Shown here piece by piece: positions 1-63,787 of a DNA stretch of 63,787 nt (positions within the stretch are counted from its first letter, which is position 1; every line of letters begins with the position of its first letter). The position numbers and the translations under genes are program-made. Location: NCBI RefSeq assembly GCF_004010195.1, contig NC_057760.1, forward strand, positions 4,262,446 to 4,326,232, given 5' to 3'. Origin of the DNA: Chiloscyllium plagiosum. Its lineage: Eukaryota. The notes under the pieces are model-generated. The model did no database searches and was not told the origin of the DNA. It saw nothing but the letters and a program-made list of their open reading frames with translations.

Positions 1-256
1 GGGGCATAAATTTAAGGTGAAGGGTGGAAGGTATAGGGGAGATGTCGGGGGGGGGGGGTTCTTTACCCAGAGAGTGGTGGGGGCATGGAATGCGCTGCCT
101 GTGGGAGTGGTAGAGTCAGAATCTTTGGTGACCTTTAAGCGGCAATTGGATAGGTACATGGATGGGTGCTTAAGCTAGGACAAACGTTTGGCACAACATC
201 GTGGCCGAAGGGCCTTTTCTGTGCTGTATTGTTCTATGTTCTATGTTCTATGTTCT
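1..256 (+). mobile_element. CR1 (HER1-type) LINE 3' end
   Basis: FFTQRVVGAWNALP-type ORF2 C-terminus, GGCCGAAGGGCC 3' motif, (TTCTATG)n tail. Confidence 0.85.
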
Positions 257-649
257 AAAGGTAGGGATACGAATATTGCATCACAAAACTCTGAACTGCA
301 CACTTATATGCAGCATGCAGTAAGATCTGTACATTATTCATGCTTGAATTGATATATGACAAGTTCCAAGAACGGCCATCACCAACAATAGGGAATCTTA
401 CTACATTCTTTTCAGATTTCATAACATTACCTTTGTGACCTTCCTCAATATGAAACCAGAAGGAGTATAATTTGTTTAGAAACTAACTGGAGCTGTTATA
501 TTCACATTGGGGTGGACGTATAGCTCAAGAGTTTAGGAATCCTGCGACTAATACTTTATCCCCGTATCTCCAAAACCTGTCCAAAATCAACATGGCTGTT
601 AGCTGTCTGATGGAAGCTGTTCACTCAAAGTGATGAGTGAAAATTCAAT

Positions 650-1070
650 TACACCAAAAGGAAGGGATGAACCAGTAAACTACGGGCCAGTCAGTGTAAC
701 CTAGGAAAACTACTGAAAGCGGTTCTGAATGTCAGAGTTAATCTGCATTTGGAGAGGCACAGATTGGTTAATAACAGTCAACAACTAGAGAACTACACTA
801 AGATTTGGAGTTTTCATTGGAAGAGAGATGTGATTGCACTGCAGTAGATGCAGACGAGATTTACAAGGACACAATCTGGGCTGGAAGTTGCAGTAATGAA
901 GAGAGATTGGATAATATGGACAGGACAGCCAGGAAGGAACGTTTTCCCTTGGTGGAGGAATAAGTCAACAGGATGCAAAATGTAAGGTAAGGGTAAGAAA
1001 TTCAGATGGGATTTGAAGCTTTTTTTTCATTCAGTCACTGCTTGGAATTTGGAACTCCCTACCTGATAGA
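650..1070 (+). mobile_element. Old, deleted CR1 LINE fragment
   Basis: Decayed NYRPVS and ORF2 C-terminal motifs. Confidence 0.5.
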
Positions 1071-1472
1071 GAGAATAGAGAACAAAGAAAATATACAGCC
1101 CAGGAACAGGCTTTTCAGCCCTCCAAGCCTGAGCCGATCAAAATCCGCTGTCTAAACCAGTGGTCCAATTCCTAAGCATCTGTATCCCTCTGCTTCCCAC
1201 CTACTCATGCATCTGTCCAGACGCATTTAAATAAATCTACCGTGCCTGCCTCTACTACCTCTGCTGGCTACGGGTTCCAGGCACCTACCACTCTCTGTGT
1301 AAAGTTCTTGCCATGCATATCCCCCTTAAACTTCTCACCTCTCACCTTGAACGTGTGACCTCTCATTATTGAATCCCTCACCCTGGGAAAAAGCTTATCT
1401 TTATCTACCCAGTCTATACCCTTCATGATTTTGTAGACCTCAATCACATCTCTCCTCCATCTCCTTTTTCCT

Positions 1473-3390
1473 AATTGAATTGAATTGAATTGAATTTATT
1501 GTCATGTGTACCGAGACACAGTGAAAACCTTTGTTTTTCGAGAAATGCAGATCACATAGTTAAATAGCGCAGATAAGTAAATAATAGATAAACAGTGGCA
1601 AAAACATAAACACAGGTACAAGCGAATGTTAAGAGTTTGTGAATCCATTCAGTATTCTAAGAACAGTAGGGTAGAAACCGTTGCGAAACCAGCTGGTGCG
1701 TGTGTTCAGGCTTCTGTACCTTCTCCCCAATGGTAGAGGTTGTAGAAATTGCCAGGGTGGGATGGATCTTTGAGAATGCTGGTGGCCTTTCCTTGACAGC
1801 GGGCCTGGAAGATAGATTCTGTAGATGAGGGGTTGGCCTTTGTGATTGTCCGGGCTGAGTTCACCACTCTCTGTAACCGTCTCTGAATGGTACAATTGTC
1901 ATACCAGATAGTGATACAGCCAGACAGATTGCTCTCGATGGCGCACCTATAAAAGTTGGCAAGGCTATTCGCCATTATGCCAAATTTCCTCAGCTGCCTG
2001 AGGAAGAAGAGACATTGTTGGGCCTTTGTAACCAGTGTATCCACATGAAGAGTCCAAGAAAGCTTGTTGTGGTTGACCACTCGCAGGAGCTAGACACTCC
2101 ACTCGTTCCACCTCTGTGCTGTTAATGTGCTGTATGAGTAACATCCCACCGAAAACGAATAATGAGTTCCTTGGTTTTGCCAGCATTGAGAGCGAGGTTG
2201 TTCTCAGTGCACCATTTTTCCAGGTCTGCCACCTCCTGTCTGTAGTCTGTTTCATCGCCATCTGAGATTTGACCGACTATGGTGGTGTCGTCAGCAAACT
2301 TGTAAATGGCATTAGTCGGGGGCTGAGTACACACCACTGGGGCCGGGGGTGGGGGGGTGGGGGGGCTGGCTCCAGTGTTGAGTATTAGTGATGATGAAAT
2401 ATTGTCCCCTTTCTTCACTGACTGTGGCCTGTGGGTCAGGAAACTGAAAATCCAGTTGCAGAGAGTGGGGCTTAATCCGAGATCACTAAGTTTAGTAATC
2501 AGTCTCGAGGATATAATTGTGCTAAAGGCTGAACTGTAGTCAATAACTAGGATTCTTACGTAGCTGGCCTTGGTGTCAAGATGCTCTAGGGAGGAGTGAA
2601 AGGCAAGTGATATGGCATCTGGCATGAATCTGTTGGTTCAATAAGGCACATTGGAGTGGGTCAAGAGTAGTGGGGAGGCTAGAGTTGATTAATGCCATGA
2701 CCAGACTTTCAAAGCATTTCATGATCACCAAAGTTAGGGCCAGTGGGTGGTAGTCTTTGAGACATGCTGCATGAGCCTTCTTAAGCACAGGGATGATGTT
2801 GGCTGCTGCAGGGAGAGGTTGAAAATATCCGAGAAGATCTCTGTCAGTTGATCTGCCCATGTAATGAATGCACTGCCTGGTACTCCATCTACATTCGCTT
2901 TGAGCAGAATTTCAGCAGAGAGATAACACCTGTTCTGACAAGTCCTGACAAACCTATGAGGAGAAAATGAGGTCTGCAGATGCTGGAGATCAAAGTTGAA
3001 ACTTTATTGCTGGAACAGCACAGCAGGTCAGGCAGCATCCAGGGAACAGGAGATTCGACGTTTCGGGCACAGGCCCTTCTTCAGGAAGGGCCTGTGCCCG
3101 AAACGTTGAATCTCCTGTTCCCTGGATGCTGCCTGACCTGCTGTGCTGTTCCAGCAATAAAGTTTCAACCCTGACAAACCTATCCCAACAGTCACTTTCC
3201 TTGGATTCACACGAAGGAAAGCTGATCTGACCTCTGATGCAGTGACTGTTGGGATAGGCTTGTCAGGACTTGTCAGAACAGGTGTTATCTCTCTGCTGAA
3301 ATTCTGCTCAAAGCGAATGTAGAAGGCGTTGAGACAATCTGGGAGGGATATGTCATCATCTGCTATTGCACTGAAAAGTTGCATCTTTCT
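1473..3390 (-). mobile_element. Rex1/Babar-like non-LTR retrotransposon, 5'-truncated and frameshifted
   Basis: [15 protein letters not shown]...[10 protein letters not shown]...[10 protein letters not shown]...KAQQCLFFLRQLRKFG; 3' end AATAAA(TTCAA)n. Confidence 0.8.
2958..3169 (+). mobile_element. Penelope-derived fold-back (hairpin) element with 14-bp TSD
   Basis: 85-bp inverted arms 2995-3079 and 3085-3169; TSD cctgacaaacctat at 2944-2957 and 3170-3183. Confidence 0.8.
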
Positions 3391-4599
3391 TGCAATTTTT
3401 TATGAAAACAATCCTAACCTACTCAACCACTCTTCATAGCTAGCACCTTCCATACCAGGTAACATCCTCGTAAACCTTCTCTGTGCACTCTCCAAAGAGT
3501 CCACTACCTTTTGGCAATGTGGCGACCAGAACTATACACAGTATTCTAAGTGCGGCCGAACCAATATCTTGTACAATTTTAACATGACCTGCCAGCTGTT
3601 ATGCTTAATGCTCGTCTGATGAAGGCAAGCATTCCACATGCGTTCTTGACCACTCTTTCCATCTGTGCAGCCACCTTCAGCGTACAATGGACCTGCACCC
3701 CCAGATCTCTCTGCTCACCAACTTTGCCCAAGGCTTTTCTGTTTACAGTATAGTTGGCTCTAGAATTAGACTTTCCAAAATGCATCACCTCACAGTTGCC
3801 TGGATTGAACTCCATCTGCCACTTCTCCGCACATCTCTCCAGTCTATCTATATTCTCTTGTATTCTTTGACAGTCCCCTATGGTTTCTGCTACTCCACCA
3901 ATCTTTGTGTCATCTGCAAACTTACTGATCAGACCAACAATGCCCTCTTCCATATCACTTATGTATATTACAAACAACAGCGGCCCCAGCACTGATCCCC
4001 GTGGAACACTTACTGGTCACAATGGGTTTGTCAATGAGCTGTAAAGATAGGTGTCTGAATAATAAATGCAACATTTCGCCAAGATCCCTTTCACAGCACT
4101 TCAGGAGTAAACAAACACCCAGACCCAGAAGAGAATTGTAGAAGACACACAGTAAAAATAGCAATGAGAATTTCCTCTCTAAATCACACTGTGTTATGAA
4201 TTGGAACTTTACCAATTGTCCTTCTCTGTCACTGGGTGAATCACCAATACATTTATTCTTAATAGTTTTGCGGGTGTAGTGGCAAAACACAGACAAAATG
4301 TCCCATGAAAGCAGCTCAGCACCAACTTAAGTTCAATTACAGGCAGGCGAGAAGCACTTCCTTGTGATTGAGCTCATGTGGAAAGACCAAATTCAAATGG
4401 AGTTTGAAGCTATCCAGAGTAAGGGTACTTTTAGGTCAATATCTCCTACCATCAGGAAAAATTGGCATTGGATAAAACTTGTAACAATATCTAGAACATA
4501 ATTATCTCATGACATCTGTTAACCGGATTTTCATGACAAGGTTTCATGCAGTTGAACAATAACTGCATTTCAAATCCTTGATAACTGCTGATCATACAT

Positions 4600-4605
4600 T
4601 TTATT
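4600..4605 (-). promoter_or_regulatory. Candidate polyadenylation signal overlapping the GPCR stop codon (alternative at 4252-4257)
   Basis: Minus strand reads GTT TAA TAAA, placing AATAAA over the stop; a second AATAAA lies about 350 nt downstream. Confidence 0.3.
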
Positions 4606-5532
4606 AAACTTGATTCTTTCCATTCATAAGTTTTTCAACCAATATTCGAATTATTCTCCATGGAGCGATCACCATATTATTCAGCTCTTTTCTGAATTTG
4701 CTCTGGGTTACTGCATAAATACACGGGTTTAGAACGCAACTGAAAAATTTTAGGAAATCTCCGGTTTCGGTGGCGATATATGCAGGGCTTGTGAAGCCTC
4801 CTTGGTAATGAATAGTATTCGTTAGTCTGGTAACCGCTAAACTCACTGAATGCGTTAACCAAAGTAATATGAAACTGACTGATATAGAGAACAGTAAAAT
4901 AATGGATTTTCTTCGGCTCTCTGTCTCTGAATCCTTGTGATTCTCCTTCCCCTGATTCCGGAGTCCTGTGCGTGTCCTGTTAGCCATTACAATACGCCGG
5001 ATGGTTAAAGAATTAAATAAAATAATTAGACTAAAAGGAAGCCAAACAACCCAGGTGCTGTGAAACCAAACATAGGCTATACCAGCAGGTGAGGAGAAAA
5101 AAGCCGCACTTGACTGGCAGCCCCAAGGTACTTTGTCAAGTATTTGCTGAGGTTCATAAGCAAATAAAATTGGTATTTCCTTTAGGACAATTAGGATTGA
5201 GAGCGTTGTTACTATCGCTGTTGCCGTTGTTTTGGTGCAATATTTCACTTTGAACTTCTGGCAGCAAATAACTACAAACCGGTCAAATGTGAAGGAGACA
5301 GTGCACCAAACAGACAAATCAAGAGTGACAACGGCCAGATATAAAATGGTCCTGCACACAACGGTCAGGTACAGGAATGAAAAAGGAAAGTGATAGCTGA
5401 TTATATAATGCACTATTATATCAAAGATAATGACCAATAGATCCGTTGTTGACATCGTCATCATATATGTAAATATACATCTGGACAGGCCACAGTTTCC
5501 TCGCTTGAGTATCACAATTGTCATCAAGTTTG
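4604..5532 (-). CDS. GPR139/GPR142-like class A GPCR, exon 2 (late TM1 to TM7 and stop)
   Basis: Open frame ANLMTIVIL...FTFDRFVVICC (DRY-like)...SRRKSIILLFSIS...LNPCIY (NPxxY) to TAA at 4604-4606. Acceptor ttttactttctcttctag|CA at 5533/5532; phase matches exon 1. Confidence 0.9.
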
Positions 5533-6007
5533 CTAGAAGAGAAAGTAAAAACAAATAATATTTCATTTTCCAATTGAAATGTGCACACAATTGTTTCGAA
5601 TAATTTGAATCCATTCTGTGTGATTACTTAATTGGGAGAAGGACACATGCATTCGACGGAAAACAAATTGGAAAAAAAAAACAAGGGATTCATAGTCTCC
5701 TGAATTCATGGACTGACTCTGAGCCAGATGTTATGTCACAAAAAAGAAAACAAAATGGCAGGAGGACATTTCAGTCCAAAATCAACTAACATCTTTGCAC
5801 AGAAAATTTAAAAAAGACAGCAACTTCAAATTAGCAAGGTTTTCCGATGAAGAGAAAACCTTACTAATGCATTCATTCCTTGATAGGTTTGTTTCACAAT
5901 CGTTTATAGAAATCTGGCATTAAGGAAGCAGGTTATTTTATGCAAATGTGATTTGTGTGAGAAGACAGAAAATATCGACAAATAACAAACAGGGCAATGT
6001 GACTCAC

Positions 6008-6077
6008 CAGGAAGAGCAACGGCTGCGAGAATCGGGTAGTAGATCTCCTTCACCAGCAGAATAGCTGGTTTCCCCAT
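6008..6077 (-). CDS. GPR139/GPR142-like GPCR, exon 1 (MGKPAILLVKEIYYPILAAVALP)
   Basis: ATG at 6077, 70 nt, donor G|GTGAGT. Joined to exon 2 it gives 999 nt = 332 aa + stop. The YYP..LP-AN start of TM1 is typical of this family. Confidence 0.88.
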
Positions 6078-6161
6078 TTTGTGTGAGAATGGATGATTTC
6101 TGTGGCAACTGAATGACACTGAGTTACGCACAGCTAAGACAACAGGGGATATTCTATACGG

Positions 6162-6169
6162 TATTTATA
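6162..6169 (-). promoter_or_regulatory. Candidate TATA box of the GPCR gene
   Basis: TATAAATA on the minus strand about 85 nt upstream of the ATG. Confidence 0.55.
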
Positions 6170-7199
6170 CGAGTGTTAAATCTCGAAGGAGTCCAACAGT
6201 TGAACTATCATGATTATTTTTGAAGCTAATTATCAAATGCACATAGGCAAGTTACTTTTTACATGCTATCTCAGGTAAAAATACAAATTTGGCATTGATA
6301 TTAGGCAATTACACTGGCAAATGGGAGGTGAAACCTGAAATTACTCGTAGTTTTAGCCAATTTCACAGGGTTACTGATTGGTGCTCTTCTTCGGAAGGTC
6401 TTCTGGATGCCCTTAAATCATGTCGAGGGCCATGACATCGGCGAAATCGGCATCTTTCTCAATGTCACAAATATCAATGATATCTGTGCTTCTCCATTTG
6501 TGTCTCTTGTGCATCTCAAATTGAATGATGCACCGTTGACGTCCTTACGTATCTCCCACAAATTACCCCACTCTTTGATGCTCTGGATCGACTTCACTGA
6601 AACGGTTGGTATGATCAGTGTTCTGACAAGTCACAAGTATAAATTTTTGAATAAGGATGGCAGGAGGAAAGCAATATTTGTTGGTAATAACAAATCAATA
6701 AAAAGGGGATGTGCCATTCCAGAATAATAATCAGGGTACGATTACATTAAGGCTGAATGTGTGAAGCAAACATAAAAAGAGAAGTCAACCAATTGCACTA
6801 ATGGGATTAATATTGAACCGACAGATTACTGAAGATAGATATTATCCTCAATAATTACTATTGAAGATAAAAGATTAGAAGACATTCAATAATAATTGCG
6901 TTGTGTTGAATATGCTTCATGGTTTCACAACTGCAGAAAGTCGACATCGGTAGGCAGCAAGACTGTCCAACATCACATAGATCCAATGTGGTTTTGTCAA
7001 AAAGCAAGTCACATTTAACTGATTCATTAGAGTTTATTAAATCAATGAATTTTGAAGTAAATAAAGAGTCATCATCTGTATGCAAAGTCTGCACCGTTAA
7101 TTTGAAAAGCAACCCACTCAGAATGTAACCAAGAATTTACCATGGCTAATCCATCTACCGACATACAATTGGTCGCTACAGGGGAATTTAACATGGCAA

Positions 7200-7470
7200 T
7201 AAACAATAGACAATAGACAATAGGTGCAGGAATAGGTCATTCTGCCCATCGAGCCTGCACTACCATTCATTATGGTCATGGCTGATCATCCTCAATCAGT
7301 ATCCTGTTCCTGCCTTATCCCCATAACCCTTGATTCCACTATCCTTAAGAGCTCTATCCAATTCTTTCTTGAAAGTATCCAGAGACTTGGCCTCCACAGC
7401 CTTCTGGGACGGAGCATTCTATATACCCACCACTCTCTGGGTGAAGAAGTTTCTCCTCAACTCTGTTCTT
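7200..7470 (-). mobile_element. CR1 LINE 3' end
   Basis: caataga-repeat tail and FFTQRVV-type C-terminus on the minus strand. Confidence 0.7.
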
Positions 7471-7479
7471 ATTTTTAAA

Positions 7480-7640
7480 CTGTGGCCAATCCACCTAACA
7501 TGCAGATCTTCAGACTGTGGGGGGAAACCAGATCACCTGATAAAAACCCACGCAGACACTGGGAGAATATACAAAACTGCACAGACAATCATCAAAGGCT
7601 GCACTCAAATCCTGGTACGGAGTGTTTTGAAGGAACATTA
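7480..7640 (-). mobile_element. Degenerate HE1-type SINE
   Basis: Reverse complement of the SINE body seen at 25096-25414. Confidence 0.55.
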
Positions 7641-7988
7641 CGAGCCACTCAGCCAATTTGCCACATGAGGTTCTATTTTCTATTTGCCACATTGGTTCTA
7701 TGTTCTATGGAAATGCTGCAGTAATGTAAAGCAATTTAACATCCCGATATAAATAGATAGTAATGACTATTTCAGGTTATTGTTTATAATTGAATTGGTT
7801 TGATTATTTAAGGTTATATAACTTGAAGAGTTTTGGTTTTCTCCAACAATCTGGGAAAAGTAAAACATTGTTTAAGACATGCATAAAGTCTCTAGGAATT
7901 ACACTTTGCCAGCAGCACAATCAGAAAATAAATAATAAAACAATGATCATTGCTGTGCTGCTTGGAACAATTGCTGAGTTCAACAGGT

Positions 7989-8292
7989 CAGAGGTTAGCA
8001 CTGCTGCCTCACAGCACCAGGTTCCCAGATTCAATTTCAGCCTCGGGCGACTGTCTGTGTGGAGTTTGCACATTCTCCCTGCGTCGACGTGGTTTTCCTC
8101 TGGGTGCTCCGGTTTCCTCCTACAGTCCAAAGATGTGCAGGTCAGATGAATTGGCCATGCTAAATTGCCCATAGTGTTAGGTGCATTAGTCAGAGGGAAA
8201 TGGGTCTGGTTCGGTTACTCTTCGGAGAGTCGGTGTGGACTGGTTGGACTGAAGGGCCTGTTTCCACACTGTAGGGAATCTAATCTAATCTA
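7989..8292 (+). mobile_element. HE1-type tRNA-derived SINE (5' end clipped)
   Basis: ggttagcactgctgcctcacag...tgtgtggagtttgcacattctccc...gaagggcctgtttcc, (AATCT)n tail. Confidence 0.8.
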
Positions 8293-8304
8293 AAAAAAGA
8301 AAAA

Positions 8305-8804
8305 NNNNNNNNNNNNNNNNNNNNNNNNNNNNNNNNNNNNNNNNNNNNNNNNNNNNNNNNNNNNNNNNNNNNNNNNNNNNNNNNNNNNNNNNNNNNNNNN
8401 NNNNNNNNNNNNNNNNNNNNNNNNNNNNNNNNNNNNNNNNNNNNNNNNNNNNNNNNNNNNNNNNNNNNNNNNNNNNNNNNNNNNNNNNNNNNNNNNNNNN
8501 NNNNNNNNNNNNNNNNNNNNNNNNNNNNNNNNNNNNNNNNNNNNNNNNNNNNNNNNNNNNNNNNNNNNNNNNNNNNNNNNNNNNNNNNNNNNNNNNNNNN
8601 NNNNNNNNNNNNNNNNNNNNNNNNNNNNNNNNNNNNNNNNNNNNNNNNNNNNNNNNNNNNNNNNNNNNNNNNNNNNNNNNNNNNNNNNNNNNNNNNNNNN
8701 NNNNNNNNNNNNNNNNNNNNNNNNNNNNNNNNNNNNNNNNNNNNNNNNNNNNNNNNNNNNNNNNNNNNNNNNNNNNNNNNNNNNNNNNNNNNNNNNNNNN
8801 NNNN
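8305..8804. other. Assembly gap (500 N)
   Basis: Run of N. Confidence 0.99.
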
Positions 8805-8825
8805 TCTGACAAAAAGCTTAACACA

Positions 8826-9424
8826 AACCCTAACCCTAAGTTCTAACCCTAATCCAAACCTTGACGCAAACACTACACCAACCCTAACACTGACCCAGAA
8901 ACAAAGCCCTAACCCTGACCCTAACCCTTACACATAACCTTAAATCCAAATGCTAACCCCAGCTTTAACCTGGGCCCTAACCCTAACCTATTCCTAGCCC
9001 TAACTCTAACCATCACCCTGACCATTACTCTAATCCTAACCCAGGCCGTAACCCTGACCATATACATTCCTATAACCCGAACCCTGGCCCTAGCCCTGAA
9101 CCTAAGTGTTACACTAACCCTAGCCTAACCTTGGCCCTAACTCCAACCCATCCCCAGCCCTAACCCTAGCCCTAACACTCACCATAACCCTAACCCAGAT
9201 CTTAACTCTGACCCTAACCTTGACCCTAGCTCTAACCCTAACCTAAACCCTCACCTTAATCTTGGCCCCAACCCTGGCTCTGATCTTAGCCCTAACCTTA
9301 CCCTTGGTGCAGCACTAATCCTATCCCTCAGCCGAACCCTAGCCTATCCCTATCCATAACCATAGCCCTCGCCCTAGCCCTAACCCTGACCCTACATCTA
9401 ACCCTAATGCAAATCTGCCCCTAA
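8826..9424 (+). repeat. Degenerate interstitial telomere-like (CCCTAA)n array
   Basis: Hexamer periodicity with ccctaa, ccctga, ccctag and ctctaa variants over about 600 bp. Confidence 0.85.
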
Positions 9425-9769
9425 TTTCAAACTGTGCTACAAACTCATTTTGTTCTGTGTACTGCATGCATTTAAGCACAACACCATCAATCCTGCATTG
9501 AGTGACCCCTTCTCATTGTTGTCCCCTTCTGTGCTGTGCAAGCAATTCAAGTCCTGATCTTTGTCCTATATACTCTTTGTCCTATCTACCCAAACTCAGG
9601 TATCCACTTCACAGCCCAATGTTACATATTATCAATTTTCCAGTAAACCCTGGAACTGCCATCTAGTCATATACACAGGTGCTTGTAAGCTCTCAGTTCA
9701 GACCAGCATTCACTCTGTCTTAAAGGTACAGTACACACATTCAACTTCAGTGCATCCTTTTTCAAGGAC

Positions 9770-11010
9770 AAAAAACTATACTCCAGGTGTGGCCTCACCA
9801 GTATCCTATATAGCTGTAGCATAACCTCCCTGTTATTAAACTCCATCCCTCTCACAATTGTTATGGACCAAGCCAAACCCCTCAGAACATTTCAGGAAAG
9901 TAGGCCAGACCCTAACTTTGCTCGTTGTTTTAAGCAGGTGTAGAGTGGATATTCCAGGAGTGATGCAGCTGGCCCAATCACTCAGTTTTAAATGAAACAG
10001 AAATTAGTTACAAGATTATTGAATGAAACACAAAGAACAGAAAACAGAATACCAAATAACTTAACCTATCCAAAAACCCAAGTGATCATCCCAACCTAAT
10101 GATGCTGTTCCAAATACTTGCAACAATCCCCATAAACACCCCTTGGCACAAAAGGAAAAATCAAACACAGGGTCTTCCAGGAGAGAAGTCAAGGAGAAAG
10201 GACCAGCCTGGACCTGCTGCTTTGAGTCCAGAAGATTTTTCCACATTACTCTTAAAAACCAAACCAAACCAGAGAAAAGCTGAGCTGGGAGAACAGGCCA
10301 CTCCCCTGTCATTGTACAAGTGTTTGTTTTTTACTTGAAAGCCTCCTTCTGGAGGCAGTATCTCTTAGCTATAATCAAACTGGCGCTAAAACCCTTCAAC
10401 CTCAGACTTTTCAGAGTCTGTGCCTTTTCCAAACTCTCTGAAAAAAAAGCCAAAACAACATAACCTTATTAAAGGAGCAGTATCAACATACAATGAAGGA
10501 CAATATTCCATCTGCCCTCATAATTACCTGTTGCACCTGCAAACCAACGTTTTGAGTTTCATGCAAAAGGACAGCCAGATCTCTCTGCACAGCAGCATAC
10601 TGCAATTTTTCACCATTTAACTAATAGTCCATGTTGCTGTTATTCATAACAAAATGGATGATTTCACATTTACCCACATTGTACTCCATCTGCCAGACCC
10701 TTAACCTATCTGTGTCCCTCTGCAGACTTTCAATGTCCTCTGCGTACTTCGCTCAACCACTCATCTTAGTGTCATCTGCAAAATTTGACACACTACACTT
10801 GGTCATCTAAGTAAATTGTAAACAATTGCATTCTCAGCATTGATCCCTGAGGCAAACCACTAGCCACTGATTGCCAACCAGAAAAACACCCATTTATCCC
10901 CACTCTTTGTTTTCTGTTAATTAACTAAGTTCTACCCATACTAAAACATTGACAGTAACACCATACACCTTTAACTAATGCTGCAGCCTTTTGTGCGGCA
11001 CTTTGTTGAA
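9770..11010 (-). mobile_element. Old CR1 LINE fragment, split by a solo LTR
   Basis: RGMEFNNREVMLQLYRILVRPHLEY; RT-region remnants at 10495-11010. Confidence 0.7.
9859..10490. mobile_element. Solo LTR-like insertion (632 bp) with 4-bp TSD
   Basis: Starts TGTTATG; flanked by caat at 9855-9858 and 10491-10494; removing it restores the CR1 sequence ctcacaat|gaagga. Confidence 0.65.
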
Positions 11011-11281
11011 TGCTAATTAGCAGTCTCACCTATATCTTAAACACATCTGTGAATGTGACATTTATCATTTCAGCTTTCAAACATACACTCATATACTAGT
11101 ACTTTACTTATAAAATAGCTGCAACACCACGTGTTCACACAGGCCAATAAAGCTGGTGGTACCTTTGGATAACACTGTAGTGAGCAGGCAAGCAATGTAA
11201 GTGTATACATTGGTTAACGGTAGCCACAAAGACAACTACAATCCCAACTAAGTTACAGAATGGACAACAAAGTTTCAACAA

Positions 11282-11287
11282 TTTATT
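11282..11287 (-). promoter_or_regulatory. Candidate polyadenylation signal of the Jagged-like gene
   Basis: AATAAA on the minus strand about 460 nt after the stop codon, in unique sequence. Confidence 0.45.
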
Positions 11288-11744
11288 TGTAATGTTGAGA
11301 ACTTAGCCACAATGCTCAGAAAGGCAGATCTCAATTTCTTCACTTTGATTCATTAGAAATCGATGAAAGAATTATTCATATTAAGTAAAATGACACTCAG
11401 ATTCGACTGACTGTGGGGAAAGAAGGATAACTAAACATAGATCCAAAGTTACAAGTTGTAATCAACTCAGGTTCACTGCAGATCATTTCCTTTTCAAAGG
11501 AAATCCCCTTTTAGAATTGGTTATTGATCAGATGGAAGCCATGTCAAAGTGAAGCATTTTAATTCAACATGTTAATCTCTAGCAAGTCCCACTGTCCCCT
11601 CTGAAGAGACCTGTGTTAAGATGTCATGGTACCAGCAGTTCAGGGTTTATGCTTTCAAATCTTTCATGATGCAATCCCTTTGGACTCTGCTTCATCCAAA
11701 CGACTGCACCTCTCTTCTGCTTTGTTCATTCGATCAGTTCCTCC

Positions 11745-12100
11745 TCAGTTCAGTCGTTTAAGGTTGCTTCCATTTCCTGACACGGTTTCAATATCCTTCC
11801 TTATATCTAGAATGATAAACTCCAATTTCTGATCTGTTGTAAGTTGCTCTGTGATGCAAACTGATCTTTTTGCAGCACAGAGGGTTTTGTACCCATATTC
11901 TGGATTTCTTTCGATGCTGCAGGACCTGGGAAGATTTTGGATAAGGTTGAGAGACACTCGCTGATTGTTAACATGTTCATTTGAGGGTATTTGCTCGCTT
12001 TCTTTTCTCTTCCACTGCTTCATGAAGAGATAGATGCAAACAGATACAATGACGAATACCATGACAGCCATCAGCACAAAGAGGAGGTGAAAGGTCCTTC
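11745..12100 (-). CDS. Jagged-like Notch ligand, terminal exon (transmembrane helix + about 90 aa cytoplasmic tail)
   Basis: tttttcattacag|GA AGG; phase 1 fits exon E. Hydrophobic LLFVLMAVMVFVIVSVCIYLFM, stop-transfer KQWKRK, then VNNQRVSLNLIQN resembling the Jagged tail NNVREQLNQIKN. TGA at 11745-11747. Confidence 0.85.
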
Positions 12101-12559
12101 CTGTAATGAAAAATAGAGATGGTTTATCCATCCTTATTTTACCACTATTTATATTGGTCACTCTTCCTGAAGCAGATTAATGAGTAGGGTATAAGTAATG
12201 GACTGTAGACACAGTAAAAGGTTTTAGTTGAAAATTACAGTCCCCCAGTAATAAATTTTGGACCTGGTAATAGATCATAATCCCAGTATTGGTAATAGTC
12301 CCACTAACAGGTAGTAGTTGCAATAATAGACTGTGGTCCCAGTTTTAGGCTACAGGCCTAAGGTATATTCCCAATTAAAGAATACAATCTGTGTAAATGA
12401 AATAGAGGGAAGGTTCAGTTGCATAGAAAATTATGGAAAAATATTAAAGGTGGGAGGGCTCAGCAGAGATTAGTAAAGTATCCAAAACAAGAAATATGAC
12501 AGGGTCAGGAATGGAAATTCAAGCACTAGCAGATAAGAGGATAACTATGAGAAGGGGGA

Positions 12560-14120
12560 CAATTAACTCAGGACTGAGGGTATCACACTTAAATGTACAC
12601 AGTACACGAAACAAAATAAAAACGCATTGAATTGAAATTAGCATACCAACTGAAATTAGCAGGTATGATGTTGTGTCTGTAACAGAGATCAGGGCTGGGA
12701 CCTAAATATCCAAGGTTACATGTCCTATCAAAAGGACAGGATAATGGCAGAAGGGACAGAGTTGCCTCGATCGTACAAAGTAAATTAAATTGATAACAAT
12801 AAGTGATATAGAGTTGGAAAGCATAGAATCCGGATAGGTAGAGTTGAGGAACCACAAAGGAAAAATACCATGATGGGAGTTATGTGCAGGCCTCTTTGCA
12901 GTAGTCAGGATGTGGGGAAGAAAATAAATTAGAGGATAGAAAAGACATGTAAGAAAGACACTGTTATAATAATCATAGGGGACTTCACTGTGCAGGTGGA
13001 CTGGGAAAATCAGGATGGTAGCAGATTTCAAGAAAAACAATTCATGGAATGTTTACCAAGAGGAATTTCTTTAGATAGAGGGTAGTTAATCTGTGGAACT
13101 CTTTGCTGCAGAAGACTGTGAAGGCCAAGTCATTGAGTATATTTAAGACAGAGATAGATAGATTCATGTTGAATATTCGTGTGCTGGAAAAGCATCCAAG
13201 GATCAGGAGAATTGACGCTTCGAGCATGAGTTCATCATCAGGAATGAAGATAGATTCATGATTAGTAAGGATTATGGGGAGAAGGCGAGAGAATGAGGTT
13301 GAGGTACATATCAGCCCTAATTGAATGGTGCGGCAGACTCGATAGGCTGTATTGCTTAATTCTGCTCATATACTTTATAGTCTGGCTATAGTTACAGACT
13401 ACAATAGGGAAAGGAATATATGAATTACAACAGGACCATGAGAAGCACTAACAATCAGAAGGATCTCAGAGTGCAAGTCCATCAGTCACTTAAGGTAGTG
13501 GGACATGGAGATAAAGTGATTAAGAAGGTTAATGGGAACTTGCTTTTATTAGCTGAGACACAGTGTTTAAAAGCAGGGGCCGGGGAGTGGGGTTATGCTG
13601 GAACTGCATAAAATGTTGGTTCGGCCACAGCTACAGCATTATATGCAGTTCTGGAATCCACATTATAGAAGAGTTGTGAGAGCAGAGAAGATTTACCAGG
13701 ATGTTGCCTGGATTAGAGATGGAGAGAGTTTGGATAGATTGCTGTTTTTCTTGGTGCAAAGGAGACTGATGGGCACATGGTTGAGATGCACTAAATCATG
13801 GGGGGCAGGAAGGAACTTTTCCCTTTGATGGCTGGCTCAATGAGCAGGCAGCATAGATTTCAGGCAAGTGGCAGGAAGTTTAGCATTTTTATTTGATCCA
13901 GAGGGTGGAGGGAAACTGGAAGGTCTCTGCCTGTAAGGATGGTTTGAGCAGAAATCCTCATAGCATTTAAGAAATATGTACTTGTGCACTTGCGATATCA
14001 AGGCATACTATGTGTCAAGTGGCGGAAAATGGGATTAGAATAATTAAGTATGTGTTTTTGATTGATATAGACTCAATAGGTTGAAAGGCCTTTTTTCTTG
14101 CTGTCAACCTTTATGACTCT
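12560..14120 (+). mobile_element. Cluster of old CR1 fragments (endonuclease and 3' regions) with a small Penelope-hairpin remnant near 13175-13245
   Basis: GDF..VDWE, LVRPQLQH..QFWNPHY motifs and CR1 3' ends. Confidence 0.6.
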
Positions 14121-14764
14121 ATCAATGACTCCAACAGGCTAAAGTCCTCGCAATAGATCATAAATTCCAGCAAAAGGCTATAGACCCTGTAATGGGTTAT
14201 ATTCCCATGTTTATTTTATATAGTCCCATGGAGCTTGAACCCTTGATGATCTGATACAGAGGTCAGGGCAATGGAGGAATCCAGCCAGGTGGACAAGTGA
14301 AGTGTTTCGTCAGTGAAAAAGTTGGTGATAATTATGACAAGACAGTTCCCTCAGGAGGAGCTTAGTGGAAGTGTTCACCCATACACCATCATGAGGACCA
14401 TGAGTTCACTGCAGCAGTGGGCCGCAGAGTTGGGTGGTGCTCCTGAATATCTATCCTGATGTACCCAGCCCAATATGGTGTCATTGTACCATGAGAAGAC
14501 TGAGAAGTTACAATCTAACACATAGGAGGATCCCTCTCAAGCCACTCCATGGACTGACAGATATTCCCAGACCTCTCTGACAGTGACCTGACCCCTCCAG
14601 TGGCCACAGAGAAGGCACTTGTCCTGAAGAGCCTCTTAGTTGCGCTGGACCTTACACACCTGGGACATTAAGACTATGCCTAGCACAGTCATCGAATTCC
14701 ACAGTGTATGGAAAGCAACAGCATGCCTCCAAGTCATCTGTCATACTTTAGGACGATGCAATGA

Positions 14765-15320
14765 CTGTAAAGAGGATGCAGAGAAGACCTAAAGGAATCA
14801 TTAGTTAGAAGCAAGATTTTAGATATATGTTGAGACTGGGAAAGCTGAGATAGATCTCCTTTGAAGAAAAGGGGATTGGAAAGAAGTTGGATAAAAGTGT
14901 ACAAGATTAAATAAGTTGAACAAAATAAACCTAGAAAAGCTGTTCCCATTAACTGATGGTGCAAGGACTAGGGATGTAGATGAAGAGTTTACGTGAGAGC
15001 ATGGTTTATCCTGCTCCTATCTCTTAAATTCATCTAAAATAGTGAGGGAGGGTAATGCACAGAGGACATGAGGAAGCACATTTTTATCCAGTAAATGGCA
15101 TTGATCTAGGAGTTTCTGTCTTTAGGAGCAGTGAAAGTGGAGATGATGAATGACTTCAAAACAAGATTTGATGGGCACTTGAGGAAATTGAACATACAGG
15201 ACTACAGGAATACAGTAGGAGACTGGGGACTGATTGAATGGTTCTAAAGCCAGCCAGTATAGATACAATGGGCTGAATGACTTCCTTCTGTGCCAGGACC
15301 CTATAACCCATTGTACATTG
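14765..15320 (+). mobile_element. Old CR1 3' fragment
   Basis: Decayed ORF2 C-terminus and the atgggctgaatgacttccttctgtg 3' motif. Confidence 0.5.
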
Positions 15321-15496
15321 AGGGAAGACAGTCTAATAAGAAACAAAATACCTGTAGTTCACAGTCACCCTTGTGCAATGGATCCAATATAGTGCCTGCG
15401 CACAATCTCTGCATAGCAACGGAGAAGTAACTTTTTACACAGTAATGACGTGCTTTACCATGACCAGAGATGACTGATTCAGCTGAAAGCACAGAC

Positions 15497-15647
15497 CTTG
15501 GCATGTGCCACTCTGGCAGGTGTCTGTAATGTGAGAACAATTCTTGCCTTCGTATCCATCAGGACAGGAACAAAAGTAACCATGCTGCATACTGTAACAC
15601 GTGGCTCCATGCTGACAGAGATTGATGTGACATTGTCCTGCAATGAC
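15497..15647 (-). CDS. Jagged-like Notch ligand, exon E (EGF9 + first two Cys of EGF10; JAG1 exon 13 equivalent)
   Basis: ttccccatag|GTC ATT... translates VIAGQCHINLCQHGATCYSMQHGYFCSCPDGYEGKNCSHITDTCQSGTCQ, then G|gtctgt. 151 nt, phase 0-1; YEGKNCSH is identical to JAG1. Confidence 0.9.
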
Positions 15648-15914
15648 CTATGGGGAAAAATGCAAGCTCAACTTCATCATACATAGAAAAGATACAACAT
15701 TCTACTATGGCATATAGTATCCAATATAAATATACACAATAACTAAAATATCTATAATACTATATGATACACAATATAAAGATTCACAAATTATCTATAA
15801 TAAACAGCAAATGCTGGAAACACCAGAATAGGTTCTTCTGAAATTCAAACAGCAGCCTCACTAATATTGTTGTCCACTCATATGATCTGCCCTCTTAACT
15901 TTACTGAGACAATT

Positions 15915-16420
15915 TCCAGGCTTGTAGTGACAAGTAACATTCATGCCACACAAATGCTAGGAAATAACTATCTCCAGTAAGAGACAATGGAACTATTGCC
16001 CCTTGACGTTCAAATAGCATTACCATCACTGAACCTCTCATAATCAATATCCTGGAGGACACCGTTGACCAGAAGCTCAATTGAAGTTGCCATACAAATA
16101 TAGTGGCTGCAACAGGTCAGAGGCTAGGAATCCTGCAGTGAATAACTCACCTTCTAACTCCTTAAAGCCTGTCCACCATCTATAAGGCACAAGTCAGGAG
16201 TGTGATGGAATACTCCCCACTTGCCTGGATGGATACAGCCCCAACAACACTCAGGAAGCTTGATTCCATCCAGGACAAAGCAACCCACTTGATTGGCACC
16301 ACATCCACAACAACTGGAATTCTTCAAGGAAATAAATAGTAGAGTTGATCAAAAGGCGCCAGTGGATGTAGCTTATTTGGACTTTCGGAAGGTTTATGAC
16401 AATATCCCATGTAGAATAAA
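15915..16420 (+). mobile_element. CR1-group (L2/Crack-like) LINE fragment followed by a short CR1 RT piece
   Basis: ctgtccaccatctataaggcacaagtcaggagtgtgatggaatactc, shared with the copies at 40135-42500 and 48420-49290. Confidence 0.6.
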
Positions 16421-16641
16421 ACATTTTCAACACTAATTTCATTAAGATTTCTTTGTTAGGAAGGACTTGAAATTTCACAGTATTGTGCAAATAGAAGTCA
16501 GTATAAGCCTATGTCAATGCTGGAGTTGATCCAATGACTGGATAAAATTAGTCAAGTTTGCTTGTTTTAAAAATATGGAATTGCAAGTGAAACTGTTTCT
16601 CATAGCTTATACAAGAATGAAATGAAAATTGTTTTACCAAC

Positions 16642-16803
16642 CTCACAGTGTCTTCCTGAGAATCCTGGAAGACACTGGCAATAAAAGCCATTGACGGTGT
16701 GTACACAGTGTGCTCCATTCAGACAGGGAGAGCTGGAGCATCTTTCAGCTCTGGTCTCACAGTAATTTCCTGTGTAGCCTCCTGGGCAGTTGCATTGATA
16801 TTT
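16642..16803 (-). CDS. Jagged-like Notch ligand, exon D (C-half of EGF7 + EGF8; JAG1 exon 12 equivalent)
   Basis: tttcccctcag|AAA TAT... translates KYQCNCPGGYTGNYCETRAERCSSSPCLNGAHCVHTVNGFYCQCLPGFSGRHCE, then |gttggt. 162 nt, phase 0-0. Confidence 0.9.
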
Positions 16804-17189
16804 CTGAGGGGAAAGGGAAAGGATCCCACCTATATCAGCAATTATCATGTCTGATAATCATCAGGTCTCCATTAAATTACAAAACATCAAACACATGGAA
16901 CATTGTCCGTATATGCTGAAAGTTTAATTGCTACCATGTGCTTTTCTGTGTTAAGGATATGCAAACACAATATCTATTATTTATCAATATTAAATAAATT
17001 TTGAGATGTTATTATTCTGCAATTTTGGGAGTGAGATAAAAGGTTACATTAGATTTGTTTTCTTTAAAGAAAATGATTCATAGCAACATTCAAAACACGT
17101 AGGGGAAAGAAATCCCCAAATCCCTTTGGAAAATTCCCTTAGAAGGATAATCAGTCAGAGAAAAGTTGCCTCCAGGAGGAGAATAGTAG

Positions 17190-20100
17190 AAAATGGTGAG
17201 GGTTGCTCCTCCAAACACAGTCTGGTTCTCTCCCATGCCTGTTGATCATAGGCCACTAGTGGGAGAGAAACTGTAGTAGCTGCCTAGTTAAAACATTCCA
17301 GCCAAAGAGACGCATGGTTGGTGCGTTGCCTCCCAAGTGCCAGGGCTCGTGATGTCTCTGATCGTGTTTTCGGGATTCTTGCAGGGGAAGGGCAGCAGCT
17401 CCAACTTGTGGTCCACATAGGCACCAATGACATAGGTAGGAAAAGGATGGGGATTTGAGGCAGAAATTCAGGGAGCTAGGGTGGAAGCTAAGACCTAGGA
17501 CAAACAGAGTTGTTATCTTTGGTTGGTTACCCGTGCCACGTGCTAGCAAGGGGACGAAGAGGGAGAGAGAGGAGTTGAACACTTGGCTACAGAAATGGTA
17601 CAAGAGGGAGGGTTTTGGATTCCTGAATAATTAGGCCTCATTCTGGAGTAGGCGGGACCTCTACAAACAGGATGGGTCTCCACCTGAACCAGAGGGGTAC
17701 CATTATCGTGGGGGGGGGACATTTGCTAATGCTCTTCGGGTGGGTTTAAACTAACTCAGCAGGGGGATGGGAACCTAAATTGTAGTTCAAGTATAGAGAA
17801 GGTTGAGAGTAGGGAAGTCTGAAATAAAGTTTCAGGGTCACAGGAGGGCATCAGCAAGCAAGAAGGTGGTTTGAAGTGTATCTATTTCAATGCCAGGAGA
17901 TTCCGGAATAAGGTGGGTGAACTTGCAGTATGGCTCGGTACCTGGGACTTCGATATTGCGGCCATTTCAGAGATATGGATCGAGCAGGGTCAGGAATGGT
18001 TGCTGCAGGTTCTGGGAATTTGATGTTCCAGTGAGAACAGAGGATATGGTGAGAGAGGTGGGGATGTGGCATTGTTAGTCAATAACAGTATTATGGCTGC
18101 AGAAAGGATGTTTGAGGACTCGCCAACTGAGGTAGTATGGGCTGAGATTAGAAACAGGAAAGGAGAGGTCACCCTGTTGGGAGTTTTCTATAGGCCTCTG
18201 AATAGTTCCAGAGATGTAGAGGAAGGGATGGCAAAGATGATTCTCGATAGGAGTGAGAGAGACAGGGTAGTTTTTAATGGAGATTTCAACTTCCCAAATA
18301 TTGACTGGGAATACTAGAGTTCAAGTACTTTAGATTGGTCAGTTTTTGTTCAATGTGTGCAGGAGGGTTTCTTGACACAGGATGTAGACAGGCCAATTTA
18401 GAGCAAGGCTACATTAGATTTGGTACTGGGTAATGAACCCAGCCAGATATTAGATTTGGAGATAGGTGAGCACTATGGTGATAGTGACCACAATTCAAAG
18501 AACTCCACCAAAAACTAAAACACCTAAGATTCATGCCACTTGATTCACTCCAACCAAGAATTCTCAAACACTAAAGACACCTGGATAGAAGAGGACGAAA
18601 TAATGATCTCCTTTGACGTTACAGCCCTTTTCACATCAATTAACATAGATCTGGCCAAAGAAACACTGGCATCACTGCCAGGACCACAAACACCAGACAG
18701 CACCAACTTCATCAGCCAAGGCAACATCCTCATGCTAGTGGACCTGTGCCTCACCACCCATTTCACATTCAATAACAACACCTACAAACAAGTCAACGGA
18801 ACACCCATGGGATCACCAATATCAGGGCTCATTGCAAAAGCAGTAATGCAGGACTTGAACTAGCTGAACTCCCATCTATCCAACCCAAACTTTAGGTCCG
18901 CTACATAGATGACACCTTTGTCATCACAAAAATGGAACAAATTAGAGGAAACATACAACACCATCAGTAACATCCTGACTGGCATCAAATTCACAAAAGA
19001 GGAGGAGAACGACAACAGACTCCCATTCCTAGATATTGCACATATTGTTAACAGAAAGCTTCAAACCAACGTCTACAGAAAAACAACACACACAGATTAA
19101 ATTCATAACTTCAGAAGCAATCATCCCAACACCCACAAACAGAGCTGCATCAAGACATTATTTCAATGAGCTACATCACACTGACACACCGAAGAACTAC
19201 AAAAAGCAGAAGAAAAATATCTATACAACGCTTTCAAGAAAAACAGGTACCCAATAAACACAATCCGCCGATTCCTTAGAAACAAATCAAAACAAGCAGA
19301 CACAACGCAACCAAAAACTTTAGCCATACTACGTTACAGCAAGACATATCAGAAATGACTTTCAGACTACTCAGACCCCTTGGAATCATGGTGGCCCACA
19401 AACCTACCAACACACTTAAACAGCGACTCATGAACCTAAAGGATCCATTAGATACTACCAGTAAAACTAACGTCATTTACAAGATACCATGCAAGAACTG
19501 TAAAAAAACACTACATCGGACAAACTAGCAGGAAAAGTGTCCCCAAAATACATGAACACCAACTGGCCACCAAAAGACATGACCCACTCTCATTAGTTTC
19601 TATACATACAGACAAGGAAGGACACCACTTTGACTGGGACAACACACACATCCCAGGACAGGTAAAACAAAGACAAGCATGAGAATTCTTAGAGGTCTGG
19701 CATTCTAACCAGAACACTATCAATAAACACATTGATTTGAACCTTAACTACCTACTCTTGAAAAAAGGAACCAGAACTGACATCACCCACCTTAGGAAAC
19801 CAAGACCTATAAATCGAGAGGTGGGACTTCACCGGAGACTCTCACTGATGATGTTACTTAGTCGTGGTGATGAAATGTTTGAAAATAAACCTTCAAGCTC
19901 AGCAAGCTAACTTACATACTTATCATCAACCTAAGCTACAAAGCTGCTCAAAGATTGCTGATCACAATTCAGTTATGCTTACTTTAGCGATGGAAAGGGA
20001 TAGGTATACACTACAGCTGGGAGAAAGGCAATTACGATTCGATTAGAGCAGATTTAGGATGCATAGGATGGGGAAGGAAACTTTAGGGCATGGGCACAAT

Positions 20101-21876
20101 AGAAATGTGGAGTTTATTCAAGGAACAGCTACTACGTGTCCTTGATATGTATGTAACTGTCAGGTAAGGAGGAAGTTGTCGTGCGTAGGAGCCATGGTTT
20201 ACTAAGGAAGGCGAATCTCTTGTCAAGAGGAAGAAGAAGTCTCATGTTAGGATAAGATGTGAAGGCTCAGTTAGGGTGATTGAAAGTTATAAAGTAGCCA
20301 GGAAAGATCTAAAGAGAGAGCTAAGACTAGCGAGGAGGGGACATGAAACATTGTTGGCAGATAGGATCAGGGAAACTCTAAAGCTTTCTATAGGTATATA
20401 AGGGATAAAAGAATGACTAGAGTAAGATTAGGGTCAATTAAGGACAGTAATGGGAAGTTGTGCGTGGAGTCAGAGGAGATATGGGAAGTGCTAAATGAAT
20501 ACTTTTTGTCAGTATTCACACTGGAAAAAGACAACGTTATCGAGCAGTAGCAGAGAAACAGGCTACTAAACTAGATGGGATTGAGGTTCACAAGGAGGGG
20601 AGGTTAAAATTCTGCAAAGTGTGAAAATAGATAAATCCTTTGGGTTATGGGATTTATCCTAGGATTCTCTGGGAAGCCAGGGAGGAGATTGCTGAGCCTT
20701 TGGCTTTGATGTTTGTCATTGTCAACAGGAATAATACCGGAAGACTGGAGGATAGCAAATGCTGTTCCTTTGTTCAAGAAGGAAAGTAGAGACAATCCTG
20801 GAAATTACAGACCAGTAAGCCATACTCCAGCTGTGAGTAAAGTGTTGGAAAAGGTCATAAAAGATAGGATTTATAATCATCTCGATAGGAATAAGTTGAT
20901 TAGGGATAGTCAACATGGTTTTATGAGGGTTAGGTTGTGCTTCACAAATCTTATTGAGTTCTTTGAGAAAATGACCAACCAGGTGGATGAGGATAAAGCT
21001 GTTGATGTGGTGTATATGGATTTCAGTAAGGTGTTTGATAAGGTTCCCCATGGTAGGCTCCTGCACAAAATACACAGGCATGGGATTGAAGGTGATTTAG
21101 CGGTTTGGATCAGAAATTGGCTAGCTGAAAGAAGACAGAGGGTGGTGGTTGATGGGAAACGTTCAGTTACTAGTGGTGTACCACAAGGATCTGATGTGGG
21201 TCCACTGCTGTTTGTCAGTTTTACAAGTGATCTGGATGAGGGTGTAGAAAGATGGGTCAGTAAATTTGCGGAAGACACTGCGGTTGCTATGGTTGTGGAT
21301 AGTGCCAAAGGATGTTATCGGTTACAGAGGGACATAGATAAGCTGCAGAGATGAACTGAGAAGTGGACAATGGAATTTAATGCAGAAAAGTGTGAGGTGA
21401 TTCACTTTGGAAGAAGTAACAGGAATGCAGAGTACTGGCGAATGGTAAGTGCAGATGAGCAGAGAGATCTCGGTGTCCATGTACATAGATCCCTCAAAGT
21501 TGCCACTCAGATTGATAGAGCTGTTAAGAAGGCATACGGTGTGTTAGCTTTTTATTAGTAAAGTGATTGAGTTTCGGAACCATGAGGTTATGCTGCAGCT
21601 GTACAAAACTCTGGTGCAGCCGCACTTGGAGTATTGCATGCAGTTGGGATGGGGAAGCCTTGGAAAAGGTTCAGAGGAGATTTACTGGGATGTTGCCTGG
21701 TATGGAAGGAAGGTCTTATGAGGAAAGGTTGAGGGAATTGAGGCTGTTTTTGTTAGAGAGAAGGTTGAGAACCTAGTGTAGGTTAGATGGGCTTCAGATT
21801 GGTTTCACAGGGTGACACAACATCGAGGGCCGAAGGGCCTGTACTGCGCTGAAATGTTCTGTGTTCTATGTTCTAT
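17190..21876 (+). mobile_element. Near full-length CR1 LINE (ORF1 esterase part, endonuclease, RT), inactivated and split by a Penelope element
   Basis: VVHIGTNDIG-type ORF1 remnant, endonuclease GVFYRP/GDFNFP, RT ORF 20713-21354, (TTCTATG)n tail. Confidence 0.88.
18497..19958 (+). mobile_element. Penelope-like element (RT + GIY-YIG), 5'-truncated
   Basis: MISFDVTALFTSI, YKQVNGTPMGSPISG, RYIDDTF, NVIYKIPC..YIGQT. Imperfect 12-bp TSD tgaccacaattc (18485-18496) and tgatcacaattc (19959-19970). Confidence 0.88.
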
Positions 21877-22182
21877 GAGTAATGAGTTGTGGGATATTGT
21901 ATTGGGAGGAACACTGAAGGGAAAAAATAAATTAAGATTAAGATGCCTTTCCAAAGAAAGGAATGAGAGCCAAATTGGGGGCTGTAACTGGTTGCTCTGG
22001 AATATGAGAGGTGGGGATTGGAGTGTGGGTGGTGTTGCAGGGTTAACAGGGAGACAGTTGGTGGAAAATGAATAACAAGCATTTAGTATTCTTATATTCT
22101 GAATTATTAAGATATTGTACAAATTGAGTACATTTTGCAACATGATTGAACAAGTAAAGTATCAGGGATCATTACTTCATAC

Positions 22183-22229
22183 CTGACAGATACCACCATT
22201 TTGACAACTTGTGGAACAGTCTGAGGTAC
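22183..22229 (-). CDS. Jagged-like Notch ligand, exon C (N-half of EGF7; JAG1 exon 11 equivalent)
   Basis: ttctgtttcag|GT ACC TCA GAC TGT... translates TSDCSTSCQNGGICQ, then |gtatga. 47 nt, phase 1-0, the same size as JAG1 exon 11 as recalled. Confidence 0.85.
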
Positions 22230-23559
22230 CTGAAACAGAAGGCAAAAAAAAATTGTACTATCATCTGGGATCATACAAGTGGATTCTTTTGACTGACATT
22301 TGAAGCCACAGAATTTAAGAGATCTGTGCTTCTGTAAAGCATAACACTAGAGTATCATGGTGAAATTTACTCTGCAGATTTGATTTCTAGTTGGCTTTAA
22401 AATGTTGTTAATACTGTTCTGAGAGTAGAAGATTATTTGATAGCTTTCAATAAGGCTAGAAAGTAGAAATCAAAACAAAGTCTTGTATGGAGGAAAATCT
22501 GAACATGATTATTGATTATTTAGAATCAAAATAAGGGAAACCTGAAGTTAAGGTGTTAGTGCTAGAATTATCTATGGTACAGTTAGATTTTAAAAAAAAA
22601 ATAATTAGAGGAAGAAAAGAAAGAGAAAATAACATATTTAAGCAGCAAGAAAATGAAAAGTGCAAGAAATCAGGAGGGAAAGGAAAGTAAAAGAGAGCAA
22701 TGGAAGGGGAAAAAGAATTCAAAAAGCCTGAACTCCAATCAGACAGAAAGATTAGACAGCATAATCTGGCCAGTGAAACACTTAACATAAAGAAGAAAAA
22801 TATGTAACTTGAAGCATGAATCTAATTTTAATTAAGGGTTGGATTTAACTGAAAAATCTATTGTGGGTGTTAAAGGGTAGAGAACCTGTGGAATTTACTG
22901 CCACAGGTGGCTGTGGAGGTCAATTCACTGAATATATTCAAAAAAGAGATGAGTGTCGATCCCTGCTCCTAGTTTTTATGTTTCTAAATTAATTGAGGAT
23001 GAAGTTACAAAATATTTTACTTTATTTGCAAAGCTTGCTGGACTGACAAATTGGTCAAAAGAAAACAGCAGTCAGCTATCTGTTCTAAGAAACGTTTGGA
23101 TGTGATGGGAAAACAACATGGAACCTTAATGCATAAAAATGAGAATTGGTTATCATCTAACTTTGTCAGAAGGAATGCCTGAGACCTGATGGAATGAGGG
23201 TACAGATGACAGATATATTAATTATGACTTAACTAAGCGTGGCTTGGTTGAATAAATATGGGAAGCTAGTATTCAGTGCGATGTGTGTTTAATGAAATAT
23301 AGTTAATTGAAATAAAGTTCTCGCTAAAAATATGCACTGGGACTCAGTATAAATTCAGTTTCTTCTAGTATATGACACGGACCTAACGCAACTAAGTGTT
23401 TTGACAGGTGCAGAAGTGACTGCATACATGGGTTTGTCAGAAGAACAATCTGGAGATGAAGTTCTTAAAGAAGCAATATTCAATGTTGGTCCCTGAAACT
23501 TAGGCAATTGAAATCTAGAACTACAAGAAATGGACATTGGTAGAATTTTCAAGGGTAGA

Positions 23560-24930
23560 GGTGATCGCCTAGTGGGGTTGTTGCTGGTCTCGTTAAACCA
23601 GAGAGTCAGGTGATGTCCTGTGAATCTAGGTTTGAATCTCACTATGGCAAATGGTGGAACTTGAATTCAATAAAATATCTGTCATTTCAGAACAGAAATG
23701 CGGAGACATTTCTTCAGCCAGAGAGTGGTGGGCCTGTGGAATTCATTGCCACGGAGTGCAGTGGAAGCCGGGACGCTAAATGTCTTCAAGGCCGAGATTG
23801 ATAGATTCTTGTTGTCTAGAGGAATTAAGGGCTACGGGGAGAACGCTGGTAAGTGGAGCTGAAATGCGCATCAGCCATGATTGAATAGCGGAGTTGACTC
23901 GATGGGCCGAATGGCCTTACTTCCACTCCTATGTCTTATGGTCTTATCTGAAACAAAGAGTTTCATGATGATCCATGTAATCAATGTCAAATGCCATCCG
24001 GTTCACCAATGTACTTTCGGGAAGGTAAATGCTATCCTTACCTGGTTTGGCTGAGTTGTGACTCCAAACACACAGCAATGTGGTTTCCTCTTAAATGCCC
24101 TCTCAAATGACCCATCAAACCACTAGAAAGTCTTAAAACAATGAAACCAGGCAGACCAACTGGCATTAATAAAGGCACTGGAAGAGGCAATGGCAACTCC
24201 GTTCTGTCAAATCTGCAAACATCTCCTTACCAATATCCAAGGGCTAGTGCCAAAATTGGGAGAGTTGTCTCACACACTACTCAAGCAACAGCCTGACATA
24301 ATTATGTTCATATAATCATACTTTACACACAATGTCCCAGACACCACTGGCAAGTCTGTAGAGGTGGTGGTACAGTGAGCGGTATACAGTTGGGAGGGAG
24401 TTGCTCTGTGAGTCCTCAATATTGACTTCAGACCCCATGAGGTCTCATGGCACCAGGCCAAACATTGATAAGGAAAATCCTGCTGATTCACATGTACGGC
24501 ACTCGAACCCCACATACACACACACCCCACATCCTTCCACACTTCCACTAATGAATTGGTGCTCCTTCATGTTGAACACTATTTTAAAAAGCACTGAGGG
24601 TCGCAAAGATGCAAAATGAATTTTGGGTGGAGAATTTCAATGTTCACTGTCACCTTGCAAAGCCATTTCCACTTCCATCTAGAAAGCCAAGAGTTCCGTG
24701 CACATGGGAACACCACCACTTGCAAGTTCCCCTCCAAGCCAATCACCATCCTGATTTGGAAGTATATCGTTGCACCTTCAGTGTCACTGGTTTTAAATTC
24801 TGGAATTCCCTCTTAATGGCATTGTGGTCTACCTACAGCACATGATTGTAATGGTTCAGGAAGGCAGCTCACCAATACCTTCTTAAGGGCAACCAGGAAC
24901 AGGCAATAAATATTGGCCACATCCCATGAA
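23560..24930 (+). mobile_element. CR1-group (L2/Crack-like) LINE with a SINE-like 5' head, internally deleted; contains a CR1 3' end at 23690-23947
   Basis: Endonuclease start (GLVPKLGELSH..LKQQPDII) and 3' end (aaggcagctcacc...aataaa) shared with other copies. Confidence 0.6.
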
Positions 24931-25095
24931 CACATGATGGAAATGATGTGGGACCAATAGTTCTGATCACTGAAGTTAGAGAACTTTAAAAACTAAAGAG
25001 AAGTCTATCGTTATTGAAGAATTCAGAAATTGCATTCTTGAAAACTTAAATGTATTTTAATGAGCATCAAGCATCAAAGTTTAAAGAAGCACTAT

Positions 25096-25414
25096 GGGGC
25101 GGCATGGTGGCTCAGTGGTTAGCACTGCTGCCTCACTGTGCCAGGGTCCCAGGTTCAATTCCACCCTCAGGTGACTGTCTGTGTGGAGTTTGCACATTCT
25201 CCCCATGTCTGTGTGGGTTTCCTCCGTGTACTCCAGTTTCCTCCCACAATCAAAAGATGTGCAGGTCAGGTGAATTGCCTGTGCTAAATTGCCCAGGGTG
25301 TTAGGTGCATTAGTCAGAGGGCAATGGGTCTGGGTGGGTTACTCTTTGGAGGGTCGGTATGGATTTGTTGGGCCGAAGGGCCTGTTTCCACACTGTAGGA
25401 AATCTAATCTAATC
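25096..25414 (+). mobile_element. HE1-type tRNA-derived SINE, full length
   Basis: A box TGGCTCAGTGG, B box GGTTCAATTCC, CR1-like 3' end gggccgaagggcctgtttcc, (AATCT)n tail. Confidence 0.9.
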
Positions 25415-25905
25415 ATATCTCACAAAGACAGTTACATCTGAGGAGATGGTCATATGGAATTAGGGGTATAAAATGTGTACAATGTAGAGATACTAGTTTT
25501 AGAGAACATGTAGAAGGAAACCGACATAATAAAGTATTATCTATAACCAGATATTGTTAGAAATAAATGAAGATGTTTTGATTGTATTCAGACTGGAACA
25601 AAAGCCATTTGCTGGAAGTTAAATGGGAGACCAATTACTATAGTGAGAAGATCCAAAGCATCCTCAGAGAAGGGGACATCAGGAAAAGAAATGGGGATCA
25701 AAACTGTATGGTAATACAAAAGAGAACATATTTTCTTACTAAAAAGGGAGAGATAACCAAGGAAAGTCAAGAAAATCCTTCTTTGAATATTGTATTGATA
25801 AAGAGAGTCATCCAGTGGAGGCAGAATATTTTATCTCAAAATGGGGGGATATTTCCTTATACTTAGAAAGATATCGAGACACACTGCAGCAAGTGCTAAT
25901 GATTC

Positions 25906-28810
25906 TAGAACATAGAACATAGAACATAGAACATAGAACAGTACAGCAAAGAACAGGCCCTTCAGCCCACGATGTTGTGCTGACCACTGATCCTCATGTA
26001 TGCCCCCTCAAATATCTGTGACCATATGCATGTCCAGCAGTCTCTTAAATGTCCCCAATGACCTTGCTTCCACAACTGCTGCTGGCAACGCATTCCATGC
26101 TCTCACAACTCTCTGTGTAACGAACCCGCCTCTGACATCCCCTCTATACTTTCCGCCAACCAGCTTAAAACTATGACCCCTCGTGTTAGTCATTTCTGCC
26201 CTGGGAAATAGTCTCTGGCTATCGACTCTATCTATGCCTCTCATTATCTGTATACCTCAATTAGGTCCCCTCTCCTCCTCCTTTTCTCCAATGAAAAAAG
26301 TCCGAGCTCAGTCAACCTCTCCTCATAAGATAAGCCCTCCAGTCCAGGCAGCATCCTGATAAATCTTTTCTGAACCCTCTCCAAAGCATCCACATCTTTC
26401 CTATAATAGGGCGACCAGAAATGGACGAAGTATTCCAAGTGCAGTCTAACCAAAGTTTTATAGAGCTGCAACAAGATCTCATGACTCTTAAACTCAAACC
26501 CCCTGTTAATGAAAGCCAAAACACCATATGCTTTCTTAACAACCCTGTCCACTTGGGTGGCCATTTTAAGGGATCCATGTACCTGCACACCAAGATCCCT
26601 CTGTTCCTCCACACTGCCAAGAATCCTATCCTTACTCCTGTACTCAGCTTTCAAATTCGACCTTCCAAAATGCATCACCTCACATTTATCCAGGTTGAAC
26701 TCCATCTGCCACCTCTCAGCCCATCTCTGCATCTGTCAATGTCCCACTGCAGCCTACAACAGCTCTCTATACTGTCAACGACACCTCCAACCTTTGTGTC
26801 ATCTGCAAACTTGCTGACCCATCCTTCAATCCCCTCATCCAAGTCATTAATAAAAATTACAAACAGTAGAGGCCCAAGAACAGAGCCCTGTGGAACACCA
26901 CTCACCACTGACTTCCAGGCAGAATATTTTCCTTCCACTACCACTCGCTGTCTTCTGTTGGGCAGCCAATTCCCTATCCAGACAGCTAAGTTCCCCTGAA
27001 TCCAATTCCTCCTGACCTTCTGAATGAGCCTACCATGGGGAACCTTATCAAATGCCTTGCTGAAGTCCATATAAACCACATCCACAGCTCGACCCTCATC
27101 AACTTTTCTAGTCACATCCTCAAAGAACTCGATAAGGTTTGTGAGGCATGACCTGCCCCTCACAAAGCTGCGTTGACTGCATTTAATCAAGCCATGCTCT
27201 CCCAGATGGTCATAAATCCTATCCCTCAGAATCCTTTCTAACACCTTGCAGATGACAGACGTGAGACTTACTGGTCTGTAATTGCCGGGGATTTCCCCAT
27301 TTCCTTTCTTGAAGAGAGGAATTACATTTGCCTCTCTCCAGTCCTCAGGTACGACTCCAGTGGAGAGCGCGGATACAAAGATCTTCGCAAGTGGCGAAGC
27401 AATTGGATTTCTTGTTTCCCAAAGCAGCCGAGGACAAATCTGGTCCAGGCCTGGCGACTTGTCAATCTTAATGTTTGACAAAATTTTCAGCACATCAGCT
27501 ACTTCTATCTCTATCCATTCCAGCATGCACACCTGCTCTTCAAAGGTTTCATTCACTACAAAGTTTGTTTCTTTCGTAAAGATGGAAGCAAAAAACTCAT
27601 TTAGGGCTTCCCCTACCTCCTCAGACTCCACACACAAATTCCCTATGCTATCCCTGATCGGCCCTACTCTTTCTTTGACCATTCTCTTATTCCTCACGTA
27701 AGTGTAAAATGCCTTTGTGTTNNNNNNNNNNNNNNNNNNNNNNNNNNNNNNNNNNNNNNNNNNNNNNNNNNNNNNNNNNNNNNNNNNNNNNNNACCACCT
27801 CTCTCTCTGTCCCCGTCTTTCTGTACCACCTCTCTCTGCCCACTCTGCCTCTCCTCTCTCTCTGTCCCCCCGCTCTCAGTCTACCACTTGTCTGTCTCAG
27901 AGGGACATATTTATTCATCATTTGCAACAACTGTTCCTTAAACAGTCTCCACATGTCTACAGTGCCTTTACCATGGAACAATTGCTCCCAATGCATGCTT
28001 CCTAACTCATGTCTAATCGCATCATAGTTTCCTCTTCCTCAATTAAATATCCTCCCATTTTGCCTAATCCTCTCCTCCTCCATAGCTATGTAGAATGTGA
28101 GGCAGTTGTGGTCACTATCACCAAAATGCTCTCCCACCACAAGATCTGATACCTGCCCCGGCTCATTTCCGAGCACCAAGTCTAGAATGGCCTCTCCCCT
28201 CGTCGGCCTGTCAAAGTACTGAGTTAGAAAACCCTCCTGAACACACCTTACAAAAACAGCTCCATTCAAATCTTCTGCTCGAAGGAGGTTCCAATCAATA
28301 TCAGGAAAGTTAAAGTCACCCATTACAACAATCCTACTACGTCCACATTTTTCCAAAATCTGCCGACCTATGCTTTCTTCCATCTCCCTGCTGCTACTGG
28401 GGGGGCTTGTTGTAAACCCCTAAAGAGGTAACTGCTCCCTTGCTGTTTCTAATTTCCACCCATAATGACTTGGTAGGCAGATCTTCCTCTCTGATTAGTA
28501 GTGATACACCCCCTCCTCTTTTTCCCCTCTCCCTATTCTTTTTAAATGCTCTAAACCCTGGAACATCCAGCAACCATTCCTGCCCCTGAGAAACCCATGT
28601 CTCTGTTATGGCCACAACATCACAGCACCAGGTACTGATCCATGCTCTAAGCTCATCACTTTTATTCCGGATATTCCTTGCGTTAAAGCAAATACACTTT
28701 AACTGATCCCTGGTTCCTTCCCAGGAAAATCCTTCCGACTAGCTTGTCTACCTTTTGCTATTGCCTGATCTGCATCAACTCTCACCTCCGGTATACAGCT
28801 CAGGTTCCCA
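25906..28810 (-). mobile_element. CR1 LINE ORF2, relatively young, with frameshifts, a gap and a CT-rich insertion
   Basis: ORFs 26675-27829 and 26244-26732 contain [30 protein letters not shown] and KFADDTK; (AGAACAT)n tail at 25906-25940. Confidence 0.92.
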
Positions 28811-29249
28811 TCCCCCTGCCATACTAGTTCTATTTGTTTTCCAGAGGAGTGAAGGAGAAAATATTAATTGGAGATATTGTAGAGGTCACAAACTACCCCC
28901 CATTATGAGATTTGGACCAAAGACAGACTTAGCAAATAGAGATGTTGTAGTTGGACAAGTGAAACACGTCCATATAGAAGGACTGATTATATATTGGAAA
29001 ATTAATTGGCAGATTCAAGAATGTCTCACCAAGGAAAATGGAACAACAGCCGAAATAAAAGAAACTGAAATACTATAGGAGAAGCATCCAGGATTATACC
29101 CTGACTGTATTGTGACAAAATCTCAGACCCATAGAATCAGAAAGGAAGTAGATGAGTCTGTGGGGAAAGGAGACATAGAAATTTAGTTATCATACAGAAT
29201 ATTTCAAACTAGAATAAAAGGGATGTGGGTAAAGAAAATTAGGTTGATG

Positions 29250-29870
29250 GGAGAATGGAATGGGGGTAGTACTGACATGAACAATGAAATGGCTGGCAGA
29301 CAGGAAAAAACATGAGTAGGAATAAACAAGTCTTTTTCTGGGTGGCAGCCAGTGATCGTTGGGTATTGAAAGGTTCAATACTGGGATCCCAGTTATTTAA
29401 CATTAATGATCATTGATTACGAAACGAATTGTAATATCTCCAAGTTCACAAGCAACATGAAACTGGGTGGGAGGATAAACTGTGAGAAAGATACAGAGAT
29501 AATTCAGTGTGATTTGGAGAAGTTGAGTGAGTGAGCAAATGTACGGTGCATGTAGTATATTGTGAATAAATGTGAGGTTATCCACTTTGGGAGCATAAGC
29601 AGGAAGGCAATTATTATCTGAACGGGAACAGATTGGGAAAGTGCAACAAGACCAGGGTGACTTTGTCCACCAGTCATCCAAAGTAAGCATGCAGGTGCAG
29701 CTGGTAGTGAAGAAGGCAAATGTTATGCAGGACTTCAGAATGAGATATTCAAGTTCACAAGCATGTATGTGTTGCTACAATTGTACAGGACATTGGTGAG
29801 ACCACCTGTGTGCAGTTTTGGTCTTCATATCTGAGAAAGGATATTCTGGCAATGGAGGGAGTGCAACTAA
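29250..29870 (+). mobile_element. Old CR1 RT/3' fragment
   Basis: Decayed GSILG, KCEVIHFG and LYRTLVRP motifs. Confidence 0.6.
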
Positions 29871-30816
29871 ATTCATTTTAACCACCCTGTTCATATACCA
29901 TATCAAATCAAAAAGAAACTCAGTGATGTAAATTATATAGTGAGTACTCCTGACAAGATGAAATATCAAAGATTGTATCATGTTAATTTATCAAAGAGAT
30001 ATTATGACAGGGAGGATAGTCATGAGAAAAGTATATTTAAGGTATGAGTTAGAATTAGAATTAGATTTTAAAATCTAATTCTAATTCAAGTGAAAACTGT
30101 AAGTCACCATTTTTTGGCACCATCTTAAATACAAAAACCAGAATTAAAACAAAACAAAAGCAGAAATAAAAGAAACAGAGCCAAGAAGAAAGGGAAACAT
30201 CCAGATCTTAAAGTCTTATTTCCATCAAGAGAGCGACCTTTTCTGAAGCCCAAGTCATTCAGGCCCAGCCATGGCCTGGAGCCTTGTCCAGTTTGCAACA
30301 TGCTTCTTTGTTGACGTCCTTGTCCTGACTTTGCTGGTTCTGGCACTGCTGGTGGTGGCTCCCGGAACTCGGGCCTCAATTGTAGGACCTTTGCTGCCAC
30401 TCCCACCCGAAAATATCAGAGTAATTGGAGAATTAATCAGAAATCGAAAATTTTAAACTTGATCCTCCAGCAATGAGATTGGATCTTATGGAGGTGTTAA
30501 GAGATTAGATGGCAAGATACTTTATTATACAGAAAACTATCTAAGTGCCTTACAAAGGCTATTTTAGATGCATAAACAATATGTGTTTAAAGTCCAAGAA
30601 AGAAAATCTTTGACTGTTCATTATGTCCATGTAGTGTGTGTGTTACCTATAGATTCAATTTAGAGAAATTAACTCAAGATTAAGTTCATGGTAGACAATT
30701 ACTGGAACTCATCTATTGTGACAGTGCCAAAAACCAGAAGGATTGCAAAGACTCTGCAAGAAATCAATGCAATAAGAGAACTTGTATTCCAAGAATGAAA
30801 TACTGCTCAAAGAATT

Positions 30817-32870
30817 GAACAAAGAACAAAGAAGAACAAAGAAAATTTACAGCCTAGGAACAGGCCCTTCAGCCCTCCAAGCCTGAGCCGATCCAAATGT
30901 ACTGTCTAAACCTGTCGGTCAATTCCTAAGCATCTGTATCCCTCTGCTCCCCACCTACTCATGCATCTGTCCAGACGCATCTTAAAAGAATCTACCGTGC
31001 CTGCCTCTACCACCTCTACTGGCAATGCGTTCCAAATGCCCACCATCCTCTGTGTGAAGTAATTACTGTGTGTATCCCCCTTAAATTTTCCACCTCTCAT
31101 CTTGAAAGCGTGACCTCTCGTTATTGAATCCTTGACCCTGGGAAAAAGCTTGTCTCTATCCACCCTGTCTACACCCTTCATTATTTTGTAAACATCAATC
31201 GGATTCCCCTTAATTTCCTTTTTTCTAATAAAATAAACCTAACCTACTCAACCTTACTTCATAGCTAGCACCTTCCAAACCAGGCAACATCTCGTAAACC
31301 TTCTCTGCACCCTCTCCAAAGCATCCACATCCTTTTGGTAATGTGGCAACCAGAACTGTACACCGTATTCCAAATGCGGCCGAACCAATGTCTTGTACAA
31401 TTTTAACATGACTTGCCAGCTCTTATACTCAATACCCCGTCCAATGAAGTCAAGCATACTATATGCCTTCTTGACCACTCTATCCACCTTTGCAGCAACC
31501 TTCAGGGTAAAATGGACCTGCACTCCCAGCTCTCTCTGCCCATCAACTTTTCCCAAGGCTCTTCCGTTCATTGTATAATTCGCTNNNNNNNNNNNNNNNN
31601 NNNNNNNNNNNNNNNNNNNNNNNNNNNNNNNNNNNNNNNNNNNNNNNNNNNNNNNNNNNNNNNNNNNNNNNNNNNNNNNNNNNNNNNNNNNNNNNNNNNN
31701 NNNNNNNNNNNNNNNNNNNNNNNNNNNNNNNNNNNNNNNNNNNNNNNNNNNNNNNNNNNNNNNNNNNNNNNNNNNNNNNNNNNNNNNNNNNNNNNNNNNN
31801 NNNNNNNNNNNNNNNNNNNNNNNNNNNNNNNNNNNNNNNNNNNNNNNNNNNNNNNNNNNNNNNNNNNNNNNNNNNNNNNNNNNNNNNNNNNNNNNNNNNN
31901 NNNNNNNNNNNNNNNNNNNNNNNNNNNNNNNNNNNNNNNNNNNNNNNNNNNNNNNNNNNNNNNNNNNNNNNNNNNNNNNNNNNNNNNNNNNNNNNNNNNN
32001 NNNNNNNNNNNNNNNNNNNNNNNNNNNNNNNNNNNNNNNNNNNNNNNNNNNNNNNNNNNNNNNNNNNNNNNNNNNNNNNNNNNNNNNNNNNNNNNNNNNN
32101 NNNNNNNNNNNNNNNNNNNNNNNNNNNNNNNNNNNNNNNNNNNNNNNNNNNNNNNNNNNNNNNNNNNNNNNNNNNNNNNNNNNNNNNNNNNNNNNNNNNN
32201 NNNNNNNNNNNNNNNNNNNNNNNNNNNNNNNNNNNNNNNNNNNNNNNNNNNNNNNNNNNNNNNNNNNNNNNNNNNNNNNNNNNNNNNNNNNNNNNNNNNN
32301 NNNNNNNNNNNNNNNNNNNNNNNNNNNNNNNNNNNNNNNNNNNNNNNNNNNNNNNNNNNNNNNNNNNNNNNNNNNNNNNNNNNNNNNNNNNNNNNNNNNN
32401 NNNNNNNNNNNNNNNNNNNNNNNNNNNNNNNNNNNTTAGCATGGCCAATTCACCTGACCTGCACATCTTTGGACTGTGGGAGGAAACAGGAGCACCCGGA
32501 GGAAACCCACGCAGACACGGGGAGAATGTGCAAACTCCACACAGTCAGTCGCCTGAGGAGGGAATTGAACCCGGGTCTCTGGAGCTGTGAGGCAGCAGTG
32601 CTAACCACTGTGCCACCGTGCCGCCCAAATATCCCTATGTCAATGTGATCCAGACTAATCCAAACTTCTATCTCTAATCTCAACATTCATCATGTTCCTC
32701 TCCTCAGTGAACACTGATGCAAAGCAAAATATCAATCAGAATCTCACCCATTCTCTCAGGTTCGACACACAACCTTCCTTCATTATCCTTTAGTGGACCA
32801 ATCCTTTTTCGAGTAACCCACTTGCTTCTTATATAAGAATAAAATGCTTTGGGATTCTCCTTAATTCTGG
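30817..32870 (-). mobile_element. CR1 LINE 3' half spanning the gap at 31585-32435
   Basis: LYKTLVRPHLEYGVQFW before the gap and KENPKAFYSY after it; gaacaaa-type tail. Confidence 0.85.
32436..32626 (-). mobile_element. HE1-type SINE (5' part)
   Basis: Reverse complement of gggcggcacggtggcacagtggttagcactgctgcctcacag...ggttcaattcc. Confidence 0.85.
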
Positions 32871-35440
32871 AGGCTGTGGAGAAGGTAGCACTGACAGGGA
32901 ATACTTGCGGACACAGACATGGGCTCAAGTGTGTATACTTCAACGCAAGGAGTATCAGAAATAAGTTGGGTGAACTTAAGGTGTGGATCGGTACTTGGGA
33001 CTACGATGTTGTGGCCATCACGGAAACATGAATAGAAGAGGGACAGGAATAGTTGTTGGAGGTTCCTGGTTACAGATGTTTCAGTAAGATTGAGGGGGTG
33101 GTAAAAAAGGAGGGGGGGTGGCATTGCTAATTAGAAATGGTATAACGGCTGCAGAAAGGCAGTTTGAGGGGGATCTGCCTTTGGAGGTAGTATAGGCTGA
33201 AGTCAGAAATACGATAGGAGCAGTCACCTTGTTGGGTGTTTACTATAGACCCCCCAATAGCAGCAGAGATGTGGAGAAACAGATTGGGAAACAGATTTTG
33301 GAAAGGTGCAGAAGCCATAGGGTAGTAGTCATGGGCGATTTCAACTTCCCAAATATTGATTGGAAGCTCTTTAGATCAAGTAGATTGGACAGGGCGGTGT
33401 TTGTGCAGTGTGTCCAGGAAGCTTTTCTAACTTAGTATGTAGATTGTCTGACCAGAGGGGAGGCCATATTGGATTTGGTACGTGGTAATGAAACGGGACA
33501 AGTGATGGGCTTGTTAGTGGGTGAGCATTTTGGTGATGGTGACCACAATTCTGTGACTTTCACCTTGGTTATGGAGAGAGATAGGCGCATGCAACAGGGC
33601 AGGTTTTACAATTGGGGGAAGGGTAAATACGATGCTGCAAGACAGGATCTGAGGAGCATAAATTGGGAGCATAGGCTGTCAGGGAAGGATCTCGTTGAAA
33701 AGTGGAACTTTTTCCAGGAACAGATACGACATGTCCTTGATATGTATGTACCTGTCAGGCAGGAAAGAGATGGTCGTGTGAGGGAACTTGGTTGACGAGG
33801 GAGGTTGAATGTCTTGTAAGGAGGAAGAAGGGGCCTTACATAAGGTTGAGGAAACAAGGTTCAGACAGAGTATTGGAGGGTTACAGGATAGCCAGGAGGG
33901 ACCTGAAGAAAGGGATTTGGAGAGCTAAGAGAGGGCATGAAAAATCAATGGCGGGTAGGATCAAGGATAACCCCAAGGCCTTTTATGCGTATGTGAGAAA
34001 CATGAGAATGATGAGAATGAGGGTAGGTCCGATCAAGGACAGTAGTGGGAGACTGTGTATTGAGTCGGAAGAGATAGGAGAGGTCTTGAATGAGTACTTT
34101 TCTTCAGTATTTACAAATGAGAGGGACCGTATTGTTGAAGAGGAGAGTGTGAAACAACTTGTAAGCTAGAGGAGATACTTGTTAGGAAGGAAGAGGTGTT
34201 GGACATTTTGAATAACATGAGGATAGACAAGTCCACCGGGCCTGACGGGATATATCCTAGGATTATGTGGGAAACAAGAGAGGAAATNNNNNNNNNNNNN
34301 NNNNNNNNNNNNNNNNNNNNNNNNNNNNNNNNNNNNNNNNNNNNNNNNNNNNNNNNNNNNNNNNNNNNNNNNNNNNNNNNNNNNNNNNNNNNNNNNNNNN
34401 NNNNNNNNNNNNNNNNNNNNNNNNNNNNNNNNNNNNNNNNNNNNNNNNNNNNNNNNNNNNNNNNNNNNNNNNNNNNNNNNNNNNNNNNNNNNNNNNNNNN
34501 NNNNNNNNNNNNNNNNNNNNNNNNNNNNNNNNNNNNNNNNNNNNNNNNNNNNNNNNNNNNNNNNNNNNNNNNNNNNNNNNNNNNNNNNNNNNNNNNNNNN
34601 NNNNNNNNNNNNNNNNNNNNNNNNNNNNNNNNNNNNNNNNNNNNNNNNNNNNNNNNNNNNNNNNNNNNNNNNNNNNNNNNNNNNNNNNNNNNNNNNNNNN
34701 NNNNNNNNNNNNNNNNNNNNNNNNNNNNNNNNNNNNNNNNNNNNNNNNNNNNNNNNNNNNNNNNNNNNNNNNNNNNNNNNNNNNNNNNNNNNNNNNNNNN
34801 NNNNNNNNNNNNNNNNNNNNNNNNNNNNNNNNNNNNNNNNNNNNNNNNNNNNNNNNNNNNNNNNNNNNNNNNNNNNNNNNNNNNNNNNNNNNNNNNNNNN
34901 NNNNNNNNNNNNNNNNNNNNNNNNNNNNNNNNNNNNNNNNNNNNNNNNNNNNNNNNNNNNNNNNNNNNNNNNNNNNNNNNNNNNNNNNNNNNNNNNNNNN
35001 NNNNNNNNNNNNNNNNNNNNNNNNNNNNNNNNNNNNNNNNNNNNNNNNNNNNNNNNNNNNNNNNNNNNNNNNNNNNNNNNNNNNNNNNNNNNNNNNNNNN
35101 NNNNNNNNNNNNNNNNNNNNNNNNNNNNNNNNNNNNNNNNNGGGGAATAGATAGAGTAGACAGTCAGAGACTTTTTCCCCGGGTACAACAGAGTGTTACA
35201 AGGGGACATAAATTTAAGGTGAAGGGTGGAAGGTATAGGAGGGATGTCAGGGGTACGTTCTTTACCCAGAGAGTGGTGGGGGCATGGAATGCGCTGCCTG
35301 TGGGAGTGGCAGAGTCAGAATCATTGGTGACCTTTAAGCGGCAATTGGATAGGTGCTTAAGCTAGGACAAATGTTCGGCACAACATCGTGGGCCGAAGGG
35401 CCTGTTCTGTGCTGTATTGTTCTATGTTCTATGTTCTATA
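32870..35440 (+). mobile_element. CR1 LINE ORF2 spanning the gap at 34288-35141
   Basis: CVYFNARSI, GVYYRPP, GDFNFPNIDW, DKSTGPDGIYPR; 3' end with (TTCTATG)n. Confidence 0.9.
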
Positions 35441-35630
35441 TGCAGGTTAGGTGAATTAGCCATGCTAAATTGCCCACAGGGTTCAGGGATGTGTAGATTA
35501 GGTGCATTAGTAAGGGTTAAGTATAGGAGAATGAGTCTGGGTGGGTTCCTCTTCGGAGGTTTGGCATGGACTTGATGGGCCAAAGGGTCTGTTTCCACAT
35601 GGTAGGGATTCTATGTGTGGATTCTATGAT
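35441..35630 (+). mobile_element. HE1-type SINE 3' portion
   Basis: tgcaggttaggtgaattagccatgctaaattgccc...gggccaaagggtctgtttcc. Confidence 0.7.
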
Positions 35631-35634
35631 TATA

Positions 35635-36872
35635 TTTTCGGCGACTCACTCAACACTGACATCTATTTCAAATCCACCGACTCCCACACCTACCTAGACA
35701 TAACCTCCTCCCACCCCACCCCTATAAAAATGCCATCTCTTACTCCCAATTCCTCAGCCTCCACCGTATCTGGACCCAAAAGGAGGAATTTCACTCCAGA
35801 ACATCTCAAATGACCTTCAAGGACTGCAATTTCCCCTCCCACAAAGTCAACAATACCCCCAACGCATCACCTCTACTTTCTGCACCTCTGTCCTTGAACC
35901 TCACTCCTCCAACCACAACAAGGATGGTACCCTGCTGGTCCTCACATTCCACCCCACCAATCTCTGGATACAATGCATCATCCTCCACCATTTCCGCCAC
36001 TTACAATCAGACCCCAACTCCACAGATATATTTCCCACCCCATCACTATCAGCATCCCGCTGAGACCATTCCCTCCGCGGCTTCCTCATTAGATCCATGC
36101 CCTTCCCCATCCCACCCTCCACTCCCGGCCCCTTCCCTTGCCACTGCAAGAGGTGTAAATCCTGCACCAACCACCTCCACCCCAGGCCCCAAAGGATCCT
36201 TCCACATCCGTGTGAGATTTTGCTGCATATCCAAACACCTCATCTGTTGTGTCTGTTGCTCCTAATGTAGTCTCCTCTACATTGTGAAGACAGGATGCCA
36301 ACTCACGGAACGTTCCAGAGAACATGTTTGGGACACTCGCAGCAAACAAGCCAACTGCCCTCTTGCTGAACACTTCAACATCGATCCCCACCCCCCCAAC
36401 CAAACTGCCAAGGATATTTAAGTCCTGGGCCTTCTGCATCCCCAAATCCTAGCCACATCTTCCATCTTAGGACTCTCCAATCACACAGCATCAATGTTGA
36501 TTTCACCAGTTTCCTCATCTCCCCTCCTCCACCTCACCCCAGATCCAACCTTCCAACTTGGCACCAACCTCTTGAACTGTCCCATCTGTCCATCTTCCTT
36601 CCCATCTATCCGCTCCATCCTACCACCATCACACCCCCCCCTTCGCCTGCATCTACATATCGCCTTCCAAGGTATTCTCCCCCAGACCCACTGTCCTCTC
36701 ATTTATCTCAAGTGCCCTTCCCACACTTCCTCCCCCCCACCACATTCCTGAAGGGCTTATACCCGAAACATCGACACTCCTGCTCCTTGGACACTGCCTG
36801 ACCTCCTGTGCTTTTCTAGTGCCACACATTTTGACTCTGATCTCCAGCATCTGCAGTCCTCTCTTTCTCCCA
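35635..36872 (+). mobile_element. Penelope-like element 3' part (second family; GIY-YIG and terminal repeat)
   Basis: TDIYFKSTDSHTYLD; GIY-YIG remnant LICCVCCS..LLYI; ends with tctccagcatctgcagtcc like the hairpin elements. Confidence 0.75.
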
Positions 36873-37680
36873 TTGAAATCCCCAACCTAGAGTGCATTTT
36901 GTGCCCTTGCCATCCTCAGTGCTTCCTCCAAGTGTTGTTCAACATGGAGGAGTATCTATTCATCAGCTGAGTGATGATGATATGTGGTAATCAGCAGGAA
37001 GTTTCCTTGCCCATGTTCAACCTGAAGCCATGAGACTTCATGCAGCCTGGAGTCAATTCTGAGGACTCACAGGGCAACTCCCTCGTGATGCCACTTCTGC
37101 CAGCAGGACAGGGCATATCCAGGGATTTGCAATTTTTGAGAAGAAAATCAGAAGAAACCCAGCAGACCATCAGACAGACAGTTCCATCAACACTAAGCAG
37201 GAAGAAAGAAGGGTACACCCTCAACTCACAGGAAAGGAAAGTCTAGAAAGACTCAGAAAAGACAGAAACATTATGATTGTACCTGCAGACAAAGGGCGCA
37301 TGACTATCATCCTAAACAGAACACAGTACATTGAAAAAGGTGAACTCACTGCTCACAGATACCGACACCTACAAACAGATGGTGATAGACCCAACTCCAC
37401 AGCTAGAAAACCATATCACAGCTGAACTGAAGAAACTCCATACGTCAGTCAAAATAAACAAGACAGATCTCCAAAGAATGAAACCTGGTGGATCCAGTAC
37501 ACCCTGCATCTACAGATTACTCAAGATATGCAAACATGGGGCCCCCCTCAGACCCACAGTCTTACTCCTTGGCACACCGACATACAAACTAGCAAAGGAA
37601 TCCATCTAAAACTGAAATACCTAGTTGATGACTCACGTCACTCCATACACTCCATCCAAGAATTCCTGAACATCGTCAAA

Positions 37681-37893
37681 GATGTCAGGGGTGGGTTCTT
37701 TACCCAGAGAGTGGTGGGGGCATGGAATGCGCTGCCTGTGGGAGTGGTAGAGTCAGAACCTTTGGTGACCTTTAAGCGGCAATTGGATAGGTACATGGAT
37801 GGGTGCTTAAGCTAGGACAAATGTTCGGCACAACATCGTGGGCCGAAGGGCCTGTTCTGTGCTGTATTGTTCTATGTTCTATCTATGTTCTAT
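37681..37893 (+). mobile_element. Short young CR1 3' end inserted into the Penelope element
   Basis: Nearly identical to 41-256; the Penelope RT frame resumes after it. Confidence 0.88.
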
Positions 37894-38074
37894 GATATCA
37901 AGATAGAAGTGGACGAAGTCATAGTCTCCTTCAACGTAACAGCCCTATTCACATCCATTAACATCAGCCTCACCAACAAAACAGTGACCTCACTACTAAA
38001 CGAACCAAGGACACAAACACCAGACAGCACCAACTCCATCAGCAAAGACAGCATCCTCAAGCTAGTAGACCTGT

Positions 38075-38317
38075 AAAATGTGTTGCTGGAAAAGCGCAGT
38101 AGGTCAGGCAGCATCCAAGGAGCAGGAGAATCGACGTTTCGGGCATAAGCTCTTCTTCAGGAAGAGTAGAGTATGTGTTAGAGTATGATTCCCTGAAGAA
38201 GGGCTTATGCCCGAAACGTCGTTTCTCCTGCTCCTTGGATGCTGCCTGACCTGCTGCGCTTTTCCAGCAACACATTTTTCAGCTCTGATCTCCAGCATCT
38301 GCAGTTCTCACTTTCTC
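38075..38317 (-). mobile_element. Penelope-derived fold-back element with 13-bp TSD
   Basis: Inverted arms about 38075-38161 and 38192-38279; TSD ctagtagacctgt at 38062-38074 and 38318-38330. Confidence 0.82.
38192..38220 (+). ncRNA. Minimal hammerhead ribozyme motif (a second copy on the minus strand at 38133-38161)
   Basis: CUGAAGA - A GGGC(uuau)GCCC - GAAAC GUC. Confidence 0.5.
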
Positions 38318-39994
38318 CTAGTAGACCTGTGCCTCACTACTCACTTCACCTTCAACAAGACCTACAAACAAATCAATAGGACACCCATAGGATCACCAAT
38401 ATCAGGATTCTTAGCAGAAGCAGTAATTCAGTGACTCAAATGAACAGCCCTCCCCACAATCCAACCCAAACTTAAGGTCCACTATGTGGATGATACCTTT
38501 GTCATCACAAAGCGGAACAAATTAGAGGCAACTTACAATATCATCAACGATATCCTTATTGGCATAGATTTCACCAAAGCGGAAGATTATAAAAACAGAT
38601 GTCACAGTGGAATGAACAGTCAATGGAGAGCTGTAGACCAGTGTCTACAGAAAAGCAACACACACTGACCAGATACTCAACTACAGGAGCAATCATCACA
38701 ACAACCACAAATGGATTTTCATCAGGATATTATTTAAACAGGCCACAATACATTGCAGCATGCAGGAACTACGAGCAGCATAAGACAAATACCCATACAG
38801 CATATTCAAGAACAACGGGTACCCGATAAACACAGCCCGCCAATTCTTAAACAACAAACTTAAACAAGAAAGCACAACATGCCCAGAGACTCTAGCTACA
38901 CTACCATACATCAAAGACACTTGGAGATGACTACCAGACTACTTCAATCCCTTGGCATCATTGGAGCCCACAAACCTACAGCTACTGATGAACCAACAAC
39001 CAGCAAAACGAATGTAAATTTACAAAATACCCTGCAAGGGTTGTAACAAACACTGCATCAGACAGACAGGAAACTATCAACAGGATACACGAACACCAAC
39101 TTGTCACCAAAAGACATGACCCATTATCACGAGTATCTTTACACACAGACAAAGGAGGACATCACTTTGACTGGGACAACACATCCATCCTAGGACAGGC
39201 TAAACAGAGACACGCACAGGAATTCCAAGAGGGCTGGAACTTCAGACCAGAACTCCATCAATAAACACATTGATTTGGACCCTATTTACCAACCTCTGAG
39301 AAAAAGAACCAGAAATGATATCACCCACCAGAACGGACCAAGACACATAAATAGAAAGTGGGACAGAACACCAGTGCTTCATTAGAGACTCACTGATGTT
39401 GCTACCTAGCATGCCGATGAAATGTCTGAGAACAAACGGACTAGCTCAGCAAGCAAACTTACAACGTCTATCCAGGGATGGTGATGGTGATGTCTGGGAC
39501 ATTTTCTGTAGAGTAGATTCCATGAGAATGACTATGTCAGGCTATTGTTTGACTAATCGGTGCAACAGCTCTCCTAACATTGGCACTAGCCCCAGATGTT
39601 AGTGAGGAGGACTCTGCAGGGTCCACAGGAGTGTTTCAGCCATTGACTTTTCTGGTGCCTAGGGCGATTCCAGGTGATCCATCCGATTTAATTACTTTGA
39701 GACTTTATAGTGACTAGTACAAATGAATGGCAATTGAAAGTTAACCACACTGCTGTGGGTCTGGAATCATATGTCGTTCAGACCAGGCAAGATAGCAGAT
39801 TTCCTTCCCTATTAGTGAACTAGCTACAAGGTATTGGGTCATAGCTGATGCAGTTAGCATTTTAAGGAGAGGAAGAAGGTAAAATGAAAACATATCTGTA
39901 AATTCAAAACTGTCTGCATCCATTAGTATCCATGTGAACAATGAAAATAAAATTCTGTAGTCAGTTCTGCCAGAACATGATAGTTCCATTCTCA

Positions 39995-40140
39995 TGCAAT
40001 GTTATACTATAAGAGTGATGTGGAGGAGCCGGTGTTGGACTGGAGTGGACAATATTAAATGCCACACAACACCAGGTTGGAGTCCAACAGGTTTATTTGA
40101 AAACACTGGTTTTCAGAGTGCCACTCCTTCATCTGGTAGC
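39995..40140 (-). mobile_element. Penelope terminal-repeat fragment
   Basis: Reverse complement of the 55522-55645 terminus (ccggtgttggactgg...acacaacaccagg). Confidence 0.65.
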
Positions 40141-42500
40141 TTTCTTTATTCATTTGTGGGACTTGGGAGTCACTGGCTGGGCCAGCACTGATAGCCCATC
40201 CCTATTTGCCCTTGAGAAGGTGGTGGTGAACTGCCTTCTTGAATCGCTACAGTCTACTTGCTGTGAGCTGATCCACAATGTCGATAGGGAGGGAATTCCA
40301 GGATTTTGGCCCAATGATTGTGAAGGATTGGTGGTATATTTCCAAGTCAGGGTGATGAGTGGCTTGGAGAAAACCTTGCAGGTCATGGTGTTCCCAAGGA
40401 CCTACTGCCCTTGTCCTTCTAGATGGAAGTTGTCGTGGGTTTGGAAGGTGCTGTCTAAGGATCTTTGATGAATTTCTGCAGTGCATCTTGTAGCTGTACA
40501 CACTGCTGCTACTGAGTGCCAGTGGTGGAGTGAGGAGTATTCCATCTTACTCCTGACTTGTGCCTTGTAGATGGTGGATAGACTTTGGGGTATCAGGAGT
40601 GAGTTACTCACTGCAGTAACCCTAGTCTCTGACCTGCTCCTATAGCCACTGTGTTTCCATGGTGAGTCCAGTTGAGTTTCTGGTCAGTGGAGGATTCAGT
40701 GATGGTAATACCGTTGAATGTCAAGGGACAGTGGTTAGAGTGCCTCTTATTGGTCACAGTCATTGTCTGGCATTTGAGTGACGTGAATGTTACTTGCCAC
40801 TTGTCAGCACAAACCTGGATATTGTACAGATCTTGTTTCATTTGAGCATGGACTGTTGCAGTATCTGAGGAGTCGCAAATGGTGGTGAGCGCTGTGCATT
40901 CATCAGTGAACATCCCTTATTCTGACTTTATGACAGAGGGAAGGTCACTGATGAAGCAGCTGAAGAATATTGGGCCTAGGAGACTACCATGAGGGACTCC
41001 TGCAGAGATGTTCCAGAACTGAGACGACTGACCCTCCACAAACACAACCACTTTCCTTTGTGCCAGGTATGACTCTACCAGTGGAATGTTTGCCCCCGAT
41101 ACTCATTGATTCCAGGTTTGCCAAGGCTTCTTGATGCCATACTTGGTCAATTGGAGCATTGATGTCAATCTCACCTCTCCTCCGGAATTCAGCTCTTTTG
41201 TCCAGTGTTTGAACCAAGGCTGTAATGAGGTCAGGAGCTGAGTGCCCCTGGCGAAAGCCCAAACTGGGCGTCACTGAGCAGGTTTTTGCTGAGCAGGTGC
41301 TGCTTGATAGTTCTGTTGATGACACCTTCCATCACTTTACTGATGATGGAGAGTAGGCTGATTGGGCAGTAATTGGCCGAGTTGGATTTGCCCTGCTTTT
41401 TGTATACAAGACATACCTGGCCAATTTTCTACATTGTCGGGTCAGTGTTGTAACTGTACTGGAAGAGCTTGGCTTGGGGAGCAGTAAGCTCTAGAGCACA
41501 CGTCTTTAGTACTATTGCTGGAATGTTATCAGGGCCCATTGCCTTGGTAGTATCCAGTGCCTCTAGCCATTTCTTGATAACACATAGAATGAATCAAATT
41601 AGATGGAGCCTGGTATCTGTGACGCTGCGGACCACTGGAGGAGCCCGTGATAGATCATCCACTCAGCACTACTGACTGAAGGTTGTTGCAAATGCATAAA
41701 CCTTAACTTTTGCACTGATGTGCTGGACTCCTCCGTCATTGAGGATGGGCATATTTGTGGAGCCTCCTCCTCCACTGAGGGGTTTAATTATCCACCACCA
41801 TTCACAACTGGATGTGATAGGACTGCAGAGCTTAGATCTGATCCATTGACTGTGGGGTCACTTAGTTCTGTTAATCACTGGCTGCTTATGCTGTTTCACA
41901 CGCACGTAGTCCTGTTTGGTAGCTTCACCAGGTTTAGCCCGCATTTTTAGGTATGCCTGATGCTGCTTCTGGTATGCCTTCTTACACTGGCTTGATGGTA
42001 ATGGCTGAGTGGGGGTATGCTAGGCCATGAGGTTATAGATTGTGCTAGAGTACAATTCTGCTGCTATTGATGGCCCACAGACCCTCACGGATGCCCAGTC
42101 TCAAACTGCGAGATCAGTTCGAAGTCTGTCCCATTTAGCACAGTGATAGTGCCACACAACATGGAGGTTATTCTCAATGTGAAGGCAGGATTTCATCTCC
42201 ACAAGGACAGTGCGATGGTCACTTTTACCAATACTGTCATGGACAGATGAGTCGGCAGCCGGGAGATAAGTAAGGATGAGATCAAGTATGCTTTTTCCTC
42301 TTGTTGGTTCCCTCACCACCTGCCACAGACCCAGTTGAGCAGTTATATCCTTTAGGACTGGACCAGCTTGATCAGTGATGCTGCTGCCAAGCCACTCTGG
42401 GTGGTGGACATTGAAAACCCCACCCAGAGTATATTTTGTCCCCTTGCCACCCTCAAAGCTTTCTCCAATGTTGTTCAACATGGAGGAGTACTGATTCATC
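40135..42500 (-). mobile_element. CR1-group (L2/Crack-like) LINE, endonuclease + RT, degenerate
   Basis: QVVREPTRGKSILDLILT, GKSDHRTV, GFRQGHSAPDLITALVQ, MFTDEC, DKWQVTF. Confidence 0.8.
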
Positions 42501-42529
42501 AACCAAAGGACAGTACATGGTAACCAGTA

Positions 42530-44214
42530 AGCTGTGAAGCTGGACCATAAGACACAGAATTTATAGCAAAACATTATAGTGTCATGCAACTAAAATGATA
42601 TATTGAACAAACCTAGATTGTTGTTAAGACTTTCATCTTTTAGAATGAGTTGCAGGTTTCAGTTCCTTAATATGTAAATCCCAGAACTTCTTTTAAGTCA
42701 AATTCTCAGGATAACTGAAGGTTTTATAAGAAAAGGTGACATCTCAGCTCAGACAATGCATTAAAGGTGTGAGATTACAGTCTGTCTGTATCCCAATCTT
42801 GAGTCACTAGTTCTGTTTCTAAAGTGGAATTTATGAAATATTACATGGATTGACTGCCTGCAGTTTTTTGAACAAAATAAAATGTATCTGCAAATACAAG
42901 TCTGCAAATACAAATTTACCCCACAAATTTACCCCAATATGCCAACATTTTCATGCACAGGTTCAAACAGGACTTCTCTGCTTCACAGACCTCCAACCAA
43001 CACTATACACCAGATATATTGACAATATTTTCTTCCTCTGGACCCATGGCGAGGAGTCAATGAAACAACTACACAGTGATATCGAGTTTTATCCAACCAT
43101 CAGTCTTACTATGGAGTACTGTTTGGTATCGGTCTCATTCTTGGACGCATGCATCTCCATTAAGGATGGGCGCCTCAGTACCTCACCCTACCACAAACCC
43201 ACAGATAACCTCATGATGCTACGCTTCTCTAACTTCCACCCGATACATATTAAAATAGCCATCCCCTACGGACAATCCCTACACGTACACCAGATCTGTT
43301 CAAATTAGGAAGAACCTGAAGGTGCTCAAGGATGCCCTTACAAGAACAGCGTATGATGCTCAACTCATCGACCCCCAGTTCAAATCTGCCACAGCGAGAA
43401 ACTATAATGACCTCCTCAGGAAACAGACACGGGATGCAACTGATAGGGTTCCCTTCGTTGTCCAGTACTTCCTGGGATGGAGAAACTACGTCATGTTCTT
43501 TGCAACCTGCAACACATTATCGATGAGGACGATCACCTCGCCAAGACCTTCCCTGTGCCTCCACTTCCCACCTTTATAAACAACCGCCAAACCTTAAACG
43601 GACCATTGTTTGCAGCAAACTGCCCAACCTCCCACTCAAAATCGACCACAACACAGTACAACCCTGTCATGGCAACCACTGCAAGATGTGTCAGAGTGTC
43701 AACATAGATACTACCATTACACGTGGGGACACCACCCACCATGTACAGGTACTCATGTGTCTCGACCAACATTGTCTATCTCATACACTGCAGGCAAGGA
43801 TGCCCCAAGGCATGATACATTGGCGAGACCAAGCAGATACTACGACAATGGATGAATGGACACTGTGCAACAATAACCAGATAGGGGTGTTCCCTCCCAG
43901 TTGGGGAACACTTCAGCAGTCAGGGACATTCAAACTCAGATATTCGGGTGACCATCCCAAGACAGGCTTTGGGATAGGCAACAACGTAAAGTGCCCAAGC
44001 AGAGACAGATAGCCAAATTCAGCACTCATGGGGATGGCCTAAACCGGGACCTTGGGTTCATGTCACACTACAGGTGACCCCACTACACTATACACTCACT
44101 CACACACAAGCACACATACAGACACACTCACGCAGACCCTCTCTCATACACACGCTGTCACACACACACATTCATACTCACCAGCCCACACTCACATGGA
44201 CACTTTTTCTCTCT

Positions 44215-44245
<31 letters not shown>

Positions 44246-44775
44246 ATGCATGCGCACACACATATAAGTCTTTGGGGTGAATTTGTATTTGCAGAATCAT
44301 ATTTGCAGACACATTCTATTTTGCTCAAAAAATACACAATCAGCAGGCAGTCAATGCAGGCAGTCAATCCATGTAATATTTTATAAATTCCACTTTGGAA
44401 ATAGAACCAATCTGACTCAAGATTGAGATACAGACAGACACTAATCTTACACCTTTAATGCATTGTCTGAGCTGAGATGTCACTTTGTTTTTTAACAAAA
44501 CTTTAAAGTTATCTCGAGAATGTGACTTAAAAGATGTTGTGGGATTTACATATGAATGAATTGAAACCTGCAACCTATTGTAAAACTTGGAAGACTTAAC
44601 AGCAATCTAGGTTTGTTCAATATATTATTCCAGTTGCATGACACTGTAATCTTTTGCTATAAATTCTGTGTATTATGGTCCTGCTCCACAGCTACCTGAT
44701 GAAGAAGCAGCACTTCGAAAACTAGTGCTTCCAAATAAACCCGTTGGACTATAACCTGGTGGTGTGTGATTTTTA
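42530..44775 (+). mobile_element. Penelope-like element (third family) with an inverted copy of its 3' terminal repeat at the 5' side
   Basis: RYIDNIFFLWTHGEE, KPTDNLMML, NIVYLIHC..YIGET; 42530-42925 is the reverse complement of about 44270-44695. Confidence 0.85.
44085..44262. repeat. (CA)n/(CT)n-rich microsatellite inside the Penelope 3' region
   Basis: Imperfect CA repeats and a CT run at about 44208-44245. Confidence 0.85.
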
Positions 44776-44956
44776 ATGATGTCATAAGAAAATCGTGTGA
44801 TATCAGCACCATTTAAACCAATGGGGTAGCAATCACGTTATAACCAATACATGCTTTAAAACTTCACACTTTAGAAAAATATCCTCAATTTGTCAATCGC
44901 GTTACAGCGAATCCATCTTAATGAAACACGCGTTACAGCGAAATGACTTTACTGTA
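44776..44956. mobile_element. Possible Tigger/pogo-like DNA transposon terminus
   Basis: Duplicated cgcgttacagcga motif and an ...ACTG-TA end; only one end seen. Confidence 0.4.
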
Positions 44957-45320
44957 TTAAGAATGCAATTGCAGCTTTGACCAGTAGATGGAATTACAGG
45001 GCAACTTTCTGTCTAACTCCACAGATCTAGATATTTTAATCAGCCTATTCAGGCACACCTCTGCAACTAGGAGTCTCAGCCTCAGGTCCCACTTACCTCA
45101 CAATACCCCTACCATTACACCAGAAGAGTCCCAGTTTCCCACAGATTTATCAACTGCTATTCATCATCTAGTTATGACTGATTTATATATGAATGAATAT
45201 GTCACTATTTGTGAATGAATTCACTAATGTTAAATGACTTAAGATGGCTGCTTGGAATAGTTTATTATATCATACAACCATCATATACCATGTGATGTCC
45301 AATCACAGGTAAAAACTTAC

Positions 45321-45440
45321 GAACATCACAGTTCTGTCCACCAAAGCCCTCTGAACAGATGCACTGGTACTCATTGGGCTCTGCATTCTCACATGTGCCT
45401 CCATTTTGGCAGGGCTGATGTGTCCCACAGTAATTCAAGT
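45321..45440 (-). CDS. Jagged-like Notch ligand, exon B (EGF3; JAG1 exon 7 equivalent)
   Basis: ccttttacag|AC TTG AAT... translates [40 protein letters not shown], then C|gtaagt. 120 nt, phase 1-1. Confidence 0.93.
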
Positions 45441-45954
45441 CTGTAAAAGGGTAAAATGAGAAAGAAGTGAATTATCAGAGTTAGTATTATGAATTCATGA
45501 GGTGTGTCACCCAATGTGGTGCTGAATCGTTCAGATTAGAAGCTTGCTGGGTTTCACCTGCAATAAATGATCAAAACTAGATAAGGGAACTGTTGTGGTC
45601 ATACCAAGGCATCCTAGACAAGGATGGGCCAGAAGTGGTCACGAAAATGATAGTAAATGTCAAATGATGACCGGATCTGATGAAGACAGCCACAAACCCA
45701 AAATGAGGGTTAGAATATTTTGAAAGGATGTGAAGGCAATTAACAGCCAGGTGATTGGGTCCTTCCCAGTATTAAGTCATAAAATAAAGAAATCAAGCTA
45801 AAAGTTCAACCATTGCAGTCTTTCTTAAATGCTTTGCCACGCTGGGACCACACTTCCTACACAGTTATGCTTTCCTCGTGCTAGCTCTATCTCCCCTGCT
45901 CTGACTTTCACTGCAGATATCGGAGAAACCTCATCACCGTGTTGGGCTGACTCA

Positions 45955-46285
45955 CAGAGTCATAGAGATGTACAGCATGGAAACAGATCCTTCAACCAAC
46001 ATCGTTGTAAATCTTTTCTGAACCCTTTCAAGTTTCACAACATCCTTCCGATAGGAAGGAGACCAGAATTACACACAATATTCCAAAGGTGGCCTAACTA
46101 ATGTCCTGTACAGCTGCAATATTACCTCCCAACTCCTGTACTCAATGCTCTGACCAGTAAAGGAAAGTATACCAAACGCCTTCTTCACTATCTTATCTAC
46201 CTGCGACCCTACCTTCAAGGAGCTATGAACCTGCACTCCAAGGTCTCTTTGTTCAGCAACACTCCCCAGGACCTTACCATTAAGC
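45955..46285 (-). mobile_element. CR1 3' fragment, internally deleted
   Basis: EQRDLGVQVH...LYRTLVRPPLEYCV. Confidence 0.75.
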
Positions 46286-46299
46286 ACAAAGTATGTACA

Positions 46300-47529
46300 T
46301 GCACAGGGAATACACAGCCACTTTTGGGACAGCGGCAATACACGGAGAACATGGAAGGGCATTCGGGCCATCACCGACCACAGAACAGCATCGCCTGCTT
46401 GTGCTGGTAATGCCTCCTTCCCAGATGAGCTAAACAACTTCTATTTTGAGGCACAAAATGATGTGGCGGTGAGGAAGACTATCACCCCCCACCACCCCCA
46501 CCCCATCACCTATGAGCAGGTGCTGTGTCTTACTTTGGCCAACGTGAGAAAAATCCTACATAGAGTTAACCCTGGCAGAGTGCTCAGAGGATGCTCCAAC
46601 ATAGTGTCAGATGTTTCATGGACACTTTTATGTCTCCATGAGCTGTGCCATAGTTCCAATGTGCTTCAAAGGGCGCTATCATCGTCCCCGTGCTGAAGAA
46701 GTCTCCAGCGTCCTGTCTCAACAACTACTGCCCTGTTGCACTAACACCCATCATCATTAGGTGTTTTGAGAGACTCATGATGAGGCATATTAAGACCCTG
46801 CTGCCCCCCTCACTGGGCACCTTGCAGTTCATGTTTCATCCCAACCGCTCAACTGATGATACCATTCCCACCACCCTCCATCTGGCCCTCACCCACCTGG
46901 AGAAGAAGGACACCTACATCAGATTACTGTTCATAGATTTCAGAGCTGCATTTATCACTACCATTCCTCAGCACCTGATTGGAAAGCTGAGTCTGCTGGG
47001 CCTGAATCCCTCCCAGTGTGACTGGATCCTGGAGTTCCTGACTGGGAGCCCTCAGTCAGTCTGGATTGGGAACAGCCTCTCCAACACCATCACACTGAGC
47101 ACGGAGATCCCCACCCTTTCCCCACCCCTTCCCCACCCCTCCCCCCCCCTCCCCCTCCTCCCCCCTCCCAGGGCTGTGTGCTCAGTCCACTGCTGTTCAT
47201 CCTGCTGACACATGATTGTGCAGCAATGCACACCTCGAATCACATCACGACTGTAGTGGGTCTCATCAGCATGAAACGATGAGTCAGCATACAGAGAGGA
47301 GGTGCAGCGGCTAGCGAACTGGTGCAGAACCAACAACTGACTCCGAATATGGACAAGATGAAAGAGATGGTTATTAATTTCATGATGGCACAGAGTGATC
47401 ACTCTCCACTGGACATCAGTGGCTCCCCTGTGGAGATCGTGAACAGCACTAAACTTCTTGGCGTCCACCTGGCGGAGAATCTCACCTGGTCCCTCAACAC
47501 CAGCTCCATAGACAAGACAGCCCAGCAGC
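46300..47529 (+). mobile_element. Rex1/Babar-like LINE RT fragment
   Basis: [39 protein letters not shown]. Confidence 0.8.
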
Positions 47530-48258
47530 ATAAATCCCCAGGACCTGATCAGGTGTACCTGAGAACTCTGTGGGAAGCTACAGCAGTGATTGCTGGGCCT
47601 CTTGCTGAGATATTTGTATCATCGATAGTCACAGGTGAGGTGCAGGAAGACTGGAGGTTGGCAAACGTGGTGCCACTGTTTAAGAAGGGTGGTAAAGACA
47701 AGCCAGGGAACTATAGACCAGTGAGCCTGACCTCGGTGGTGGGCAAGTTGTTGGAGGGAATCCTGAGGGACAGGATGTACATGTATTTGGAAAGGCAAGG
47801 ACTGATTAGGGATAGTCGACATGCCTTTGTGCATGGGAAATCATGTCTCACAAACTTGATTGAGTTGTTTGAAGAAGTAACAAAGAAGATTGATGAGGGC
47901 AGAGCAATAGATGTGATCTATATGGATTTCAGTAAGGTGTTCGACAAGGTTCCCCATGGGAGACTGATTAGCAAGGTTAGATCTCATGGAATAGAGGGAG
48001 AACTAGCCATTTGGACATAGAACTGGCTCAAAGGTAGAAGACAGATCCTGGTGGTGGAGGGTTGCTTTTCAGACTGCAGGTCTGTGACCAGTGGAGTGCC
48101 ACAAGGATTGGTGCTGGGTCCTCTACTTTTTGTCATTTGCGTAAATGATTTGGATGCGAGCATAAGAGGAACAGTTAGTAAGTCTGCAGACGACACCAAA
48201 ATTGGAGATGTAGTGGACAGCGAAGAGGGTTACCTCAGATTACAACAGGATCTGGAAG
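47530..48258 (+). mobile_element. CR1 RT internal fragment abutting the Rex-like element
   Basis: KSPGPDQVY...NYRPVSLTS...DFSKVFDKVPH...GVPQG...ADDTK. Confidence 0.85.
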
Positions 48259-48419
48259 AATAGCAAACGGAATGACAAGGCTATCCTGCCGAGATGTCGA
48301 CCAACTCGAGTCTGCGCTGGGCCCATTCAATTGAACTCTTCAACAAGTGATAAGTAAAATAAGATATAAGAGAAAACAAAATGAGGAAAGAAAGAATAAA
48401 AAGAAAAGGAGACAAGTCC

Positions 48420-49290
48420 CAGGCTCAAAAACCCTAATTCACCATCATCTTGCTGGAAATCAATGGCTACAAGAGCAGGTCAGAGGTTGGGAATCTGCGG
48501 TGAGTCCCTCAGCCCCAGACTCCATAAAGCTTGTCCACCATCTACAAGTCACAAGTCAGGAGTGTGATTGAATACTCCCCACTTGCCTGGATGGGTCCAT
48601 CTCCAACAACACTCAAGAAATAACTGGATTAAATAACTCCACAGAGGCCAGTATCCCGTCACCAAGTCACCTTTTATTTACACGTGCATAGTCCTTAACA
48701 CTGATCCAGCTCCCTCAGAGCCACCTCTCAGAGTGAGCAGAACCCTGACATACCTGTTATGTCTGTCAGCCAGGGCTTTCTGATTGGACCGGTTAACAGC
48801 CCCAATCAGGGAATGTATATTGAATGAGCTTCACCTGGCAACTTTATTACAATCACTTTGCTTAACGCCATCCAGGCCAAAGCATGCTTGATTGGTATTA
48901 TATCCACAGGAATCCACACCCCCTACCACTGACCCTTAATACAACAATGTGTACTACTATAAGATGCAGTGCAGAAAATCACCAAGGATCCTCAGACAAC
49001 ACCTTCCAAACCCACGACCAGTTCCACCTAGAAGGACAAGGGCAGCAAATACATGGGAACACCACCACGTTCAAATTCCCCTCCAAGACACTCAGCATTC
49101 CGACTTGGAAATATATCGCTGTTCCTTCAGTGTCACTGGGTCAAAATCCTGGAATTCCCTCCCTAAGGGCAGTGAGTGTCAACCCATAACACATGGACTG
49201 CAATAAATCAAGAAGGCAGCTCACCCCTATCTTCTTGAGGGGCAGTTAAGGATGGAAAATAAACATTGATCCAGCCAATGCACACATCCC
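48420..49290 (+). mobile_element. CR1-group (L2/Crack-like) LINE 3' end, interrupted by an LTR-like insert at about 48620-48860
   Basis: Matches 15915-16330, 24650-24930 and the reverse of 40135-40630; the LINE sequence resumes after the insert. Confidence 0.65.
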
Positions 49291-49499
49291 ATGAATTTAC
49301 TTTTTTTAAAAAGGCTGCTCTACACTGCATCATGTTGAGACCAGAGTTCAATCAGGGCAGGGTAGTCACCTCAGAAAAAGAGCTGAGTGAAACCTCAGAC
49401 AAGCTTGAGGGATGGAACTGCAGGTGATCTGGGGTCTTCCCTGCAAGGACAGGAAACGCTGACCATTCTAATTTCAATTCCCAGAAAAAGGTGCTGCCA

Positions 49500-49602
49500 C
49501 ATGTGTGCTTGTGTGTAATTGTGCATGTGTATATATGTGCTATGTCTATATGTGCATAGGTTCGTGTAAGTGCATATGTGCATACATGTCTGTACATGTA
49601 TG
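49500..49602. repeat. Imperfect (TG/TA)n microsatellite
   Basis: Alternating purine-pyrimidine tract. Confidence 0.75.
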
Positions 49603-50009
49603 TGGAGGTCAGGGAGAAAGGAACTTCAAAGGATATAGCATCACATCATTTTCCCTCAGCTTTTACCAGCACAGACACTATCTCATCAGTGAGTACATGC
49701 TCACGAGTAAATTCAAGGCCACAACTAGAGTAGACTAGAGTAGATTTCATTTGCCATTTCTATCATATACAACCAATAAAGTAAAAAACAAGACAGCGTT
49801 CCTCCAGGACCAAGGTGCTACATGGACAGCACAAACTACACAATCATACCAAAGTTGGCATAAAGTACATAAGAAGTGCAAAACATGCATAACTCAGTCT
49901 AAACATTCAAAATGTCACCTGTTCAGCTATCAGAGGAGTGTAGGAGGTCAGACCAAGCTGAGTTTGGACAATGGAGGACTCCATCCAGAATGTTGCTACA
50001 TTCATGTTA

Positions 50010-50380
50010 TATAATACAATACAGCACAGGAAGGGTCCTTCGGCCCATCAAACCGGCACGAATTCTAATCCATATTTAGACTCACTACTTATTGAACTTA
50101 TGGTTCACTACTTATGGTTTCTTTCGTTCTGTTCGTCTCCTGTCAATGTGTCTATCAAGATAAACTTTAAACATTGCTAACATGCCTGCTTCCATTGTTT
50201 CCACTGGTAATGTGTTCCAGGCACCCACAACCCTCCATGTAAAAAAGTTTCCCCCCACTTCTCTCCTAAACATTCCTCCTCTCACCTTGAACCTATGCCT
50301 TTTTGAAGTTGATCTTTCCACCCTGGGAAAAAGCCTCTGACCATCCAACCTATCTATGCCTCTCAATTTTGTAAACCTCT
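50010..50380 (-). mobile_element. CR1 3' end
   Basis: LRGIDRLDGQRLFPR...FFTWRVVGAWNTLP. Confidence 0.8.
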
Positions 50381-50404
50381 GTTTCGCATGTGGGCTCTTT
50401 GATT

Positions 50405-53400
50405 GTGTCATAGAGTCCTACAGCATGGTGACAGGACTTTAGCACAACTGGTCCATGCCGACCAAAATGTCCATCCACACCAATGTCATTGCCCTGCACT
50501 TCACCCATATTATTCTCAACCTTACCTATCCATGTATTTGTCCAAATGCCTTTTACACGTTGTTAATATACCTGCCTCAACCACTTCTGTTGGCTGCTCA
50601 TTCCATATGCATACCACCCTCTGTGTAAAAATGTTGCCCCTCAAGTTCCCTTTTTATTCTTTCCCCTCTAACCTTAAACTGATGTCCTCTAGTCCTCAAT
50701 TCCTCAATTCTGGGAAAAAGACAGTGCATTCACCTTAACCATGCCTCTCATGATATTATGCATCTCTGAAAGGTCCCCGTTCAGTCTCTTATGGTCTGAA
50801 GAAATAAGTCCTGGCTTGTCCAACCTCTCCCTATAACTCAGACACTTGAGTCCTGGCAACACCCTTGTAAATTTCTTCTGAATTCTTTCCAGTTTAATTC
50901 CATCCTTCATATAGCAAGGTGACCAAAACTGAACACAATACTCCAAGTGCGGCCTCACCAACGTCTGTACAAATGCAATATAACACAATAGCACATAATA
51001 GCACAAAGCCATGCTAACTACTCCTAATCAAACACTGCCTTTCCAAATGTATGTATATCTTATCTCTCAATCTTCTCAAGTAACCTACGCACCACAGATG
51101 TTAGACTTACTGGTCTATATTTCCCAGGCTTTTCTTGCAGCCCTTCTTGAACAAGGGCACAACATTCACTACCCTCCAGCATTCTGGGACCTCACCCGAG
51201 GCTAACGATGATGCAAAAATATCAGCCAGAAACTGGCAATTTTTTTCTCTAGCGTCTTGCAGTGATCTTGAATATATCTGATCAGGACCAAGAGATTTAT
51301 CCACCTTTATACATTCTAATACATCCAACACCTCCTCTACTGTGATATGGACTGTCCCCAAGATATCACCACGAACTTCCCCAAGTTCCCAATCTTCATG
51401 TCTTTCTCCATGATAAACCAAGGAAAAATATTCATTGAGGACCTCGCCCATTTCCTGTGGTTCCACATATACATCGCCACTTTGGTCCTTGAAGGACTCT
51501 ATTCTCTCTCTAGTTTTCTTTTTCCTTTAATATACTGAAAGAACATCTTTGGGATTCACCCTAATTTTCTCAGCCAAGGCTATCTTGTGTCTCCTTTTTG
51601 CCTTCCTAATTTCCTTTGTCAGTAAACCCCAGCATTCCCTATATAATTCCAGGGATTTCCATGATCCCAGCTGCCTGTAAATGAGCGATAACTTCTTCTG
51701 TTTTCTGGTCAAAGCCTCCATATCTCTTGTCATCCAGGGCTCCCTATTCCTGCCAACTTTGTTCTTCATCCTCACAGGAACATGTAGACCGTGAACTCTA
51801 GTTATCTTACTTTTAAAGGCCTCCCACTTGCCAGAGGTCCCTTTACCTGCAAACAAATTACTCCAATCAATCTCTGCAAGCTCCTGTCTAATTCCATTAA
51901 AATTCTCCTTGCCCCAGTTTTGGACTTGAACCTGTAGACCAGTTTTGTCCCTCTTCATAACTATTTTAAAAATTAATAGAATTATGGCGACTGGGCCCAC
52001 AGTGCTCCCCACTGTCACCTCTGTCACCTGTCCTGCCCTATTTCCCAAGAGTAGTTCAGGTTTTGCCCCTTCCCAAACAGGACCCCGCTGAGGAAACTTT
52101 CCTGAATGCACTTAACAAATTCCACCCCATCTAAGTCCTTAATACTCTGGCAGTCTCTGTCTATGTGAAAAAAATTAAAATCCCCTACTATGACAACCCT
52201 GTTGCTCCTGTAAGTCTTCCCAATCTCCCTGCATAGTAGTTCCTCTAATTCCCATTGACTATTTGGGACTATCTAGTACAACCCCAATAACATCACCATC
52301 GCCTTCTTATTTCTTAGCTCCACCCACAAAGCCTCACTGGATGATTCTTCAGTTATTTCATCTTTGACTACTACTGTGATACTCGCCTTAATCAAAAATG
52401 CAACTCCCCCACCTCTCCTTCCACCACCTCTGTCCCGCATAAAGCACCTATACCCTGGCACATTAAGCTGCCAGTCCTGTCCCTCTCTGAGCCATGTTTT
52501 GTGGTAGCTTTAATGTCCCAACCCAATGTACCTATCCACTCCCTGAGTTCACCGGCCTTACCTGTAAGCCTCTTTGCATTGAAATAAATGCATTTTGATC
52601 CAAAAGGCATTCCTTGTTCCATCCTGACCTGTCTCTTCAACTTACTATTTCTGATTACTGTATCCCCTTCCAGTCTCACATCTATCTCCCTGCTTTTGAG
52701 GATCCCAACCCCCTGCCAATCTAATTTAAACCCTCCCTTGCAACACTAGCAAATCTGGCCGCCATGATATTGATCCCCTTCTATTTCAGGTGCAACCCAT
52801 CCTTCCTAAACAGTTCACCTCTGCCCCAAATAAAATCCCAATGATCTAAAAATGTGAATCGCTGCCCCCTGCACCAATTCTTTAGCCAGGTATTCATCCA
52901 CCATATCCTCCCATTCTTACCCTCACTAGCACATGGCATTGGAAGCAATCTGGAGATTATCACTGATAAGATGCTGGTTTTTAACTTTATTCCAAGCTCT
53001 CTACAATCACTCTGCAGGACCTCATCCCTATTTCTACCTATGTCATTTGTGACAACGTGCACAATGATTTCTGGCCTCTCCGTGTCCGCCTTGAGAACAT
53101 GATGCAGCTGCTCAGAGACATCCTGGACCCTAGCACCTGGCAGGCAACACAACATCCTGGATTCCTGTTTGATGCCACAAAATCTCATATTTGTCCCCCA
53201 AACTATGGAGTCTCCTATCACTGTGGTGCTGTTTACCTTTATCCTTTTCCACTGTGCTCCAGAGCCAGTCGTAGTGCCACCAACGTGGCTACTGCTGCTT
53301 TCCCCTGAATGGTCATCCCTTCCATCAGTATCCAAAACAGTATACTTGTTTTTGAGGGGAATGGCCACAGGGGATTCCTGCACTCTCTACCTACTCCCTC

Positions 53401-53760
53401 TGCCTTTCCTGGTGGTCACCCAGCTACTCTTTGCCTGCACTTTAGGTGTGACCATTTCATTACAACTCTTATCTATGAAGTGCTCAATATCTTGGATGAT
53501 CCTGAGACCATCCAGCTCCAGCGCCCTAACACGGTCTCCTAGGAGCTGCAGCTGGATGCACTTCCCACACGTGTAGTCATCAGAGAAAATGGAAGTCCCC
53601 CTGAGCTCCCAGATCTTGCAAGAGGAACATGTGACTGTCCTAACTGACATCTTAATTGCTGTAAGACTAAAGAGGAAAGTTAAATGGACTTTATCTGAGC
53701 TTACCTGTACTTTTTGCTGATCTGCTGCTGTCTGAAGCCTCTCAAGCCAAAGCCTTCCTT
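50405..53760 (-). mobile_element. Near full-length CR1 LINE with ORF1 (Cys motif + SGNH/GDSL esterase) and internally deleted ORF2
   Basis: ORF1 MSVRTVTCSSC...YTCGKCIQLQLL, VIGDSIV, CCLPGARV, HVVTNDIG, DGLH. ORF2 endonuclease and C-terminus present; the RT core is largely missing near 51010. Confidence 0.88.
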
Positions 53761-55118
53761 CTTACTCTGCTACCAACAAACTTTGCAATAGCACATCTCT
53801 CTGTCCCTCCACTTTTTTTTTTAATTAGAGGAGGAGAAAAGGAGGGAGATTGAAAGATTTCCAACTCTTTATGTTTCCATTCAGGATTGGTGACCCTCTT
53901 TCTGACTGTTCGGCACTGGGTGGGTGAAATGGATGGTTGAATATATATTTATGAACTTACTTGCAGGTTCACTTCCTAATAATAATAGCCATCATCCATT
54001 TATTGCTCCAAACCTTTCGAGTGTTAGCTGGAGCAATAAACATTCAGGCCCCAATCTTCTCTCAAATGTGAGAACTCACCATTGGTACCTGGAATTTCTT
54101 TGTTATCCTGTCACCATTTATTTATTCCTGACCAAGTAGGAATGGTGATTAGGCAGACTATTCATCTGCTCAATGTCGCCCATAAATGCTCAGTGCTGTT
54201 TCCACTTTAGAACATTTCCTTTACCTCATCATCCCCAAACAGTGCCCTTGTTACCAGCTTAGTGCTTCACTTAATGTAATTATCTTCTAATGCAGATAAA
54301 ATTCAGATAATCTAAGTAAAGCATCAGACAGCAATCATCATACTGTAACAACTACACCCCCCCAACACAGGAAAAACTGAAGGATCAACATAAACTTCCA
54401 GCAGAATGTTTGATATGTTGTTCAACAATGAGTTGTACTACACCTTACTCTCGAATACAAACACAAGGTAGAAATTAAGACCAGGAATAGGCCATTCAGC
54501 CCTTCAAGTGTGCTTTACCATTAATACAGTCCCCTGTTCCTGCTTTCTCCCCATTACCTTTGATCTTTAGCCTCTCCTTGAAAACATTCAATGTTTTGGT
54601 CTCAACCACTTCTGAGCAGTGATTTCCACAGGCTCACCACTCTCTGGGTTTCAGTCCTAAATGGCCTATTCATTATTCTTACACTGTGACCCTGGTTCTG
54701 GATTAGAACAAGAACAAAGAACCTTACATGTGCGAGAACAGGCCCTTCGACCGTCTAAGCCCGCACTGATCCAGATCTTCTATCTAAACTTGCCACCTAT
54801 TTTCTGAGGATCTATATCCCTTTGCTCCCTGCCCATTCATATAACTATCTAGATACATCTTAAATGATGCCATTGTTCCCACCCCTACTTCCTCCACTGG
54901 CAACACATTCCAGGCACCCACCACCCTCTGCGTGAAGAACTTTCCACGTATATCTGCCGTAAACCTTTCCCCTCTCACTTTGAACTCGTGAACTCTGGTA
55001 ATTGAGTGCTCCACTCCTGGAAAAAAGTTTCTTGCTATCCACCCTGTCTATACCTCTCATGATTTTGTAGGCGTCAATCAGGTCTCCCCTCAACTTCCTT
55101 CTTTCCAATGAAAATAAT

Positions 55119-55645
55119 TTGAATTTGTGAATTTGTACTTGCAGAGTTACATTGCACTTTGCTCAAAAACTGCATACATTCATGTATAACTCTGAGCTCA
55201 AAAACTGCATGAATTTATGTAAAACTCTGTTATCTCACTTTTTAGATTAGAATCAATCTAAACATCAGGTCATAGACAGAGAACACAGGGGGCTAACACC
55301 TTCAACATATTGTCTAGCTATCACCATTGTTAACAGCTAACCTGAGAATGCAACTTTAAAAAGAAAGGGTTTTGTGATTTACACATGAAAGAAGTGAAAC
55401 TATCACTGTCTTCTAACAGGTGAAAGGCTTAACAGACAATCAATTTTTCAATGTATAATTTCAGTTACATCACACTGCAAATTTTTGCTATAAATTCTGT
55501 GTTACGATCGAGCCCTCCACAACCACCTGATGAAGGAGCGTCGCTCCGAAAGCTAGTGCTTCCAATTAAACCTGTTGGACTATAACCTGGTGTTGTGTGA
55601 TTTTTAACTTTGTACACCCCAGTCCAACACCGGCATCTCCAAATC
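55119..55645 (+). mobile_element. Penelope terminal-repeat insertion with 11-bp TSD
   Basis: Similar to 44270-44775; TSD atgaaaataat at 55108-55118 and 55646-55656. Confidence 0.8.
55522..55558 (+). ncRNA. Minimal hammerhead ribozyme motif in a Penelope terminal repeat
   Basis: CUGAUGA - A GGAGC(guc)GCUCC - GAAA GC UA, flanked by CAC and GUG. Confidence 0.6.
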
Positions 55646-58600
55646 ATGAAAATAATCCTAATCTACTCAACTTCCCTCATACCAGGCAACATCCCGATGA
55701 ACCTCCTCTGTACCCTTTTGGTAATGTGGTGACCAGGACTGTACGCAGTATTCCAAATGTGGCCAAACCAAAGTACTATACAACTGTAACACGACCTGCC
55801 AACTCTAGTACTCAATAATCCGTCCTATGAAGGAAAGCATGCCATATACCTTCTTGACCACTGTACTGACCTGCGTTGCCACCTTCAGGGAACAATGGAT
55901 CTGAACACCCAGATTTCTCTGTATCAAATTTCCCCAGGACTTTTCCATTTACTGTATAGTTCGCTCTTGAATTGCATCTTCCAAAATGTATCGCCGTGCA
56001 TTTGTCCGGATTGAACTCCATTTGCCATTTCACTGCCCAACTCTTCAATCCAACTATATTCTGCTGTATTATCTGACAGTCCCTTTCACCATCTGCTACT
56101 CCAACAATCTTAATGTCATCTGCAACCTTCTAATGAGGTAATCTACACCTTTCTCCAAATCATTTACGTATATCACAAACAACAATGATCCCAACACAGA
56201 TCCCTGTGGGACACCACTGGTAACAGGTCTCCATTTTGAGAAGCTCCCTTCCACTACTGCTCTCTGTCTCCTGTTGCTCAATCAGTTCTCTATCCATCTA
56301 GCCAGAACACCCTGGACCCCATGCGACTTCACCTTCTTCATCAGCCCACTATGGAGAACCTTATCAAATGTCTTAGTAAAGTCCATGTATATGACATCTA
56401 CATTCCTCATCGATCAACTTTGTCACCTCTTCAAAGATTTCTATTAGATTTGTAAGACATGACCTTCCCTGCACAAAACCGTGCTGCCTATCACTGATAA
56501 CTCATTTTCTTCCAAATGGGTATATAATCCTATCTCTTAGTATCTTCTCCAGTAGCTTCCCTACCACTGACGCAGGCTCACAGATCTGTAATTACCTGGA
56601 TTATCCCTGCTACCTTTCTTAAACAAGGGGACAATATTAGCAATTTTCCAGTCCACCGGGACCTTCCCCGTGTTCAAGGATGTTGCAAAGGTATCTGTTA
56701 AAGACCTAGCTATTTCCTCTCTCACTTCCCTCAGTAACCTGGGATAGATCCCATCTGGACCTGGGGACTTATCCACCTAATGCCTTTTAGAATACCCAAG
56801 ACATCCCCCCCTCCTTATGCCAACATGACCTAGAGTAATCAAACGTCCATCTGTAACCTCAACATCCATCATATCCCTCTCCTTGGTGAATACCGATGCA
56901 AAGTACTCATTAAGAATCTCTGACTCCACACATAACTTTCCTCCTTCGTCCTTGAGTGGGCCAACCCTTTCTCTAGTTACCCTCTTGCTCCTTATATATG
57001 AATAAAAGGCTTTGGGGTTTTCCTTAACCCTGTTTGCTCAGGATATCACATGACCTCTTTTAGTCCTCTTAATTCCTTGTTTCAAATTGATGCTACATTC
57101 CCAATATTTTTTCAAAGATTCATCTATCTTCAGTCACCTCGACCTTATGTACACATCCTTTTTGCTCTTAGCTAGTCTCACAATTTCAACTGTCATCATG
57201 GTTCCTTAATCTTGCCATTTCTATCCCTCATTTTCACAGGAACATATCTCTCCTGGACTCTAATCAACCTCTTTCTAAAAGCCTCCCATGTATCAAATGT
57301 GGATTTACCTTCAAACAGCTGCTCCCAATCCACATTCCCAGCTCCTGCCGAATATTGGTATTGTTGGCCTTCCCCCAGTTTAGCTCTTCCTTTAGGATAC
57401 CCTCGTCTCTGTCCATGAGTATCCTAAAACTTACAGAATTGTGATCACTATTCCCAAAGTAATCCCTTACTAAAATGTCAACCACCTGCCAGGCTCATTC
57501 CCCAACAGCAGATCCAGTATGGCCCCTTCCTGAGTTGGACTATTTACGTACTGCTCTAGAACACCCTCCTGGATGCTCCTTACAAATTCTGCTCCATCCA
57601 GACTCTAACACTAAGTGAATTCCAGTCAATGTTGGGAAAATTAAAATCTCCTATATCACCACCCTGTTGCTCCTACATCTTTCTATGGTCTCTCTACATA
57701 TTTGTACCTCTATCTCACATTGTTACTGCACTCTTCCTACTTCTGAGCTCTGCCCATATTGCCTCACTGCTTGAGTCCCCCATAGTACCCTCCTTCAGCA
57801 CAGCTGTGATATCCTCTCTGACAAGTAATGCAACTCCTCCACCCATTTTACCTCCCTCCCTATCCCTCTCTATCATTGGGAACAGCCTTTTTGCATTTAT
57901 CCTGTACAGTCCTTTTAGAATTCTATCGGTTTCAATTAGGTCCTTTTCATTCTTTTAAACTCCAATGAATATAGCTCTAACTCGATCTAGTCTCTCTCCA
58001 TACGTTACTTCACCCCAGGAATCAGTCTTATTACACTCCTTCAATAACCAGAGCATCCTTCCTCAGATGAGGAGGCCAAAACTGCTCACAATATTCTAGG
58101 TTTGGTCTCAACAAGGCTCTGTGTAATTGCAGCAGGATATTCCTGCTCCTTGAATCATATCCTCTTGCTATGAAGGCCAAAATCTAATTTGCAGTTGTAC
58201 CTGCACACTTCCTTTCAGCAACGAGTGTATCGAGAGACCCAAGTATCATCACACCTCCCCCATCCCACTCTACTGCCATTCAAATAATAATGCACCTTCC
58301 AAGCCCTGATTCCTGCAGCATCCCAATAGTCATTGCCTTCCACTCAGAAATGAGCTTTTTACTCTTGTTCTTTGTTTCCTATCTAACACTATCCCCAATC
58401 TCATGTGCTTTAACTCAGAGACTTCTCTGCACCATTGCACCTGGCATTTCCTTCTGTTCTGTTTGTCTGTTTCCTTCTTCAGGCCAATTATTCTATTGTT
58501 AGCACTTCATTGGATTGACAGCAATCATCGAACAGCATTGGCATAACTCCAAGTTTTCTTTCACATTCTGCAAATGGCTTTGTGCCAACAAACCATTTAG

Positions 58601-59713
58601 TCTAGTCTCGCTTCAATCTGCTGATGGCTGAGTACGTTTATAAGGTGATGTATTTCTTAATCCTCCCAAGAGTCTGCCACAAAATCAAAGCTGAAATCAG
58701 CTTCTAGTTTGGAAAGGTTTACCTCAGAATACAACTAACCATTAACCATGCACAACTCTAACAACTGAACTTTCACTGATGAACACAGCAATTGGCCAAG
58801 TCCTTAGATCTTATCTGTATTGAAACAGGCTTTTGTTTTACAACATGGAAAGAGTTTGAGCCATTTTATTCTTTAAATCATTGGGGATTGGCAGGAGACA
58901 GCTGTTCTCTGGATGAAGAAAGTTGTTCAAATTTCAAAACAGCAAGCACAGACATTCCCCCCTCACTCCCTTCCTAAGGTACAGGCTAATTCATTTGGAT
59001 ATATGCATCTGCAGCTGTCAGTACCACAACCATGTGGCCATGCTTCAGAACTTTGCTCAGCCAGTCACTCCTCAACAATGGGTAGCATTTCAGCATCACC
59101 ACAAGTTCACAGGCAACAAGTGCCTTGGGTTGTGACTGGGAACAAGGAAAGCTGGCTGAAGATTTCATTCAACACCAGGGAAACTGAGGGCAATTAGAGC
59201 TCCTTTTCTTTTCCATGTGTCTGGGAACTGTTTGTATCCTGAGCCTCAAAACCAGGTCATCAAACACTTTATGCCCCAATCTCTGGAATTCCTTTATTTA
59301 ATTTCTATATATTTGAACTGCGCTCTCCTCCTTTCAAGCTCTCTATGACAACCTCTCCCAATGCTAATGAGTCTCAAACAGTGGATCACCTAAACAATGA
59401 GTGGGATTGCAGAAAATGAAATCACATTTACCTCACAGCATGCAATATAATTGTCAGGCTTAATAAAGGCATGTTCACAACTAATCAAAGACAGTGCAGG
59501 AAATCCTTACTCTTTACCCTAGGACTTCTACATGGTGCAATATGTGTGATTTCAGCTGAAGCAGTGGCAGCCTCAATGGAAGTCCCTTCAGTTACTTCAT
59601 TTCTGATTACTGCAGTGATACTGGTCTTAATCAAAAAATGCAATTCCCCCTCCCCTCTTTCCACCACCTCTGTCCCACCTAAAGCACCTGCACCGTGATA
59701 CCTTACATCCTTC

Positions 59714-59810
59714 ATGGTAACCTCAGCCAGTGATGGGAATTAGCCCCACAGTGTTGGCATCACACTGCTTCACAAATCAATTGTCCAGCCAACTGAGCTA
59801 CACCAACCCC
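59714..59810 (-). mobile_element. tRNA-derived SINE head (not HE1-type)
   Basis: Minus strand ggggttggtgTAGCTCAGTTGG (A box) followed by a decayed B box. Confidence 0.55.
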
Positions 59811-60122
59811 ACATGAATGCACATGGCAATGAGCATGTTTCATCCTGATTCTTAGATCTTCCAAAAATTGTGTTCTTAAAGCAACACAGTTGTTAAAGCA
59901 AGAACAAATCATCTCCCACTCCAATTCCCAATGCATCATGAATTAAAAATCCAGCTTTAGGTAACTAGGAGACACCCTCCAATCCAACTTCCTGGCCTCC
60001 CAACCTCAGCACCTTATAAACGATACAGTTGGACAGTGATCTTCATGGGGTAAATCATTGGCTAATGTTCTTCTCCTTCCCACTCACATATTATGGTCTT
60101 TCCGCACATCATCATGTTTTAC

Positions 60123-60253
60123 CTTTGTCACAGAGGATGCCACCCCAGTTAGTCTCACAGTCACACTGCCAGGGTTCAGAGCATGTTCCATGAATGCAGC
60201 CTGGGAATGGAATGCACATGCTGCAAAGGACCCCTTGCCAACCATAGTGACAC
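60123..60253 (-). CDS. Jagged-like Notch ligand, exon A (end of EGF1 + EGF2; JAG1 exon 6 equivalent)
   Basis: ctgcag|G TGT CAC TAT... translates [43 protein letters not shown], then G|gtaaaa. 131 nt, phase 2-1. Closely resembles JAG1 [43 protein letters not shown]. Confidence 0.93.
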
Positions 60254-60898
60254 CTGCAGAACCAGAGGAGCTACGTGTCAGAAAATATCTTTCTGTCCAC
60301 AGGGGAGGCAACATAACAAAATATGAGCCATCAGAAAAGCAACTTGTTATAATTTTTTTCCAGGACACAATAAGATAACATTTCAACAATTACATGAATT
60401 GGTTGGGTTCCACAATGACTTACCACCTCCAGATTCAAATCCCACATTGACCAATGGGATGACATGTTTCATTCTGTTAATTGAAAAGGTTTCACTTGAA
60501 ATGAGTTTAAGGAATTGTTATCACCATTAAAGGGTCACTCTATTCAGTGCAGGGATTAGCCTGTAAGCATGCTCCTCTGAACCTTTCTAATATATCTGTA
60601 AGTGCATTAAGATCAAGCAGTTTAGCAACTTACTCTAACTCATTGTTCTCTAAGAACCTCAGCAAAGTAGAACTCACCTGAACATCATCTGGTGGACCTT
60701 CTATAAAAGGAGATCTGCCCGGTCATTTAATGGATTACCTCATTTCATATTCATTCTAATATTGCTCAACATTTTGAAAGGCAGTAAATGGATTTGGCTA
60801 ATAGACTTGTAAAAATCTGATAAAATAGTGAAAATGGATTGAGGACAGAATGATCTGGCCTTGATCCTACTGTTGGAGAGCAGAGGTCGACATGCCTC

Positions 60899-61821
60899 TG
60901 ATAATTAAAACCGAAACACCCAGAGAAGGTCACCTCGCCTCATAATCTGATAAAAATGTGTGACAAGGGTATAACCTATCTGTCAATCCCAAACCTGTTA
61001 TAAAGGAGTGGTTAAATGAAATGAAATTCTTTCACTCACTCTACAATTAACAAATCATTTATTTATCTAATTCTAACAATGAACAAATTAACAGAATTCC
61101 TAACCAACTGAACAGTTATTCCCTAATTTACTGCCTATTCCCTTACTGCATTAAATTCTATTGGTATGCTCTTTCAATACATAGCTCCCATTTATTTAAA
61201 TCCAGACAATAAGAACAACGAGTAAAAGTCTCTCAAAGTTCACAAGAATGGACCCTCTGGAATGTTCCACTGTCCTCTCCAGCTTCTCTCCTCTGTCTCT
61301 TCTGCTGCCTTCCTCGGTCTGATATGCCTTCTCATTTTGCCGAATTCTGGGGTCTGGAATATTACCTTTTATGAATACAGTAGATGGAAAGAAATTTTTT
61401 TTTTGGAAAGGGCGCAGAGATTTCGTGTGAGAGCCAGATTTGTATTTCTCTGATGGTGGATTTGCACTCATTTCTGATGGCAGTTCACTCTCTTAATTTT
61501 CAAATGCTGGCAGCTTTTATGCCCGTGTTTACATATCAATTTCTTTAAAATGAGGTTAGTTTGAAGTAGTCAAAACCAACAGATTTGAATTTAATTGGTC
61601 CTTTAGTCTCCAAGTGTCTTTTCAAATTAATTGGATGATATTACGCTGTTGTCTGGGTAAAAATGTTGATTGGATTTGCTAACTGAAAAGTCTTTGTTTC
61701 AATTTTGGGGCCCTCTGCGTGATGCTTGCAAACTTCCAAGCACAATCTCTTTCAAGGAACCACACACTGCTTTTCAATTCATTTTATAATTTTATCATAT
61801 TTACATACCAACTTTATGACA
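60899..61821. mobile_element. Possible solo LTR-like repeat
   Basis: TG...CA ends and composition similar to 9859-10490; no clean TSD. Confidence 0.3.
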
Positions 61822-61864
61822 CTGCACAAATAATTAAAAATAGCAATGCAAATTAATTTAAGAG

Positions 61865-62600
61865 CAGAAGAAAGAGGCAAGGGAATAGACCATTCAGCCC
61901 ATCCAACCTGCTCTAAGATTCAGTACAATGGTCGTTGATCTTTGTCTCAAATCCAGATTCCTGCTTACTCTCTATTTCCCTCATATCCCTGAGAAATCAA
62001 AATCTGTATCCCGAGCATTAAATATATTCAACAATGGAGCATCTTCAACATTTTAGGGTGGAAAACTTCAAAGACCACCAACCCTATGAATTTTTCCCGA
62101 GTCTAGTCTTAATAATTGAGCCATTATCCCTAATCCACACTCCAATGTTCTAAATTCCCAATCCAGTGCCTACCCTGTCAAATCCTGTCAGAATATTGCA
62201 TGTATGAAAGATCTGGGTTTCATTTAAAGAGGGATACAACTGAAAATTCAAGAAGTTACTTCCAGCTTGTGTTTGGTAATAGTCCTTCAAAATTTTGTAG
62301 ATTCTCGGACAGTCCAGTGGGTTGGAGGTTATTCAATGCTGCACCATTATTCAAGAAAGGAAGAAGATCCAAATGCAGGGAACTGTAGGCCAGTTAGCCT
62401 GTTGTAAGGCACAGGAAAATGCTGCAATCTATTCGTAAGGAAGCTGTAACAATTCACTGAAACTATCATTGCAATTAAGAAGGTAAATTACGTCTTGTCC
62501 TTCATTGGAAGGTGACTAGTGTGCAAAAATAAGAAAATCATGCTACAATTTTACAGTGCTTGGAGGACAATGCAAAGTTTTGGTTGGCAAGCTAAAGAAT
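61865..62600. mobile_element. Old CR1 fragments in both orientations
   Basis: Minus-strand 3' end at 61865-62200; plus-strand WRLFNAAPLFKKG. Confidence 0.55.
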
Positions 62601-62629
62601 GAACATACTTATATACGGGGGGGGGGCGC

Positions 62630-62968
62630 AGGTTGGCATGGTGGTTCAGTGGTTAGCACTGCTGGCTCACAGTGCCAGGAACCTGGGTTCAATTCCAGTC
62701 TCCGACGACTGTGTGGAGTTTGCATGTTCTCCCCGTGTCTGCATGGGTTTCCTCCAGGTGCTCTGGTTTTCTTCCACAATCCAAAGATGTGCAGGTCAGA
62801 TGAATTTACCATGCTAAATTGTCCATAGTGTTCAGGGATGTGTAGGTTCGGTGCATTAGTCAGGGTCTAGTAACAGGGTAGGGGAATGGGTTGAGTGGGT
62901 TACTCTTCAGAGGGTCGGTGTGGGCTTGTTGGGCCAAAGGACCTGTTTCCACACTGTAGGGATTTTAT
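62630..62968 (+). mobile_element. HE1-type SINE
   Basis: A box tggttcagtgg, B box ggttcaattcc, 3' gggccaaaggacctgtttcc. Confidence 0.85.
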
Positions 62969-63340
62969 GAGAACTCTATGAGTATCAGAAGCACAACAGT
63001 GACAGGTCACTAGTTGAACCTTGGGAAGAAAGAACTGTTCAATGATGAGAGATTGAGTCAATGGACTCTGAGGTTTACAAGTACAATAGTTGATCTCATT
63101 TAAACATAAATTATAATAAGAATAGAAAGGCACTGAAGAAGGCAAAACAAGTGGCAGGAATCAAACTAGAACTTAAACATTACATTTATATTATCAGACC
63201 TTTCTTGTCTGAAAATACAGTAGGCTGAGGTGTGATGTCATATAGGTCTTTAGAATTATGAAGAGGTTTGATAGCGTAGATGTAGTAAAGGTGCTTCACT
63301 TTTGGAGACCAGAAAACTAGGAGCTAGAAGAATTAAATTG

Positions 63341-63787
63341 TCACCACCAGGGATATATTTCCCTCCCCTCCCCTATCAGCGTTCTGAAAAGACCACTCCC
63401 TCCGTGACTCCCTCGTCAGGTCCACACCCCCCACCAACCGAACCTCCACTCCCGGCACCTTCCCCTGCAACCGCAAGAAATGCAAAACTTACGCCCACAC
63501 CTCCCCCCCTTACTTCCCTCCAAGGCCCCAAGGGATCCTTCCATATCTGCCACAAATTTACCTGCACCTCCACACACAGCATTTATTGCATCCGCTGCAC
63601 CCGATGTGGCCTCCTCTATATTGGGGAGACAGGCCGCCTACTTCCGGAACGTTTCAGAGAACACCTCTGGGACACCCAGACCAACCAACCCAACCACCCC
63701 GTGGCTCAACACTTCAACTCCCCCTCCCACTCCACCAAGGACATGCAGGTCCTTGGACTCCTCCACCGCCAGACCATAGCAACACGA
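63341..63787 (+). mobile_element. Penelope-like element GIY-YIG region (runs off the window)
   Basis: SIYCIRCTRCGLLYIGETGRLLPERFREHL; same family as 35635-36872. Confidence 0.85.

What the first reader, a model, noticed from the sequence alone, without database searches (positions are those of the whole stretch)
11745..60253. 'Mini-Jagged': a Jagged/Serrate-type Notch ligand with Delta-like length, joined from EGF9 straight to the membrane
Seen: six minus-strand exons with GT-AG ends splice into one open frame of about 321 aa (EGF1 end, EGF2, 3, 7, 8, 9, TM, tail). Known, from memory: canonical vertebrate JAG1/JAG2 have 16 EGF repeats plus a Cys-rich domain, and JAG1 exons 6, 7, 11 and 13 are 131, 120, 47 and 151 nt, the sizes found here. 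Inference: this is a divergent extra Jagged paralog with about 6 EGF repeats and no Cys-rich domain. It could be a short-reach activator or a cis-inhibitor/decoy. I cannot tell whether it has been described; automated pipelines may label it jagged-like or delta-like.
Basis: partly seen in the sequence, partly recalled or inferred. Interest (0 to 1): 0.9.

Follow-up and report, generated by a model that had tools for sequence, protein, structure and literature searches.

The report
Overlooked third vertebrate Jagged ligand
This shark gene belongs to a third, shortened Jagged-type Notch ligand, separate from JAG1 and JAG2, that also exists in many fishes, amphibians and reptiles and is filed in databases under the names of the other two.

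Summary
Six GT-AG exons give 321 aa. Five more exons lie up to 31 kb beyond the window (signal peptide, C2, DSL, start of EGF1); all eleven splice to an intact 572-aa protein identical to a RefSeq model named 'jagged-1b'. The genome has separate long JAG1 and JAG2 loci. A sevengill-shark model has the same layout, so assembly gaps are an unlikely cause.

The gene is not shark-specific. It sits in a third Jagged clade (99/97 support) beside JAG1+JAG2, with members in sharks, ray-finned fishes, coelacanth, amphibians, squamates and turtles. The usual form is C2-DSL-EGF1-9, a two-Cys stub, TM and tail, without EGF10-16 or the Cys-rich region. These sharks also lack EGF4-6.

The Notch-binding end and Mind-bomb-type tail motifs are conserved, so a short-reach activating ligand is most likely (about 0.6, inferred, untested). 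This species' copy has an early stop that removes the conserved C-terminal motif, which may weaken it.

Nine literature searches found no description; paywalled papers were not searchable. No RNA reads were obtained for this species. Verdict: a new variant of a known kind, interest 0.7.

The parts
60123..60253 (-). Exon 6 (131 nt): end of EGF1 and EGF2 (DOS region)
   Evidence: same size as JAG1 exon in this genome
45321..45440 (-). Exon 7 (120 nt): EGF3
22230..45320 (-). 23-kb intron where JAG1 has three 114-nt exons (EGF4-6); holds three assembly gaps (27722-27793, 31585-32435, 34288-35141); no EGF4-6 remnant in the sequenced part
   Evidence: gaps; best tblastn E 0.16; same join in the Heptranchias model
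22183..22229 (-). Exon 8 (47 nt; JAG1 exon 11 equivalent): first half of EGF7
16642..16803 (-). Exon 9 (162 nt; JAG1 equivalent is 174): second half of EGF7, 4 residues short, and EGF8
15497..15647 (-). Exon 10 (151 nt): EGF9 and the two-cysteine juxtamembrane stub (start of the old EGF10)
12101..15496 (-). 3.4-kb gap-free intron where JAG1/JAG2 carry EGF10-16, the Cys-rich and the juxtamembrane exons
   Evidence: no N; best tblastn E 4.5 for those domains
11745..12100 (-). Last coding exon: transmembrane helix and cytoplasmic tail with NN motif and N-box-like LIQN; ends at TGA 11747-11745
11664..11744 (-). 26 in-frame codons after the stop that still resemble the conserved C-terminal motif of orthologues (8 of 26 identical to Heptranchias, 7 of 26 to coelacanth): relic of a longer tail

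Best explanation
This is the shark member of a third vertebrate Jagged paralogue (provisionally 'short Jagged'; the name jagged3 was once used for zebrafish jag1b). Identity: about 0.95. It most likely arose in an early vertebrate genome duplication as sister to the JAG1/JAG2 ancestor and lost the exons for EGF10-16, the Cys-rich and the juxtamembrane domains, joining the exon that ends in the first two cysteines of EGF10 to the TM exon. Sharks then lost EGF4-6. Mechanism (inferred): a single-pass surface protein that binds Notch on the neighbouring cell through C2-DSL-EGF1-3 as JAG1 does, is ubiquitylated by Mind bomb through its NN and N-box-like (and, in most species, C-box-like) tail motifs, is endocytosed and so pulls Notch open. 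It would act as a Jagged-type binding head on a Delta-length stalk. In this species the early stop removes the C-box-like motif, which should make it a weaker activator with more cis-inhibition. Shown: gene structure, domain layout, clade, motif conservation. Inferred: timing of origin, Notch binding, Mib1 use, signalling direction.
For: Intact 11-exon frame, 572 aa; Pfam MNNL, DSL, JAG-type EGF2, no PF23575. Six DSL and six MNNL loci in the genome, on C9 (2), C10 (2), C41, C51; long JAG2 on C10, JAG1 on C9 with EGF4-6 exons and a PF23575 hit. Tree on C2-EGF3 only, 47 rows: 17 of 17 short forms are one clade (99/97), JAG1+JAG2 another (97/96), and the short clade follows the species tree. AU tests reject shark short forms with JAG1 (p 0.0006) or JAG2 (p 0.003). 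81 of the 120 listed hits are short forms with a TM; 60 have 9 EGFs, 17 have 8. Of the 81: NN 81, three or more tail lysines 81, two-Cys stub 78, L/I-I/V-x-N 75, family C-terminal motif 75; that motif is in 0 of 114 long forms. The N of LIQN aligns with JAG1 N1124, called pivotal for MIB1 binding in PMC11887331. Conservation to Heptranchias is highest at the binding end: DSL 36/46, EGF1-3 87/105, against TM+tail 61/117. Whole short proteins of 684-760 aa lie on Logan contigs of 2.2-4.2 kb, which implies spliced mRNA in other species (inference).
Against: No binding or signalling data. No exon reads in the two single-cell runs laid, which were read at only about 2% and 6%. This copy looks relaxed: end branch 0.22 against 0.08 for Heptranchias and 0.05 for a bamboo-shark JAG2, EGF7 four residues short, early stop. 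Only three shark species turned up; no ray, chimaera or other carpet-shark orthologue was listed. The N-box-like motif lacks the lysine and the PIEK half of the JAG1 box. JAG1+JAG2 support fell to 87/95 in the 25-row tree and the position of cyclostome genes is open, so 'first duplication' is not shown. Synteny evidence is one gene family; no PHR, PLC-beta-C, Pacs-1 or SERTA match was listed on C51.
Confidence: 0.6

Rival explanations
1. Same paralogue, but it works mainly as a cis-inhibitor or decoy (like mammalian DLL3, recalled): it binds Notch in the same cell, or competes with long Jagged, and dampens signalling.
For: Short stalk, further shortened independently in sharks, Polypterus and snake models, so reach seems unconstrained. 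The N-box-like motif is degenerate, and this copy has lost the C-terminal motif. In Drosophila Delta, weaker Mib1 interaction lowers signalling and raises cis-inhibition (PMC11887331 passages). RefSeq isoform X4 lacks the TM.
Against: NN, N-box-like and C-terminal motifs and lysines are kept in 75-81 of 81 orthologues; the DSL and DOS regions are canonical, unlike DLL3 (recalled); Delta ligands of the same length activate (established knowledge).
Confidence: 0.25
2. The family is functional elsewhere, but this species' copy is decaying towards a pseudogene.
For: Early stop with a diverged relic behind it, shortened EGF7, long branch, patchy presence in cartilaginous-fish protein sets, no reads seen (weak test).
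Against: Eleven exons over 83 kb with canonical ends, no frameshift or internal stop; the six window EGFs keep their cysteines; four RefSeq isoforms differ in splicing, which usually reflects RNA support (inference).
Confidence: 0.11
3. Assembly or annotation artefact: EGF4-6 lie in the three gaps of the 23-kb intron, or the locus is a broken JAG1/JAG2.
For: Three N gaps (72, 851, 854 nt) lie where three 114-nt exons are expected. The sawshark model lacks EGF7-9 as well, showing that models can drop exons. No spliced read across 45321-22229 was obtained.
Against: The Heptranchias model from another assembly has the same EGF3-EGF7 join; 4 of 4 RefSeq isoforms have it; a genome-wide search with a 9-EGF orthologue listed no EGF4-6 exon on C51 (stricter look, lower bound); the last intron has no gap; JAG1 and JAG2 exist separately. 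At most this would restore the 9-EGF family form, not a long Jagged.
Confidence: 0.04

Closest known systems
JAG1 (vertebrate Jagged1; PDB 4CBZ, 5UK5)
   Same: C2-DSL-EGF1-3 head (E 5.6e-130); exon sizes 131/120/47; EGF7-9 assigned by repeat-specific profiles; NN and N-box-like tail motif.
   Different: No EGF4-6 (sharks), EGF10-16, Cys-rich or juxtamembrane domain; two-Cys stub before the TM; tail ends differently (JAG1 EYIV; bony-fish short forms mostly ELEV; here KRLN); separate clade, AU p 0.0006.
JAG2 (PDB 5MW7)
   Same: Same head (E 3.8e-125); DSL motif RPRNDFFGH identical.
   Different: Same losses as above; AU p 0.003; a long JAG2 lies on C10.
Delta-like ligands (DLL1, DLL4, DeltaC/DLL3 group)
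   Same: Overall length and layout: C2, DSL, 6-9 EGFs, TM, no Cys-rich domain.
   Different: Sequence and exon structure are Jagged: Delta rows form their own side of the tree at 100/100; three Delta-type loci exist separately.
Database models 'jagged-1b', 'jagged-1-like', 'jagged-2-like', 'Delta-like protein' of 580-820 aa
   Same: These are the same family: this locus is XP_043540049-52.
   Different: They are automatic names; Heptranchias has two proteins both called jagged-1b, of 604 and 1214 aa. None names a third paralogue.

Membership tests
Canonical DSL Notch ligands | N-terminal C2 (MNNL) domain followed by a DSL domain | tested here: met
   PF07657 187 bits, PF01414 69 bits; exons at C51:4352303 and 4338544
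Canonical DSL Notch ligands | EGF repeats, with the atypical EGF1-2 (DOS region), then one TM helix and a cytoplasmic tail | tested here: met
   hydrophobic 21-mer at residue 460
Canonical DSL Notch ligands | Tail motifs for Mind bomb and lysines | tested here: inconclusive
   NN and LIQN aligned to JAG1 N1124, 8 lysines; the C-box-like motif is cut off by the early stop; equivalence with the JAG1 C-box rests on alignment and recall
Canonical DSL Notch ligands | Binds and activates Notch in trans | not testable with these tools
   needs binding and reporter assays
Serrate/Jagged class (by descent) | Groups with Serrate/Jagged, not Delta, on the shared domains; Jagged exon structure | tested here: met
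   100/100 split from Delta; exon sizes
Serrate/Jagged class (by architecture) | 14-16 EGF repeats | tested here: not met
   6 here, 8-9 in 77 of 81 short orthologues
Serrate/Jagged class (by architecture) | Cys-rich (vWC-like) and juxtamembrane domain | tested here: not met
   no profile hit; nothing in the gap-free last intron
JAG1 orthologue | One clade with JAG1 | tested here: not met
   AU p 0.0006; JAG1 is on C9
JAG2 orthologue | One clade with JAG2 | tested here: not met
   AU p 0.003; JAG2 is on C10
Delta-like class | One clade with Delta | tested here: not met
Whole-genome-duplication ohnologue of JAG1/JAG2 | Lies in a paralogous chromosome block | tested here: inconclusive
   an ERR gene 68 kb upstream has its best paralogue on C9; four other marker families gave no listed match on C51

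The most novel reading that the evidence does not exclude
Vertebrates have had a third, undescribed Jagged since the first genome duplication (a short hagfish Jagged with the same two-Cys stub may belong to it). It is a natural Jagged-head/Delta-stalk ligand with its own conserved tail motif and a membrane-proximal cysteine pair that could link dimers, lost in mammals, and missing from the accepted list of Notch ligands in fish, salamander and lizard models.
Probability: 0.45. Interest if true: 0.85.

Novelty: new variant of a known kind. Interest (0 to 1): 0.7.

Why it matters
The usual list of vertebrate Notch ligands is two Jagged and three Delta-like genes (PMC10277265 passages; nine named for zebrafish in PMC1781496). 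A further ligand in teleosts, axolotl and lizards, mislabelled jag1b or jag2 in annotations, could confound expression studies and explain weak jagged knockouts in those animals (inference). It is also a natural deletion series (9, 8, 7, 6 or fewer EGFs, no Cys-rich region) for testing what stalk length and the Jagged-specific membrane-proximal domains do.

Tried and rejected
RNA evidence: no RNA holder was listed; laying two single-cell runs gave no exon reads (72 reads in X5, all only partly fitting and none in the exon-containing bins; 0 in X6), so it is no test; X1 and X3 behave as DNA. They list no variant at the stop codon.

Structure: the AlphaFold model from a 3-row alignment had mean pLDDT 39 and was not used; no fold search or complex prediction was run.

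My strict DOS-motif pattern matched only 42 of 81; printed examples show single substitutions such as H to Y in percomorphs, so I draw nothing from that count.

Hagfish P0362 (537 aa): joins the short clade at only 82/95 on a branch of 1.77; kept as a lead.

In one search I mislabelled the reedfish protein P0189 as JAG2; it groups with JAG1 and was left out of the later trees. My first splice attempts had wrong exon ends, fixed.

The Atlas search for the upstream neighbour exon gave nothing. A wider gene-order survey of C51 was not possible, so synteny stays thin. One structural paper on the JAG1-Notch1 interface was not held, so contact residues were not checked against a source. Earlier scan findings: none near this place or sequence; five by the word 'jagged', all unrelated.
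Full report
1. Observation. A six-frame scan found EGF motifs on the minus strand at 60258, 45363, 16794, 16680 and 15572. The exons are 60253-60123, 45440-45321, 22229-22183, 16803-16642, 15647-15497 and 12100-11745, with canonical ends and matching phases, giving 321 aa. The window has four assembly gaps, three in the 23-kb intron.

2. The rest of the gene. The genome (3.56 Gb) has six DSL and six MNNL matches. One pair lies just beyond the window. Counting on from window coordinates, the upstream exons are 94725-94660, 90178-89870, 81937-81877, 76352-76098 and 72090-72030. All eleven give 1719 nt, 572 aa plus stop, equal to RefSeq XP_043540049.1, 'protein jagged-1b isoform X1 [Chiloscyllium plagiosum]'. 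Four isoforms are on record; all four join EGF3 to EGF7. Profiles built for each JAG1/JAG2 repeat assign C2, DSL, EGF1, 2, 3, 7, 8, 9 (the EGF7 score is low, 21 bits).

3. It is not JAG1 or JAG2. JAG2 lies on C10 with matches from residue 19 to 1219 of a shark JAG2. JAG1 lies on C9, with exons of 131, 120, 114, 114, 114, 47 and 174 nt in the 10 kb examined and the only PF23575 hit. tblastn with EGF4-6 and with EGF10-to-juxtamembrane parts found nothing in the two long introns (best E 0.16).

4. Artefact test. The tail found three clusters among 58 candidates: this one, Heptranchias perlo (604 aa) and Pristiophorus japonicus (463 aa). Heptranchias has the same six EGFs, stub, TM and tail, and also a 1214-aa JAG1. 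The sawshark model has only EGF1-3, which may be a model error. I obtained no spliced reads.

5. A vertebrate-wide family. A search with the Heptranchias protein gave 958 hits, 120 listed. Of the 120, 81 have a TM and none of EGF10-16, Cys-rich or juxtamembrane domains; 4 short ones without a detected TM were dropped; the other 35 carry those domains. EGF counts in the 81: nine in 60, eight in 17, seven in 1, six in 2, three in 1. Named sources include sturgeons and paddlefish, Polypterus, gar, bowfin, many teleosts, coelacanth, caecilians, salamanders, lizards and turtles; snake models are shorter still. No mammal, bird, crocodile, frog, ray or chimaera short form was among the 120; since 838 hits were not listed, that is not proof of loss. 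Several whole short proteins sit on Logan contigs of 2.2-4.2 kb, which I read as spliced transcripts.

6. Tree. On C2 to EGF3 alone (305 columns, 47 rows, so the deleted parts play no role), the 17 short forms I chose form one clade at 99/97, with sharks sister to bony vertebrates, and JAG1+JAG2 form another at 97/96. With 25 rows the values were 97/95 and 87/95. AU tests reject the three shark short forms with JAG1 (p 0.0006) or JAG2 (p 0.003). This pattern fits a first duplication that split short Jagged from the JAG1/JAG2 ancestor, but cyclostome placement is open. A 537-aa hagfish protein with C2, DSL, five EGFs, a two-Cys stub and a TM falls in the short clade only weakly (82/95, long branch). 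Synteny is thin: JAG1 and JAG2 both lie within 1 Mb of a PHR-domain gene, C51 has none listed; an ERR-type nuclear receptor exon lies 68 kb upstream of the start codon and its best paralogue (73%) is on C9.

7. Mechanism. The head is 57-60% identical to the best long Jagged proteins over residues 20-335 and aligns without large gaps to solved JAG1 and JAG2 fragments. In the tail, NN is in 81 of 81, L/I-I/V-x-N in 75, a family motif K-x-D-x(1-2)-N-x-E-R-x-K-L-N in 75 (0 of 114 long forms), and 32 end in ELEV. The N of LIQN aligns with JAG1 N1124. PMC11887331 (passages) states that MIB1 binds JAG1 by an N-box and a C-box, that N1124 is pivotal, that the C-box matters less, and that weaker binding lowers signalling and raises cis-inhibition in Drosophila Delta. 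That the family motif is the C-box rests on alignment and on my recall of where the JAG1 box lies. I infer a Mib1-dependent activating ligand with a short stalk (0.6). The two-Cys stub is in 78 of 81; it may close on itself or link dimers (untested). This species' copy stops 26 codons early, before the C-terminal motif; the relic is 8 of 26 identical to Heptranchias. With the short EGF7 and long branch, this suggests relaxed selection, hence the decoy (0.25) and decay (0.11) rivals.

8. What is known. By descent it is a Jagged; by architecture it fails both Jagged hallmarks and resembles Delta. Nine searches of the open library listed no paper describing a third or short vertebrate Jagged; I saw listings and abstract starts for these, and passages of four papers. 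PMC1781496 gives jagged3 as an old name of zebrafish jag1b. PMC10277265 lists five vertebrate ligands from five species. PMC8968733 concerns Dll1/Dll4. The five 'jag3' hits are human cell or cancer papers, seen as listings only. I opened no supplements; supplementary trees, subscription journals and Ensembl gene trees may already show the clade. The gene models themselves are public under wrong names.

9. Verdict. Real, intact, and part of an apparently undescribed third Jagged lineage; a new variant of a known kind. Interest 0.7: surprising for a much-studied pathway and directly testable in fish, but function is inferred and prior description cannot be excluded.

Noticed in passing
window 4604-5623, minus strand: Open frame of a rhodopsin-family GPCR (PF00001, E 1.4e-18) 6 kb downstream of the Jagged gene, with a likely first exon near 6000-6080; resembles the GPR139-like expansions of sharks (recalled).
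   Followed up: partly
L016:8627-8893, minus (G000:C51:4424859-4425125): Last exon of an estrogen-related receptor, best match ERR-gamma; may be the ERR-delta gene that mammals lack (recalled, not tested).
   Followed up: partly
L014:8793-9020 and L015:8700-9284, plus: Exons that look like KCTD3/SHKBP1 (recalled; no Pfam or Atlas support).
   Followed up: partly
G000:C10:2025912-2026250: The C2 exon of JAG2 is on the opposite strand and 143 kb away from the rest of the gene: probably a local assembly inversion.
   Followed up: no
L005 (G000:C10:87.22 Mb): A third Delta-type gene, 0.45 Mb from a PLC-beta gene, whose DSL resembles skate proteins named delta-like protein 4. PMC8968733 says Dll4 is absent from cartilaginous fishes. 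Its DSL exon scored higher against DLL1 than DLL4 in PDB, so orthology is untested.
   Followed up: partly
protein P0011 (cichlid, 650 aa): A jagged-like model with C2, DSL and five tandem EGF1-EGF2 pairs and no TM.
   Followed up: no
G000:C12:87644423-87644671: An ERR-like match (64%) inside a 1613-aa open frame; odd for a nuclear receptor exon.
   Followed up: no
window 15465-15497 and 15548 region, minus: RefSeq isoforms use other donors in exon 10: X2 drops the two-Cys stub, X4 shifts frame and loses the TM; X3 skips EGF1-2. Possible soluble or stub-less forms, unverified.
   Followed up: no
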